Shown: positions 1 through 64,000, numbered from the stretch's first letter. The stretch: DNA of 64,000 bases from an uncultured Spirochaetota bacterium (GCA_963783575.1 CAWAOD010000011.1:96001-160000); one strand, 5' to 3'. Notes: generated by a model not told the origin, from the letters alone. Made by a program: numbers and translations.

Positions 1-953
1 CAGTCGAGCTTCGCAGTGTCGAAAATTGCGGGGCTGGGCGAAAGGCGGCCGATGTCAAATAGCTTTATCAGTTCTTCACGGGTTAGAATTTCCCTGCCGT
101 CGGGGCTTGACCATCCGAGGAGAGAAAGGTAATTGACAAGCGCATCCGGCAGATAACCAAGGTTCCTGAATTCATCCACGCTGGTAGCGCCATGCCTTTT
201 CGACAGTTTCTGCCTGTCGGTACCAAGGACAAGCGCCATATGAGCGAATTCCGGGACCGAAAAACCGTGAGCCCTGTAGATCATAAGCTGTCTTACTGTA
301 TTTGACAGATGCTCATCGGCCCTGAGGACATGTGTAATCTGCATCAAAGCGTCGTCGACTACAACTGCATAGTTGTAAACCGGTACACCGTTCGCCCTGA
401 TGATTACAAAATCCCCTACCATTCCTTTCGGGAAAACTATATTTCCCTTGACCCTGTCGATAAAACTGAAATCTTCCTCATAAGCCATAAATCTAATGAC
501 AGGTTTCCGCCCTTCGGATTCATACTGATGTTTCTCAGATTCGGTCAGGCGCCTGCAGTGACCGTCATAATAGGGCGGCAGGCCGAGTTCTATCTGCTTT
601 GCTTTTCTTTGCTCGACTTCTTCCGGCGTGCAGTAGCAGTGGTATGCCCTGCCTTCGCCGATCAGTTTGTTTCCGAATTCTTTGTAAATTTCGAGCCTTT
701 CGCTTTGAAGATAAGGTTCCGAAGGACCGCCTTTATTCGGGCCTTCATCCCACTCAAGGCCAAGCCAGCGAAGATCTTCCATCAAATGATCAGTGAAAAC
801 TGAATTTGACCGCTCTAAATCCGTATCTTCTATCCTTAAAACAAACCTGCCGTTCATATGTCTGGCATAAAGATAAGCGAATAAGGCGGTTCTGACATTT
901 CCAACATGAAGCTTCCCGGTTGGGGAAGGCGCGAATCTTGTCCTGATCATCAT
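1..953 (-). CDS. gltX: Glutamate--tRNA ligase (5' part; runs off window start)
   Basis: Not in the ORF track. Manual translation from ATG 953/950 gives MMIRTRFAPSPTGKLHVGNVRTAL...FVLRIEDTD (HIGH-like motif); KLSKR near 195-210; AAGGAG RBS at 958-963. Confidence 0.95.
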   Translation of the reverse strand, partial: MMIRTRFAPSPTGKLHVGNVRTALFAYLYARHMNGRFVLRIEDTDLERSNSVFTDHLMEDLRWLGLEWDEGPNKGGPSEPYLQSERLEIYKEFGNKLIGEGRAYHCYCTPEEVEQRKAKQIELGLPPYYDGHCRRLTESEKHQYESEGRKPVIRFMAYEEDFSFIDRVKGNIVFPKGMVGDFVIIRANGVPVYNYAVVVDDALMQITHVLRADEHLSNTVRQLMIYRAHGFSVPEFAHMALVLGTDRQKLSKRHGATSVDEFRNLGYLPDALVNYLSLLGWSSPDGREILTREELIKLFDIGRLSPSPAIFDTAKLD

Positions 954-1190
954 AAATCTCCTTCAAGCGTACTGCTTGATCGTTGGGTTATAATTGAATA
1001 TTGTTAAATTATTGATGAAGTTTTTGTTCTTCTTTCATATGCGCTTACAAAAACTTCATGGGCAGTTCCATTGGATAAAAAGTGTAGTTTAAAGAAGATT
1101 TTAGAACTACCCATATCATATTGATCAATATTAAGCCGCAAATATTTTAAAGTAAAACGTGATTTTATTCAAGGCGGATAAAATAATATA

Positions 1191-2645
1191 TCAATTATCT
1201 TTAACCGGACGATATGAGTCAAAAGGCGGCCATTCGGCGGCAGGTTCTATGATAATATTTCTGCCTCCGTCCTTTTTTACCTTGGAAAGGTTTTTGTCAG
1301 CTTGTTTAATCAATAATTGTCCCATTTCCTCAAAGTAATCTTCAGGTACCGGGCGGGGAATATCAGAAGATTCAAATTTGATATTTCTTGTAATTACTCC
1401 GCCGATGCTGACTTTTATTTGAAAATCGCATTTTTCGCCAGTTATTGTGATTTTATTCAGAAAATCAAATATCCTGCCGGATACCGCATCTATTCCTTCC
1501 GATGTTGACGGCGATAGAATGAGAACAAATTCGTCCCCCCCATACCGGCAGACAAAATCCGTTGACCTGACCGCCTGCCTCAATATTTTACCCAGAGCCG
1601 CAAGCGCCTGGTCGCCTGCTGTGTGGCCCTCCGTATCATTTATCGATTTCAGGCCGTCAAGATCGACAATCAGAAATGCAATTTGATATCTTGACCGGAA
1701 AGCCGATCTCAATTCCCGCTTAAACCATTGATTGAATACTCTGCGGACATAAACCCCTGTCAACGGATCAAGAGTGGCCATTTCGTATAATCGGCTGTTC
1801 TGTATAGCCATGGCAGCCTGATTTGCAAATATCTTAATAAGGTTAATCTCCGGTTCATTTTCCACGGAATGATCGAGATATATTATTCCAAGTACCTGAT
1901 TCCCAACTATTAAAGGAAATATTATAGAATTATCGCTTATTTCCGTCTGTTTTTTCCCGATTACCTCATAAATCTTTTTTAAATTCAATTCCGGTGCAAT
2001 GGTTTCAATATATTCGCTTGATTTAGCATGGTCGTTAAAGCGTCCCGTGGCTGCCCTGACGACCAGCCTTTCTTCTTCTTCCAAAATCGCCAGAAAAGCA
2101 TCTGCCTGGATCCCCAATAATCCTGAGATTTCTATCAAAACCTCCTGGAGGAGATCTGTAAGCGGCTGGATTTTATACATATCAGGCGCGATATTAAGGA
2201 TATAATTCAAGCCAAGGCGGTTTTTATTCAGCAATTGCACTGTATTGGCAACCTTAAGCCCCACATCGACCCACATCAGCATTTTCATCGGACCGTCGGA
2301 TTTATCATGGTATCCCTGAATGTCAAGGCGCTTGAGCATATCTCTCGGCGGATAATCCCCCGAGTATCCGGTCTGCAGAATAACCTGTATTAATGGATTA
2401 AATTTACGAAGTTCTTTAACCACTTCCTCTCCGGTCATATTTCCCGGCATATAATAATCAAGCAAAAGAAGATCAATATTACCTTTACGAAGTATTTCCA
2501 GGCCTTCCTTTCCGTTTAGCGCCGTCATTACTTCATGGCCTTCATGTTCAAGAAGCGCGGCGGTAGTCATTAAATAATCATTCTGATCATCGATTATCAG
2601 AACCTTTTTCCCACTTTTGAGTCTTGTTTCAGCCAGCCTTGACAT
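1191..2645 (-). CDS. Response regulator-GAF-GGDEF diguanylate cyclase
   Basis: N-terminal receiver (IIDD, LLDYYMP), GAF-like middle, C-terminal RSTD...RYGGDEF with RxxD I-site. Confidence 0.9.
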   Translation of the reverse strand: MSRLAETRLKSGKKVLIIDDQNDYLMTTAALLEHEGHEVMTALNGKEGLEILRKGNIDLLLLDYYMPGNMTGEEVVKELRKFNPLIQVILQTGYSGDYPPRDMLKRLDIQGYHDKSDGPMKMLMWVDVGLKVANTVQLLNKNRLGLNYILNIAPDMYKIQPLTDLLQEVLIEISGLLGIQADAFLAILEEEERLVVRAATGRFNDHAKSSEYIETIAPELNLKKIYEVIGKKQTEISDNSIIFPLIVGNQVLGIIYLDHSVENEPEINLIKIFANQAAMAIQNSRLYEMATLDPLTGVYVRRVFNQWFKRELRSAFRSRYQIAFLIVDLDGLKSINDTEGHTAGDQALAALGKILRQAVRSTDFVCRYGGDEFVLILSPSTSEGIDAVSGRIFDFLNKITITGEKCDFQIKVSIGGVITRNIKFESSDIPRPVPEDYFEEMGQLLIKQADKNLSKVKKDGGRNIIIEPAAEWPPFDSYRPVKDN

Positions 2646-2959
2646 ATAATAGTACCCCCCGAATTTGTCCGAAACTGTAATAAGTTTAATTTCCTCCTGT
2701 ATAAATCACTTGGGCAATCATTTATCAAATAAATAGATTTTTTTCAGTTATACAATAGTGTAAAAAAAATAAATAATTTTGTCTAATAATTTATAATAAA
2801 TTAATTTTTCGCAGGCGATATTCCACCGGCAGTATATATTACAATTAAAAATTGTAGAAAAACCGGATTTAAATTAAAATATTAGGTTAAAAATTATTCA
2901 TATGCAATTTCTTATTTATATACATTTCAGGCAGAAATTTATCAATCGGGAGTTTAGAG

Positions 2960-4696
2960 ATGGGTGATTATGAGAAAAACAAGAATAATAATACTAAAAA
3001 CTTAACTCCGGTGGGAAGTGTTGACAACCCTGCCGGCATCAATTTTATTCAGGCTGCCGTAAATGAGGATATTAAAAGTAACAGGTTCAGCGGCATAGTG
3101 CATACCCGCTTTCCTCCGGAACCCAACGGTTACCTCCATATCGGGCATGCAAAAGCAATGACGATTGATTTCGCTGTTGCGAAGGAATATAACGGTAAAT
3201 GCAATCTTCGCTTTGATGATACAAATCCCGCAAAGGAAGAGGATGAATATGTAAATGCCATTATCAGTGATGTGAAATGGCTTGGTTTTGATTTCGGCGA
3301 TAAAGTCTTTTATGCCTCCGATTATTTTGAACAAACATACCAATATGCGGTGGATTTGATAAAAAAAGGGAAGGCTTATGTCGATGACCTGACTGCGGAT
3401 GAAATAAGGCAGTACAGGGGTACATTGACCGTACCCGGGAAAAACAGTCCTTATCGTGATAGAAGCGTTGAGGAAAACATAGATATTTTCACCCGGATGC
3501 GGAATGGTGATTATCCTGACGGTTCAAAAGTTCTAAGGGCAAAGATTGATATGGCTTCACCGAATATGAACCTGCGCGATCCTGTAATGTACCGCATTCT
3601 TCACACGCCGCACCACAGGACCGGGGATAATTGGTGCATTTACCCTATGTATGACTGGGCGCATGGGCTTGAAGACTCCATTGAGGGAATTACTCATTCA
3701 CTCTGCTCGCTTGAATATGAAATACACCGTCCTCTGTATGACTGGTTTCTTGATGAGCTTGGAATTTACCATCCCCGGCAGATAGAGTTTGCAAGGCTGA
3801 ATCTCAGTTATACGGTTATGAGCAAAAGAAAGCTTCTGGAACTGGTAAAGGCTGGTATTGTTTCAGGATGGGATGATCCGAGAATGCCGACTCTTTCGGG
3901 GTTAAGGCGACGGGGTTATACGCCGGAGTCGATAAAGGCCTTTTGCGCGCGTATCGGCGTTGCAAAAGCCGATAGTATTGTCGATATAGCGCTTTTGGAA
4001 CATTGCCTCCGCGAGGATCTTAACAAAAATGCCTCCAGGGCGATGGTTGTTTTAAATCCGCTGAAAGTTGTCATAGTGAATTATCCGAAAGGAAAAACGG
4101 AAGAAATGGAAGCCGATAATAATCCTGAAAATCCTGAAGCGGGGAAAAGGAAAATTCCTTTCTCTGGAGAAATATATATTGAAAAGGAAGATTTCAGGGA
4201 GAACCCGCCGAAGGATTTCTTCCGCCTTGCCCCGGGACGGGAAATCAGGCTCAAACATGCTTATTATATAAAATGTGTTGATGTTATAAAAAATTCCGGC
4301 GGAGAAATAACAGAATTGCATTGCACTTACGATCCGGAATCAAGGGGAGGCTGGACAAACGACGGACGTAAAGTGATGGGTACGTCGCATTGGGTATCGA
4401 TCGCGGATGCTGTTGATATCGAAGTCAGGCTGTATGAAAGGCTCTTTACAAAAGAAAATCCTGACGATGTAGAAGAAGGGCATGATTATAAGGAATATAT
4501 AAATCCCGCTTCATTAAGCCGCTTAACCGGATGCAAAGCGGAACCCGGCCTGGCCAATTCTAAACCCGGCGATATTTTTCAATTCTTAAGACAGGGCTAT
4601 TTCTGTGCCGACCCCGATTCCGGAGAGAATGGGCCAGTATTTAACCGCACAGCCGGGTTAGCGGACTCGTGGGCAAAAAAAGAAAAGAAAAAGTAA
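2960..4696 (+). CDS. glnS: Glutamine--tRNA ligase
   Basis: [50 protein letters not shown]. Confidence 0.97.
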
Positions 4697-5482
4697 TTAT
4701 TTTGATGCTTCAACAACAAGCCTTTTCATGGGAATTCGGCAAATACCGTGTTCATCAAGCTGATATTTTCGAAGGTAGTTTTCAGCTATTTCATCGATAA
4801 ATTCGGATTTTCTATCTTCGGGAATTTTTGCAGTATAAGGAGAAAAAGCCAGTCTTATCCAGTTTTTCAGCCCGCCTGGCCCATTAATTATGTTTTCTTT
4901 ATTGATCAAATTTACGCTAATCTTATTGTATCCAGCTTCTTTCAGCCACTCTGAATATTCCACGGTATCATAATAACCGTACTTAAATATATATCCTTTT
5001 AATAAAGGTTCCCATTTATCGTTTTGCACCGTTTTTTCGACAAGCTTAACAAGGTCTTCCTGGTTGCCTTTACCTCCCATCTGAAAAATTATCTTCCCAT
5101 CCGGTTTTAAACTTCTATAAATCAGCTTCAGGATCGGTTTATGATCCGTCAGCCAGTGGAGAGTTGCGTTGGAAAAGACAATATCGAACCTGTTTATAAA
5201 ATCAAGTTCCCTGACATCCAGTTGTATAAATTCAAGATTGGGAAATTCCCTGCCGCCGAATTTATCCTTCGAAAAAGAAATCATTTCCATTGAAGAGTCG
5301 ATCCCGGTAACTTTTCCTTTCGGCAGAAGCTTTGAAATTGCGGCGGTAATTCTTCCATCCCCGCTGCCGATATCAAGAATACATTCACTGCCGTTAACAA
5401 TAAATTTTTGGAGCATCTCCATTGCCCAAATTTCAATTTGTGAGGAATTTTTGCTGTATTCCTCAGGATTCCATTTTATCAT
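4697..5482 (-). CDS. Class I SAM-dependent methyltransferase (Tam-like)
   Basis: ILDIGSGDG motif I, GIDSS, FDIVFSNATLHW. Confidence 0.85.
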   Translation of the reverse strand: MIKWNPEEYSKNSSQIEIWAMEMLQKFIVNGSECILDIGSGDGRITAAISKLLPKGKVTGIDSSMEMISFSKDKFGGREFPNLEFIQLDVRELDFINRFDIVFSNATLHWLTDHKPILKLIYRSLKPDGKIIFQMGGKGNQEDLVKLVEKTVQNDKWEPLLKGYIFKYGYYDTVEYSEWLKEAGYNKISVNLINKENIINGPGGLKNWIRLAFSPYTAKIPEDRKSEFIDEIAENYLRKYQLDEHGICRIPMKRLVVEASK

Positions 5483-5586
5483 AAATTTATCCTTCCGGAA
5501 ACGCTTTTCCGGATTATATTAAAAAGGATTGCCATAGGAAATTTAATTAAAATGAATGATTGGTCTTTAGGTATGCCGGGAAAAAT

Positions 5587-5657
5587 AGCGGCCAGCGGGA
5601 ATCGAACCCGCGCCATTAGCTTGGAAGGCTAAGATACTACCACTGTATGATGGCCGC
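5587..5657 (-). tRNA. tRNA-Gly (anticodon TCC), CCA not encoded
   Basis: Reverse complement GCGGCCATCATACAGTGGTAGTATCTTAGCCTTCCAAGCTAATGGCGCGGGTTCGATTCCCGCTGGCCGCT: acceptor stem GCGGCCA/TGGCCGC, anticodon stem TTAGC/GCTAA, GGTTCGATTCC T-arm. Confidence 0.95.
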
Positions 5658-5701
5658 GTCAGGGAATAATTATAAAAAAAGATAGTCGATTTGTCAATTT
5701 A

Positions 5702-6127
5702 TTAAAATAAAATTATTCTAAATAAAAACAGATGAAGCAGTCCCGATAAAATTGTGATTATCCCGGCAATACCTTTGAACTTATCAATAAAGGCATAATA
5801 CTTATCCTTACTTTCCTTTGGTATGTTTAACAATTCCATAATATTCGGATAAATGATCGTACTGTCGAGAATCAGCAAAACGGAAGGAATCAACGCTCCT
5901 ATTATTGTTGGGGAATACATTGCCCCAAAATCCGGTGCGAAGAAATTCCAGAGTCCTATAACAATGCCCCCAAGTGAAAGAATAACCTTAGCCGCTGTAT
6001 TTTCAGATATTTTATCAATACTTGCAAAAAAATTTTTCCCTTGCGGAAAAGTTTTGGAAAAGAACTCGGTTGAAAGAATAAAACCGTAAAACAGGATTAT
6101 TATAGAAAATAATATAACACCAAACAT
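5702..6127 (-). CDS. Hypothetical membrane protein (about 4 TM)
   Basis: 141-aa hydrophobic ORF with GGAGG RBS upstream. Confidence 0.7.
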   Translation of the reverse strand: MFGVILFSIIILFYGFILSTEFFSKTFPQGKNFFASIDKISENTAAKVILSLGGIVIGLWNFFAPDFGAMYSPTIIGALIPSVLLILDSTIIYPNIMELLNIPKESKDKYYAFIDKFKGIAGIITILSGLLHLFLFRIILF

Positions 6128-6257
6128 AAATTCCTCCCATTTTTATTTATTTAAAAATCAAATAGAAAAAGTATTGTTTTTATCTTTAATTTTATACTAA
6201 AATTAATTATGTATTAAAATAATATGAAGTTATTATAATTATACAGGTAGGAGCCGG

Positions 6258-7196
6258 TTATTTCAAATTTATTGAAAATGTCTTGGTAATTTCATCTGTT
6301 TTATAATCATTGACTGGCTCAACCCTTATTTTCTTCAATTCTGAAAAAAAGATGCGGTCGATATCAGGATCGCCTGAAGATCTTATAATATCAACACGTA
6401 TTGCTAGCCCATTATTATCAAATACCATTCTCGCAGTAATGGAATAACTCATCCCCTTTTTTTTATACTCATCCGGTATTTTTGATTGAATATCTGGGAA
6501 AAATACTGTCTTTCTGGGCTTAAGGCTCCATTTTGCGCCTCCTAACGGATCGTTAGAACCGTATGGATTGCTTCCATATCCGGTGCCGAATCCGCCTTGA
6601 CCTGTTCCGCTGCCTGCCGTATAACCGGCTTGCTGATCCGATTGAACTGTGTTTTCCTCAAGAACCTTATCGATATTTCCGGAGATAGCACTTAATTCTT
6701 TGTTTATTTTGCTGTTTTCCGGGGAAGGTTTCTCTTCCTGCGCAGGCGCGGTAACGCCTTCTTCAATTATTGATTTTACCAGGCTGTGATCAGGAGTTAA
6801 AATTTTATCTTCCCGGATAACAGGTTGTTTGATTAGGTCTTTTGCCAATTCGCTTTTTTGATTTTTCTCATTAAAATCCTGCTTTAAAGTTTCCTTAAGA
6901 TGAGTTAAATTATTAACGGTATTTTTTTGAGGATTGATTTTTTCCGGCACCGCATTTTTTTCAATTGCAGCCGTGACTCTTGAAGTCATATGCGGAGACA
7001 TTTTCTTTACAGGGGTGTATAATTGATCTCCAACTCCGGCAGAAAGGCTGACCGTATCGGATTGAAATTCAACAGACATCGGCTGAGCGGTTGAAGTCAA
7101 AGGATTTGTTGTGATCCATATACCGAAAACAATAAAAACAGTAAGATGTATTAATACGGCAATTAAAAAACTTTTACCCATCCCGATATTTTCCAT
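6258..7196 (-). CDS. TonB/TolA-family energy transducer
   Basis: N-terminal TM with His (AVLIHL), low-complexity linker, TonB_C-like end (IIRSSGDPDID); directly downstream of exbD. Confidence 0.75.
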   Translation of the reverse strand: MENIGMGKSFLIAVLIHLTVFIVFGIWITTNPLTSTAQPMSVEFQSDTVSLSAGVGDQLYTPVKKMSPHMTSRVTAAIEKNAVPEKINPQKNTVNNLTHLKETLKQDFNEKNQKSELAKDLIKQPVIREDKILTPDHSLVKSIIEEGVTAPAQEEKPSPENSKINKELSAISGNIDKVLEENTVQSDQQAGYTAGSGTGQGGFGTGYGSNPYGSNDPLGGAKWSLKPRKTVFFPDIQSKIPDEYKKKGMSYSITARMVFDNNGLAIRVDIIRSSGDPDIDRIFFSELKKIRVEPVNDYKTDEITKTFSINLK

Positions 7197-7214
7197 ATTA
7201 CTATACCCGATTGA

Positions 7215-7616
7215 TTATTTTTCTTCAACAGTGGCAAGGCTAAGCTTCTTAACACCTGTCAGGCGTACTATATCCATTGTTTCTATAAGTTTGCCGTATG
7301 GTACTCCTTTATCGCCCTGGATCGTAACAACAATTGAATTATCTTTGATGTAATAATCTTTAATTTTAATGCCTAGATTATCTGCTGTCACAGGTTCCGA
7401 ATTTATGGCGGTTTCTCCATTCTTGTATAAAGTAATGGTTACTTCGCGTACCGGCTGGATATCGGATGTTTTACTTGCAGGCAGGTCTACATTAATGGCC
7501 GAAGCTCTTATGAATGTGGATGTAAGCATAAAAAATGTCAAAAGCTGGAGCACAACATCGGTAATTGGAGTCATATCTATTCCCGGCGGTTTTTTTTCAA
7601 ATCTTTTTAATCTCAT
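7215..7616 (-). CDS. exbD: Biopolymer transport protein ExbD/TolR
   Basis: IDMTPITDVVLQLLTFFML, VDLP, IQGDKGVPYG. Confidence 0.9.
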   Translation of the reverse strand: MRLKRFEKKPPGIDMTPITDVVLQLLTFFMLTSTFIRASAINVDLPASKTSDIQPVREVTITLYKNGETAINSEPVTADNLGIKIKDYYIKDNSIVVTIQGDKGVPYGKLIETMDIVRLTGVKKLSLATVEEK

Positions 7617-7665
7617 TGCGCCCCTCCTTTTTCAAAGAATTATCGATGTGAAGATATTAACCCTG

Positions 7666-7729
7666 AATTTTAACAAGCGTGACGCTTGACCCTGTTTAGA
7701 TTCCTTACGCAACAAAGTTGCGTATAGCT
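7666..7729. repeat. Dispersed palindromic repeat, copy A
   Basis: 33-bp core TAGATTCCTTACGCAACAAAGTTGCGTATAGCT (7697-7729) identical to 16669-16701 and 26078-26110. Confidence 0.9.
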
Positions 7730-7824
7730 TTGCTTCGATTCCTTTAGAGTTCTTATGTTATACCTCTCAGCTTGTGCGGGGTTGTTTATTGAGAAGCTTC
7801 GTTTCGGCATTAATTCGAACCGGA

Positions 7825-8484
7825 TTAATTAAGGTTTATGGAAAAAGAAGGATTGTACAGATAAGCGCCACGATAGCTTCCATCTGAATTAGTAACTATT
7901 TCAACAATGTCCGAACTGTTAAATTTTAGTGTAAGGGTGTAACTTGTCCCGCCGAAGACAGAATAAGAATTCGCGCCTAAAGTTGTATACCAGGTATTAT
8001 TTGTATAATTGCGCTCGTTGTTTGTGATTTTACTCAGCATACTGGCGGTTGCGGCAAGGCAATAAATGTTCTGCCCGGTTATATTTGTGTAAGCGAGAGT
8101 ATATGGTGTACCGTTATAACTTCCGCTCACGGACCAGCCTTCGTCAAAACCGAAAAGGAAAGCCGTATATTCATCGGCGGGGACAGAAACTCCGGAAAAT
8201 AAAGTTGGAGAACCGGTAATATCCTGAGGTGTTCCGCCGAAAGAATTATCTTCTAGGCTAACCCAGCTTGAAAGATCGCTTCTGATTTGAACGGTCCTGA
8301 TATTTATATTGAAGCTCGCCGGCGAAGTTAAAAACCCGCCATGCGTAGGTGTTATTCCCGTGCTTCCGGTATTAGCCGCGGCTACAAAACTAAAAATCCC
8401 TTGCGAAGTATTGTTGTTTGATGAGGTGCAGGAAGAAAGTATGATTAAAGATATTGATAAAACTAAATATTTAAAGTATTTCAT
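7825..8484 (-). CDS. Hypothetical lipoprotein
   Basis: Signal peptide with lipobox ILSS-C; Ser/Thr/Asn-rich mature part. Confidence 0.75.
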   Translation of the reverse strand: MKYFKYLVLSISLIILSSCTSSNNNTSQGIFSFVAAANTGSTGITPTHGGFLTSPASFNINIRTVQIRSDLSSWVSLEDNSFGGTPQDITGSPTLFSGVSVPADEYTAFLFGFDEGWSVSGSYNGTPYTLAYTNITGQNIYCLAATASMLSKITNNERNYTNNTWYTTLGANSYSVFGGTSYTLTLKFNSSDIVEIVTNSDGSYRGAYLYNPSFSINLN

Positions 8485-8521
8485 TTGCTACTCCTTAAAT
8501 CTTAACTTGCAAATAAATGTT

Positions 8522-9325
8522 TTATGGATTTAAAACAAATAAAAACATCCTTAGAATTTCCATATAATCTGCTGACTCAAAAATTGTACTTTCATTGCCG
8601 GCCTTCTTCATACCCGGATAAAATGAGGCTTTATAAGCCATTATATGGTTTTTAAAAATCATTTCCACCTGAAAATTTTCAGGAAGCGGTATTTTATATA
8701 TTTCGGGATTTTTTTTTAAAGCGGATTTTACACCCTCCCTAATCTTTTTAACGGATGCCGAAGGATGGATGCCGATGACAGAACCGCCTATACCCTGATT
8801 TACTGCGGCAGTTTTTATATTTTTATTCAATTCCAGGGCTTCATCGCAAGCCCCCTGGTCGCCGCTGACAAAGAAAACCGGTACTCCGGCCATTGACGCC
8901 GCATATGCGTTTATCATGCATTCCCCGGCAACCTCGCCGTTTATTTTTATCATAGCCAGTTCTTTTGAATAAGTATGGGAAATCGGACTGCATATTGAAC
9001 CGGCAGCTGAATGATAGCCTATAAAAATTACAGCGTAAAATGATCTGTTCAATTCCTGCAACATTGATAAAGGATGTCCGCTCCAACCGCGAATAAGCTT
9101 TGTATTTTTTGGGAGGTTCGCCGCTATTAAATTTCTTCCGCTCTCATGCGCGTCTTTAATCCAGATCTCTTCAGCTCCTGCACTATTTGCACCCTCGCAT
9201 GCAGCATTAACCTCCCGGGTCATCTGTTCGGCAAACCCGGCAAAATCAGGCATGCTTTTATCGGTTTCATCCCAGTGAGCAATGCCGGCTACTCCTTCAA
9301 TATCTGCACTTATATAAATATTCAT
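8522..9325 (-). CDS. dppA: D-aminopeptidase, peptidase family M55 (DppA-like)
   Basis: IYISADIEG, DAHESG, FIGYHS, SHT, VSGD. Confidence 0.9.
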   Translation of the reverse strand: MNIYISADIEGVAGIAHWDETDKSMPDFAGFAEQMTREVNAACEGANSAGAEEIWIKDAHESGRNLIAANLPKNTKLIRGWSGHPLSMLQELNRSFYAVIFIGYHSAAGSICSPISHTYSKELAMIKINGEVAGECMINAYAASMAGVPVFFVSGDQGACDEALELNKNIKTAAVNQGIGGSVIGIHPSASVKKIREGVKSALKKNPEIYKIPLPENFQVEMIFKNHIMAYKASFYPGMKKAGNESTIFESADYMEILRMFLFVLNP

Positions 9326-9428
9326 AATTTCTCTACATATAATATAACATACTTCATTTATATTTTCAACAAGTGATATATGGGGACCCTAAATTGAAGG
9401 ATTCTTAATGTAGATTTCTGTCATAAAA

Positions 9429-10712
9429 TTACTGCAATATTACCCTGTTACGGCCGCCCTCTTTCGCGTAATGAAGAGCTGTATCGGCTCTCTTTAAAAA
9501 ATCTTCAATGGTATCATCAAGATCTGGTTCTTTTGTAAAAAATCCGACAATATCAGTTAAATGGTCTTTTGAAGGCTTATCCTGGAACGTAGATACTCCG
9601 AAACTGCAGGTTACCTTCTCAACCTGAGGAAAATTAAATTCCTGTACGGCTACCCGGATTCTTTCGCTTAAATCGGCGGCTTCATTTTTACTGGTGCTGG
9701 GGGTTAATATCATAAACTCCTCTCCGCCCCACCGGGCGAAAAAATCGGTGTTTCTGATAAGTTTTTTAACAAGCTGCGCAATATTTGCTAATATTATGTT
9801 CCCGGCATCATGCCCGCATGTTTCATTTATTGTCTTAAAGTTATCGATATCAAACATTACAAGCGAAAGCGTGTTTCCATATCGTTTCACACGGGAAACT
9901 TCATAATCAACAATTTCATTGAATTTTTTTCTGTTAAAAATCTTGGTCAATGAATCGATAAAGTTAAGAAGATTAACTTCTTCTATTTTTCCCTTGAGTA
10001 AATGAGTAAGTATTAGATAAAAAATTACAATCAGGATTCCGGCCGTTATCGAACCATATAGAATCTGATTTGTGTATTTAATCGATTCATAATAAGTTTT
10101 AAGAATATCTTTTTCAGGGAATAAAATGCTGACTGCACCCAATAATGTCTTTGTTTCCGTATCTTTTACCTTGACAGCTACCGGATAGGAATATTCATAA
10201 TATACTTCATTAGCGCTTTGTATGGTTCTTTTACTGAAATCTTTTATATTCAATAAATAATTAAGCTTATCGGCGGGTATAATATTATCAAGGTCTTTAT
10301 AATCAAGCGAGCCGATTATCCAGCCGAATTTTATATCTTTTGAGGAAGCTTCGTCCTTTCTGTATTCTATGACCTGCGCCGAGGATATGCCATTAATATT
10401 CATTAATTTTAAATTATTTAAATAATCATTTATCTTGTCCCGCTTATTTTCTGTTATCCCTTCTACAGAAATACTGCTCAAGCCGAGTGCAGCAGCTTTG
10501 CAGGCATCATCTGTTTTTTGTATCAGTGCTATTCTTTCTTTTATAGGTAAAACAACGCTTAGCAGAATTATTATTGTAATAATTGCAACTGACATAATTA
10601 TAACTAAAACAGGGCTGACCTGTATCAGCAGATTAATTAAATTCTTGGAAATACCGGGCTTTTCTATCCTAGCCAGTTCATCAAGACTCAGTTTATAATT
10701 TTGTTCCTGCAT
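9429..10712 (-). CDS. Membrane-anchored diguanylate cyclase with extracytoplasmic sensor
   Basis: Two TMs flanking a soluble domain; RNTD...RWGGEEF. Confidence 0.88.
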   Translation of the reverse strand: MQEQNYKLSLDELARIEKPGISKNLINLLIQVSPVLVIIMSVAIITIIILLSVVLPIKERIALIQKTDDACKAAALGLSSISVEGITENKRDKINDYLNNLKLMNINGISSAQVIEYRKDEASSKDIKFGWIIGSLDYKDLDNIIPADKLNYLLNIKDFSKRTIQSANEVYYEYSYPVAVKVKDTETKTLLGAVSILFPEKDILKTYYESIKYTNQILYGSITAGILIVIFYLILTHLLKGKIEEVNLLNFIDSLTKIFNRKKFNEIVDYEVSRVKRYGNTLSLVMFDIDNFKTINETCGHDAGNIILANIAQLVKKLIRNTDFFARWGGEEFMILTPSTSKNEAADLSERIRVAVQEFNFPQVEKVTCSFGVSTFQDKPSKDHLTDIVGFFTKEPDLDDTIEDFLKRADTALHYAKEGGRNRVILQ

Positions 10713-10880
10713 ATAAACCTCCGCTATGTTTAATATTAATGCAATGAAAATTATATGTCAATCAATTCAGCATAGTCTTGCAAAATACCGGGCAACTTGT
10801 TAAAATCAGTGTTGTCACTAATTATTATCGGTCATTAACTGATAATTGGCATATACAAAACAAATATTTACGGAGGATTT

Positions 10881-12539
10881 ATGATCTTTAAAATTAATCC
10901 ACTTAATACCGAGGCCTGGGGAAAACTGAAAAAGCATTACAAAGTAATGAAGAAAAGGAATATGAAAGATCTTTTCAAAAAATCAGGGAATAGGTTTGAG
11001 AATTTTTCAGCCCGGTTTGAGGATATCCTGGTCGACTATTCAAAGAATGTAATAACAAAAAAGACTATGGGTTATCTTTTCAATCTTGCCGAAGAGATGG
11101 AATTGAAAGATTCCATTGAAAAGATGTTTAAAGGCGAAAAGATTAATGAGACTGAAAACCGGGCGGTTCTGCATACCGCATTGAGAAATACTGCCGGTAA
11201 ACCGGTCTTTGTCGATGGAAAAGATGTAATGCCAGGTATAAAAAAGGTCCTGAACCAGATGGAGGCTTTTTCCGGCAAAATAATAAGCGGTGAATGGAAG
11301 GGCTTTACCGGCAAAGCGATTACGGATATTGTGAATATAGGAATCGGGGGTTCCGATCTCGGTCCGGTTATGGTAACAGAAGCATTAAAGCCTTATGCAA
11401 AGCCGAACATCAACCCCCATTTTGTTTCAAATGTTGACGGTACGCATATATCCGAAACTCTGCGGAAATTAAATCCCGAAACAACTCTTTTTATGGTTGC
11501 ATCCAAAACCTTTACAACTCAGGAAACAATGACTAATGCAATGACAGCAAGGGAATGGTTCCTTAAGACCTCTAAAAATGAGGATTTTATCAAAAAACAC
11601 TTTGTTGCCATTTCAACCAATGAAAAAGAAGTGGTGAAATTCGGGATCGATCCTGAAAATATGTTTGTATTCTGGGATTGGGTTGGCGGGCGTTATTCTC
11701 TGTGGTCAGCGATCGGCCTTTCAATTGCCTGCGCAATAGGTTTTGAAGGTTTTAAAGAGCTTCTGGAAGGAGCCGAAGCAATGGATAATCACTTCAGGGA
11801 AACTTCTTTTGAGAATAACATTCCTGTGATTCTGGCTTTGATCGGAATATGGTACAATAACTTTTTCGGAGCTCAAACGCATGCCATCCTGCCTTATGAC
11901 CAGTATATGCACCGCTTCGCCGCTTACTTCCAGCAGGGTGACATGGAATCTAACGGTAAATCCGTTGATAAATCAGGCAAAAAGGTAACTTATGAAACAG
12001 GCCCTATTATCTGGGGAGAACCGGGAACAAACGGCCAGCATGCCTTTTATCAATTGATCCATCAGGGAACAAAATTGATTCCCTGTGATTTTTTAGCCCC
12101 GGCTGTAAGCCATAATCCTATCGGGGACCACCACCTTAAATTGTTATCAAACTTTTTCGCCCAGACGGAAGCTTTAATGAATGGAAAAACTGAAGATGAG
12201 GTTTATGATGAGCTTAAAATATCCGGAAAAAGTGCGGAAGAAATAAAAAAACTGGTTCCCTTTAAGGTATTTTCAGGCAACAAGCCGTCAAACTCGATTT
12301 TATTCAAAAAACTAACTCCCAGAGTCCTTGGAAGTCTTATTGCAATGTATGAGCATAAAATATTTGTACAGGGTACGATTTGGAATATTTTCTCTTTCGA
12401 CCAGTGGGGTGTGGAACTTGGTAAGCAACTCGCCAATAAGATACTTCACGACCTGGCAGAAGGGGGAAAAATAACCACCCATGATTCCTCTACAAACGGC
12501 CTTATAAACTCATATAAAAAGATTCGAGATACTCATTAA
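10881..12539 (+). CDS. pgi: Glucose-6-phosphate isomerase
   Basis: [30 protein letters not shown]. Confidence 0.98.
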
Positions 12540-12573
12540 TGCTGATCCGGCAATGGAAAAACCCGGCACTCAG

Positions 12574-13236
12574 TCATGCCGCTCTTTTTGTTCTCCCAGG
12601 TGAAAAGCATTCTTCTTTGTCTTTTAGGGCATTCCGGTAATTTATCTCGGCCTGTTTCCAGTTGATTACTTTCCAGAAAGCCGTTATATAGTCGGCCCTC
12701 CGGTTTTGATAGCTCAAATAGTAGGCATGTTCCCACACATCCAATCCGATAACGGGGAACAATTCTTCCAATAAAGGACTATCCTGATTTGGAGTTGAAT
12801 GGACTGTCAGTTTACCGAAAGCATTTAGAGACAGCCAGGCCCATCCCGAACCAAAACGCTTAACAGCGGCATCTTCGAAAAGTTTTTTGAATCCGTCCAA
12901 AGAACCGAAACTTGATGCTAGAATCTCTTCGAAATCTGAACTTGGGGAACTTTCAAACTCACTTCCAAGAAGTTTCCAGAAAAGCGAATGATTGAAATGA
13001 CCTCCTCCATTATTTCTGACTTCATCCCTAATGTCTTCAGGAACACTTCGCAGGTTCATAAGCAGCTTTTCGATAGTTTCATCGTAAAGAGCAGGATATT
13101 TATCAAGAGCTGCATTCAGTTTGCTAACATATGCCGCGTGGTGTTTGTCATGGTGTATTTCCATGGTCTTTGCATCAATATATGGTTCCAGGGCATTGTA
13201 TGCGTACGGTAAATCCGGTACTGTAAATTTATTCAT
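12574..13236 (-). CDS. sodA: Fe/Mn superoxide dismutase (NGGGH suggests Mn type)
   Basis: HHDKHH, NNGGGHFNHS, FGSGWAWL, DVWEHAYY; start placed at 13236 after GAGGAG. Confidence 0.93.
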   Translation of the reverse strand: MNKFTVPDLPYAYNALEPYIDAKTMEIHHDKHHAAYVSKLNAALDKYPALYDETIEKLLMNLRSVPEDIRDEVRNNGGGHFNHSLFWKLLGSEFESSPSSDFEEILASSFGSLDGFKKLFEDAAVKRFGSGWAWLSLNAFGKLTVHSTPNQDSPLLEELFPVIGLDVWEHAYYLSYQNRRADYITAFWKVINWKQAEINYRNALKDKEECFSPGRTKRAA

Positions 13237-13393
13237 AAACTCTCCTCTCATCGCTTACCGTAATTCTGTAAAAATTCCCTTCGGAACATTCGGCATTGAA
13301 GCGATGATTTATATTTCATGAAATTTCTCTTACATTTTAAATATATTAAAATAAAATAAAATCGGCAAGATTAAGGCATTAAAATGTTTTTTC

Positions 13394-14938
13394 TCAAACT
13401 TCCTTTATTTCAAGTATTCTGTCGAGCCTGAACGTTCTGTTTTCATGCCGGTTTTCACAGTATGCCTTTATTCCCTCGAACGGTTTTCCCAGGTATTCCA
13501 TCCGGCCTATTGCAAGCGGACGGATGATCCTGCAGGATTTTTCATCCGAGGCCTTTAAATATACAATTTCAAGCCGTTTACGATTTCTGATGGCGTCTTT
13601 AATTATTTTACGTCTTGATTCCAAGGTAAGTTCTTTTTGTGATCGTAAATACCGGTATTCGGTCATGAATTTCACTACTTCCCAATCCATAAATATATGA
13701 TTTTTCTTAAGAGGCTTTATTAAAATAAGCCCTTCGAGCGAGCGCACGCGGCTTAAAGCAACATAAACCTGTCCCGGTGAAAAAGCCCCCCTTCCTATAT
13801 CAAGGACCATTTTATCAAAGGTTTTACCCTGGGATTTATGTATTGTCAGGGCCCAGGCAAGTTTAATCGGATACTGGATAAAAGACCCGATGATTTCCGT
13901 TGTAACTTTTTGGGATTCTTCATCATATTTGTATTTGAAAATATCCCATTCGAAAGGTTCGACTTCAATAATGTCTCCTTCACGAAGCTCAATACTTATC
14001 GAATCTTTATCCCTGCCGAATTTAACAATACGGCCGATGCTGCCGTTCACCCACCGTCCGCGGGAATCGTTTGTAAGCAGCATAACCTGGGCATTTTTTT
14101 TCAATTCAAGATTCTTTTCGGTAGGGAGATTATTTTCGCTGAAATCACCGGATAATTTTCCTTCAAAAACATATGTTCGTCCGGAAATATTTGAAAGCAT
14201 CTCCAGATTAAGCTTTGAAGCCCGGTCATTACGCGGAGTTAAAGTTATTGTATAATCCGATCCGGATGGGTTGAAGTCCGTATTAACCTTTTCGTTTAAA
14301 AGTTCAAGGTCTTTTTCAGTAACGGTATTATTTCTGATGGCATTGAGAATATTAATAAAATCGCTATCGGTCTGGCGGAATATTTTTTCCAGTTCTAAGA
14401 TTTCCATTTCAAGCGATTGAAATGATTCGGATGAGAAAAAGTATGGTGAAATATAAATTTCCTCGAAACTTTCCTTTTCCGCTGATGTCAGGACCGGAGG
14501 AAGCTGGTAGAGATCACCGAAGAAAACAATCTGTTTCCCTCCGAAGGGTTTATCCGGTGAGCAGGCGGTTCTTAGAAAACCGTCGGCATAATCAAGAAGA
14601 TCGGCCCTCAGCATTGATATTTCGTCGATAATTATTATATCCAGACTGTTGTAAATCTGTTTTTCTTTTTTGCTGATTTTTACAGCAGTTTTTTTTGCGG
14701 TTTCCTCAGTTATATCAGGCTTGAAATGAAAAAATGAATGAAAAGTCTGTCCTCCGATATTAAGGGCCGCAACACCTGTGGGTGCGAGAACGGCAACAGT
14801 TTTTTTTGTGTTTTCACAAAAATAACGTAGTAGCGTGGATTTTCCGGTACCGGCTTTTCCCGTGATAAAAATATTTTTATCAGTATATTCCATTTTATTG
14901 AAACATTTCTCGAAATCAGGGGTTAATTCAATATTCAT
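13394..14938 (-). CDS. Pif1-like SF1B helicase with C-terminal WYL domain
   Basis: GKAGTGKS, IIDEISM, GDLYQLPPV, TIHKSQG, GQVYVALSR; C-terminal AI...LEIVY...R.I.P...AYC..R.E.RTFRLDRI is WYL-like. Confidence 0.88.
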   Translation of the reverse strand: MNIELTPDFEKCFNKMEYTDKNIFITGKAGTGKSTLLRYFCENTKKTVAVLAPTGVAALNIGGQTFHSFFHFKPDITEETAKKTAVKISKKEKQIYNSLDIIIIDEISMLRADLLDYADGFLRTACSPDKPFGGKQIVFFGDLYQLPPVLTSAEKESFEEIYISPYFFSSESFQSLEMEILELEKIFRQTDSDFINILNAIRNNTVTEKDLELLNEKVNTDFNPSGSDYTITLTPRNDRASKLNLEMLSNISGRTYVFEGKLSGDFSENNLPTEKNLELKKNAQVMLLTNDSRGRWVNGSIGRIVKFGRDKDSISIELREGDIIEVEPFEWDIFKYKYDEESQKVTTEIIGSFIQYPIKLAWALTIHKSQGKTFDKMVLDIGRGAFSPGQVYVALSRVRSLEGLILIKPLKKNHIFMDWEVVKFMTEYRYLRSQKELTLESRRKIIKDAIRNRKRLEIVYLKASDEKSCRIIRPLAIGRMEYLGKPFEGIKAYCENRHENRTFRLDRILEIKEV

Positions 14939-15298
14939 GAGATATCTCCCTTTTATTATTTGTTTTACCGTAAAGCCACGGTAATGGGGCTTTCTTCCTT
15001 CTTTCTGAATTGGTCAGAAATATCTCAGGGCAGGCCCTGGCTTTATGTGTCGGTCACGGTGTCCCTGCCGTGAAATGACTTAAACATTACTTGTTATTTT
15101 ACATGAATAACAACGATTTTAGTAATAAGATTATTTTTTAACCTAACAAAAACTCAATCAGAGATGGTACTCATGCTGCGGGTGGGGGGGCAAACAAATG
15201 TTAGATTTATCCTCAGCATCTCATGAGCTTCAAGTAGCATTTTTGCGGCAAAACCGGCTCAGTTTGTCAAATTAAACAAGGATCAAACATCATGTTTG

Positions 15299-16840
15299 TT
15301 AAAAAACGTCCTTGAAATCAAAGCCGATATACAAATAATCGCTTGATGGATTGCTCCTGAGCAGTGACGACAGCTTTATTCCAATGTCGAACCTGATTAC
15401 GGCCCCGTTGCCGCCGAAGCTTTCGGGATAAAGCCTGAGGCCGGTTCCAAGGGTATATATTGTGTTTGTTATGGAAAACTGCCCCCCATCTTCGGTGCCG
15501 TTGCCGAAATCGAAAAAAATGGGCGTATAAATATACAAACCGGTCGGCCAGGTAAGCTTGAAAATATACGGCCTGAACTCGGAATTACCGAAAATCAGGT
15601 AGTTGCCGCGTATTTCACCGAGCTGAATCCCCCTGACGTCGCTTGAACTTAAAGGTTTCTCAAATCCTGGACTTATGAATGCCGTTATAATATAACCCCA
15701 ATCCGTTCTGCTCCAGAGTTTAAATAAATTTTCGTTAATAATCTCCACCTGCGGTGTTCCGTTCAATGGAGAAATTCCAACTTTGATACGGCTTCGGTTT
15801 CCCCATATTTCTCCTGCATCATAGTTTATTGTGCCTAATTCGATTCCCGGGCCTATATACCAGGCCGTAATATTTTGAGGCTGTTTACCGGCTGTGTTAA
15901 GTTCAACTGTGTTGGTCTGTAAATTTAAAGTAGAGTCGATATAAACCGATAAATCGGTACCATAATGTGGAAATTTCTTACCCACCTGATTTTCATTAAT
16001 TAAATCAATTGTCCTTGCCCGGTATGTTACATTAATACCATCAAATTGCGAATCTATAAAATCCTGGTAGGAAAAATTCAGATTAATGAAATATAAACTG
16101 CCGAATAACTTTGGATATTGATAATTTACAGATATATATTTGAGATCGGGCCCGGAAACATATTTAGCATTCAGCTCAAGCCATTGATTCAATCCGAAAA
16201 GATTACTTTCCTCAAGGATAAAAACAAAACCGTTCCCATCCTTATTATCGTAATAATAATACGGCACGGGGAACAATGTCCATTTATCAACTGCTGTAAT
16301 TGCAATATCAGCTGGAATCGGTTCTGATGATTGATAATTAGTATCCGTTACTATTGTATATTGAACAAGAACCTGCGAGAAATTGCCTATATTTTTCAGA
16401 TTCTGCATACAATTGGATACGGCCGATTCCAATACGTCTTTCGAAACATTATCTCCCTCATTTAAGGGAAATTCCTGCCTTATTATAAAATCTTTTGTTC
16501 TTGTATTGCTGATGACGCTGATTTTTCTTATAATATATTCCTTTCCGAATATTGCTCCTGAAAAAAGAATAAATAAAATAGATTCTATAATAATAATTTT
16601 AACAAGCGTGCCCTGTTTGCCGTCTACCTGCCGGAGATCCGGCGTAGGCAGGCTGCTTGACCCAGGTGTAGATTCCTTACGCAACAAAGTTGCGTATAGC
16701 TCTGCGGAGTTTATCCCGAGCACCGTTGAGGGGTTTCCTCTAGAAGATGCTTCCAGTTGCGATGCACTGAGTTTATCGAAGTGTTCTGACTTTAATACCT
16801 CAAGGCTTTGCCTTAAGGATTCTTTATTCAATCCCGGCAT
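15299..16840 (-). CDS. POTRA/BamA-TamA family outer membrane protein; N-terminal ~80 aa overlap repeat DNA
   Basis: POTRA-like SNTRTKDFIIRQE...NLKNIGNFSQV, ESNLFG, VRG, terminal Phe; hydrophobic signal-like segment only after residue ~80; AGGAG RBS before ATG 16840. Confidence 0.7.
   Translation of the reverse strand: MPGLNKESLRQSLEVLKSEHFDKLSASQLEASSRGNPSTVLGINSAELYATLLRKESTPGSSSLPTPDLRQVDGKQGTLVKIIIIESILFILFSGAIFGKEYIIRKISVISNTRTKDFIIRQEFPLNEGDNVSKDVLESAVSNCMQNLKNIGNFSQVLVQYTIVTDTNYQSSEPIPADIAITAVDKWTLFPVPYYYYDNKDGNGFVFILEESNLFGLNQWLELNAKYVSGPDLKYISVNYQYPKLFGSLYFINLNFSYQDFIDSQFDGINVTYRARTIDLINENQVGKKFPHYGTDLSVYIDSTLNLQTNTVELNTAGKQPQNITAWYIGPGIELGTINYDAGEIWGNRSRIKVGISPLNGTPQVEIINENLFKLWSRTDWGYIITAFISPGFEKPLSSSDVRGIQLGEIRGNYLIFGNSEFRPYIFKLTWPTGLYIYTPIFFDFGNGTEDGGQFSITNTIYTLGTGLRLYPESFGGNGAVIRFDIGIKLSSLLRSNPSSDYLYIGFDFKDVF
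16595..16722. repeat. Dispersed palindromic repeat, copy B (inside an ORF)
   Basis: Shares AATTTTAACAAGCGTG with copy A, the 33-bp core, and ~76 bp (16647-16722) with copy C at 3 mismatches. Confidence 0.9.
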
Positions 16841-16917
16841 TAAGGATTCTCCTGGTAAGAATGGTGTTTTTATAATTTCCGGCTGATGAAGGAAATTTGA
16901 ATATTGACTTTTAACAA

Positions 16918-17550
16918 TTATTTAAAAATATCTCCGGTTTCTTTATACCAGAGTACAAAATCGAGGTAAATCATCGGTATGCCTATCTTATCAGAGAAAA
17001 CGGCCATCTTTTTCTCTATTTCATAATAATTTTTTCCCGATAAATTCATCGTTTCTTCCGGAAGCACTCCGGTCCGTACAAGATTCCTGACAATATGCCT
17101 GTCAAGGATCGCAATGTCATTTCCATAACCGGTGTTTCTTAAAAAATGGCTTGCCTCTTTAAAACCCATACCTTTGACATTATCAATAAGCCATTCTCTT
17201 TTTTCATAAACCGTAGGAATATTAGACAGAATAGCTTTTACAGCCGGTTTTCCGTTAATTGCGCAGGTTTTCCTGGCTTCAATAATATAATTTGCTTTAT
17301 GATTTCTGAATCTCACAATATTCAGCACTTTCGAAAGATCTTCCGCGTTCCCTGAAAATATAAGGTTTTTTGATTTAAGCAGGTTAACCGCTTTTTCTGC
17401 CTGCCTTGCTTTTGTCTGTGGGGTTAAAAGGCAGAATACCAGTTCAGTAAAATGTTCTTCTTCCGTTTCCGATTTGATTTTATCGAATACAGCCAGTCTT
17501 TCGTCTATCCTGTCTTTAATTTTTATATAAATACTAATAATTTCATTCAT
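16918..17550 (-). CDS. ogg: 8-oxoguanine DNA glycosylase / N-glycosylase-DNA lyase (Ogg2-like)
   Basis: ELVFCLLTPQT, VRFRNHKA, VKGMGFKEASHFLRNTG, AILDRH. Confidence 0.88.
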   Translation of the reverse strand: MNEIISIYIKIKDRIDERLAVFDKIKSETEEEHFTELVFCLLTPQTKARQAEKAVNLLKSKNLIFSGNAEDLSKVLNIVRFRNHKANYIIEARKTCAINGKPAVKAILSNIPTVYEKREWLIDNVKGMGFKEASHFLRNTGYGNDIAILDRHIVRNLVRTGVLPEETMNLSGKNYYEIEKKMAVFSDKIGIPMIYLDFVLWYKETGDIFK

Positions 17551-17837
17551 AAAGTTTTTTCCAAAATATTATCAATATAATTTGCAGTATTTTTTAATAT
17601 TGACAATAAATATAGCATACAAGATTTATTCTTTCAAATTATGAATTAAATGCTTGTCCAGCTTTATTAAAGTTTATCAAAAACACATTTTCTAATAAGC
17701 TGTCAAATCAGAAATTATTGATACATGGCTCGAAAAACAAAATTGCCCGTGGAATATACTGAATAATGGATTTTTTCAGTCAGCACAAAAATATTCTTTG
17801 ATAGTGATGTAATACCCTACCGTTATTTAATATTATA

Positions 17838-18290
17838 TTAGTCATCATCATCATCTTCATCTTTAGCGCCGGCTTTTTTTAAAATATCAATGATTGTGGA
17901 ATCTTCGGCTAATGATAAAGCCGTACTTTCATCCTCTGCTACAGCATTGACATCAGCTTTTGCTGCGATCAACCTTTTAATTTCCTCGGTTTGAATTTCT
18001 AATGAGTTTGTATTTTCATTGTATACCGCAACCATCAAAGCTGTCCAGCCGTCTTTAGTCTTGGCATTAACATCAGCTTTTGCAGTAATCAATGCATTAA
18101 CCGCCTTTATTTGACCATAGTAGGCCGCTTCCATCAATGCAGTGCTTCCATCATTTTCCAACGGCTGGTTTAAATCCCCCTTGTAATTTTCAATAAACGT
18201 AACATCACCATCTGTGGCGGCATCTAGCAAATTCTCAGCAAAAGTCAAAACCGGGACCGTGAGTAGAAGAAAAATCAGAATTCTTTTCAT
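17838..18290 (-). CDS. Exported ankyrin-repeat protein
   Basis: Signal peptide; GSTALMEAA, GWTALMVAV and ADVNA repeats; acidic tail. Confidence 0.88.
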   Translation of the reverse strand: MKRILIFLLLTVPVLTFAENLLDAATDGDVTFIENYKGDLNQPLENDGSTALMEAAYYGQIKAVNALITAKADVNAKTKDGWTALMVAVYNENTNSLEIQTEEIKRLIAAKADVNAVAEDESTALSLAEDSTIIDILKKAGAKDEDDDDD

Positions 18291-18988
18291 AGAAATCCTC
18301 CTTAAAATTTAACGTATTGTCAAAAGTTTTGATTTAATAATACTTTATCTATATCAAATCAAAGCAAGTATAGTATTCAAAACGACCTCCCACCATTTTT
18401 GGCATGCTTCCAGTATAATTTGTGTTTCTGAACAGTCCCCAATTTCAAGGATTGTAAGGAAATACAAATTTGTATCTATAATCAGAAAATTTAGAATTCT
18501 ATATTTTTTTCATAAAACTTTTGACACTACCATATTTTCATGACTTTAAAGAATGATTATATGGAGTCATCTTAAAAAGAGAAATACTAAAAAGCATAGG
18601 ATTTAGAATATTATATTAAATCTGGTAATATTATGCAAGTTTAAAATTATTTAGCGTGATTAGCATTTTCCAGTTACAAACTTTTTCATACATTATATAT
18701 GTTAGATGATTAATTGAGAGTAGTCTTAAGATGTCCTATAATTACTTTACTTTTTTTTTAAAGCAATGCGAACTTCATTCGCCAAGCCCAGGTAACCTTG
18801 GGAGCACGGATGCTCCTTGATAGCTTCTGTTTTACTACACAGGCTGCCGAATCTTCGATTCGGCAGCGCAACGGTTGCGCCTAGAACCTTACAAAATGTC
18901 CTAGCCAGAACACGAATATGATAACGATGATATGCAGGATCCACCATCCCGGTTTAAATAATAATATTCTTTTCACTTTAAGCCTCCG

Positions 18989-19504
18989 TTATTTCCATAA
19001 AAAATGGCCGATGGAATAAACAATACCGATAACTATAAGATGCACTCCCCAGAAACCTAAATTCGGGTATCTTAAAAACCTGCCTTTATGCCTGGGTGTA
19101 TCCATATTATTAATATTGGTCAAATCCAGTTCAAAAATAAGTTTACCTATGAAAAAGGCCGTCCACAGTATAAAAATATCCGATAAAAGAGTGCCGGAGA
19201 ACAGTGTTACAATATTCATCTGTTTCGGCAGGTGGGCAAGAGAAAATTGCGCCATACTTATAGTACCGATTATCGCGATTACTCCATTCGCCAGGTAGGC
19301 GTAAGGAGTAAGCCTTTTGGAACAGAACAAAGCCGGGATGATTATTATGCTTATAATCCCTGCGATGAAAGGCACATAATTCACAATGCCGCTCTGTAAC
19401 GGGTGAGTCCTGTAATGCAGTAAAAATCCGCCCAATGATATCGAAACAAGGCTAACAATAAGGGTAATCTTCAAATATTTCTTTTGTGTCATTTTTACCT
19501 CCAA
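18989..19504 (-). CDS. Hypothetical membrane protein, last gene of the oxidase operon
   Basis: About 5 hydrophobic segments; co-oriented just downstream of ctaB. Confidence 0.7.
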   Translation of the reverse strand: MEVKMTQKKYLKITLIVSLVSISLGGFLLHYRTHPLQSGIVNYVPFIAGIISIIIIPALFCSKRLTPYAYLANGVIAIIGTISMAQFSLAHLPKQMNIVTLFSGTLLSDIFILWTAFFIGKLIFELDLTNINNMDTPRHKGRFLRYPNLGFWGVHLIVIGIVYSIGHFLWK

Positions 19505-19525
19505 TATACTTTCATTATTATCATG

Positions 19526-20396
19526 TTATTTCAGCGAATCAATTACAAGCATTGACAGGATCAGGGCCTGATAAATATATATCGACCGGAATGCGGAACC
19601 GAAGTTAATGTTATTATTCTTTCGATAAATAATACGGCAGAAATAAATTATGATGAACCCGTTTAATGTAATAAGTGTTCCGATTCCGATAATGCCGGTT
19701 ATGATATGAAATAAAGGAAAAACCAATGTGCTTATTGAAGAACTTAATAACCATAAAAAAATAATTGTTTTAACCCACTTTTCATTCGATGTTTTAAAAA
19801 ATGACGGAAAACCCGCGGTATTATACTCATCTTTAAACCGCTGTAAAATAAGAAGGAAATGAGGTATCTGCCATAGATATATGAATAATGCAATAAACAG
19901 GATTACCGGCTCAAACAAATTTCCTCCCGCTGCTGTCCAGCCTATCATCGGGGGAATGGAGCCAGTCAGCGCTCCGGCCAGAACAGCATATCCGGTCTTC
20001 TTTTTTAATGGCGTATAAACTGCATTGTAGCAAATAATGTTGACCGTTCCAAGAATCGCCGATAAAAACGTATTGCCAAAAAAAAGGAGAAAAAAGCCTG
20101 TCAATCCGAACAAAAATGTTAATAAAAGAGCTGTTCCGGGTTTAATCATTCCTGATGGAAGAGGCCGTTTCATTGTTCTATTCATAAGGGCATCCTGATC
20201 CCTCTCCTGATACTGGTTCAGCGTTGAGGCTGCTGACGACAGCAAGAATATTCCGGTAAGCATAAAAAAAGCCTTCCTGTTTAAGCCATGACCTGTAAAT
20301 CAGAAAGCCGGCCAGTGCGGAAAAAGAGACTGCAATGGATAGCGGCAGGCGGGTCAGCATAAATAATACTTTGAAATATGATTTTAATCTTGCCAT
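19526..20396 (-). CDS. ctaB: Protoheme IX farnesyltransferase (heme O synthase), frameshift near 20270
   Basis: LNQYQERDQDALMNRTMKRPLPSG, YTPLKK, WQIPHF; the N-terminus MARLKSYF is in another frame. Confidence 0.88.
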
Positions 20397-20478
20397 AATC
20401 TTCACCTTTCTATACCTCCCCTCCAAGGAGGTGAAATTATTAAACCATTTATTGTCATTTTTGTATCCATTTTTATTG

Positions 20479-21396
20479 TTATTTCAACTTTTTTAAATAC
20501 TCGATAATTTCATTTATTTCTTTGTCAGAAAGAATATCCTTTCCCGGCGGCATTATATTCGGATAACCGTCAACAATGTCGGCACCCGGGTTAATAATTG
20601 ATTCCTTAATATAATTACTATCCGCTGTTATTGTACGCTCTTTTCCGGCTGTCCTAACCCTTACTTTTGAACCGTATAAATTAAGGAATGTCGGGCCGCT
20701 CATCCGTGAACCGTCGATAGAGTGACAGGACATACAGCCTCGCTCTATAAGAAGTTTTTGTTCATCGGGCATACTTGCAGTCTGCACTTTTCCCGGAAGG
20801 CTGATATTTCCCCCTTTAAGCCAGCTGTCGAATTGATCCGGAGGCACAACAATAAGTAACGCCCTCATATCCGAATGCCTAAGCCCGCAATATTGGGAAC
20901 ATAAAATGTCGTAACTTCCTGTGGTTACAGCATTGAACCATGCCTGTGTTTTGATTCCCGGCACAACATCCTGCTGGATACGGAAGGCCGGGACATAAAA
21001 GCCATGGATTACATCATCCGAAGTGAGATCGCATCTGACATCCTTTCCAAGGGGAACGACAAGATCCGGACTCTTTTTGCCGTTATTATACTCAAAAAGC
21101 CAGGACCACTGCCTGGCATGTACCTTCACCAGGATTGAGTCAGCCGGAGTACTTCGGAGAAACCGGAAACCGGTAAGCCCATAAAGAAACATCGTCAAAG
21201 CAAGAAGAGTAGGGACGATTACCCATATTGCTTCGAGAATATTACTTGATCTTACTTCAACGGGAACAGGGTTTCTCGATTTACGGTAACGTATGGCAAA
21301 GTAAATCATAAAAAAAACAATGAGAAATAAAAAGAGTACAGAAAAAGCAAGTATATAAATTAATGCGCCGTTTACAACCGAGGTTGACGTGGACAT
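20479..21396 (-). CDS. ctaC: Cytochrome c oxidase subunit II with fused cytochrome c
   Basis: LEAIWVIVP, QWSW, DVIHGF, CuA motif CSQYCGLRHSDM, C-terminal CMSCH. Confidence 0.93.
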   Translation of the reverse strand: MSTSTSVVNGALIYILAFSVLFLFLIVFFMIYFAIRYRKSRNPVPVEVRSSNILEAIWVIVPTLLALTMFLYGLTGFRFLRSTPADSILVKVHARQWSWLFEYNNGKKSPDLVVPLGKDVRCDLTSDDVIHGFYVPAFRIQQDVVPGIKTQAWFNAVTTGSYDILCSQYCGLRHSDMRALLIVVPPDQFDSWLKGGNISLPGKVQTASMPDEQKLLIERGCMSCHSIDGSRMSGPTFLNLYGSKVRVRTAGKERTITADSNYIKESIINPGADIVDGYPNIMPPGKDILSDKEINEIIEYLKKLK

Positions 21397-21427
21397 AACT
21401 TATTTTCCTCCTTACCGGCTTATTATA

Positions 21428-21745
21428 TCAGCGGGTAATTACATCGGAATAAGTGAGGCCGATGAATATTGCCAGCAGTATTATTGTCAGCGGTATAAGA
21501 ATTAGTATAAGAATCCTTTTCTCATAGCGCAAATGCATAAAATAGAGAAGTACAAGCGTGGATTTTACTGCCGCTATCGCGAGGCATATGATGATGGCGA
21601 TCCTTCCCAGGTTGAGACTTGCCGCTGTTACAGTAATAAAAGTGAAAATTATCAGAGCCGTCCAGACTGAGATGTAAGTTCCAAAGCCCGGTTCCTTATG
21701 CCCGGCGGCTTTTTTTTCATTTATTGCAGCATCTTTAATTTCCAT
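21428..21745 (-). CDS. ctaF: Cytochrome c oxidase subunit IV
   Basis: IAAVKSTLVLLYFMHLRYE; own GGAGGA RBS before ATG 21745, but in-frame with the subunit III tail. Confidence 0.8.
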   Translation of the reverse strand: MEIKDAAINEKKAAGHKEPGFGTYISVWTALIIFTFITVTAASLNLGRIAIIICLAIAAVKSTLVLLYFMHLRYEKRILILILIPLTIILLAIFIGLTYSDVITR

Positions 21746-22358
21746 CGATCCTCCTGATGTTATTAGGTAAAAAAGCGGGAATAAAAATATCCAGATTATA
21801 TCAACCAGATGCCAGTAAAGTCCAGCGTTTTCAAGGAATATAGGACGCTGTGAATTAATTTTTCCTTTCCTCAGCCATGTATAAATAACCGAAAGTACGC
21901 CTATTCCAACTATTACATGCAATGCGTGGAGTCCTGTCATCATAAAATACAGCCCGAAGTATAAAATCTCACCTTTCGGTCCTGAGAGGAGCGACGAGGC
22001 GCCCGGATATAGGCCATGCTCGAAATTTCTCGGTCCACTCGAATGCCTTTACAACAAGAAAAGCGAGGGCAAAACCTATAGTTGCAAGCAGAAATATTTG
22101 AGATCTGACCGGTTTTTTTTCCTTATTTGAAAGTATTGAAAGCGCCGCAAAGAGGCTGCTCGTAATTAGAATACAGGTATTTAGAGTGCCGTCGAAGCGT
22201 GAAAGCTTCATTGAGGCATTATGGAAGTCCGCCGGGTTTTTAAACCGGTACATGGAATAAAGCAGAAAAAGCCCGCCGAAAAGAAGAACTTCGGTTGAGA
22301 TAAACAGCCATATTCCTACTTTCCCGTCGGAACGAGGTTCATTATTTTCGGCGCTCAT
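21746..22358 (-). CDS. ctaE: Cytochrome c oxidase subunit III (frameshifted)
   Basis: GIWLFISTEVLLFGGLF in ORF 21969-22358; MTGLHALHV...GLYWHLVDIIWIFLFPLFY in ORF 21428-21943. Confidence 0.85.
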
Positions 22359-23998
22359 TATATTTCTCCTTTATTTCCGAAATCATATGGGCCTTTTGTT
22401 ATAACAGGGATTTCAATAAAATCTTCCGATGCCGGAGGCGACGGCAGAGTCCATTCAAGCGTTGCGCCTCCCCATGGGATTGGAGGGAGCCTTTTTGCCT
22501 TTAAATACGCCGCGGATAAGATTGGCCGCCATCAAAAAAAGTCCCGTGACCATGATAAACGATCCGATGCTCGCGAGCAGGTGCAGGTCATTGTACTGCG
22601 GCAGATAATCGATAATATCGCCGCGGCATTCCCTGCCATCCTAGAATGAACATCGGAAAATAGAAAAGATTGAATCCGATAAACAAGTATCAGCCAGGCC
22701 ACGACCGCGCGTCGTTTTATCGTACATTTTCCCGGTCATCTTGGGAAGCCAGTAATGGAATGCCGCGAACAGGCCGAAACCCATTCCGCCGAAGATCACA
22801 TAATGAAAATGCCCGACAACAAAATAGGTGTTATGGAGCTGCACATTGGGCGAAAGCGCTCCGAGGAAAAGCCCGGTAAGGCCGCCGATGGAAAAGAGAA
22901 AGATGAACGAAAGCGCATAGAGAAACGGCGGCTCTACCTGGATCGAACCCTTATACATTGTGGCGAGCCAGTTGAACACCTTGATCGCGCTGGGAACGGC
23001 GACAAGAAATGTGAGAAATGAAAATATGATTCCTGCCAGTATCGCTCTGGCCGCTCACGATACATATGGTGCCCCCAGACAAGAGAGCCGACGCTTGCTA
23101 TCGCAAGGCTCGAAAAGGCGATCATTTTATAACCGTAAATGTTTTTTCTCGAGAATACGGGGAAAATATCCGAAATCACGCCCATTGCCGGAAGGATCAT
23201 AATGTAAACGGCCGGATGGGAGTAGATCCAGAAAAGATGCTGGTACAAGAAGCGGGTCGCCTCCCTTTGCCGGATCAAAAACGCCGATTCCGAAGATCCG
23301 TTCCATGACTACAAGGAGCATTGTGATGCCGATGATCGGCGTCGCAAGGATCTGCACCCATGCTGTGGCAATAAAAGCCCCAGACCGAAAGAGGCATTTT
23401 GAAAAAGCCCATACCGGGCGCCCGCAGCTGGTGAACCGTCGTGACAATATTGATTCCGGTAAGGATCGAGGACATACCAAGGATGAAAACGGCAGAAAGT
23501 CGCGAGCGGAACATTGACAGTTGTCTTGAGGCTGAACGGCACATAAAAAGTCCAGCCCGTATCGACCGCGCCGCCGCCGAAAAAATGGAGATCAGGGCCA
23601 GCACCGCGCCGGTAATATACAGATACCAGGTGAAAAGATTGAGCCGCGGGAAAGCCATGTCCCGGCTGCCGATAAGGATCGGCAGAAAAAAATTTCCGAA
23701 AATGGTTGGTACAGCCGGGATAACAACAAGAAAAATCTGGATGATCCCATGGAGCGTGAACATCGCATTGTACTGCTGCGCCGTCATGATCTTGATTCCG
23801 GGAATCATATTGATCCGCATCAGCACGCCGAGGATAACCGCTGCGGTGAAAAAGGTAAGAACTGAAACAAGATAGAGAATGCCGATCCGTTTGTGATCGG
23901 TTGAAAGGATCCATCCGAAAATACCCGGGATATTTACCTTTATCGGCAAAATAAGGGATATATTCATGCGTAGCTTCAGTATCGACTTGTCCGGCCAT
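22358..23998 (-). CDS. ctaD: Cytochrome c oxidase subunit I (type A2), broken by several frameshifts
   Basis: Fragments [64 protein letters not shown] 23998 overlaps the SCO stop; TAA at 22358-22360. Confidence 0.9.
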
Positions 23999-24852
23999 CA
24001 GCTTCCTCCTCTTACACGGCGTTTTTTCCCGGAAATAATTAGATATATAACAAAGATTCCCACAAGCGTAAAAATCACGGTCGCACTGACCCGCAGGGTA
24101 TTGAAAACGATACTGGTGGCTTTTAGGGTTATAGCTGAAGCAGAAGCGCAGTACTCTGGCGATTGTCGGCATGCACTGTTCCGGATGAAGCCTCCATAAG
24201 CGACATCGTCAGATCGATCAGGGAGAAAATCGGTGCCCATAATGTAGCGGACAACTTTTCCCTGAGGTGAAAGGATGATCAGTCCGATCGGATGGTCGAA
24301 ATCATCGCCTTTTTTAACAAAATGGAATCCGACAGCTTCGGTTAGTTTTTTGATGCTTTCCTTGCTTCCTGTCAGGAAATGCCATTTATCGGCCGGAAAC
24401 GGTGTTTGAATTGCTTCAAAGGCTATATTCTTCGCTTTTATCGCATCATTGGTTGTTTCCGTTTCGTCTATTGTAATTGTGAGAAGGTTTGGTTCCGAAC
24501 CTTGCTTGTCATTATAAGACCTCAGCACACTTGCGATACCGGTTAAAAGATAGTCGCAGGCGTTCGGGCATTTATAATAAACAAGCGATAAAATTGTCGG
24601 CCCAATGATGAAATCTTTTAATTTCGTTGAAGAACCGTTTTCACCGGTAAAAACAAGGTCAAGAGGAACATAAACTCCGGGCTTTTCATCGAATCCAGGT
24701 TCCTGTGAACTATCTGTTTGAACAGAATCAATTCTATTTACTTGATTTGTAATTTTTTCGGCAGGCAGCTGTACGGCCGATATTATCAGGATTAAGATTG
24801 CCATTCCGTAAATCGATAAGTTATTTTTATTATTTTTGAGAATATTTTTCAT
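23998..24852 (-). CDS. SCO family copper chaperone (local frameshifts near 24120-24220)
   Basis: Signal peptide, YYKCPNAC, DHP, C-terminal TM; the expected ARVLRFCFSYNP segment lies in another frame. Confidence 0.85.
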   Translation of the reverse strand: MKNILKNNKNNLSIYGMAILILIISAVQLPAEKITNQVNRIDSVQTDSSQEPGFDEKPGVYVPLDLVFTGENGSSTKLKDFIIGPTILSLVYYKCPNACDYLLTGIASVLRSYNDKQGSEPNLLTITIDETETTNDAIKAKNIAFEAIQTPFPADKWHFLTGSKESIKKLTEAVGFHFVKKGDDFDHPIGLIILSPQGKVVRYIMGTDFLPDRSDDVAYGGFIRNSACRQSPEYCASASAITLKATSIVFNTLRVSATVIFTLVGIFVIYLIISGKKRRVRGGS

Positions 24853-24996
24853 ATCATTTCCTCCTGTTATTAAACTCCCCCTTTGGGGACGGGGGGATTT
24901 TTCTTCATATTCCAAAATATATTCAATATTCCTCTAACCCCCGTGTCATTCCGATTCCTTCTACTTGTTGTTCTTGTATTCAGGATGGAACAATTT

Positions 24997-25730
24997 TTAC
25001 CAATTTTTAGCCATAGCTTTTACATAATTGTATAGAGCCTCTGCCTGTGTGTCGCTGATTTCCCGGGTTGAAAACGGGGGCATTTGTCCGGCCGAACCGT
25101 CCGGCATTTTCGGATTTCTAATGAAGCTGACGAATAAAGTCTTATCGGACAACTTTTCCGATGTTTTTAAAGGCAGCTTATGAACTATTAAGTTGCCTCC
25201 CTTTGGATGGCAAGCCTGGCAATCGGCTGTAAAAACAGCCTGTCCTCCTGAATTGAGATCGGGCGGAGCAGTTTTTGAAGCATTGGGGGAAGTTTCTTCA
25301 GGCCCCTTCCGTAGATCAGCCCCGCGCCGAAATAACCCAGGCCGATTGCGCAGATGAAGGCCAGGACCAATAGAACCGTCATTGTCATTGAGTGGATTTT
25401 TATCTCGCTTCCGAGAATGATACCGGCCCCGAGAATAATTATTACAGCAGTTGCAAGTACCATTTTAATTTTAATCGGCGTTATCAGCGCCGCATGATAG
25501 AAATGAATCCAGTCCAGAACGCCGAGTATGATCGTCGGGAAAGCGAAAATAAAAGCAAGGATTGACACATGCCGGGCTGTAAGAATTAGATTCTTACGTT
25601 TGAAAATTACGGCTACCAGGAAAAATATCAAGGCCCCGGTAACAAGGCCTATAGGCATATGTGTGATTGGGGGATGCAGGGGTTCGTCAAAACCGATATT
25701 TGCCAAAAACCTGTATAAGTCATCTATCAT
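24997..25730 (-). CDS. DUF2231-like membrane protein fused to cytochrome c (frameshift near 25290)
   Basis: PLHPPITHMPIG and 4 TMs; manual translation of another frame gives GQAVFTADCQACHPKGGN...QMPPFS...LYNYV ending at TAA 24997. Confidence 0.75.
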
Positions 25731-26009
25731 TACCAGCCTCCGAAATATTATATTATCATAATTGAGAAATATGGATTATAAAAATTGAAGTAAATACTCA
25801 ACCGCATAAACAGATATTTCGTTTATTTTTAACCACTAATTACACTAATTAATCCGGAATATATTAATTATTGTAATTTGCGGCGAATAAAGTTTATCTG
25901 TTCATAATATATAGCGGCTGATTAGATTCGAATTAAAATATATTACTAAATAACAGGATTAATGTCAATATATATTATTAAATTTACTTTATTTTCTTTT
26001 TAAGCTTTT

Positions 26010-26131
26010 CAAGCGTGCCCCTTTAGTTCGGCAGGCTCACTATAAACTAGCTCAGGGCAGGCTGCTTGACCCGGGTGTAGATTCCTTACGCAACAAAGTT
26101 GCGTATAGCTCTGTGGAGTTTATTCCGAGCA
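26010..26131. repeat. Dispersed palindromic repeat, copy C
   Basis: CAAGCGTGCCC start, nested TTCGGCAGGCTCA motif, 33-bp core at 26078-26110. Confidence 0.9.
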
Positions 26132-26301
26132 GAACCTGCCTTGAGGATTTTTTATTAATATTTTTCTAATTTATTGCGTTTTTACCTGCCATTTATTATA
26201 ATTCTCACTAATTCAGATAAACAAAATCGTACTTTCCGGCAGGCGGAATCATAAGCCATATAATAAGGGATGCGATAAAATAAATCGGTAAGGAGATTTT
26301 T

Positions 26302-27210
26302 ATGTCTTTAAAAGACCGTATTAGAAAGATCGTTTACCACGAAATTGCGGATTTAATCATGGTTCTGATCATCATCTTTTCAACTCTTTTTCTAATTATT
26401 GAACTGGCTTTTAATTTTACACCGGGAGTAAGAAATATACTCGATAGAATCGACTTATTTATATTATGTATTTTCCTCTTGGAATTTTTAACCAAGCTTT
26501 TTCTGGACGGGGGCAAGTATTTTATTAAAAACTATGGCTGGATTGATTTACTGGCGACTATCCCCATTCTTCTTCCGGTTACCAACTTTATTGTCCTCCA
26601 GTTGAGCGCCGCTTTTATAATCAACAAAGGAACTGTTGATATCCTGCAGACATTCCGGGTAGTCAGGATAATCAGAATTATTCGGGTGGTCAGAATACTT
26701 CGTATTGTACGTCTACTTAAGCTTATACATCATATTGAGAAGAAAAATGCCCCGTCCGGAGAGTATACGGGACCTTCCCTGAATATTCCCGCTGTTACTA
26801 TACTTATTGTTGTCCTGATATCCTATTCGGCAATTTTATTCCAGGAGACTACTATTGTCAGCAAAGAAACGGCAAATACTAAAATTCTGCTTAATACTTT
26901 AACATCTGATAATATTGAACAGGTTTTTAAAATGAACCAGAATTTTATTTTACTTTTAACCGGTATTGATAAGGATTTAGCAATAAAAAGAAAAATGTCT
27001 GACGAAGATATCCGTAAAAACTTCAGGAAAGATGAAATTCTGTCGGTATATATGGATTCCGGGGCAGTGGCCTTAGTATCGATCAAACCGCAGATAAGTC
27101 TCCTCAGGGTTCAGGAACTTTTTCTTATAGCTAATATTGTAATCCTTCTCTGCAGTTATATTCTTTATGCCAATAAAATCAGATCAAAAATAGCCGGAGT
27201 TGCAAAATGA
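26302..27210 (+). CDS. Ion_trans-like voltage-sensor domain protein with no recognisable pore
   Basis: S2 IFLLEFLTK, S3 WIDLLATIP, S4 RVVRIIRIIRVVRILRIVRLLK; no TVGYG-type filter. Confidence 0.75.
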   Translation: MSLKDRIRKIVYHEIADLIMVLIIIFSTLFLIIELAFNFTPGVRNILDRIDLFILCIFLLEFLTKLFLDGGKYFIKNYGWIDLLATIPILLPVTNFIVLQLSAAFIINKGTVDILQTFRVVRIIRIIRVVRILRIVRLLKLIHHIEKKNAPSGEYTGPSLNIPAVTILIVVLISYSAILFQETTIVSKETANTKILLNTLTSDNIEQVFKMNQNFILLLTGIDKDLAIKRKMSDEDIRKNFRKDEILSVYMDSGAVALVSIKPQISLLRVQELFLIANIVILLCSYILYANKIRSKIAGVAK

Positions 27211-27890
27211 GAAAAACAATCTTTTTAATCATTCTTTTTATAATAACGAACAGCATCTACACTCAAAATAATAACGGCGCTATCGATTCGGCTTCGATAT
27301 CGCAATGGACATTTCTAGCGCAAAAACCTGAAATTGAAAACAAGCAGAAAGCACTGGATAGTGTAAGCACAATAATCGCTAAAGTCTCGAAGGATGATAC
27401 CAATATCATTGGAATTCTGGAATACCTTGGGGGCAGCGGAACTGTCAGCCAAATAATATCGACTAACGGTGGATATACCATACGCGCGGAGAGTGTAAGA
27501 ATGTTAGCGGCAATCGGTGGCGGCAAAGCCAGGGACAGCATTATAAAAATCTTGTTGAATGAGAATAAGGATAAAAACGGTGGAAATAGCTATGTTTACA
27601 GTACCTGCTTTTTATCCCTGTCAAAACTGGGGGATGATGATAATTATAAGGTTTCTATTGCTATTGTTACCGCATACAACCAGATCGGCAGTAAAAAGGA
27701 TAATGAGAGGGTTCTTTTGGATTTTATAAGCGCAGTGCGGCAATTATCCAAAGATAAATCCCTGGCAATTGATGTAAAAATTGGTTTTGCCCGAGCTATA
27801 TATGAACTGACAGATGACAAGAATAACACATCCCATGTTGTAAAGGATGCGAAAAAGTGTATGACGGAGATGATGGCGAACGAGGTATAA
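27207..27890 (+). CDS. Exported HEAT-repeat-like protein
   Basis: Signal peptide; IRAESVRMLAAIGG and LSLSKLG helical repeats; ATGA overlap with the upstream gene. Confidence 0.6.
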   Translation: MRKTIFLIILFIITNSIYTQNNNGAIDSASISQWTFLAQKPEIENKQKALDSVSTIIAKVSKDDTNIIGILEYLGGSGTVSQIISTNGGYTIRAESVRMLAAIGGGKARDSIIKILLNENKDKNGGNSYVYSTCFLSLSKLGDDDNYKVSIAIVTAYNQIGSKKDNERVLLDFISAVRQLSKDKSLAIDVKIGFARAIYELTDDKNNTSHVVKDAKKCMTEMMANEV

Positions 27891-27894
27891 CTTT

Positions 27895-28524
27895 TCATCT
27901 TTTACCGATGATTTTACCGGGGTTGCCGGCAACTGTTGAATTGGAGGGCACATCTTTTGTTACAATTGATCCGGCTCCAATTATTGAGTATTCTCCCAGT
28001 GTTACAGAGACCAGTATTTTGGCACCGGCTCCGATGACCGTATGGCTGCCTACTGTCGGATGACGTTTTCCTGCCAGTATTCCGCCTTTGCTCCCAAGAG
28101 TAACCTGATGGAAAATCAGCACATCCTCTCCGATTTCAGCCGTTTCACCTATCACCACACCGTTTCCATGGTCAATAAAAAATCCACCGCCTATTTTTGC
28201 TCCCGGGTGGATTTCAATTCCAGTTAAAAACCGGGATAATTGTGAAATTATTCTTGGAATCAAAGGAATTTCTAAACTATTTAAAAAATAAGCAATCCTG
28301 TGGAAAAAAACAGCCCAGATTCCGGCATAGGTTGCCAATTCGAGAAAACTAAGGATTTTTCCCCTTAAAGCAGGGTCTTTTTTGTAGGCGGCTGCTATGT
28401 CTGAAAATATGTAACCCAATTGGCCGAATCCGAATTTCAATCTCTCAAAATATCCGTTTTTAGCTGATTGCAAGACTTTTTTAGTTGAGTAAAAGGTGCA
28501 GCAATTTAAAGAACTATCATTCAT
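27895..28524 (-). CDS. cysE: Serine O-acetyltransferase
   Basis: [33 protein letters not shown]. Confidence 0.93.
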
Positions 28525-28564
28525 AAAACTCTCCTATGTAATTTGTCAAGTTTTATTTTAAGAT

Positions 28565-29575
28565 TCAAGCCTCAGATTTCAGATTCAACAACTTATAATA
28601 TACTTCCACAATAATTTTTCTCGCTACTGCAATGATCGCTTTTTGTTTTCCTCTTCTTGTTCGAATATTCTCATAAAACGATTTCATTTCTTTATCATAT
28701 CTCACACGAACCCAGGCTGCTTGTACTATGACCCTTAAAAAAGCACCGTCTACTTTTCGTGTAATTTGACCATTTGTTCCTTTTCCGTCACTTTCACTAA
28801 CTCTTGGTGCTAATCCCATATATGATACAAATTTTTTTGAGGTACTAAAGCGGTCTATATTGCCTACCTTCGTTATGATGTATGCGCCGGTTGTTGTGCC
28901 TATTCCCGTTAATTCTTTAATCTCATTATATCCGGGTCTCTTTATGCTTAAGGCTTCTGTTTCTTTATCCAGTACCTTAATGTCTTCTTTGAGATTTTCT
29001 AACATAACATACATCTGGATTACGGCTCTCTTTATACTCTCAGGTATGTTTTGTTCTTTGACCCAGTTTGTGTTCTTTTCAAAATTGTTGAACATTTTGT
29101 CTCCGGTTTTAATCCCCCAATACTCCATCATCGCTATTATCTTTGTCTTATAGCTTTTCTTATTGCTAACCATTTCTTCCCTCACAGATAATAATCCTCT
29201 TATTTCAGCGTCTTCGTCGCTTCTTATCTGACAGGTACTTAGCTCTTCTTTTTCAAATCTTTGTAATATAATCGCCATTCTTTCTGCATCTTCCTTGTCT
29301 GTTTTTTTAAATCGATCCATTAATCTTTTTAAATCAATAGTATTGAAAATAACCGCATCTTTTGCTTTATCTTTTAACCGTTTGATTAAATCCCATGTCC
29401 AGTTTGTCGATTCAATCCTGATTATCGTTTCTTTGTCAATCTCTTTCTCAAATTCCGCTAATTCTTTTTAATTTCTCTCATATTGCTTGATTGATTTTTT
29501 ACCGTTTTCTATAATAATGCAAACGGTAATTTGCTTTTTGTGGATATCAATTCCGATCCACTTTTTTGCGTCCAT
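28565..29575 (-). pseudogene. IS110 DEDD recombinase with in-frame TAA at codon 36
   Basis: MDAKKWIGIDIHK...(TAA 29468-29470)...IRIEST...KTDKEDA (RuvC-like D/E/D/D), TGIG, YMGLAPRVSESDG, AIIAVARK; same frame as ORF 28565-29320. Confidence 0.9.
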
Positions 29576-29631
29576 CGTTTTCCTCCCTAATTTATTTGGG
29601 AGGCCTGAATCTTTTAGTGGTATATTAATCC

Positions 29632-29796
29632 GGTTGAAAAATTACCATACTCCAATACGAGGTTTATCCTCAAAATGGTGGTTCGGACAAGGATTCGATC
29701 ATACTCCTAACGGGGTTTATCCCCACAAATTGATTCGATCTTTGTCCTATTCAGAGCCCTCATCTATTTTGATGCGGGCTCTTTTATTTTTCAACC
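29632..29796 (+). ncRNA. Candidate IS110 bridge RNA (strand inferred)
   Basis: 11-bp closing stem GGTTGAAAAAT/ATTTTTCAACC encloses two similar internal-loop stem-loops plus a third hairpin; loop segments match the IS junction sequences. Confidence 0.65.
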
Positions 29797-29836
29797 TTTT
29801 TTATCATACCACCTCCTCTAATTTTTATTCATATTG

Positions 29837-30844
29837 TCAAAACCCCAGCAAATTAAGTACATCTTTTTCCGGGTGACGGTTTATTCCCTGATAAGGGTAA
29901 CAATGGATATGAAGCGCCGGGTTGAAATTCAGTTCTATTACGGCATAATTATTTTCATCGGGTTTTTCATTGATGTCCCTGATTATTATATCCGCTCCGC
30001 AGATTATAGCTCTAACGGCTTTTGTCGCTTTTAACGCAATTTCCTTGTACTCTTCCCGAATTTTATCAGTAAAATCGATACTGTCCCCTCCGGTGCTGAT
30101 ATTGGAATTATTTCTTAAAAAAACCTGTTCATTTTTGTCCGGAACTGTAAGGATGCTTTTTCCCTGATTCTTAATAAAATCTTTTTCAACCCTGCCGAGC
30201 CTAATCTTTTCCAGCGGTGTTTTATATCCTTTTCCCCTGAGAGGATTGCTGTTTTTAATGACGGCCAGTTCTTTAATATTATGAACACCGTCGCCTGTAA
30301 CATTTGCCGGTACCCTGTGAAGAATACCGGGAACTTTTTCTCCGATTACAAGGAACCTGTATTCCCTTCCCGGTATATATTCTTCCGCAATCACCGATGA
30401 GTCATTTTTGAATGCATTTTCTAGTCCTTTATGATATTCTTCAAATGAAAATCCCTTCTTTAAAATGTTTACACCGATTCCAAAGTTTGTTTTATTGGGT
30501 TTAATGACAATTTCCATATTTCTGAAAAATTCAAAATCCTTTAATGCCTTTTTCAGGGTTGTATATAATTTTCCATGAGGAACCCTGACGCTATTTTCCT
30601 CCAAAATTTTCTTTGTAACATATTTATTTTCCATAATCAAAGGAACTATATAAGAATCCGCTGAAGTTCTTGTTGCCTGTTTTACATATTCGGTTTTTGT
30701 CCCTTTGGTCAACCGGATAAAATTATCTTCTGCATCCAGGATTTCCGTTTCAATATTCCTGCTAATAGCTTCCCTGATAAGAACCTGCGTCGACAGCTCA
30801 AGGTTACGAAATTTTTTTTCGAGTGTATTCATAATCCACTCCAT
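29837..30844 (-). CDS. ATP-grasp glutathione synthetase domain of GshF/GshAB type, standalone
   Basis: LELSTQ, EYVKQATRTSAD, VIKPNKTNFGIG, RVPANVTGDG, SNISTGGDSID, IELNFNP; likely start 30832. Confidence 0.85.
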   Translation of the reverse strand: MEWIMNTLEKKFRNLELSTQVLIREAISRNIETEILDAEDNFIRLTKGTKTEYVKQATRTSADSYIVPLIMENKYVTKKILEENSVRVPHGKLYTTLKKALKDFEFFRNMEIVIKPNKTNFGIGVNILKKGFSFEEYHKGLENAFKNDSSVIAEEYIPGREYRFLVIGEKVPGILHRVPANVTGDGVHNIKELAVIKNSNPLRGKGYKTPLEKIRLGRVEKDFIKNQGKSILTVPDKNEQVFLRNNSNISTGGDSIDFTDKIREEYKEIALKATKAVRAIICGADIIIRDINEKPDENNYAVIELNFNPALHIHCYPYQGINRHPEKDVLNLLGF

Positions 30845-32249
30845 TCATAAAAGATTTTGCCAGCCTGGTGCCGAAATCGGCATGAGATTCATTATTAAGG
30901 GTCATTTCTTTAACAATCCTTGAGGATGGAAGGAGCGTTTTGTCATGAATTTTTAATTTCTGGGATAAGATGATGTTCAAAAACCTGTTTGAGTCATTAT
31001 TACTGTCAAGTAAATCTGCAACAAGTATCATCCTGGTAAGTATTTCTTCGGCCCAATCGGTCAAACCGGCTTTAATCCCATTGTCTTTTATAAGCTCAAT
31101 CCCGTTTTTCCTTCCATAAAGGGCCGTCAATTCATCATTTTCTTTGATTATCTTCAAATCTCCGCCGGATAAATAGCCGCTTTCCATAAACAAGCAATAA
31201 AGAAGAAACATGTGATAAAAATAGAGCTGATCAAGACTTATACCCTCCCGGTAAAACGGGTTCAAATCGACAGATCGAATTTCTATATAGCTGACACCGC
31301 CGGATTTGAGATTATCCAGATGGGACTCACCTTTATGAGCTGCCGATTTAATCCTGACCGGGGAATAAAACTCGCTTTCTTTCTGTAAAACATGAGGGTT
31401 CAGCTGGATCTGCCTGCCTCCTCTGCAAACGCCGATTTTTTTATATTCTTTAGAATCGGTAATTAATGATTTTTCCAGATCCTCGGTATATTCATCCAGG
31501 CTGTTATACGATACTCTAACTTCTTCCTGCTTGCCCGATGAATATCCGAAACTGCTCATTCTTAAAGAAGCTGTGAAATATTTGAGATTTTGAATTTTTT
31601 TGAATCCGCCCGGAATATCAATAAAACTTATATCAGCGGTAGGCGATGCTCCGAAAAGATAAATCAAAAGCCAGCGGTAGCGGAGAAAATTCCTCGCGAT
31701 AGAAAAATAGCTTTTATCAATGAAAACTTGTCTCTCAATACCCGGATTTAAGGCATCAATTAAAAAATCCCAGAACTCGCCGGGGAAAGAAAAATTATAA
31801 TGAATCCCGGAAATCATCTGCATTTTTTTCCCATATCGCAGTGACAAACCGTTTCTGTATATTTCGTTTATTCTGCCCTGTGCTGTTCCGTTAAACTTTG
31901 CTATGGGTATTTTATCCTTATCCGGCAGATGCGGCGGCATACTGAGAGGCCATAGGAATTCTCCGTCAAGATTTTCCAGAATAAAGCCCTGTATTTCACT
32001 CAAAGAAAATAATACTTTCTCTATTGAATCGAAGGGATCGGTAACCATTTCAATCTGGCTTTCCGAAAAGTCTGTTGTTATATTAGGATTTTCCAGCTTA
32101 TCCCCGAATATTGCAGGATGCGGGGTCAATACCAGATTACCGCAGCCGTCAATCCGCATCGACTCTTTCTCAAGTCCCCAGTTACCTTTTAAAAGAAGCT
32201 CATAATTATCTTTTTTATGAAACAGGCCGATCCAATCCTCATATTTCAT
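30804..32249 (-). CDS. gshA: Glutamate--cysteine ligase
   Basis: GLEKESMR, ITTDFSESQIEMVT, WPLSMP, MQMISGIHYNFS, YIEIRSVDLNPF. Confidence 0.92.
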   Translation of the reverse strand: MKYEDWIGLFHKKDNYELLLKGNWGLEKESMRIDGCGNLVLTPHPAIFGDKLENPNITTDFSESQIEMVTDPFDSIEKVLFSLSEIQGFILENLDGEFLWPLSMPPHLPDKDKIPIAKFNGTAQGRINEIYRNGLSLRYGKKMQMISGIHYNFSFPGEFWDFLIDALNPGIERQVFIDKSYFSIARNFLRYRWLLIYLFGASPTADISFIDIPGGFKKIQNLKYFTASLRMSSFGYSSGKQEEVRVSYNSLDEYTEDLEKSLITDSKEYKKIGVCRGGRQIQLNPHVLQKESEFYSPVRIKSAAHKGESHLDNLKSGGVSYIEIRSVDLNPFYREGISLDQLYFYHMFLLYCLFMESGYLSGGDLKIIKENDELTALYGRKNGIELIKDNGIKAGLTDWAEEILTRMILVADLLDSNNDSNRFLNIILSQKLKIHDKTLLPSSRIVKEMTLNNESHADFGTRLAKSFMNGVDYEYTRKKIS

Positions 32250-32339
32250 CTTAATAACTCCTAAAAGATATAAATATCTTAAAAAGTGATATCTAATATT
32301 GTATAGTTATATAATAATCGAACTATTAGACAAAAAAAA

Positions 32340-32645
32340 CTAGCCGATAAATTCTCTGATCAACTTCAAAGCATCATCATTTACTTTACACGAAATCGAC
32401 TGCCCGTTTCTCGAACAGGAGATCAAACCGGCGTTTGCCAGTTCTTTAAAATGATGGGAAACAGTTGACGGTGAAATATTAATCAGACTGCAAGCCTTGG
32501 AAAAACCCTTTTCAACCGCGATGCAGCAAGTGTCTGTTTTCCCCAATTTGTAGAGCATTCCGAAGATTTTCAATCTCTGTTCGCTGGATAAAGCCTTGAA
32601 TATTTTTGCCAGGTTTGATAGTTCCATACTTATAGAATAATACAT
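32340..32645 (-). CDS. ArsR/SmtB family regulator
   Basis: FKALSSEQRLKI, STVSHHFKELANAGLI; Cys-rich; likely start 32627. Confidence 0.88.
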   Translation of the reverse strand: MYYSISMELSNLAKIFKALSSEQRLKIFGMLYKLGKTDTCCIAVEKGFSKACSLINISPSTVSHHFKELANAGLISCSRNGQSISCKVNDDALKLIREFIG

Positions 32646-32682
32646 TATTTTAAAAAAGTCAATGGAAAATTAAAAAATTATT

Positions 32683-34236
32683 TCACTCGCTGGTAACTTC
32701 CATTTCTCCGATAGTAAGCCTGAAATTGCCACTACTGGAAAAATTAATCAATGAATTCATATTAATATCAATAGATTTTAAAGGATAAACCTTTATTTTA
32801 TTTATTTCCTTATTTCTCCTCTGCTTTGGGGTATGGAATTTAAAAGTATCCAGGAGAATTGATATCTGCTTCCAACCTTTCCAATCATCCGTTAGCCAAT
32901 ACCAGTAGTGACCATTCAAGTTATCAATTAGATCGAGAAAATATGATGTATAAGTTTGTGTACCATAAATCCAAAATTTAAAAGTTTTAATATTAGACCA
33001 ATCCATTTTATCATATCCGAAATTTAAACGGATACCTGCACTTCCCGGGTAATGTACTATAAAATCCAAGGAACAGCATTTTTCACCGTAAGTAATATTA
33101 TTTGTATAAGTAGTTATTGTTACAATGCTGCCGCCACTTTGATCTAATTTGAAATGTATCATATTATCAGTAGTGAAATCCAATAAAACAATTTTCTTTT
33201 TAGGCAGGATAAGATTTGTGAATTCACCATCAGAAAGATAGAAAGTTTCGATATATTCACTTTTATTTTTGCTAATCACTTTTATTTGATATTCCATTTC
33301 AGCAGGAAGGTTTGACAGGACTTCATCGAGCTGTATTTTACTCCCGTCCAGAAAAATTTGAAAATTTTCATCGATGGCTTTGTTATTAATGGAACACCGT
33401 ATGCTTCCTAGAGCTGTATGGCTTATATTTGTTGTTTCACCGGGCTTTAACATTACAGGCGTGTTTAAAACAATGCTTTTATTAGAAAGATTTCTTAATT
33501 TGACCGAATAAATTGCGTTTGGTAATATTTTCAAATTCAGAGAAAAATTATCATTCGTTATTTTTGCTGCAATTTTATTATTAATCAAAAGCGAATATGT
33601 GCCGTTTCCAATCTTGAAATTTCCAATATTGAGATGCGCGATTTTAAGATCTTCATTCATTGTCGACTTTATTATTTGGGAAAGCATAGCATCGATTGCG
33701 TCAAAAATATCGGCGTCAATGGGAGTTTTGTATTCATTGGTTTCGGTTTTTCCGGTTGCTTTTTCCCAGATGTTAAGGCGGATTTGAGCCTTTGAATCTG
33801 ATTTATTGCCCTGCAGGCTGTAATCTCCGTAAATAACAATATCTGCCTGATAATTGCTGTAAATATCCTGGGTTGTTAAATCCTTCCGGTTTAAAAATTC
33901 CGAATTCATATCGGCGAGGTTAGTTTTTTCAGGTACGTCGAAAGAAGGGACAATGTAGAGAAAAGAGTATAATTCATTCAAAAGAATAGTATTTACGATT
34001 TTTGAATTAGGATAATTTGTTTGATTTGACTTGTTCTGAAACGGCAGAATCAATACCCTTATTTTATTTGAGATTTCAACCGTTTCTTCCGTAGTAAAGA
34101 CCTCGTTTGTCTTAATGTTAATAAATTCTTCCTGAATGGGCTTCTCCTCTTTAACCGCTGTTTTCTGGCCGCAGGATAATATTAAAGACAAACAAATACA
34201 GCATAGGAATATTTCAACAAGAAATCTTGTTTTCAT
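32683..34236 (-). CDS. Lipoprotein with C-terminal CBM11-like carbohydrate-binding domain
   Basis: Lipobox LILS-C; ILPFQN TolB-N-like motif; DWSNIKTFKFWIYG...DDWKGWKQISILLDTF. Confidence 0.65.
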   Translation of the reverse strand: MKTRFLVEIFLCCICLSLILSCGQKTAVKEEKPIQEEFINIKTNEVFTTEETVEISNKIRVLILPFQNKSNQTNYPNSKIVNTILLNELYSFLYIVPSFDVPEKTNLADMNSEFLNRKDLTTQDIYSNYQADIVIYGDYSLQGNKSDSKAQIRLNIWEKATGKTETNEYKTPIDADIFDAIDAMLSQIIKSTMNEDLKIAHLNIGNFKIGNGTYSLLINNKIAAKITNDNFSLNLKILPNAIYSVKLRNLSNKSIVLNTPVMLKPGETTNISHTALGSIRCSINNKAIDENFQIFLDGSKIQLDEVLSNLPAEMEYQIKVISKNKSEYIETFYLSDGEFTNLILPKKKIVLLDFTTDNMIHFKLDQSGGSIVTITTYTNNITYGEKCCSLDFIVHYPGSAGIRLNFGYDKMDWSNIKTFKFWIYGTQTYTSYFLDLIDNLNGHYWYWLTDDWKGWKQISILLDTFKFHTPKQRRNKEINKIKVYPLKSIDINMNSLINFSSSGNFRLTIGEMEVTSE

Positions 34237-34438
34237 ATTTACCTCCGAAAATTTGCTGTAATGTTAATTTTATAAATATTATAATATCTTACAGAAAATA
34301 ATTATAATTTTTATAAGATATAAATAAAAAACCCAGATAAACTGAAGTGTAAATTTAATTCAATTAATTTGAGATTTAATGATGCTGCGGATAAAATATC
34401 CCTGTATATAAAAACAGCCTGCTTTCGGATGGTATAAA

Positions 34439-35389
34439 ATGTCTCATATAATATTATTTTTAATTCTTCTGGTTTTCTTATTCGGTATTTGTGCGCTTTT
34501 TTTTACAGGATACAGGCAGTTCAAATCAAAAAACCGTCATTTAAAATACATATTTTTTTTCCTGGCCGTGCTTGATTTGAAACTTCTGCTTAATTATATA
34601 CTGCTTTATTTTAAAATCAACCTTACTTTTAATTCAAGCTTCCAGTTTATACTGTATACTGTCAGCGAAGATGTTTCATATCTGCTGATTTTTCTGTTTC
34701 CGCCGGTTTTTCATTCGATTTTATCAATTCCCTGGAAAAAATTTTTCGACAGGATAGCCATTTTGGTTCTATTGGCCGCATTCATAATACGCATTATGCC
34801 GTATTTTTATAAAGCCGTTTTCCCGCAGGAATATTTTTCAATTAATACGTTTCAATTACCGGAAATTCTTGTCGGCATGGTGACTATTTATATCCCGGCC
34901 GCTATTTTAATACATTTCCGCAGTCTGAAACAGCCTATTTTAAGAAAAATCGCGATTCTGGGATTATTTTTTTATATATTTGTTTTGTTGGATACTTATT
35001 TTATATTTTATGCTATTTTTATGAACAGTTATTATTCCAGGATGATATGGCCAGGTTTTGCGCTGTATGTTTTCTGGATCGTGTTTTTAACCGTTTTTTC
35101 AAATAATACAATCAGTTCAAAAACAGTTCCTGCTTTTATGGATTCAATAAGTGATGCTTTTGTCGGGAAATATTCCCTTACTTCAAAAGAAGCCGAGATT
35201 GTAAAATGGGTCATTACAGGAAAATCCAATCAGGAAATTGCTGAGCATAATTTTCTTTCCATAAAAACCATAAAAAACCACATCTATAAAATATTTCAAA
35301 AAACCGGGGTGAAAAACCGCCTGGAGCTTACTTTATTGGTCGGTTCGAACAATCAGGAATCTCAAAAAAAGGACTCCAGTCCTATCTAA
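34439..35389 (+). CDS. Membrane-anchored LuxR-family regulator #1
   Basis: About 7 TMs, then YSLTSKEAEIV...GKSNQEIA...SIKTIKNHIYKIFQKTGVKNRLEL. Confidence 0.9.
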   Translation: MSHIILFLILLVFLFGICALFFTGYRQFKSKNRHLKYIFFFLAVLDLKLLLNYILLYFKINLTFNSSFQFILYTVSEDVSYLLIFLFPPVFHSILSIPWKKFFDRIAILVLLAAFIIRIMPYFYKAVFPQEYFSINTFQLPEILVGMVTIYIPAAILIHFRSLKQPILRKIAILGLFFYIFVLLDTYFIFYAIFMNSYYSRMIWPGFALYVFWIVFLTVFSNNTISSKTVPAFMDSISDAFVGKYSLTSKEAEIVKWVITGKSNQEIAEHNFLSIKTIKNHIYKIFQKTGVKNRLELTLLVGSNNQESQKKDSSPI

Positions 35390-35436
35390 AAAGTGACCAC
35401 GGACCTATGGATTTCTATCATTTTTGCTGTTATACT
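35370..35436 (+). promoter_or_regulatory. Palindromic operator and promoter of paralog 1
   Basis: AGGACTCCAGTCCT (35370-35383); TGGATT-N17-TATACT (35431); same layout at 49490-49556. Confidence 0.6.
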
Positions 35437-35465
35437 CAATAATACTGAAAAGTGAGGAGAATCTC

Positions 35466-36326
35466 ATGAAAGTATTTCTAATAGTCTATGCAATAATGTT
35501 ACCGTTCATATTGCTTTATCCAATGGCCAACAGGATTGAAAAGGTCCCGATGAAGGCCTACCCGGTTATCAACATCCCTGATGGAGAATTCCTGCGATAT
35601 GGTAATTATACAAGGGGAGAAAAAACTTATGATGTGGTGTTTGTCGCAAAAATAATCACTAATGAAAACGGTAATGTTTTATACCGCATCTATTCAGATA
35701 TGATAGCTTATCCCGGAGGGAAAAAACCGCAGAAAGATTATACAAAATGGCCGTCCTATTATCTGATTGATCCGCAGAAGGGTCTTGTCCTGGAAGTGGA
35801 ACAATACTTAAGCACCAACTCGGAAGAAATGAAAAACAATACGATTTATGGAATGGGAGATACCTTTTATACTCATTATATTCTCCATCAGGACACAGGA
35901 AATGTGGAATATAAAACCAAAGGCTTTAAGGATAACGGCATTATCGAAAGTTCATACAAGGCCTATATCAAACCCGGATATTCTGCCTGGGAAGGAGGAG
36001 CCTATTTTATGTTTTCCCCGCGTTTTATGGACCCTAAGAGCGGTGGTATTATGTACTTGGTTGCTCCCGCTTTTCTGAAAGACCCGGTACCAATAACGAT
36101 CATGTCTGCCGCTAAAGAAATTATAGAAACAACTGCTGGAACTTTTAATGTTATTAAAGTGAATACGATAATGGCGGACCCGTTCATTGGTAAACTGATG
36201 GAACCGATCATCAAGAGCAGCGGATATTGGATTGAGGATTCGGACCGGAAACTGTTGATAAAAATAAAGAGATCGGCGGATAATGAATCGACACTTGATG
36301 AAATTTCAAACGTAAATATAAAATAA
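35466..36326 (+). CDS. Exported protein of unknown function, paralog 1 of 10
   Basis: Signal peptide; family motifs IPDGEFL.YG, IDP..G, RF.D, TAGTF, ADPFIGKL, EDSDR, EISN; GAGGAG RBS. Confidence 0.85.
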   Translation: MKVFLIVYAIMLPFILLYPMANRIEKVPMKAYPVINIPDGEFLRYGNYTRGEKTYDVVFVAKIITNENGNVLYRIYSDMIAYPGGKKPQKDYTKWPSYYLIDPQKGLVLEVEQYLSTNSEEMKNNTIYGMGDTFYTHYILHQDTGNVEYKTKGFKDNGIIESSYKAYIKPGYSAWEGGAYFMFSPRFMDPKSGGIMYLVAPAFLKDPVPITIMSAAKEIIETTAGTFNVIKVNTIMADPFIGKLMEPIIKSSGYWIEDSDRKLLIKIKRSADNESTLDEISNVNIK

Positions 36327-36335
36327 GGAATAGTT

Positions 36336-37169
36336 ATGAAATTTTCACTGATATGCTTATTTTTTACTATTCAAGCCATTTTATTATTTTCCCTGGCAAA
36401 TAAAATAGAAAAGATACCTATGAAAACCTATCCTGTGGTCAATATCCCGGATGGGGAACTGCTTCGCTACGGGAATTATATCCGCGGAGAGAAAAATTCT
36501 GATACATATTATGTTACAAGATTGATTACTAATGAGAATGGTGTCTTATATAGAATCTACGCAAATTCAAATTACACCGCCGATTATACCAACTGGATTT
36601 CATATTATCTGATTGATCCGAAACAGGGAACGGTTCTGGAATCATGCGAACATTTAAGCACGAATCAGGAATATATGCGGGAAAACGCTAAATATGGGAT
36701 TGTCAATACCTTTTTTATTCACTATATCCTACACCGGGACAAAAAATATGTGGAATATACTGAAAAATCGCTTAAGGAAAATGGAGTATCGGAAAGCAGA
36801 TACAAGGTGGACATTAATCCCGGTTTTCCCTCCTGGGATGGCGGAGCCTTCTTTATGCTGTCGCCGCGCTTTATGGATGTAAAGAGCGGCGGAATATTCT
36901 ACTTAGTTGGGCCGGCATTCTTTAAAGAACCTGTCCCGGTAACCCTGAAATATGAAGCGAAAGCTTCTATCGGGACAAAGGCCGGAACCTTCCGTGTAAA
37001 AAAGATGGCAACGGTAATAGCCGATCCTTTTATCGGCAAGCTGATGGAGCCGTTTACAAAAGAAGGCAGTACCTGGGTTGAGGATTCCGACAGAAGGCTC
37101 CTAATCAAAATCCATAGATCGGATGAAAATGAAACATTTCTGGAAGAGATTTCGAATATACTAAAATGA
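36336..37169 (+). CDS. Exported protein, paralog 2
   Basis: Same motifs; closest to paralog 1. Confidence 0.85.
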   Translation: MKFSLICLFFTIQAILLFSLANKIEKIPMKTYPVVNIPDGELLRYGNYIRGEKNSDTYYVTRLITNENGVLYRIYANSNYTADYTNWISYYLIDPKQGTVLESCEHLSTNQEYMRENAKYGIVNTFFIHYILHRDKKYVEYTEKSLKENGVSESRYKVDINPGFPSWDGGAFFMLSPRFMDVKSGGIFYLVGPAFFKEPVPVTLKYEAKASIGTKAGTFRVKKMATVIADPFIGKLMEPFTKEGSTWVEDSDRRLLIKIHRSDENETFLEEISNILK

Positions 37170-37187
37170 AGTAAAGAGGAGTTTTTT

Positions 37188-38048
37188 ATGAAAGTATTTT
37201 CAGTGATTATATTATTTATAATTCAATCCGTTTTATTATTTCCATTGGCTAATAAGATTGAACAGGTGCCGATGAAAATAGCACCCCGTCTGACAATTCA
37301 GGACGGCGAATTATTGCGGTACGGATTTTACGCCGGCGGGGAAAAAGCCGGGGACAATTACTTTATTACCAGAATTATACAGGACGAATCAAAAAATAAA
37401 CTGGCTCAAATCTATTATCAAGCTGCCAAAATTAACTCCGGGAAAGAAATGCCTGGAAACTATACTAATTTTTCTTCCAGGTTTCTAGTTTCGATTGACC
37501 GGTGTACTCTGCTTGAGGCTGACGGTGAAGAGAAAATCGATACAAACAATCATAAGCTGGAAAATATACCATCGGGATATGCCGGTTTATTTTCCTGGCA
37601 TTATAACCTGAACACCGAAAAAGAGCAGATCGATTATGAAAATAAAATCTGGGACGGTTATGAAGTAAAATCTCGAAAAAGCCGGATTCCGGTTCATCCC
37701 GGTTTTCCATGCCGGGACTGGATGTCCGGGATGTTCTTCTCCGCCAGGTTTATGGATATCAAATGCCCGGGCGTTTTCTACTTTATTTTACCGGAAGCCC
37801 TGAAAGATCCCATACCTTTAACTTTTAAAACAATCAAAAAGGAAACCCTTACCACAAAAGCCGGGACATTCAAAACGGTTAAAATGGGGATGAATGCCGC
37901 CGATCCTTTTTTAGCCAGGCTTATCGAACCTTTTTCCAGGATGATGTACTTATGGGTTGAGGACTCGGACAGAAAGCTTATAGTGCAGATACAGCTTCCC
38001 GCCGGTTTTTTTAAGCTGGAAGAAATTTCGAATATGAATATTAAATGA
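37188..38048 (+). CDS. Exported protein, paralog 3
   Basis: IQDGELLRYG, TKAGTF, ADPFL, VEDSDRK, EEISN. Confidence 0.85.
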   Translation: MKVFSVIILFIIQSVLLFPLANKIEQVPMKIAPRLTIQDGELLRYGFYAGGEKAGDNYFITRIIQDESKNKLAQIYYQAAKINSGKEMPGNYTNFSSRFLVSIDRCTLLEADGEEKIDTNNHKLENIPSGYAGLFSWHYNLNTEKEQIDYENKIWDGYEVKSRKSRIPVHPGFPCRDWMSGMFFSARFMDIKCPGVFYFILPEALKDPIPLTFKTIKKETLTTKAGTFKTVKMGMNAADPFLARLIEPFSRMMYLWVEDSDRKLIVQIQLPAGFFKLEEISNMNIK

Positions 38049-38061
38049 GGAGTGTTTTTCC

Positions 38062-38908
38062 ATGGAAGTATTTTTGATATTATTCATATTCAGCATGCAG
38101 GCTGTTTTGCTTTATCCTATGGCCAATAAAATAGAAAAGATCCCAATGAAAACATACGGCGATACTGTGATTCCCGACGGGGAGTTTCTTCATTACATTG
38201 TCTACTTCGGCGGGGAAAAGGACTCGGATTATTATTACGTGACCAGAAAGGAAACGGATGAAAATGGGGCATTATACTACCGGATATACTATATAGCAAT
38301 TCCGGTAACGGAGGGCAAAAAGCCGCCTGAAAATTATTCAAACTGGCCCTCGACTTTCATGATCGATCCGGCGCGGGGTTCGCTCATAGAATCGGAAGTC
38401 AGGATCAATCCCAATGACTCGGTAGTGGGATAAATTCGGAGTAGGATACAAAGTTTACGTCCATTATAAGCTTTTTCGGGATAAGGGCTTTGCGGAATAC
38501 CATTCAAAAACAGTGAATGATTACGGAACGAATGAAAGGACATACATTGTGAAATTCGATACCGGCATTCCAAGTGATAGTCCGGCAGGAGCTTATATTA
38601 CGCAGAGGTTTTTAAATTTTAAAAATGGAGGCATTTGCTATTCCATCATTCCCGAAGTTATGAAAGGAGCAATGCCCAGTACCGCGAAATATATTTCTAA
38701 GGATACGGTCCGGACAAAAGCGGGGTCTTTTAATGTCGATAAATACCATATCATCATCGCAGATACTTTCATAAGTAAACTGATAGGACAAATGATGGGG
38801 GATTCTATTATGATGGTCGAAAATTCGGTCAGGCACCTGGTCGTCAAATCTGATATTCCCGGCGGCCGTGTGGAACTGGATGAAATTTCAAACATAAATA
38901 TAAGATAA
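38062..38908 (+). pseudogene. Exported protein, paralog 4 (single frameshift near 38425)
   Basis: ORF 38062-38433 continues in another frame as WDKFGVGYKVYVHYKLFRDKG... into ORF 38513-38908; collinear with paralog 9. Confidence 0.8.
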
Positions 38909-38995
38909 TTAAACCAGTATTTTTCCTCTTCTTCTTTGCAACATTTTATGAAGAAGTATAAAATTATATATTAATATTGAAGCACGTGCTTCATT

Positions 38996-39967
38996 ATGGT
39001 ATATTATAGCTTATACAAATTAAAAAGAGGGAAACCGGTGAAACATATAGATATTTTAATTCATATTTTGTGCTTATTCTCCGGGATGTTAGCTGCGCTT
39101 CTGGTGTTTTTGCTCTACCTGAAATATAAATTGAAAGTGATATGGAATTACTCTTTATTTATTTTTACGACTACTTTAACCGTAGCCGTGACAACTTATT
39201 ACAGCTATGTTTCCTATTTTATGAATTTCAGTCCGAATTCTTTTTCCATTGCAATAGGAATGCTGGTTTTCGGTATATTTTTATCGCTGATCAATTATGC
39301 TTTTTCCATGTTAGCTCTGGGTATAATGAATAAGCCTGTTTCTTTTTTTAATAAATTGTTTATTGGAATTCCCTGGTTGATAACTGCTTTATCAATAATA
39401 ACAATTATTTATTTTAACTTCGTAAAAGTAAGCTTGCCGTTTCTATCTGTAATCAATATGTTTACCGGATTAATACTGATAAATCTGTTTCTGTCATTTG
39501 TCATATACAGCATACAAATTTATATGAATTTAAAAAATATAGAAAATCCTGATTTAAAGGCTACGTTAAAAGTCCTGGCTTTTTTATTCATTATTTATAT
39601 ACCTCTACAGGCCGTTGTGATAGCATTTATAAAGCAGACGGTTATTATCTTTCTTTCACGCAATATCTTTTACTTTTTGGTTAACACGATTAGTGTCATT
39701 TTTGCTGCCAGATACTTTTTTATGAATACGCCTTCAATAATGGAACACATAGAAATTTCAGGTCATTTTATGAAGATATTTTCGGTAACAAAAAGGGAAA
39801 AAGAGGTGATAGAGCTTCTTTTGAGCGGATTATCCATAAAGGAAATCAGCGGAAAATTGATACGCTCTTTTAAAACCGTAAATAATCATATCTATAATAT
39901 TTACCGGAAAACAAATGTCAACAGTAAAATGGAGCTGTTGAATCTTATTAAAGAGAATCGCATTTAA
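38996..39967 (+). CDS. Membrane-anchored LuxR-family regulator #2
   Basis: About 7 TMs, then VTKREKEVIELL...KEIS...KTVNNHIYNIYRK; likely GTG start at 39038. Confidence 0.9.
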   Translation: MVYYSLYKLKRGKPVKHIDILIHILCLFSGMLAALLVFLLYLKYKLKVIWNYSLFIFTTTLTVAVTTYYSYVSYFMNFSPNSFSIAIGMLVFGIFLSLINYAFSMLALGIMNKPVSFFNKLFIGIPWLITALSIITIIYFNFVKVSLPFLSVINMFTGLILINLFLSFVIYSIQIYMNLKNIENPDLKATLKVLAFLFIIYIPLQAVVIAFIKQTVIIFLSRNIFYFLVNTISVIFAARYFFMNTPSIMEHIEISGHFMKIFSVTKREKEVIELLLSGLSIKEISGKLIRSFKTVNNHIYNIYRKTNVNSKMELLNLIKENRI

Positions 39968-40047
39968 GAAGCCAAGAGCAGATGATACTTAACTTTTTAT
40001 TGAATTGATATGGATATTTCCTTAGGAATAAATTCCAGTGAGGTTAT

Positions 40048-40836
40048 ATGATAAGAATTTTGTTATTATTTATCGTTTTAGCGTTCGTTCTTCAAGGTTG
40101 TGCACCAATTTCCATAACGAGAAGCAATTATAGAAATCCTATGCCGGATAGTATCCGGCTGTCGCCGGATGTAACCCTGACACCGACCGGAGAAGTTCAT
40201 ATATTTGTCGCCGGTCTAGTCAATACGGATTTTTATCCTTCCAGTTTCAGGATTGATGCTTCCGGAAAAGTTATTTATATTGATCCTGTGGAGGTAGACG
40301 GACAAGCATTTGCGGATTACATATTCATTACCCATGCGCATGGCGATCATCTTTCTCTGCCTGACATAAAAAAGCTGTCGAAAAACAATACTCTGATAAT
40401 TTGTCCGGAAATGGCCGCAGATAGACTTTCGGATTATAAGATAAGAGTAATAAAACCGGGGGATATAATTGATTTTGGAGATATTAAGTGCGAGGCCGTT
40501 GCGGCATATAATATTAACTCAGGACTTTTCGGATTGACCGCTCATCCAAGGACGGATAAGAACGTAGGTTATATACTGACCATTAGCGGCATAAGAATTT
40601 ATCATGCGGGGGATACGGATTTAATACCGGAAATGAAGGGGATTAAGAATATAACCGCGGCACTGGTTCCCATCGGAGGAGGAAATCTAACTACGGGGCC
40701 GGCGGAGGCCGCGGAGGCAATAAATATAATCAAACCTTTGATTGCCATACCAATGCATTATGTGCCGGGAACAAACCAGGCTGAAACATTCAAAAAGCTG
40801 GTTGATACAGGAATTCAGGTGAGAATAATGAAATAA
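40048..40836 (+). CDS. MBL-fold metallo-hydrolase lipoprotein
   Basis: Lipobox LQG-C; THAHGDH, YHAGDT, IPMHY. Confidence 0.88.
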   Translation: MIRILLLFIVLAFVLQGCAPISITRSNYRNPMPDSIRLSPDVTLTPTGEVHIFVAGLVNTDFYPSSFRIDASGKVIYIDPVEVDGQAFADYIFITHAHGDHLSLPDIKKLSKNNTLIICPEMAADRLSDYKIRVIKPGDIIDFGDIKCEAVAAYNINSGLFGLTAHPRTDKNVGYILTISGIRIYHAGDTDLIPEMKGIKNITAALVPIGGGNLTTGPAEAAEAINIIKPLIAIPMHYVPGTNQAETFKKLVDTGIQVRIMK

Positions 40837-40879
40837 AATAAAGGAGATATAAAATAAAATTAAAAAGTGTTTAATAATT

Positions 40880-41045
40880 TCCCCTCCTACGGATGGGCTA
40901 GGGGTGGGTTCCTTCGATAGTGCTGTTGAGCATGAAGCCGAGGAATCAGGAATCGGTCGTCGTGGTTCGACAAGCTCATTGAAATATCCTAAATCCGGTT
41001 CTTGAGTCTGCCGAAGGTCTCAGTGCATCGCTCCGTAGGAGGGGA
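40880..41045. repeat. MITE/REP-like element with 14-bp terminal inverted repeats
   Basis: TCCCCTCCTACGGA (40880-40893) / TCCGTAGGAGGGGA (41032-41045); nested TTCGACAAGCTCA...TGAGTCTGCCGAA. Confidence 0.7.
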
Positions 41046-41406
41046 GTTTACAGAACAAGGTTTTATTTGTAAATATAGTATTAAATTATCAACTTATATT
41101 TATAAAACTTTTGACAATACTCAGATTATTTAAAGAGGATAATTATGAATAAAGCTCTGCGGTTTGATTTTGGGATATTGATCCTACTGATATTTTTTGC
41201 AGAGAGGGGCTTCCCGGTGGGCATTAAAGAAAAAATACCAATGAAGCCCTATGAGGTTATTAAAATTCCAGACGGAGAATTTCTTCACTATGTTAATTAT
41301 ACCGGCGGTGAAAAGGACAGTGATACCTATATGGTTACAACTATAGAAACGGGCAAAAATGGAGAAACCGTTTACCGTATTTATTTTGACCAGATATCGC
41401 TATCTA

Positions 41407-42539
41407 GTGCTTAATTGCGTAAGTTAACGATAGTATTTCTTAATTGAGAACCTTTCACTTCCCGTTTTCTCCACACAAAAGGTTTTGCGGTTTCAGTGTA
41501 TGCTTTAACAAATGCATCTATTGCTTCTCTCAATTCTTCCGTGTTTTTAAAACTGGCGCCTCTAAGAGCTTTTCGGCTCATAATACCAAACCATATTTCC
41601 ACCTGATTTAACCAACTTGCCGAAGTAGGCGTGTAATGAAAAAAAACATTCTTATTCCGGGATAACCATTCATCGTTCTTTTTGTGAATACAATAATTGT
41701 CTAAAATTACATGAATTTCTTTATCTTTTGAAACATCTACCACCACTCTATCCATAAACTCAAGAAATTCAATACGTCTTTTGTATTCAGTAGTTTGGGT
41801 GTGTATTAACCCTGTAGCTACTTCCAGCGCAGCAAATAGGTTCAGCGTTCCATTTCTTTTATATGTACTTTTGTATCCTCTTACAATTTTTCCATTATCC
41901 GTCTCTACATAGCCGGTTGTCCTTTCCAACGCTTGAATACCAGGTTTTTCGTCTACAGATATAACCAATGCATTCATCGGCGGATTTAAATACAACCCAA
42001 TAATATTTGTGGCTTTTGTCGAAAATTCAGGATCAGTGCTGACACACCAACTTCGCTGTCGGGATAAGCAAATTCCTTCTTTTCTTAAAACCCTCCATAC
42101 CGCATGCGTTGATGTGTTTAAATGTTTTGCTAAAGCCGGACCATCCCAAATTGCCTGCCCGATAGGCGGTGTTTTTTCCAGAGTTTCTAAAACTTTGTCC
42201 CTGAAATTCTGCCCATATATTTTTGGCTTTCCTGACCTGGGCAGATCATACAATCCATCAATTCCTTTTTGCTGAAATCTTTTTTTCCAATCAATAACCG
42301 TATTTGGTCTTATGTGAAGGTCAGCCGCAATCTCAGATACATTTTGTCCTTTCAGGCTATTGACAATTATTTTCGCCCTCTCTACAAGTCGCGCTTCCAT
42401 AGTTCGGCTTCTCACCCAACTATCAAGAATAATTTCATCCGCTTTGGTGCATGTTATAACTTGCGTTTTCTTAGACATACAACCTCCTTTTTTATGTCTA
42501 AGATTATAATTAATAACGCTTATTATTGCAATTAAGCAC
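41407..42539 (-). mobile_element. IS630-family insertion sequence
   Basis: TIRs GTGCTTAATTGC/GCAATTAAGCAC; TA duplication (41405-41406, 42540-42541) in a CTAG site. Confidence 0.93.
41411..42478 (-). CDS. IS630 transposase, apparently intact
   Basis: HTH N-terminus, DLPRSGKP, VDEK, ILDN, YTPTSASWLNQVEIWF. Confidence 0.93.
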   Translation of the reverse strand: MSKKTQVITCTKADEIILDSWVRSRTMEARLVERAKIIVNSLKGQNVSEIAADLHIRPNTVIDWKKRFQQKGIDGLYDLPRSGKPKIYGQNFRDKVLETLEKTPPIGQAIWDGPALAKHLNTSTHAVWRVLRKEGICLSRQRSWCVSTDPEFSTKATNIIGLYLNPPMNALVISVDEKPGIQALERTTGYVETDNGKIVRGYKSTYKRNGTLNLFAALEVATGLIHTQTTEYKRRIEFLEFMDRVVVDVSKDKEIHVILDNYCIHKKNDEWLSRNKNVFFHYTPTSASWLNQVEIWFGIMSRKALRGASFKNTEELREAIDAFVKAYTETAKPFVWRKREVKGSQLRNTIVNLRN

Positions 42540-43171
42540 TAGTACAAAAAAGCTTCCTGTAAATTTTACTGACTGGCCGTCATTTACCAGAATAGATCCA
42601 AAGCGAGGCTCCGTTATGGAATGGGAAGAAACTTACGATACGAATGCATCGATTTATAAAAATAATGAAAATGCTTACTATCCTTACTATTTTCAATATA
42701 AATATTTTCCCGAAAAAGGTTATGTTGATGAGTTTATAAAATCAATAAAAGGGAATCAAACTTCCGATGTAAAATATCATGTGAAAGTGAATCCTGATTT
42801 TCCGATATGGGATCAAATTTCATTCGGATTTCATTCTGCGCGCTTTATAGATGCAAAGAGCGGAGGCATTGCGTATATGATTGCTCCTTTTATGATAAAA
42901 GATCCTGCACCGGTCACTTTCAAATATATTTCAACCGAAACAATTAAAACAAAAGCCGGGGTTTTCCGTGCAAATAAAATCAATATTGTTGTTGCGGACG
43001 CTTTCATTGGTAAACTTATGGAGCAGGTGATGAAAACCTCGGCGCTCTGGATCGAAGATTCCGATAGAAGGATTCTTTTAAAAGTACAATTGATGGGAAA
43101 TGATACAATTTTAGAGGATATTTCAAACGTTAAATAATATAATTTAGAATAATTAATTTATGGAGTAAAAT

Positions 43172-43858
43172 ATGGCTATTGAAATCAAGACAATTAATAC
43201 AGGAGTGAATTGCTATCTTCTTAAAACCGGATTAGATTTTTTCCTGATTGATACCGGTTTTTCCTCAAAAAAAGCATTGTTAGTCAATGAACTTGAGAAC
43301 GCCGGCTGCAATCCGGGCAACCTTAAACTTATCATTTTAACTCATGGCGATATTGATCATACAGGCAATTGCGCTTATTTAAGGGAAAAATACGGCACAA
43401 AAATAGTAATGCATAATGATGATACCGGAATGGCGGAAAACGGCGATATGAGTTTAAACAGGAAAAATAAGCCGGATAAAGTCTCTATAATTTTCAGATT
43501 AATTGGAGTTTTTTTCGGCGGTTCTATAAAATATGATAAATTTAAACCGGACATTATTATTGAGGGCGGGCAGGATCTTTCCGAATTTGGCTACAATGCA
43601 AGAATAATTCATATTCCAGGGCACTCAAAAGGTTCAATCGGCATTCTGACAGCCGAGGGAAGTCTGTTTTGCGGTGATCTGCTTATTAATTTCATTAAGC
43701 CGGGTTTTCATTTTTATATTGACAGTATGGCCGATGCAAAATCAAGCATTGAAAAACTATCAAAATTTAAAATTGATACCGTCTACCCCGGGCATGGCAG
43801 GCCATTCATCTGGGAGAAATTTCTGAAAAATTATCATAAGAAAAATAATAAGAAATAA
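43172..43858 (+). CDS. MBL-fold metallo-hydrolase
   Basis: LIDTG, THGDIDH, PGHSKGS, CGD, YPGHG. Confidence 0.88.
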   Translation: MAIEIKTINTGVNCYLLKTGLDFFLIDTGFSSKKALLVNELENAGCNPGNLKLIILTHGDIDHTGNCAYLREKYGTKIVMHNDDTGMAENGDMSLNRKNKPDKVSIIFRLIGVFFGGSIKYDKFKPDIIIEGGQDLSEFGYNARIIHIPGHSKGSIGILTAEGSLFCGDLLINFIKPGFHFYIDSMADAKSSIEKLSKFKIDTVYPGHGRPFIWEKFLKNYHKKNNKK

Positions 43859-43922
43859 TTTTCCATTAATAATTATTATTTATAAATTCCGTGTTAAACT
43901 CTTTTAATGATTGGAGAAGTAA

Positions 43923-44603
43923 ATGTTTAATGAAATTAAAACAATCAATTTGGGTGGAGTAAACTGCTACCTGATAAAAACTGCCGATGGATTTATTTTG
44001 ATTGATACAGGCTTTCCATTTAACCGTGATAATCTATTAAAAGAACTTGAAAAGGAAGGCTGTTTACCGGGTACCCTCAAACTTGTTGTTTTAACTCACC
44101 GCGATTGGGATCACACCGGCAGCGCCGCTTATCTTAAGGAAAAATATAAAACCAGAATAGCCATACATAAAGCCGACGCCGGCGGTGAACAGCTCATAAA
44201 AAGGAAAATGAAGCCGTTTTACCTGATGATATTAATGATACCTAAGATTATGAAAATTTTACCGAAAATACGGGAATATCCCCTTGAACGGTTTGAAACG
44301 GATTTGTTTCTGGAAGATGGTATGAGCCTCTTGGATTATGGTTTCGATGCCGAAATACTCCATCTCCCCGGTCATACAAAAGGATCAATCGCAGTTTTAA
44401 CTGGAAATAGCGATCTCTTTTGCGGCGATATAATCCAGGATTCTTATTTAAAAAAAGGGAAACCGGTTTTTGCCCAGATCTTCGAAGATGAAAAGAAACT
44501 CATTTTAAGCATTGAAAGACTGAAGCAGCAAAATATCAAAACTGTTTACCCGGGGCATGGTAAACCGTTTGCATGGGAAAAGTTTCTTGAAAATTATAAA
44601 TAA
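43923..44603 (+). CDS. MBL-fold metallo-hydrolase (paralog of the upstream gene)
   Basis: LIDTG, THRDWDH, PGHTKGS, CGD, YPGHG. Confidence 0.88.
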   Translation: MFNEIKTINLGGVNCYLIKTADGFILIDTGFPFNRDNLLKELEKEGCLPGTLKLVVLTHRDWDHTGSAAYLKEKYKTRIAIHKADAGGEQLIKRKMKPFYLMILMIPKIMKILPKIREYPLERFETDLFLEDGMSLLDYGFDAEILHLPGHTKGSIAVLTGNSDLFCGDIIQDSYLKKGKPVFAQIFEDEKKLILSIERLKQQNIKTVYPGHGKPFAWEKFLENYK

Positions 44604-44720
44604 AAAAGAAAGTTATATTGCTATAAACTCAAAAGCTGCCATCTGAGTAAATAATTCAATTATGATTTACAAGGCTTTGGAAAGATATAAAAATGAGAAT
44701 TTGCTGATTGGAGGCATTAT

Positions 44721-45137
44721 ATGAACATAAAGGTGTTTTATCAATCAAAGACTGGAAATACAAAAAAGGTGGCTGATGCGATGGCTGCAGCAGCGGGTTG
44801 TGAAGCCCTGCCGACGGCTAATGCCCATCAACCGGTCGAAGCTGATTTATTGCTTATTGGAGGGGCGGTTTACGCAATCTATGACCATGATATCCATCCG
44901 GATTTAAAGCGGTTTATCGGCAGCCTTGATTCCCGAAAAATTAAAAGGGCGGCGGTTTTCTGTACCGGTTTTCAGGAAGCGGCAAATAATATTATGAAGA
45001 ACCTGTTAGAAAAAAGAGGCATTCCAGTGGAGAAGGAAAGTTTTACCTGTAAAGGTAAATTTCTTCTTTTTAATTTTGGACATCCCGACAAAGTAGATCT
45101 GAATAATGCGAAAGAGTTTATCGGAAGGTTTTTGTGA
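44721..45137 (+). CDS. Flavodoxin-like protein
   Basis: YQSKTGNTKKVADAMA FMN loop. Confidence 0.85.
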   Translation: MNIKVFYQSKTGNTKKVADAMAAAAGCEALPTANAHQPVEADLLLIGGAVYAIYDHDIHPDLKRFIGSLDSRKIKRAAVFCTGFQEAANNIMKNLLEKRGIPVEKESFTCKGKFLLFNFGHPDKVDLNNAKEFIGRFL

Positions 45138-45152
45138 TGCAGGAGCTTTAAT

Positions 45153-45620
45153 ATGAATATAGGTATTATCGTTTTTTCAGGAACAGGAAATACCCTTTCT
45201 GTTGCACAAAAGCTTAAAGAAAAATTATCATCAATTGGTCATACCGCAGTCCTGGAACAGATTAAGGTTTCGGGTTATAATCCGCGGAAAATTGGCAATT
45301 TTCAATTTACCGATGTGCCCGATGCCGGACGGTATGATGCGATTGTTTTTACGGCCCCCGTGCAGGCTTTTTCTCTGTCACCGGTTATGAAAAAATATTT
45401 TGAACGGTCCGGTTCACTGAAGGGCAAGAAGGCTGCCTGCCTGGTAACACAATATTTTCCATTTTCCTGGATGGGCGGCAGGCAGGCGATCGGCTGGATG
45501 AAAAATTTCTGTGTATCCAAAGGCATTGAAGTCCTGGGAACAGGGATAGTGAATTGGTCAAAAAAAGACCGCGATCATCAAATAGTTGAAGTAGTCGACC
45601 GGTTAAGCGGATTATTTTAA
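45153..45620 (+). CDS. Flavodoxin-like protein
   Basis: FSGTGNTLSVAQKL FMN loop. Confidence 0.85.
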   Translation: MNIGIIVFSGTGNTLSVAQKLKEKLSSIGHTAVLEQIKVSGYNPRKIGNFQFTDVPDAGRYDAIVFTAPVQAFSLSPVMKKYFERSGSLKGKKAACLVTQYFPFSWMGGRQAIGWMKNFCVSKGIEVLGTGIVNWSKKDRDHQIVEVVDRLSGLF

Positions 45621-45645
45621 CAAACATGCTACTTAAAGGAAAAAT

Positions 45646-46389
45646 ATGAATGCAAAAAAGAATGAACTTAATTCTGATATAGTTGATTCACCATGGAAGG
45701 TTATATGCAGGATCGGGGGGATAGCTGCTATTATTTTTATTGTTTATTCCCTTGTCACTTTCATAGTTTTATTTAAATTAGGCGCAGGCACCGATACCGT
45801 TTTGGAGTATTATACTTTGTTGCATAATAATAGAATTGAGGGCCTTTTAAAGCTCGATATACTGACCGCTATATGCATGCCGCTGTATTACCTGCTATTT
45901 TTTGGGATCTACGCTGCGCTCAGGAAAACCGAGGGAGCGCTTACAGCTCTGGGTACGATTTTTATATTCATAGGGGTTACACTTTTCCTTGCTACACCTT
46001 CCGTTTTTTCTATGGCATACTTAAGTGATCAATATGCTGCGGCTATCACCGATTCACAAAGATCACAGCTCCTGGCGGCGGGAGAAGCCGTAATGGCTTC
46101 AGATATGTGGCATGGCACCGGGGCTCGCATCGGCGGTTTTATCATTGAAAGTGCCGCCCTGTTTATATCATTTGTTATGTTTCGGAGCAAGGTTTTTGGG
46201 AAATTGACGGCTTATGTTGGAATTATTACTAACGGTCTCGACCTGATACATATTATTGTAAACGTTTTCCAGCCGGGTATCGGCTCTGTTCTTATGGCCA
46301 TCTCCGGTACGCTATATCTTGCCTGGTTTCCGCTGTTAGCCTGGAGGCTTTTACAATTAGGGCATATTGATAGAAAAGGCATTTCATAA
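45646..46389 (+). CDS. Membrane protein, DUF4386-like
   Basis: About 6 TMs; LSDQYAAA...QLLAAGEA; FRSKVFGK. Confidence 0.6.
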   Translation: MNAKKNELNSDIVDSPWKVICRIGGIAAIIFIVYSLVTFIVLFKLGAGTDTVLEYYTLLHNNRIEGLLKLDILTAICMPLYYLLFFGIYAALRKTEGALTALGTIFIFIGVTLFLATPSVFSMAYLSDQYAAAITDSQRSQLLAAGEAVMASDMWHGTGARIGGFIIESAALFISFVMFRSKVFGKLTAYVGIITNGLDLIHIIVNVFQPGIGSVLMAISGTLYLAWFPLLAWRLLQLGHIDRKGIS

Positions 46390-46503
46390 TAAAAACGGCA
46401 ATATATAAAAAGAGTTTCTAACACAAGGTTGTGTTTTTAAATGCAACCTTGTGTTAGAAGACTGGAGAATACAGTTGATGAGATGGCAAATGGAGGAAAT
46501 TTT

Positions 46504-47362
46504 ATGAACCGGCTATTAAAAATTTTTATCGGGGGCCTTTTTTTAATTTTGTTTTTCACAGCCGGCGCTTTTTCGATGGGAAACAACAAGCTTGTTCCAA
46601 TGAAGTTATATCCGGCAGTTGATATTCCCGACGGGGAGTTCCTTCATTACGGATTTTTATCCGCAGGAGAAAAGTCTTCGGACTATTATTTTGTTACCAG
46701 AAAGATAACTGACGGGAAAGGAGGTTTTTTTTACCGTTGTTATGAGGACATAATTTCAATTTCAAGCCGCAGGAAACCCGATAAAAATTATACCAGCTGG
46801 CCAATTTATTATGATATTGACCCTAAACTCGGTTCGGTTATAAGCTCGGTGGGAAATTTGACCGCTGAAGACACTAAAGATTGGCCCAAAGCCCCCTCCG
46901 GAGAAATCTTTTTATCCTGGAATTACCGGCTGGACAATGATAAAGGCACAGTGGAATACAGTTCAAAAATGCTAAAAGGCAAAGAAACAAACGAGAGTAA
47001 ATCCCTTGTGAAATTCAGCACCGGTTTTCCCAGCACCGACCAGTGGGGGGGATCAACATTATTCCGTCTATTAGACCCCCGAAGCGGCGGCGTATATTAT
47101 GTAATTACCGCGATGTATATGAAGGAGCCAATGCCGTTTACCATAAAATATATTTCTACAGAAACCATTGAAACGAAAGCCGGGACTTTCCGTGTAGACA
47201 AATTGAATAACCTACCCGGAGACCCATTTCTTGGAAAAACTTCTGGAACCGATGATGAAGACTTCAGGATACTGGATTGAGGATTCAAAAAGGAGACTTC
47301 TTGTAAAAGATGAGATGGTGGGGGCCGGTGTTATACTTGAAGAAATTTCAAATGTAAAATAA
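46504..47362 (+). pseudogene. Exported protein, paralog 6 (+1 A at 47235-47239; may be a sequencing error)
   Basis: Removing one A restores GKLLEPMMKTSGYWIEDSKRRLLVK...LEEISNVK* ending at 47362. Confidence 0.8.
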
Positions 47363-47483
47363 CCCAGGTAAGCTGTTATATTCGATATTTTGAGTTTAAT
47401 GTTTCTCTTCATTACAATATATATAGTTTGCAATAAACCAATCGGTCAACTCAGTAAATCAAATAAAATCAGGCGGTTATAGT

Positions 47484-48360
47484 ATGAAACAAGGATTGCG
47501 AGTATTATTTGTCTTATCATTATTAATAACGGTTTTTATGTTCGATTCCTGTTCAAAGAAAGGCATAAACTTTATTCCCAAGAAAGTATTTTCAGTTATT
47601 AATATCCCCGATGGTGAGTTCCTTCATTATGGCACTTATTTCGGCGGAGATAAAATCCTTGATCAATATTTTGTTACAAAGATAGAAACAAATTTAAACG
47701 GAGGCATTAATTTCAGAATTTACTGTAATTTTATATCCGTTTCGGATACTAAAAATAATCCAGGATATTTTACTAACTGGCCGATGGTAATGATAATCGA
47801 TGCGGCAAGCGGTTCCGTTATTGAATCGGAAGGAAAATTAAGCACAAACACCTTGCAGTTGCAGGCATTTGAAGAAGCCGGAATCAGGGGCCTGGTCTAC
47901 TGGCATTATCAATTATTCCAGAATAAAGGATATGTTGATTATACCTCAAAATCTTTAAAGGGCGAAGAAACGGTAACAAAGAGATTCAAGATTTATGTAA
48001 AACCCGGTTTTCCGCTTTTTGACGCTTTTTCAATCAATATATTTTCAAACCGGCTTATCGATCCGGACAGCCCGGGAATCATGTACTCGGATTATCCCGA
48101 ATTTTTTTAAGGAACCTTTGCCTATTTCAACCGGGATTGAAAAAAAAGAAATTGTAACGACTAAAGCGGGAACATTTAAGGTAAATATAATAAATACAAT
48201 TGTCGGGGACGCTTTTATCAACGCGCTTGTGGGCCCTGTTTTAAAAAACACCAGCCACCTGGTTGAGGACTCGGACAGAAGGCGTATAATAAAACGGGAG
48301 GTTCCGGGAGGGGGGACTGTTCTTGAAGAGATTTCAAACGTGAATGTAAACCGGCCGTAA
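47484..48360 (+). pseudogene. Exported protein, paralog 7, lipoprotein-type signal (+1 frameshift near 48090-48108)
   Basis: FMFDS-C lipobox-like; continues as IIPNFFKEPLP...TKAGTF...VEDSDRR...EEISN in the next frame. Confidence 0.8.
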
Positions 48361-48365
48361 TAAAA

Positions 48366-48456
48366 GTCACCCTGAGCCCCTTCCCTTCGACTATCGCTCA
48401 GGGAAAGCTACTCAGGACAGGTAATTGTAACCATACTTCGTCAGGCTCAGTATGAC
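48366..48456. repeat. REP-like nested palindrome
   Basis: GTCACCCTGAGCC...GGCTCAGTATGAC outer imperfect IR; inner CCCTTCGACTATCGCTCAGGG. Confidence 0.65.
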
Positions 48457-48551
48457 GATGGCAGTAATAAATGAGTTTTAGAATTGCCCTAAAAAAAATA
48501 ATGTGAAGGTTCATACTCGCATAAATCATCTCTTAAGAAGGATTAATAATA

Positions 48552-49469
48552 ATGGAATATCTGTTTACCGCGGCTTTTCTGATTTTGTGGATTTTATGCG
48601 CGGTTGCTCTATCTTTTTCGCTATTTTTTTCTTATAAAACCGGGAACCGGATATGGAAATTTTATTCAATATTCTATGTCTATCTGAATATTAAAATATT
48701 TTTTCATTTAATCCAGATTTATTTAAAATCCAGCCTTCCTCTTGAAAATATTTCCCAAATTTACTGGTTTGGAATTCATTCCGATGTGTCTTTACTTTTA
48801 TGCCTGTCTTTTCCAATTCTATTTCAAACTTTGACGGATGTTCCGGGCAGGAAAATACTGAACAGAATCTGCGGCATATTTTTGATATTGATTGCTCTTA
48901 TAGAAATGAATCCTTATCTGGTACAATTGATATACGGGCCTGACTCATACTTCTTTTCAATTCCTTACCTGGATAACATTTTACTTTTCCTTTCCGCCAT
49001 ATATAATTTTATAATATTTCTCTTTAATTACGGAAAAATCAAACTTTCTGAACAGAAACGGTCTGCCGTAAGCCTTCTCGCTCTATTTATGTTTTTCTTG
49101 ATTGACCACTTTTTTATTTTATTGCGGCTGTTTTTCAATCCATTAAATATCATTATGAGCTGTTTCAACATTCTGTTTTATGTCACCTGGAATATCGTCT
49201 TTTTCCGTTATCTCATTCAGGGTTTTATCAGAATTCCTGATAATTTAATGGGTATCAACCTTGAACATTCTTTTATAAAAAGATACAACCTGACGGATCG
49301 GGAAAGTGAAATTGTGAATATGCTGATTCAGGGAAAAACCAATCCATCCATCGGTGAAAAACTGTTTTTATCGATTAAAACCGTTAAAAACCATATTTAT
49401 AAAATTTACCGGAAAACAGGTGTAAAGAGCCGTATTGAACTGGCTTATCTGATTAAAAACATGAAATAA
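48552..49469 (+). CDS. Membrane-anchored LuxR-family regulator #3
   Basis: About 7 TMs, then YNLTDRESEIV...LSIKTVKNHIYKIYRKTGVKSRIEL; HTH closely resembles #1. Confidence 0.9.
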   Translation: MEYLFTAAFLILWILCAVALSFSLFFSYKTGNRIWKFYSIFYVYLNIKIFFHLIQIYLKSSLPLENISQIYWFGIHSDVSLLLCLSFPILFQTLTDVPGRKILNRICGIFLILIALIEMNPYLVQLIYGPDSYFFSIPYLDNILLFLSAIYNFIIFLFNYGKIKLSEQKRSAVSLLALFMFFLIDHFFILLRLFFNPLNIIMSCFNILFYVTWNIVFFRYLIQGFIRIPDNLMGINLEHSFIKRYNLTDRESEIVNMLIQGKTNPSIGEKLFLSIKTVKNHIYKIYRKTGVKSRIELAYLIKNMK

Positions 49470-49489
49470 TAAATAGATAAAATAAAAAA

Positions 49490-49556
49490 AGGACTATTGT
49501 CCTATCAGTAACATACCAAAGTCCCATTGATTTTCGAGACTCTCAGAAATTATAAT
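49490..49556 (+). promoter_or_regulatory. Palindromic operator and promoter of paralog 8
   Basis: AGGACTATTGTCCT (49490-49503), TTGATT, TATAAT at 49551; 61-nt offset to the -10 box, as at 35370. Confidence 0.6.
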
Positions 49557-49583
49557 TAATGCAGGTTTCGGGGAGGCAGTTTT

Positions 49584-50450
49584 ATGAATATTAGATTCGT
49601 TTTTGTTACAGGATTATTTTCACTTATGATCGGTTCGCTGACAACGGTTTATCCGATGGGTGGTAAAGTTAAAATATTTCCTATGAAAACATATTCCTAT
49701 ATCAATATTCCCGATGGTGAATTTCTCGATTATGGGGTTTATACTGGCGGAGTAAAGAAAGAGGATATTTATTATGTTATAAAAAAGGAAACTAATGCCA
49801 AAGGAGGTATTTATTACCGTATTTATACTGATACAATATCTATTACGAATAATAAACTGATCCGGAAAAATTACACGAACTGGCCGGGATTTTCCATTAT
49901 TGATCCAAAACAGGGGGCGGTTATTGAAGCGGAGAAGTACTTCGACACTAACTCTCTAGCAGATTTCAGCGCTGTCGGGGGTAATATCTTCTATTATCAT
50001 TATCAGTTAAATGATGACAGAGGTTATGTGGATTTTGTATCGAAAACAAAAAGCAAGGAGGATGTCATATCAACAACGCACAGCAGGGTAAATGTTCAAT
50101 CCGGTTCCCCTGTGTGGGATAGAGGATCGATGTGGATGTTTTCTACGCGATTTATGGACTTTAAAAGCGTAGGGGTAGTGTTTTTGATTGTCCCGGAGGT
50201 CTTAAAAACACCTTTATCCTGTACATTTACGTTTATTTCAAAGGAAACCATTTCGACTAAAGCGGGAACATTCCGGGTTAATAAGGTAGGTTTTATGGTT
50301 TCGGATCCTTTTCTTATGAAGCTGATGGGCTGGATGGCAAAAGATGTATACTCATATGTGGATGAATCTGACAGGAGAATTATGGTAAAAACTCATACTC
50401 CATCCTCTGAATGGGTGCTTGAGGAGATTTCTAATGTGAATTTGAGATAG
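49584..50450 (+). CDS. Exported protein, paralog 8
   Basis: IPDGEFLDYG, IDPKQG, TKAGTF, SDPFL, ESDRR, EEISN. Confidence 0.85.
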   Translation: MNIRFVFVTGLFSLMIGSLTTVYPMGGKVKIFPMKTYSYINIPDGEFLDYGVYTGGVKKEDIYYVIKKETNAKGGIYYRIYTDTISITNNKLIRKNYTNWPGFSIIDPKQGAVIEAEKYFDTNSLADFSAVGGNIFYYHYQLNDDRGYVDFVSKTKSKEDVISTTHSRVNVQSGSPVWDRGSMWMFSTRFMDFKSVGVVFLIVPEVLKTPLSCTFTFISKETISTKAGTFRVNKVGFMVSDPFLMKLMGWMAKDVYSYVDESDRRIMVKTHTPSSEWVLEEISNVNLR

Positions 50451-50979
50451 TCAACAGTTAATAAAACAAAGAGTTATCTGCTGACTTCTAACGACATACA
50501 CGGCAGATTATCACTTTTATTAATCAGCCTGTTAATTCTTCTGCTTCTGAAATACGAGTTTAAATTAAACTTGAGTACTTTATTCATTTTTCTTGGATTC
50601 AGCCTTAATTTTATTTTTAATGTCATTGTTTTTCAATAAAATCTTTTTTCGATTCGACAGATGGAGGCTTAAATTGTAAAATTAATGGATTTTATTATGG
50701 GTCATACTCATTTCCAGCATATTCCACGCTGCCTTGATAAGCAGTAAATTTCAATATTTTAAATTAAATTCGGTATATGGGATAAAATCCCTATTGTTTT
50801 AAATATGATAATAATGTAAAATATTGTAATTCAATTCAGACCAACTAATTTTACTAATTAGCAAGAATTGGTATAATTTGTGCAATTTGTGGCACATATT
50901 AATACTGAAAAGAAAATATATAAGAGGGCATCATAGTAGCTATGTGAGACAAAAACTTTATCCGGAAGGTTGATAAATT

Positions 50980-51837
50980 ATGATCAAAAGTTGGAAATTC
51001 GCCGCTGAAATTTTAATAATAATACTGATTCATACTGCTTCAGCATTTTCAATGGGAAATAAAACGCTTCCGATGAAGACTTATACAGGTACGGAAATTA
51101 CCGAAGCAGAGTTTCTCCATTACTGTCAGTATTTTGGCGGAGAAAGGGATTCGGATTATTATTATGTAACGAGAACTGAAACGAATGGAAAAGGTGGATT
51201 ATATTACCGGGTATACTACATAACCATTCCGGTATCTGAGGGAAAAAAGCCGCCGGAGAATTATTCAAACTGGCCTTCATTTTTTGTAATTGACCCAAAA
51301 ACCGGTTCCATTATTGAATCGGAATTCAAACTCAATCCCAATGATTCGATAAAATGGGCAAAAGGCGGGCTGGGATATTTAATATACGGGCATTATAAAT
51401 TATTCCACGATAAAGGTTATGTCGAGTATTTTTCAAAAAAAAAGACGGATTATGGAACCAATGAGACAAGGTACATTGTAAGGTTCAATACTGATATTCC
51501 AAGCGGGGATGTTTCCGGCGTGTATTTCCAGCCTCGTTTTCTGGATCCCCTAAATACAGGTGTTTATTATAAAATCATTCCGGAATTTATGAAGGATGCA
51601 ATGCCTGTTACTATGAAATTTTTATCAAAAGAAACAATTAAGGTTAAAGCTGGAACTTTCCGGGTGAATAAATATAGCATTGTAATGGCCGATCCCTTTG
51701 TTGGAAAACTTGTCGAATCCGTTATGAAAAATTCGATAATAATGATTGAGGTTTCAGAAAGAAGACTTGTAGTTAAATCCGATATTCCCGGAGGCTATGT
51801 TGAACTTGAAGAGATTTCAAATATAAACAAGAGATAG
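50980..51837 (+). CDS. Exported protein, paralog 9
   Basis: Family motifs; near-identical stretches with paralog 4. Confidence 0.85.
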   Translation: MIKSWKFAAEILIIILIHTASAFSMGNKTLPMKTYTGTEITEAEFLHYCQYFGGERDSDYYYVTRTETNGKGGLYYRVYYITIPVSEGKKPPENYSNWPSFFVIDPKTGSIIESEFKLNPNDSIKWAKGGLGYLIYGHYKLFHDKGYVEYFSKKKTDYGTNETRYIVRFNTDIPSGDVSGVYFQPRFLDPLNTGVYYKIIPEFMKDAMPVTMKFLSKETIKVKAGTFRVNKYSIVMADPFVGKLVESVMKNSIIMIEVSERRLVVKSDIPGGYVELEEISNINKR

Positions 51838-52032
51838 ACGACGATATTACAATACCGACTAATAAGATCGAGATCCTGTTTTGAATCATACCTGATAGAA
51901 TGGCAACTTCTTATCGGTTTAGGCGATACAATGGGCAAAAGAAAGGGAAAATCTGAAAAAATTAAAAATAAAAACCGTTTATCCGGGGTATGGAAATAAA
52001 TTTTATTCTTTCATTAAACTGGGAGGTTTACT

Positions 52033-52723
52033 ATGAATGAAATCGAAATTTATTATTTTTCAGGTACTGGAAAACAAACGGAAAACTTATACCTTTGGCC
52101 TCCGTGACGAATAAAGAAAGCATAAGTACCGATGCCGGTATAATTGGAATTATATTCCCGGTTTATTATCTTTTCAACGGGGGAAAACCGCTTATCATAG
52201 AACGATTTGTTAAAAACCTGAAAAACATTGATTTAAAATAAATATTCGCTGTATGCAAAACTGCTTTTTACGGGGTACGGCAATCAATCAATAGAATAAA
52301 ATGATCCGGAAGTATGGCGATAAGCTTTCGGCATGATTTGCAGTACAGATGCCCTATAACTATACTGACTGGTTAGAATGTTCGATAACTGGAAGATAAA
52401 GCTTGATATGATTCATGAAATCGTTAACCTAAAAGAGAAAGTAAATTTGAAACAAGTTCTAATATCAGCGAAGCTTTGTTAGGTTTGATCGGTTTAAGGA
52501 AAAATGCCAAATCTCATTATAATTGAAAGCCAATTTCAAGAAAGATCCGGGTCTTTCTTTTAATGAAATCTTGCCCTTTATGGACAGGAGCTACCGTTAC
52601 AATGAGAACTGTAATGGCTGTGGCATATGCTCGAAGATTTATCCCGTAAATAATAGAAATGAGACCTGCAATGGTACCTGGAGGAAGCAATATTTAGATA
52701 TGTTAAGGCAGGATTTGCCTTAA
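52033..52723 (+). pseudogene. Decayed flavodoxin-ferredoxin (EFR1-like) gene
   Basis: GGAGG RBS, MNEIEIYYFSGTG, IGIIFPVY, and later CNGCGICSKIYPVNN, separated by stops and frameshifts. Confidence 0.7.
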
Positions 52724-52763
52724 AAGGATTCCAAATTATAATAGTAAAAAATGGAGGAATAAT

Positions 52764-53603
52764 ATGACCGGTTTTTTAAGGTTTTTCTTTTTGGTAGCGA
52801 TTTTATTTTTAATTTTTCTGACTTGTGCTTTTCCGATGGGAGCGAAAAATGAAAAAATACCATTAAAGCCCTATCCGGTTATTGACATCCCGGACGGGGA
52901 GTTTCTCCATTACGGAAACTATTCGCATAGTGAAAAGTATGGTGACACCTATATGGTTATTAAAAAGGAAGCAAATGAAAGCGGGGATTTTAATTACCGT
53001 ATTTATAAGGACGATATACGCATATCGGGCGGGAAAAAGCTTCCGGAAAATTATAAAGACTGGCAGTCATCTTTCCTTATAGACCCGAAACGCGGGTCCG
53101 TTCTTGAAGCCTCTGAAAACCTTGGTTATGACCGCGAGGGTGATTCAGGAACCGCAAACTATAATTACAGGTTATATCCCGAAAAGGGCTATGTCGATTT
53201 TGTATCGAAAACTATAAAGAATAAAGTTTTATCTGAAAGTAAATACCGTGTTAAAGTAAATCCGGATTTTCCTGCCTGGGATAATTTTTCTATGTATTAC
53301 GCGCCGTGTTTTCTTGATAACCGGAGCGGGGGAATTATGTATTTGATAAATCCTGCTTTTTTCAAAGAACCTTTGCCGGTTTCATTTAAGCATTTATCAG
53401 CCGATACGATTCGGACAAAAGCCGGAACCTTCCGTACTTCTAAAGCGGTAATAATCTTTGCCGATGCCTTTATCAGCAAACTTATGGAACCTTTATTAAA
53501 AGGAACCGCAATGTGGGTTGAGGATTCTGACAGAAGGATTTTAATTAAAGCAGAGATGGCGGGATATGTAGCCTTTATAGAGGAAATTTCCAATGTGAGA
53601 TAA
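52764..53603 (+). CDS. Exported protein, paralog 10
   Basis: IPDGEFLHYG, IDPKRG, TKAGTF, ADAFISKL, VEDSDRR, EEISN. Confidence 0.85.
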   Translation: MTGFLRFFFLVAILFLIFLTCAFPMGAKNEKIPLKPYPVIDIPDGEFLHYGNYSHSEKYGDTYMVIKKEANESGDFNYRIYKDDIRISGGKKLPENYKDWQSSFLIDPKRGSVLEASENLGYDREGDSGTANYNYRLYPEKGYVDFVSKTIKNKVLSESKYRVKVNPDFPAWDNFSMYYAPCFLDNRSGGIMYLINPAFFKEPLPVSFKHLSADTIRTKAGTFRTSKAVIIFADAFISKLMEPLLKGTAMWVEDSDRRILIKAEMAGYVAFIEEISNVR

Positions 53604-53609
53604 TAAGAT

Positions 53610-54098
53610 ATCGGCGGCTGCACCGTATTTGATTTAAATCTGCCCGAAGTTCGAGTCCTCAAACTTATTATTTTAACCCATGGAGACCCGGATAATGCAG
53701 GCAATTACGCTTATCTGCGTGAGAAATACAAAACAAAAATCACTATGCATAGAGGCGATTTGATTCTCGTTAAAGACAGAGTGATGTCAAACGTGAAAAT
53801 TAAGTCTTTAATTTTACAATCTATGAGGATTTTGATTTTTCACCTTATGGATTAAATGCAAAAGTTTTATATCTACAGGACCATACGCTGGGTTCGATAG
53901 GAGTACTTACTTCGGAAGGTGACTTCTTTTGCGGCGATATTTTCAGCAATTCAGGCAGGCCTGTGGTCTCAATGTCTGTTGAAAATTCAGTGATTTAAAT
54001 CAAGCTTAAACAGGCTAAAGAATTTAAATATAAAAAAGGTATATACGGGCCATAGAAAACCATTTAAAATGGGATTGCTTATAAAAAATTATCGGTAA
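53610..54098 (+). pseudogene. Decayed MBL-fold hydrolase, related to 43172-43858
   Basis: Remnants LKLIILTHGDPDNAGNYAYLREKYKTKI, GHTLGSIGVLTSEGDFFCGD, VYTGHRKPF with no start and several stops. Confidence 0.7.
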
Positions 54099-54119
54099 AA
54101 ATTAAATTTCAATATTATA

Positions 54120-55361
54120 TTAATATATGCATTGTTTTTTTCTGCACCAAATAAATAGCAGCCATGCTATTAGAATCATTGCCGATGTAATCCAGATCGG
54201 AAGTGTGGTGTTATAACCTACGATAAATCCTCCAATAAGCGGAGGTATGAATTGAGCCGCTGCCTGTATGGATTGGTTGACGCCAAGTATTTCACCCTGC
54301 GAATGTTCGCTGCCAAGCCCGGATATAACTGCGGTCAAATTTGGGTTTGATAGCCCATTGAACAGAGGAACTAAAAATACAACCGGAAATATCAAGACAA
54401 ATGAAGGCATTAGGAGAATGAGGGGAAATACAGCCGCTAGTAAAATGAAAGTGAAACTGAGTATTTGAGAAGGCCGGAAACGCCTGGTCACAGGACGAAT
54501 TACAAATGCTTGTACCAGGATTGAAGATATACCGATGAAGGAAAAGAGAATTCCGATCTGAGAACGGGTTATTGAAAAACGGTCAATAAGATAAACCTGA
54601 AAGAATTGAGTAAAAAAATTAAATCCGAAACCGAGAAAAAAAACCACAAGAAAAAGATTTCTATGAACAGGGTCCTGAAAGGCTTTGATAATATTCACCG
54701 GGCCTGTTAATGGATGGAAATCTCTCAGTTTGCGCTTTTCCACAGGAAGTGTTTCCGGGAATTGAAGCGAAACCTGGATAAAATTGACCAGAGTTAAAAT
54801 TGAAGCGAGCCAGAAAGGGATGTCATAATTAAACCATGACACAATTTTCGGATCTGAAAGAAATCCTCCGAGCGCCGGTCCTATAAAGAAACTGGCCCCG
54901 AATGCCGCTCCTATAAGCCCGAAATTCCCGGGCCGGCTTTTTTCGTCGCTTATATCAGAGATTGCGGATTGATTAACCGACAGATTTCCGCTGAGCCCTC
55001 CCATAATCATTCTGCTTAATAAAGCAAGCGCAAGGCTTCCAATCCTGATGCCGACTGCCATGAGAATATACCCTGCGAACATACCCAGAATTGAATAGGA
55101 AAGAACTGTTTTACGGCCATGCCGGTCAGAAAGAACCCCAAGTATGGGTGATGAGAAAAATTGAAACAGTGGATAAATTCCAAGAAGTAATCCAAGAATA
55201 ATTGTTCTTATGGGCATTGATGTACCCGGAGAAAGAATACCGCCTGTCTGATCCAGGCAGAGCGGTGTAAAAACAGGGATGGCAAGCGTCAGCCCCAACA
55301 AGTCAAGAAAAACTGTGAAAACAATAACAACCAGCGCCACTCTTGTCTGTTTTTGATCCAT
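54120..55361 (-). CDS. MFS transporter, TetA/DHA1-like
   Basis: About 12 TMs; GVLSDRHGRK motif A; GAAFGASFFIGPALGG motif C. Confidence 0.9.
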   Translation of the reverse strand: MDQKQTRVALVVIVFTVFLDLLGLTLAIPVFTPLCLDQTGGILSPGTSMPIRTIILGLLLGIYPLFQFFSSPILGVLSDRHGRKTVLSYSILGMFAGYILMAVGIRIGSLALALLSRMIMGGLSGNLSVNQSAISDISDEKSRPGNFGLIGAAFGASFFIGPALGGFLSDPKIVSWFNYDIPFWLASILTLVNFIQVSLQFPETLPVEKRKLRDFHPLTGPVNIIKAFQDPVHRNLFLVVFFLGFGFNFFTQFFQVYLIDRFSITRSQIGILFSFIGISSILVQAFVIRPVTRRFRPSQILSFTFILLAAVFPLILLMPSFVLIFPVVFLVPLFNGLSNPNLTAVISGLGSEHSQGEILGVNQSIQAAAQFIPPLIGGFIVGYNTTLPIWITSAMILIAWLLFIWCRKKQCIY

Positions 55362-55635
55362 AATTGCTCCTGATTATACTCTGTATATTCCAATAAAACA
55401 TAGGCAAAATCCTATAAAATTCTTTATAAAAATAATCATTTATCAACCATTAAGTCAAAAAGATACGCTTACAAAAAGTCTGCAATAAATTCTCACAGAT
55501 ATTTCTTCCAATAATTAATTAATAATTAACTTTAAAAACACATTTATTACATAAATCTGTTCTAAACTTTACGTAAAAATTTAACCTGAACCTGTCCGGT
55601 AAAAAATAAACTTTTTTATGTTATAGGAGATAGAT

Positions 55636-56061
55636 TTGTTTAATATAAATGAATATGCGGCTATTTTGCAATCTATCGATTCTTTTGAAGCTGAAAAGCT
55701 CGCTGTCATTGTCAAAAAATTGCCGGTTAAAATTATCCATGAAAAAGAAACGGGTATGATAATGATACGCACTATCGACTCGTTTGGGAATCCTTTTTAT
55801 ATCGGCGAAGTCTTGGTGACATCTTCGGAAGTGGAATATAAATCTTTTCGCGGATACGGTATGCTTGCCGGAAGCGACGGGAACAAATCGCTTGTTCTTG
55901 CCGCTATCGACGCATTGTTTCAGGCGGGGGACGAAAATATTCTGAATGAAATTCAGCCGCTGATGGAAGAAAAGAAACTGGAAATGGAAAGAAAAACCAA
56001 ACAGGAAAAAATATTTATTGAAAGTACAAAAGTTCAATTCGGACTGATGGCGGAGGTTTAA
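55636..56061 (+). CDS. phnG: C-P lyase subunit PhnG
   Basis: ETGMIMIR, FYIGEVLVT, GYG, LAAIDA, TKVQF; first gene of the phn cluster. Confidence 0.85.
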   Translation: MFNINEYAAILQSIDSFEAEKLAVIVKKLPVKIIHEKETGMIMIRTIDSFGNPFYIGEVLVTSSEVEYKSFRGYGMLAGSDGNKSLVLAAIDALFQAGDENILNEIQPLMEEKKLEMERKTKQEKIFIESTKVQFGLMAEV

Positions 56062-56622
56062 ATGAATCCGGAAAGAAGCGGTTTTCAATTGACTCAGGAA
56101 AATTTCCGGGTTCTACTTGATTCTATGTCACACCCAGGAAGGATATTAAAACTTCCGGATGATTTTCCTGCGGTACTTTATACGCTTCTTGATCATGAAG
56201 TCTCATTCACTGTGATAGGTCCTGGGGCTAGTGAGGAATTTATACACCGGATTTACCAGATGACCAAATCGCCCTATTCCGGTATCGATGAAGCGGATTA
56301 TGTGGTGGTATGCGGAGGTTCTAGCGGAGATATGCTTGCGCATGTCAGAAGAGGCGAACTGGAATTCCCCGATCGAGGCGCCACAGTATTTTACGAAGTG
56401 GGTGAACTGGGCGGAAATCAGGGGAGCAAAATTCAATTGATGGGCCCGGGCGTTATAGATTTGATAGAATTAAATGTTTTCGGTATAGACAATAACGACC
56501 TGTCAATGATTAACGAGATCAATACAGAGTATCCGCTGGGTATCGATATTATATTTATCGATCGTTCGATGAACATAGCCAGTATTCCGCGGTCTTCACG
56601 AATCAGCCTCATGGGGGAGTAA
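56062..56622 (+). CDS. phnH: C-P lyase subunit PhnH
   Basis: FRVLLDSMSHPG, TLLDHE, FPDRGAT, GPG, YPLGIDI, SIPRS. Confidence 0.92.
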   Translation: MNPERSGFQLTQENFRVLLDSMSHPGRILKLPDDFPAVLYTLLDHEVSFTVIGPGASEEFIHRIYQMTKSPYSGIDEADYVVVCGGSSGDMLAHVRRGELEFPDRGATVFYEVGELGGNQGSKIQLMGPGVIDLIELNVFGIDNNDLSMINEINTEYPLGIDIIFIDRSMNIASIPRSSRISLMGE

Positions 56623-56625
56623 TTA

Positions 56626-57735
56626 ATGGGATATGTCGCTGTTTCAGGAGGGCGAGAGGCGATTGAAAACGCCGGAAGCTTCCTGAATTATAACAGGATA
56701 AAGGGGCAATCAGCCCCTATCAGTATAGAACAGATAAGGGATCAAATGTATTTTCTGGTGGACAGGGTTATGGGGGAAGGTTCTCTTTACGCTCCCGACC
56801 TCGCGGCACTTGCTTTGAAACAGTCGGCAGGCGACACATTCGAGGCGGCATTTATGGTACGAGGTTATAGAACCACTCTACCAAGACTGGGATATTCCCT
56901 GCCCCGCTCGACGGAAAATATGCGCGTCATCCGCAGGATTTCCTCGGCGTTCAAGGATATTCCCGGCGGACAGATTCTCGGTCCTACGCCGGACTATACT
57001 TTACGCCTGCTCGATTTCAGCCTGGCTGAAGAAACGCCGGAATCAGTGGAAGAAAGTATAAATCATTTTTTTGAGAACCTTGAGTACCGGGGAGAAATCC
57101 CTGACACTTTCCCGAAAATGGTCGAAATCCTGAGGAAAGAAAATCTACTTGTTTCTAAGTTCAATACCGGAAACACGGAAACGGATTGTTTTGATATTAC
57201 CCGGGAATCCATGGTGTTTCCCGCGCCGAGAAGCGCCGCTCTGCAAAGTATGGCCAGGGGAGAAACCGGGGGAATGCTGGCGCTGGCGTATTCCAATATG
57301 CGCGGTTATGGAAGCGCTCATCCGACAATCGGAGAACTGCGGGTCGGCTACCTTCCCGTTATAATGGAGCACCCATACCGGAAGGAAGCGGTTTCTATCG
57401 GAGAGATCAAAGTGACAGAGGCCGAGATCATATCCTCCATTACGGTGGATGAAGGCTCGCCGAAATTCGCGCTTGGCTATGGGCTATGCTTTGGCCATAA
57501 CGAAACCAAGGCAATCTCAATGGCGGTACTGGACCGCGCAATGCAGAACAGGCGGCCGAAGTATCCTTCGGAAGATCAGGAATTTGTGCTGTCCCATATC
57601 GACGGGATTGAATCGATGGGCTTTGCCAACCATTTCAAGCTTCCGCATTATGTGACTTTTCAATCCTCGCTTGACCGTTTGAGATGTTCCATCAAAAATA
57701 CCGGCCAAAAGGTTAAAAATAATGGAAAGAAATAA
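56626..57735 (+). CDS. phnI: C-P lyase subunit PhnI
   Basis: YVAVSGGREAI, VDRVMGEGSLY, RRISSAFKDIPGGQILGPT, HFKLPHYVTFQS. Confidence 0.96.
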   Translation: MGYVAVSGGREAIENAGSFLNYNRIKGQSAPISIEQIRDQMYFLVDRVMGEGSLYAPDLAALALKQSAGDTFEAAFMVRGYRTTLPRLGYSLPRSTENMRVIRRISSAFKDIPGGQILGPTPDYTLRLLDFSLAEETPESVEESINHFFENLEYRGEIPDTFPKMVEILRKENLLVSKFNTGNTETDCFDITRESMVFPAPRSAALQSMARGETGGMLALAYSNMRGYGSAHPTIGELRVGYLPVIMEHPYRKEAVSIGEIKVTEAEIISSITVDEGSPKFALGYGLCFGHNETKAISMAVLDRAMQNRRPKYPSEDQEFVLSHIDGIESMGFANHFKLPHYVTFQSSLDRLRCSIKNTGQKVKNNGKK

Positions 57736-58570
57736 ACAATATAATTTTGCCTTCCTTGACGAAACTGCCAAGCGCGAAATAAGGCGTAAAATTTTAAAGG
57801 CGGTTGCGATTCCCGGCTGTCAGGTTCCTTTCGGTTCGAGGGAACTGCCTATCGCGAGGGGCTGGGGCACCGGCGGACTGCAGATAACCCTGTCGATTAT
57901 CGGCTTAAAGGATGTGCTCAAAGTGATTGACCAGGGAAGCGATAACAGCGTCAACGCAGTCAATATCCGGAAATTTATTGAACAGGTAACAGGTATTAAA
58001 ACTGCTACCGACACAACATCGGCGACAATAATCCAGACACGCCATAGGATACCTGAAGAGCCGCTCCGGGACGGACAGATCCTGGTTTTCCAGGTTCCTC
58101 TTCCGGAGCCTCTCCGGCTTGTCGAACATTCCGAACGGGAAACCCGCAGGATGCATGGGGAGGCGGATTATTCCAGAATGTGGCTCTACCTTTACGAAAG
58201 TATTGTAAAATTTAAAGAGATCACAAGAGGAGCGGATTATCCGGTGATGGTTAACCGCCGACATCTCATGTCGCCTTCGCCCATACCGAGATGGGACGTA
58301 CCCGCATTATCCTATGCGGATGCGCTTTTTCTTTTCGGGGCGGGAAGGGAAAAAAGGATTTATGCCATTCCGCCCTATACAATTGTTGAACCGATTGAAT
58401 TTGAGGATTACCGTTTCCGGGTAGAGGATTTCGAGGGGCATTTCTGCTCTGAGTGCAGGAGCACAGACACTTATTTAAATGAGATTGTGGACGACAAAAC
58501 CGGAAATAGGACTTACAGCTGTTCAGATACATCTTACTGTAAGAAAATAAAAGAAGGACTATTAAAATGA
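57722..58570 (+). CDS. phnJ: C-P lyase PhnJ (radical SAM-like)
   Basis: YNFAFLDE, GWGTGGLQIT, QTRHRIPE, CSEC...CSDTSYC. Confidence 0.97.
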   Translation: MERNKQYNFAFLDETAKREIRRKILKAVAIPGCQVPFGSRELPIARGWGTGGLQITLSIIGLKDVLKVIDQGSDNSVNAVNIRKFIEQVTGIKTATDTTSATIIQTRHRIPEEPLRDGQILVFQVPLPEPLRLVEHSERETRRMHGEADYSRMWLYLYESIVKFKEITRGADYPVMVNRRHLMSPSPIPRWDVPALSYADALFLFGAGREKRIYAIPPYTIVEPIEFEDYRFRVEDFEGHFCSECRSTDTYLNEIVDDKTGNRTYSCSDTSYCKKIKEGLLK

Positions 58571-59436
58571 GACCCATTCTGGAAGTGAAGAATCTTTCTA
58601 AAATATACGGGGCTTCATGTCCGGACTGTCTTACATCAACGGTGGAATCGGCATCAAATATATGTTCTTCATGCGGCTCTATCATAGCATGCAATGACGT
58701 CAGTTTCGAGCTTTATGAGGATGAAGTGCTGGGAATAGTTGGGGAAAGCGGTTCCGGCAAATCGACCCTTGTTAAAATCCTTTACTTTGAGGAGGTGCCT
58801 TCATCCGGCGAAATGCGTATTTATTCCGGGCGAAAGAATTATTTTACCATCCCCGGCGTTAATACCGATTTTGTTACGGATGCGGATTTGTTCAAGATCA
58901 ATTCCTTCCACAAACGTCTTCTCAGGAATCACTTTATGGGTATGGTTTATCAGAATCCCCATCTGGGATTGAAAATGCAGGTATCGGCCGGAGGAAATAT
59001 TGGAGAAAGGCTGTTAATGGCTAACTGGCGGAATGTGGAAAAAATACGCGGACGGGCGGCAGAATTGCTTGAAAAAACAGAAGTGCTTGTTCAAAGGATG
59101 GATGAAGCCCCCGAGAATTTCAGCGGTGGTATGCAGCAGCGGGTACAGATTGCCCGCGCTCTTTCAAACAACCCGCTCGTGCTTTTTTTAGACGAGCCGA
59201 CAACCGGTCTTGATCTTTCCGTTCAGGCACGCGTGCTTGACCTGATCCGCAAACTGCAGAAAGAAATGAGGCTTACCATAATAGTTGTTTCCCATGATCT
59301 CGGTATTATCCGGCATCTCACCACGCGGACAATGGTTATGAAAAACGGAAGGGTGGTTGAAAAAGGTTTGACCGACCAGATACTTGAAGATCCTCAGCAT
59401 GCCTATACCCAGCTTCTGGTTAATTCCACGCTTTAA
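58567..59436 (+). CDS. phnK: C-P lyase ABC ATPase PhnK
   Basis: GESGSGKST, FSGGMQQRVQIARAL, DEPTTGLD, EDPQHAYTQLLV; N-terminal CxxC pairs. Confidence 0.93.
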   Translation: MRPILEVKNLSKIYGASCPDCLTSTVESASNICSSCGSIIACNDVSFELYEDEVLGIVGESGSGKSTLVKILYFEEVPSSGEMRIYSGRKNYFTIPGVNTDFVTDADLFKINSFHKRLLRNHFMGMVYQNPHLGLKMQVSAGGNIGERLLMANWRNVEKIRGRAAELLEKTEVLVQRMDEAPENFSGGMQQRVQIARALSNNPLVLFLDEPTTGLDLSVQARVLDLIRKLQKEMRLTIIVVSHDLGIIRHLTTRTMVMKNGRVVEKGLTDQILEDPQHAYTQLLVNSTL

Positions 59437-59449
59437 GAGGATTAATTTT

Positions 59450-59770
59450 ATGAGAACAAAAGAAGAATATTATGAACAGGTATTAAAGAACAGGAGCATA
59501 GTTTCAGATGCGGAAAACCTTAAATGCTCATGCCCGAAAGTAAAATGCGAGTGGCATGGAAGATGCGTTGAATGTGCCGCACTGCACCGTTATTACAAAG
59601 ACCATGTCCCGAAGTGTTTCCAGCCGTTTATAAGGGATAAAATCGCGTTAATCGCTCAAATCGCGGAATTGGTTACAATTGAAAAAGAAATGACCCCTCC
59701 GGAATACCGTGATTATGTCCGGGAAAGAGATTTACAAAAGAAACGGCAAGAGGATTTTTTTAATGCTTAA
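59450..59770 (+). CDS. Small Cys/His-rich protein of unknown function
   Basis: CSCPKVKCEWHGRCVECAALHR...PKC; GAGG RBS; overlaps the phnL start. Confidence 0.7.
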   Translation: MRTKEEYYEQVLKNRSIVSDAENLKCSCPKVKCEWHGRCVECAALHRYYKDHVPKCFQPFIRDKIALIAQIAELVTIEKEMTPPEYRDYVRERDLQKKRQEDFFNA

Positions 59771-60494
59771 AATAGAAAATCTGAGCAAGGTATTTTATAT
59801 TCATATTTTGAACGATAAGGTGATCGAAAGTTTTAATAATGTGAATTTTACATTGAGGGAAGGCTCTTCCCTGGGGATTTCCGGGCCGAGCGGCGCGGGT
59901 AAAAGCTCTATTCTTAAGTGTATATACCGTACTTATATTGCGTCCTCCGGGAGCATACTCTATGAGTCATCGCAGTTCGGCAATGTCGATCTGGCTTGTG
60001 CGCCGGAACATGTGATAATCCGAATCCGTGCGCATGAAATCGGCTATACTACCCAATTCCTGAAGGTTATTCCGAGGATACCGGCGCTCGATGTAGTAAC
60101 TGAACCGCTGGTTAATGATGGTGAGGATATCGAACAGGCGAGGTTAAAAGCGGCTGAAATCCTGACGCGTCTCCAAATTCCGGAAAAGCTCTTCGGGGCC
60201 TATCCATCGACTTTCAGCGGGGGTGAACAGCAGAGGGTTAATATAGCCCGCGCGGTCATTCGGAGGCCTAGGCTTCTGCTCCTCGATGAGCCGACCGCGT
60301 CTCTTGATGTCAAATCAACCGGGATTGTTCTTGATATACTGAAGGAGCTTCGCACCCGCGGCACAACGATGATCGGCATTTTTCACGACCCGGATACTCT
60401 TAATGAATTCGCCGACAAAAAATATGAATTGCACCTGAACAAAGACAAAATGGAATTCCTTCTTAGACCGGAGACGGCTATGGAGTATTTATGA
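59763..60494 (+). CDS. phnL: C-P lyase ABC ATPase PhnL
   Basis: GPSGAGKSSILKCIYRTY, QFLKVIPR, PSTFSGGEQQRVNIAR, IGIFHD. Confidence 0.93.
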   Translation: MLKIENLSKVFYIHILNDKVIESFNNVNFTLREGSSLGISGPSGAGKSSILKCIYRTYIASSGSILYESSQFGNVDLACAPEHVIIRIRAHEIGYTTQFLKVIPRIPALDVVTEPLVNDGEDIEQARLKAAEILTRLQIPEKLFGAYPSTFSGGEQQRVNIARAVIRRPRLLLLDEPTASLDVKSTGIVLDILKELRTRGTTMIGIFHDPDTLNEFADKKYELHLNKDKMEFLLRPETAMEYL

Positions 60495-60916
60495 CAATCC
60501 GGAAAGCTGTACCTTCGGATGCCAGAGCAGTCGCCGGTCTTATCGGCCAGTTAGACTATGATATAACCTTGGAATCAATCCGTAAAAAAATTGAAAATTT
60601 CAGCCGGGATGAAAACGCGCTCCTGCTGGTTTATCTGGTGGATGGCGCTGTAGCGGCATTTATTTCCCTGTTTTTTATTCCACAGATAGCACTCGAAGGG
60701 AGTTTTGCCAGGATCAGCTATTTCTGCGTGGATGAAAAATACCGGGGACGGAAAATCGGCGAAGCAATGGAAAATTACTGCGTTGAAGAGTCACGCAGGA
60801 GGGGCTGCGACCGGATAGAACTTCACAGCCATTCGAGGCGCGTTGACGCGCACAGGTTTTATAAAAAACATGGGTATGAAGAATCCCCGAAGTATTTTAT
60901 AAAGAAATTGAAATAA
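60491..60916 (+). CDS. GNAT acetyltransferase, PhnO-like
   Basis: VDEKYRGRKIG, IELHS..RR.DAHRFY; located in the phn operon. Confidence 0.8.
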   Translation: MTIRKAVPSDARAVAGLIGQLDYDITLESIRKKIENFSRDENALLLVYLVDGAVAAFISLFFIPQIALEGSFARISYFCVDEKYRGRKIGEAMENYCVEESRRRGCDRIELHSHSRRVDAHRFYKKHGYEESPKYFIKKLK

Positions 60917-60935
60917 ATTTATTTGAGGTTATGTT

Positions 60936-62108
60936 ATGCAATGTATGAAACCCCCCTTTTCAATCATCAACACAAGGGTTGTTACACCGGAAGGCATTCT
61001 GGATAACGGGGCGGTCCTGATTGAAGACGGCATAATTAAGGAGATTTCTGAAAACTATTCCGGGCGGAATGTTCATTATATAGATGCGGGTAAAGCGCTG
61101 CTTTTGCCCGGTTTTATAGATGTTCACAGCGATGCGATTGAGAAGGAAATCGAAGCCCGACCGGGAACGTATCTTGAGACCCGGATAGCTCTCTTTGAGC
61201 TTGACAAAAAGCTGGCCGCATCCGGGGTAACAACAATTTATCATTCGCTTTCATTCGCACAGGAAGGAGTGATTCTTGTCCGCTCACTTGATATCGTTGG
61301 AAAAGTTATACGGGAAATCAAGAGGCTTTCGGGACAGTTTTGCGTAAAAACAAAAGTCCATGCCCGCTATGAGATTACAAATTCCAATGATTTAAAGGGG
61401 ATAGAAGAGCTGGCGGAAGAAGGCCTGATCGATCTGATGTCCCTGATGGACCATACACCGGGGCAGGGACAGTTTAAGGATAAGGACCAGATCTATAAAT
61501 ATTACGGCAGCCGTTTCGGGATTGGGGATAAGGAAATCGAAAAACTGGTTATTGACCGGCAGAGTTTCCGTGAGGAAGTCGGAGATATAAACGCCCGCGA
61601 GATCGAGGAGATCTGCAGGAAAAAAGATATACCGCTGGCGAGCCATGATGATGACAGTTCTGAAAAGGTCCTGAAAATGAAAAAATATGGCGCAATTATA
61701 TCAGAATTCCCGGTTAACCTTGAGGCAGTGAAAGCGGCAAAAGATTTGGGCACATATATCGCGCTAGGCTCTCCAAATATTCTTCGAGGGCATTCTCATA
61801 ATAACAACCTCAGCTCCCGCGATCTTTTGATTCAGGGATACGGCGATATTGTCTGCTCGGATTATATTCCTTCCACGCTTCTATATGCGCTTTTTGTACT
61901 GGTTCAAAACAACATTTTTGATCTTCCTGATGCTGTGAAGCTTTTCAGCGCTAATCCCGCCCGAGCTCTTGGTATTGATCGGGAAACAGGAACCATTGAA
62001 GCCGGAAAAGACGCCGATCTGTTTCTGGTCAATGACAGAGGAGAGCTTCCCAGGATTATAAAAACATTCGTCCGTGGAAGAGAGGTTTATTCAGTATGCC
62101 TCGAATAG
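60936..62108 (+). CDS. phnM: Ribose 1-methylphosphonate 5-triphosphate diphosphatase PhnM
   Basis: LPGFIDVHSD, MDHTPGQGQF, ASHDD, SEFP, SDY.P. Confidence 0.94.
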   Translation: MQCMKPPFSIINTRVVTPEGILDNGAVLIEDGIIKEISENYSGRNVHYIDAGKALLLPGFIDVHSDAIEKEIEARPGTYLETRIALFELDKKLAASGVTTIYHSLSFAQEGVILVRSLDIVGKVIREIKRLSGQFCVKTKVHARYEITNSNDLKGIEELAEEGLIDLMSLMDHTPGQGQFKDKDQIYKYYGSRFGIGDKEIEKLVIDRQSFREEVGDINAREIEEICRKKDIPLASHDDDSSEKVLKMKKYGAIISEFPVNLEAVKAAKDLGTYIALGSPNILRGHSHNNNLSSRDLLIQGYGDIVCSDYIPSTLLYALFVLVQNNIFDLPDAVKLFSANPARALGIDRETGTIEAGKDADLFLVNDRGELPRIIKTFVRGREVYSVCLE

Positions 62109-63031
62109 GGCTGCGCATACCGGGTGCTCAGCTGGACAGGGACTCACTGCCGTTTATCCAAAACCTCGAACTGGCTGCCGATACAGGTTACCGGGCAGTA
62201 GAAATCTGCCCCGAGGACTTTGACGCTATTCATATGGGCATACTGGACCAGGCGGCGACAAAGAAAGTGGCAGGAATACTTAGCCGTTATAGTTTTGACG
62301 TCAGTGTTCATGTACCTATCGCACTGAACTTGATGAACCGCGAGTTTCCGGAATTACATTTCGCTGTTTTACTTAGCTGTCTGGAGTTTACCGGCTGCGT
62401 CGGAGGCCGGCTGCTGGTTTTTCATCCCTCCCGGTATGTCGATAATATCGAATTCGCCCGTTACGGGAAGGCGGTTCTTTCCGATTCGGAAAAAACAGCT
62501 TTTAATTCAAAAGAAGTTGAACTCCTCCGCAAGGCGGGAAATAAATTTCCGGAAATAATGATCGCTGTGGAAAACCACCGGCCTTACCTTGAGCATTCTC
62601 CCTATTCTTACGGTGAATTCCCGGGTGAAATTGCCTCAGTTGTTAAAGCGGTAGGCCTTCCGAATGTCGGAATGATGATCGATACCGGGCACCTTAACCT
62701 TTCGGCATCCTATCATAAGTTTGAAGCACTCCGGTCAGTTCTGGACACAGGTTTAAAAATGGAACACATTCACATCAATGATAATAATGGAATACCAACT
62801 TTTTATACTGAAAAAGATAAAAAGGCCCAGCTTCCTTTCGGCAGGGGGGATGAGCATGTACCGCCGGGTTATGGAATGATCGATTTTTCACGGTTTTTTA
62901 AATCAATTCCGGAATTTGGAGGCAGTGCCGTGATTGAATTGACAAATCATTGGTTTTATCCGGCTAAAATCAGGGAGTCGTTTCAATATATTGAGAAGAT
63001 TTTTTCAGAAATAAAAAAATCGGGGGTTTAA
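62096..63031 (+). CDS. AP endonuclease 2 / sugar phosphate isomerase TIM-barrel protein
   Basis: SVHVP, IAVEN, IDTGH, HIHINDN, DEHVPPGYG, IEL. Confidence 0.8.
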   Translation: MPRIGLRIPGAQLDRDSLPFIQNLELAADTGYRAVEICPEDFDAIHMGILDQAATKKVAGILSRYSFDVSVHVPIALNLMNREFPELHFAVLLSCLEFTGCVGGRLLVFHPSRYVDNIEFARYGKAVLSDSEKTAFNSKEVELLRKAGNKFPEIMIAVENHRPYLEHSPYSYGEFPGEIASVVKAVGLPNVGMMIDTGHLNLSASYHKFEALRSVLDTGLKMEHIHINDNNGIPTFYTEKDKKAQLPFGRGDEHVPPGYGMIDFSRFFKSIPEFGGSAVIELTNHWFYPAKIRESFQYIEKIFSEIKKSGV

Positions 63032-63037
63032 TAATAA

Positions 63038-63622
63038 ATGATGATAAATGGTTCCTCCGCTATCCGCCTTGTGATTGTTTCAATTCTGCCGGAACCGGTC
63101 TGCGCTGAAATTCATAAAATTCAGTCGGAATTATCCGAAATCTGCAGATCAGTTGAAGCCCTTTCTTATCCGCCCCATATTACGATAAGAACAGGGGTAA
63201 TTGTGCCGGCTGATAAAATGCCCGGCTTTATCTGCGAATTCGGAGAAATTATCGGCATACGTTCCCCGGTCAATGTGAAGACCGGCGGGCTGGTGAAAAC
63301 TGAATATATGGAAAGCGGATTAAAGAAATACATTGTTTTGTATTCGGTTGAAAAAACGGAGCGGCTTGTTCGGCTTAATAGGGATTGTTTGACTTATGAG
63401 AAATACAGGAAAAGCGGAAAGAAAGTATTTCAGCCCCATATATCGCTTGCTTATGAAGATCTATCTCTTCAAGGCTATGAAAAAGTCTGCCGGCATATTG
63501 AAGCGCACGAAAGCGATTATGAACGGACATTTGAATTTAATCTGAATAATGTTTCACTCTTGTATTTCTCCAATGGTTTCTGGGAAACAACGCATAGCTA
63601 TCAATTCGGAAATGCTTTATAA
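63038..63622 (+). CDS. 2H phosphoesterase (2'-5' RNA ligase-like)
   Basis: Two HxT/S motifs: PPHITI and FQPHISL. Confidence 0.8.
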   Translation: MMINGSSAIRLVIVSILPEPVCAEIHKIQSELSEICRSVEALSYPPHITIRTGVIVPADKMPGFICEFGEIIGIRSPVNVKTGGLVKTEYMESGLKKYIVLYSVEKTERLVRLNRDCLTYEKYRKSGKKVFQPHISLAYEDLSLQGYEKVCRHIEAHESDYERTFEFNLNNVSLLYFSNGFWETTHSYQFGNAL

Positions 63623-63637
63623 AAGAGGGTATTCAAC

Positions 63638-64000
63638 ATGACTTATATTGAAAATTTCAATGTTCTTCAGGGGAAAAAACTTTCAGCAGAACCGGCCATT
63701 GCTTCTACCGCGATTATTCATAAATGTTCAATCGGAAGCTACACTTCTATAGGTGAATTCACCAGTATCGCGGAAAGCGTTATGGATGATTATAGCTATA
63801 TCTGCGAATATGGTTGTTTAATTTATACCGAAATCGGGAAATTCTCCAATATCGCGGCACATTGCAGAATTAACCCGGGCAACCACCCATTAGAAAGGCC
63901 AAGCCTTCATCATTTCACATACCGGATGAAGCAGTACGGCTTCAGGGATGAAGACGATGACGAGTTTTTTAACTGGCGCCGTATCCAAAAGGTTCGCATT
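63638..64000 (+). CDS. Hexapeptide-repeat acetyltransferase of the phosphonate-operon type (runs off window end)
   Basis: Not in the ORF track. Manual translation MTYIENF...DDYSYIC...IGKFSNIAAHCRINPGNHPLERPSLHHFTYR...FFNWRR. Confidence 0.85.
   Translation, partial: MTYIENFNVLQGKKLSAEPAIASTAIIHKCSIGSYTSIGEFTSIAESVMDDYSYICEYGCLIYTEIGKFSNIAAHCRINPGNHPLERPSLHHFTYRMKQYGFRDEDDDEFFNWRRIQKVRI

Follow-up and report, generated by a model that had tools for sequence, protein, structure and literature searches.

DUF3108 (PF11306) and DUF3108-like (PF21347) proteins, with the YmcC-like fold of BF2203 (3FZX), resemble the family reported here in being exported and β-rich, and weak HMM matches connect the two. 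Our family differs in its greater length (~ 280 aa), in its 45 copies in one genome and in its ties to transmembrane LuxR (TM-LuxR) genes; the best of the window proteins scanned reached 23.3 bits. EipB from Brucella (DUF1849) is described as having a signal peptide, a similar length and an open spiral with a helical plug, and its lumen as ~ 66% hydrophobic and able to hold small molecules (10.1101/551135). In contrast to EipB, PA1994 and BDI_3050, to which it is 8–11% identical, our family has no conserved disulfide and no DUF1849 match, and is multi-copy with its own sensors. The literature consulted names no ligand for EipB, BF2203, BDI_3050 or PA1994, and no function for DUF3108. GfcB (YmcC) of the E. 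coli group 4 capsule is reported as a LolA-like β protein whose binding partner is an outer-membrane barrel from its own operon (PMC8592465). The GfcB-GfcC-GfcD system is similar to what models and gene order suggest for one conserved clade of our family, namely a barrel-binding β protein; however, the fold match to GfcB is weak (Z 6.7), in our case two barrels, one of them Omp85-like, would take the partner's place, and the context is lipid rather than capsule.

As regards the sensors, DadR, HcdR and CadR of Eggerthella lenta are reported to activate neighbouring genes in response to specific small molecules (PMC9734109), and AguR is listed among transmembrane regulators. Like ours, the E. 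lenta proteins, as described, combine a membrane domain with a C-terminal PF00196 HTH and are expanded genome-wide. DadR-type LuxRs of Coriobacteriia have 10–12 helices, whereas our sensors have seven in the model and 6–7 by hydropathy. The targets of the E. lenta proteins are Mo/flavin enzymes, whereas the likely targets here are exported proteins with a predicted β-spiral. Spirochaetota are reported to be enriched in transmembrane LuxR regulators (PMC10269533). In VtrA/VtrC and ToxR/ToxS, according to the accounts available, the gene after that of a membrane transcription factor codes for an exported β protein which evolves fast and may bind lipid. Unlike VtrA, the sensor here is multi-pass with a C-terminal LuxR HTH and lacks a periplasmic domain, and its partner is modelled as a 15-strand spiral, not an 8-strand lipocalin. 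Moreover, VtrA and VtrC overlap, whereas the genes here are 65–225 bp apart with a separate predicted promoter in between, and partners have been swapped.

We found no earlier description in the literature of such a pairing of an exported family with TM-LuxRs. Sequence and structural models lead us to a reading to which we give even chances, that of a 45-copy family of cup-shaped, LuxR-switched proteins that would bind, carry or sequester greasy molecules in the periplasm.

Organization of the locus

The window, which is the whole stretch of 64,000 nucleotides analysed, comes from an uncultured Spirochaetota bacterium. The block of interest contains the following features.

34439..35389, + strand: TM-LuxR 1, 316 aa; C-terminal GerE/LuxR HTH, PF00196 E 1.5e-15
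35371..35436, + strand: predicted LuxR-activated promoter behind sensor 1; matrix score 14.1, training site
35466..36326, + strand: family copy 1, intact, 286 aa; DUF3108 E 0.0019, under cut-off
36336..37169, + strand: family copy 2, intact, 277 aa; 58–60% identity to copy 1
37188..38048, + strand: family copy 3, intact, 286 aa
38062..38908, + strand: family copy 4, frameshift near 38430; ~ 60% identity to copy 9
38996..39967, + strand: TM-LuxR 2, 323 aa, divergent type
40048..40836, + strand: MBL-fold hydrolase with lipoprotein-like signal; PF13483 E 2.8e-23
41145..43137, + strand: family copy 5, split by IS630 into a 5′ part (41145–41410) and a 3′ part (42538–43137)
41404..42544, − strand: IS630-family insertion sequence; transposase 41411–42478, DDE_3 E 1.9e-21
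43172..44603, + strand: two cytoplasmic MBL-fold hydrolases (43172–43858, 43923–44603)
44721..45620, + strand: two flavodoxin-fold proteins (44721–45137, 45153–45620)
45646..46389, + strand: membrane protein; weak DUF4386 match, E 0.049
46504..47362, + strand: family copy 6, frameshift in an A-run near 47235
47484..48360, + strand: family copy 7, lipobox-like Cys; frameshift near 48090
48552..49469, + strand: TM-LuxR 3, 305 aa; PF00196 E 1.6e-16
49491..49556, + strand: predicted LuxR-activated promoter behind sensor 3; matrix score 15.2, training site
49584..50450, + strand: family copy 8, intact, 288 aa
50980..51837, + strand: family copy 9, intact, 285 aa
52033..52700, + strand: decayed flavodoxin/4Fe-4S gene
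52764..53603, + strand: family copy 10, intact, 279 aa; modelled member, pLDDT 91.2, 15 strands
53655..54095, + strand: decayed MBL-fold hydrolase gene; tblastn in three frames

The ten paralogs and three membrane LuxRs recognised in the initial annotation are real. All ten starts (35466, 36336, 37188, 38062, 41145, 46504, 47484, 49584, 50980, 52764) were confirmed in the sequence, each copy has an N-terminal hydrophobic stretch, the lipobox-like Cys is present in copy 47484, and the shared scaffold motifs were found in the block copies. Six of the ten are intact (35466, 36336, 37188, 49584, 50980, 52764); in this assembly three are broken by frameshifts (38062, 46504, 47484) and one by the IS630 insertion (41145). 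Copy 6 has a different frameshift at the same site in a second assembly (P0014). The six intact copies are 33–60% identical, with tblastn E < 1e-42 between them, and their likeness is therefore far beyond chance. Copies 1 and 2 are the sole clear local duplication among them, and copy 3 is most closely related to a copy of another genome (G010, L067) that follows the orthologous sensor there.

The IS630 element has 12 further copies in the genome at ≥ 99.8% identity (13 in all; blastn). The MBL-fold hydrolases at 43172..44603 scored far under the cut-offs of β-lactamase and lactonase models. Intact relatives of the decayed flavodoxin/4Fe-4S gene adjoin family copies at loci L023, L047, L068 and L073. 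The GC content of the block (0.33–0.41) is near that of the contig (0.37). Dispersed repeats were observed in the block gaps.

Distribution of the family

The block had been taken for an isolated island, but it is merely the largest of 27 clusters, which hold 45 copies (35 intact, 9 split, 1 fragment) on 9 of the 18 contigs. Besides this genome-wide scale, the initial annotation overlooked the promoter box, the lipid-export link and the fact that four copies are broken. The family is present in Brevinematales (Spirochaetota) genomes but was not detected in the other spirochaetes sampled; genomes of the same family have between 0 and 20 matches each. The proposed search for co-occurrence elsewhere returned homologues that are multi-copy and LuxR-linked in four relatives (G001, G006, G008, G010), rather than single-copy and unlinked.

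LuxR sensors and their promoters

All three block regulators scored over the PF00196 cut-off, and hydropathy gave 7, 6 and 6 membrane segments. They thus have the multi-pass N-terminal membrane domain and C-terminal HTH of transmembrane LuxR one-component regulators. The AlphaFold model of TM-LuxR 1 (pLDDT 87.6) has seven long helices ahead of the HTH, short loops between helices and no periplasmic domain, and a search with the membrane domain gave no structural match at E ≤ 0.001. With 22 members in one genome, these proteins add a seven-helix class to the LuxR regulators and may provide biosensor parts. A family copy lies within 3.5 kb downstream of, or divergent from, 13 of the 22 TM-LuxRs (within 300 bp for nine), compared with 126 of 4113 called genes (Fisher p 4e-15) and 1 of 15 other LuxRs (Fisher p 0.002). 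Conversely, 16 of the 27 family clusters have no TM-LuxR within 3.5 kb. Other TM-LuxRs here adjoin genes for a GH5 cellulase, an esterase lipoprotein or an efflux channel.

Each sensor was initially annotated as heading a sub-block, but the next gene after sensor 2 is the MBL-fold lipoprotein gene instead of a family copy. The G008 orthologue of sensor 2 (L075), with 53% identity in the membrane part, has two family copies behind it. The closest paralog of TM-LuxR 3 (G000:C9:10080) has a copy 1.5 kb downstream, and this copy shares the box.

A tandem box, with repeats 22–23 bp apart and abutting the −35 element, was placed between sensor and first copy by pattern search, alignment of 14 promoters and a scoring matrix; the sensor-copy gaps of 65–225 bp contain the predicted promoter. 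Behind sensor 1, boxes 35371–35385 and 35394–35408 (23 bp apart) are followed by a −35-like TGGATT (35408–35413), a 17-nt spacer and a −10-like TATACT (35431–35436). Behind sensor 3, the boxes are at 49491–49505 and 49513–49527 (22 bp apart), with TTGATT (49527–49532), an 18-nt spacer and TATAAT (49551–49556). Sensor 2 (38996) is followed by no recognisable box of the common type, and copy 9 (50980) has a weak single box ~ 200 nt upstream (50778, score 6.6). The repeat score upstream of copies peaked at lag 23 (6.2 vs 3.4), with lags 21–23 and the first box pattern picked after the sequences had been inspected. It exceeded the 90th percentile of 2595 controls in 10 of 18 LuxR-adjacent upstream regions and in 0 of 15 copies directly behind another copy; two of the 18 regions follow a MalT-type rather than a membrane LuxR. 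When a matrix trained on nine own-genome junctions was used to rank 2591 upstream regions, the top 15 included 10 family genes, two of them held out. Among held-out LuxR-adjacent copies, 4 of 9 reached the 99th percentile, one (L066) with a match in the LuxR coding tail that differs from the box placed in the alignment. Only 3 of 76 copies far from a sensor did so, and such copies are mostly without a box.

The position of the tandem box between sensor and first copy suggests that the copies are likely direct transcriptional outputs, i.e., that the neighbouring seven-helix LuxR sensors probably switch on family genes themselves. Sensor control, as first proposed, is thus supported by genome-wide linkage and by the predicted promoter. 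A one-to-one dedication of the sensors is not, since orthologous sensors head different paralogs across genomes and nine of the 22 TM-LuxRs have no copy within 3.5 kb.

The order of sensor and barrel-protein genes also recalls the co-component cassettes described in PMC9214523, and the family proteins might be ligand-bound co-sensors like VtrC/ToxS or RseB/MucB, docking on their own sensor in a feedback loop. RseB and MucB are indeed fold neighbours (see below), the partners of three orthologous sensor pairs (L037/L055, L019/L051, L027/L048) are themselves orthologous, and sensor and partner distances correlate within the genome (Mantel rho 0.32, p 0.018). Over all 17 pairs, however, the correlation is rho 0.10 (p 0.17), and in two cases closely related sensors are followed by copies that are unrelated to each other (32% and 39% identity). 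Together with the short sensor loops, the predicted promoter that separates two genes which overlap in the published VtrA/VtrC, and the excess of 45 copies over 13 linked sensors, this makes a co-sensor role decidedly unlikely.

Predicted fold

The model of copy 10 (52764; pLDDT 91.2) is an open 15-stranded β-spiral. Its best bacterial structural match was EipB (6NTR; Z 11.7, rmsd 4.0, 195 aligned), followed by BDI_3050 (4FVS; Z 10.6, rmsd 3.7, 164 aligned), PA1994 (Z 8.8, rmsd 4.5, 154 aligned) and LolA, RseB, MucB and VioE (Z 6.5–7.7). Foldseek returned 6NTR (E 3.1e-5) and 3FZX (E 3.8e-5, prob 1.00, TM 0.36/0.45), and the nearest Atlas clusters were DUF3108 (0.94). The DUF3108-like fold, first suggested by eye, is thus borne out at the level of models: signal peptides and the 3FZX match indicate an exported protein of YmcC-like antiparallel β fold. 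The model likewise has the helical plug and open β-spiral of EipB, which has ~ 14 strands. At the profile level, the window proteins scanned scored 13.5–23.3 bits against PF11306 or did not match (cut-off 26 bits), and 17 of 29 wider members matched at E ≤ 0.1 (best 9.4e-7). DUF1849 gave no match at E ≤ 0.1, and a conserved Cys column, as for the EipB disulfide, is absent over 91 family sequences. Family proteins did not match Pfam LolA or LolA_like, whose PF17131 is matched by neighbouring genes instead; fold similarity to these carriers gave Z 5–7.6.

VioE (Z 7.5) raises the question of whether the proteins are enzymes on a LolA-like scaffold that alter imported or exported lipophilic compounds. 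Six polar residues (E46, Y81, R182, D185, K201, D234) are 91–96% conserved over the 91 sequences, and biosynthetic enzymes surround the conserved clade. Nevertheless, no column is invariant, Gly, Pro, aromatic and charge-pair positions make up most of the conserved set, and a match to a characterised enzyme family, named at the outset as an outcome that would count against the initial reading, was looked for in Pfam and NCBIfam and not found. We consider an enzymatic role highly improbable.

Lipid-export context

At seven loci in six genomes a family copy is directly ahead of an Omp85-like barrel gene (28% of one cluster in the Atlas lead). In five genomes the barrel-linked copies sit inside a polyketide-type lipid cluster with ketosynthase, ACP, acyl-CoA ligase, ammonia-lyase and B12-radical-SAM genes, which also holds FtsX-type ABC and LolA-like genes. 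The copies of this conserved clade, 67–75% identical across the five genomes, have outer-membrane barrels and a LolCDE-like exporter as neighbours. This setting points to an origin of the family as a lipid carrier; the tree is midpoint-rooted, so the clade's ancestral status is itself an inference. Of ten metagenome loci fetched by the barrel, six also contain a family gene. LolA-like genes of G000 are within 5 kb of a family copy in 3 of 7 cases (p 0.013), a test biased by a profile built from genes adjoining family copies. For most copies, all ten in the block among them, neither a barrel nor an ABC gene is adjacent.

When the copy from the G006 cluster was modelled with its barrel, the complex scored 0.51 (best control 0.00), runs agreed in ≥ 79% of contacts, and partner pLDDT was ≥ 85. 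Among solved complexes 116 of 157 attained this mark, compared with 2 of 215 mismatches, but scores of ≤ 0.60 account for just 18 of the 157 and for both mismatches. The prediction weakly suggests that this copy pairs with its barrel.

A carrier and a cargo cannot be separated by this complex, and the export-module neighbours fit equally well if the family proteins are the cargo or surface part of an ABC/LolA-like/barrel module, a sensor-induced panel for nutrient capture or adhesion on the outside. Of 93 N-termini, about 27 agree with a rough lipobox pattern, and the cellulase, lipoprotein and channel genes beside other TM-LuxRs would suit such a panel. Most copies, however, lack a lipobox, the fold neighbours EipB and LolA are periplasmic, and the identity of the conserved clade inside the lipid cluster suits a carrier of that product. 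We regard the cargo role as fairly unlikely.

Proposed mechanism

Ligand capture, one of the roles suggested initially, remains the likeliest job of the family judging from modelled fold class and neighbours. That the products are inducible periplasmic carriers or sinks for lipophilic molecules is, in our judgement, an evenly balanced proposition. By analogy with DadR, HcdR and CadR, the membrane domain would read a small molecule or a membrane disturbance. The HTH would then bind the two boxes, the second abutting the −35 element, and activate the downstream genes. The proteins, which have signal peptides, would be exported and reside in the periplasm, soluble or lipid-anchored. Each paralog may bind its own range of lipophilic ligands, which it would either exchange, in one direction or the other, with an outer-membrane barrel or a LolCDE-like exporter or merely buffer; hydrolases, flavoproteins and transporters encoded nearby would act alongside. 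A lipid-export module, with the founding member as its carrier, is the likely starting point of the family, which would have expanded long ago, and copies may have been reshuffled behind sensor promoters.

More tentatively, and with the chances against it, the lipid-export carrier may have been co-opted as an inducible chemical-capture library. Each seven-helix LuxR would read one membrane-active class (antimicrobial lipid, signal or nutrient) and turn on soluble β-spiral scavengers with matching pockets, new paralogs being recruited by moving behind an existing box. If true, this would be a new sensor-plus-sink logic and a first function for DUF3108/EipB-like folds.

Structures of DUF3108/YmcC/EipB-like proteins have been solved, and the fold has two handles here, the conserved copy in a lipid biosynthesis and export cluster and the many copies that follow sensors and have a readable promoter box. 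Inducers can be sought with a reporter that combines sensor, box and promoter, and because these double as candidate ligands of the induced proteins, the old question of the role of this fold becomes directly testable.

Sequence variation and selection

The middle of the protein is variable, as first noted, but so are other parts, with entropy > 3 bits at residues 82–95, 173–181, 228–232 and 263–271 (52764 numbering). Of 36 close pairs, 21 gave a whole-gene dN/dS, with values of 0.07–0.16, and 15 were saturated, among them both pairs with window copies. At the whole-gene level the measurable pairs are under purifying selection and lend no support to the ongoing diversifying selection postulated earlier.

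The same data bear on whether the copies serve as decoys for, or give immunity to, protein toxins or antimicrobial peptides. The family is large, lineage-restricted and shuffled, with broken copies; hydrolase, flavodoxin, SMR, MATE and MFS genes recur nearby; and a Burkholderia DUF3108 gene reportedly adjoins a CDI-sensitivity gene, though it was itself no screen hit (PMC4364669). With the low dN/dS where measurable, and with no toxin, secretion gene or known immunity domain recognised among the 24 block ORFs scanned, this reading is unsupported. PADLOC gave no match for the five copies scanned, NCBIfam was likewise blank for the copies scanned, and frameshifts affect 8 of 44 family copies compared with 6 of 68 background genes (p 0.16). 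We therefore hold an immunity role to be very unlikely.

Neutral birth and death, with spread by mobile DNA, drift and a LuxR link inherited from a few old cassettes, would account for the IS630 insertion, the decayed neighbours, the gap repeats and the uneven match counts among same-family genomes. It has, in our view, only a slight probability, as 35 of 45 copies are intact at 33–60% identity with low dN/dS, the LuxR-linked copies occur in many separate parts of the tree, and the box has been kept despite partner changes.

The block and its copies

Ten co-oriented starts, hydrophobic N-termini and common motifs had been described for the block in the initial annotation, and all of them were present in the sequence. 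The three regulators, described there as LuxR proteins with about seven transmembrane segments, each carried a GerE/LuxR HTH above the Pfam cut-off, and the model of sensor 1 consisted of seven long helices joined by short loops. With the sensor model, Foldseek gave HTH-level matches only, none of them at E up to 0.001.

Six of the ten copies were intact, with mutual identities of 33-60%. Copies 38062, 46504 and 47484 (named by their starts) were frameshifted, and copy 41145 was interrupted by an IS630-family element with 12 more near-identical copies in the genome, whose identity indicates recent activity. The three frameshifts may be read errors. Broken genes accounted for 8/44 in the family vs 6/68 in the assembly background (p 0.16), and P0014, a protein from another contig, was frameshifted in a different way at the site affected in 46504. 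Between the copies lay three MBL-fold hydrolases, two flavodoxins, one membrane protein and two decayed genes. An Rfam scan of the window found nothing inside the block.

Features in and around the block (window coordinates)
5587-5657 (-), one tRNA gene (Rfam)
28565-29320 (-), transposase-like ORF, by eye an IS110-family remnant
29837-32645 (-), ArsR-like gene followed by glutamate-cysteine ligase-like and ATP-grasp genes, the latter pair resembling a split glutathione synthetase (all by eye)
32683-34236 (-), 517-aa lipoprotein-like ORF matching CBM11 weakly (E 3.7e-5) and divergent from sensor 1
40857-41068 and 48416-48507, short imperfect inverted-repeat elements, presumably REP-like, each with about a dozen dispersed relatives in the genome
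41404-42544, IS630-family element, 13 copies in the genome at 99.8-100% identity
46416-46459, inverted repeat of 21 nt (90% complementarity, 2-nt gap), just upstream of copy 6
54120-55361 (-), Tet-like MFS efflux gene, far below the Tet cut-offs
55636-60494 (+), phosphonate C-P lyase-like operon (phnG-L by eye)

Association with transmembrane LuxR sensors

The proposed association of the paralogs with TM-LuxR genes held beyond the block. The genome encoded 22 LuxRs of 300-365 residues with 6-7 hydrophobic segments. For 13 of them, a family copy lay downstream or divergent at no more than 3.5 kb, and for 9 at no more than 300 bp; a copy at up to 3.5 kb was found for 126 of the 4113 called genes and for 1 of the 15 other LuxRs. 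The pairing recurred in four relatives (G001, G006, G008 and G010); the loci fetched from G004, G005, G011 and G017 did not show it. Only 11 of the 27 clusters of copies in the genome had such a sensor. The sensor family was also wider than the exported family (22/41 genomes), and sensors without a copy adjoined other genes, e.g., an efflux channel, a GH5 cellulase or an esterase lipoprotein.

Three orthologous sensor pairs retained orthologous partners, but the copies headed by the nearest relatives of sensors 1 and 3 shared only 32% and 39% identity with the first copies of the window. The Mantel correlation between sensors and partners was 0.10 (p 0.17) for 17 pairs and 0.32 (p 0.018) for those of the window's own genome. 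Judged by these comparisons, the pairing is loose. The sensor 1 orthologue in G010 headed a sister of copy 3, which suggests that copies 1 and 2 were inserted behind a pre-existing promoter. At L013:4929-6390 and L070:1998-5549, a long MalT-like LuxR (874 aa in G010, split in the window's genome) also headed a family copy; these loci had a different conserved upstream repeat, CAATACC.

According to the accessible text of PMC10269533, membrane regulators are abundant in Spirochaetota. Eggerthella transmembrane LuxRs activate neighbouring genes and have 10-12 helices (PMC9734109, accessible text), whereas sensor 1 has seven in its model. The sensor-copy pairs have their gene order, but not their architecture, in common with co-component systems (PMC9214523, accessible text). 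That the exported proteins act as co-sensors would suit the former and not the latter, and we regard it as rather doubtful.

A tandem promoter box

A GGAC-N4-GTCCTAT-like box occurred twice behind sensors 1 and 3, with a spacing of 23 and 22 bp. In both cases, the second box merged into the -35 element, with the -10 element at normal spacing; the region behind sensor 2 yielded no such box. Tandem boxes beside a -35 element generally mark activation. The self-repeat score peaked at lag 23. With lags picked after the sequences had been inspected, 10 of 18 LuxR-adjacent regions scored above the 90th percentile of 2595 controls; the same was true of 6 of 41 copies classed as "other", 5 of 21 classed as "operon" and none of the 15 that directly follow another copy.

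A palindrome-forced motif search gave only AT-rich noise and a first free search captured LuxR coding sequence; both were replaced by a search on trimmed regions. The box matrix, trained on nine own-genome junctions, reached a log-likelihood of 78 vs 45-50 for shuffles. When 2591 upstream regions were ranked by the matrix, family genes took 10 of the top 15 places; two of these genes were held out and had a sensor 1.5 and 3.3 kb upstream. The 99th percentile was reached by 4 of 9 held-out LuxR-adjacent copies, one via a site in the LuxR coding tail, and by 3 of 76 other held-out copies. The matrix also selected a small transporter gene between a sensor and two copies, as well as an esterase lipoprotein facing another TM-LuxR (L045:4891-7345; G000:C16:305890-308347; score 11.7), so the regulon reaches beyond the exported family. 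Fourteen hand-picked promoters aligned on the tandem-box/-35 layout. Generic scans gave 102 promoter-like sites vs 73 in shuffles, and terminators at chance level.

The copies are thus very probably transcriptional outputs of the sensors. The regulon is real and built from known kinds of parts. It is apparently undescribed: no description of the family or the pairing was found in the literature covered, mostly the main texts of non-subscription articles, and supplementary tables of PMC10269533 or PMC9734109 might list such regulators. LuxR was not mentioned in the accessible text of a recent phylum-wide spirochaete preprint.

Range, history and selection

With an iterated profile, the genome's count came to 45, made up of 35 intact copies, 9 split ones and 1 fragment; their 27 clusters were spread over 9 of 18 contigs. 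None of the 47 pattern matches from a single-protein scan of genome_contigs was confirmed. A search of 40 relatives gave matches in 7 of the 11 genomes from the same family and in 1 of the 2 from one further family, at most 20 per genome; the relatives carrying the family were Brevinematales (Spirochaetota). A phylum sample of 400 other genomes, with at most six candidates scored per genome, left the same eight matching and no others. Exhaustive searching yielded 165 clusters at 50% identity. A member also occurred on L121, a GC-rich metagenome contig (GC 0.61), which extends the range somewhat beyond the genomes sampled.

Recent tandem duplication was rejected as the origin of the block, because the smallest clade containing nine window copies (38062 was left out of the trees) comprised 49 of the 98 sequences, and six of the nine had their nearest relative in another genome.

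The diversifying repertoire initially proposed was not borne out at the whole-gene level. Among 36 pairs at ≥55% identity, dS was measurable in 21, with dN/dS of 0.07-0.16; the other 15 were saturated, including both pairs involving window copies. The ratios argue that the copies keep their functions and disfavour a whole-gene arms race. Immunity or decoy proteins, a reading that the many diverged copies might invite, are therefore improbable. Neutral expansion, for all the split copies in the genome, is the least probable alternative beside such ratios.

Predicted fold and proposed function

The AlphaFold model of copy 10 (pLDDT 91.2, pTM 0.83) consisted of 15 antiparallel strands and short helices. 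In a wide structural search, the top match was 9fqr_Xh, an unnamed chain of a eukaryotic sperm axoneme entry (Z 12.7, 6% identity). Bacterial matches were EipB (Z 11.7, rmsd 4.0, 195 aligned), BDI_3050 (10.6) and PA1994 (8.8), as well as MucB, LolA, VioE and RseB (6.5-7.7). The resemblance to DUF3108-like exported beta proteins, noticed earlier by eye, was recovered by Foldseek (BF2203, 3FZX, E 3.8e-5), by weak Pfam DUF3108 matches and by the nearest Atlas clusters (DUF3108, 0.94), the last being modest evidence since the recognition value was below the Atlas threshold. Accessible texts in which the term DUF3108 occurs give no function for it. A solved-structure sequence search with the family profile had a single match at E 0.25, not a relative. 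An integral outer-membrane barrel was disfavoured: many strand positions are Lys/Glu-rich, and window-type copies have no aromatic C-terminal residue.

EipB, the best-matching named bacterial structure, is a cup-shaped beta-spiral of the periplasm whose lumen is mostly hydrophobic, and a putative carrier (10.1101/551135, accessible text); the family's beta-spiral is a predicted one. We give an about even chance to a mechanism in which a TM-LuxR would sense a lipophilic or membrane-active molecule and directly activate the genes, and the exported proteins would carry or buffer the ligand.

No column was invariant over 91 sequences, and the conserved positions look like scaffold. Enzymes, which the biosynthetic surroundings of some relatives (see below) might suggest, are improbable given this pattern.

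Putative lipid-export context

A conserved clade of the family, homologous to the window type (hhalign probability 99.5), was 67-75% identical across five genomes and was the sole family match in G011. Its gene order was fixed: B12 radical-SAM, family gene, 375-aa barrel-like, 300-aa barrel-like, methyltransferase and deacetylase. The cluster contained ketosynthases, ACPs, an AMP-ligase, an aromatic ammonia-lyase, a FabA-like dehydratase, a thioesterase and acyltransferases, besides an FtsX-type ABC system and a LolA-like protein, around the conserved clade. We take it to resemble aryl-polyene or ladderane-type clusters. It was located at L064, L071, L087, L089 and L092 with L093-L100 (G006, G010, G008, G004 and G011). 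This Brevinematales polyketide/fatty-acid-type cluster also encoded lipid A acyltransferase-like and Borrelia P13-like proteins, with three B12 radical-SAM genes in G004. The window's genome had no close orthologue of the radical-SAM gene (best 30%).

The two adjacent barrel-like proteins (~375 and ~300 aa) travelled together (L014:6660-8666; L064:4877-6949; L120-L125), in GC-rich lineages too, with FtsX-FtsX-LolA-like genes, and the pair had no Pfam or NCBIfam match. The larger one, itself without a Pfam match, resembled an Omp85-superfamily cluster in the Atlas (0.96; a lead, with the family on 28% of members), apparently without POTRA domains. In the window's genome, L014 kept the order sensor-copy-copy-barrel-barrel, and copies adjoined FtsX-FtsX-LolA-like operons at L019, L054, L066, L076 and L090. 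The family gene was present in 6 of 10 metagenome loci fetched by the barrel, three of the six being the same as or nearly identical to G004 and G010 genes, and the four others being short or cut upstream.

The G006 cluster copy was predicted to contact its barrel, with a score of 0.51 vs 0.00 for the best control, contact agreement of at least 79% and partner pLDDT of at least 85. The prediction weakly supports a contact, as at scores up to 0.60 only 18 of 157 solved complexes passed the mark, and both of the two mismatches (of 215) that passed it lay in this range. GfcB (YmcC) binding to the barrel GfcD (PMC8592465, accessible text) is a precedent in which a YmcC-type protein binds a barrel; the G006 counterpart is a predicted complex. 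Surface cargo, with which such a barrel contact would agree equally well, is the foremost alternative to carriers or buffers, yet an unlikely one beside the EipB-like predicted fold. A DUF4004 gene, a bactofilin-like gene and a family copy formed a conserved trio in three genomes (L035, L050 and L083).
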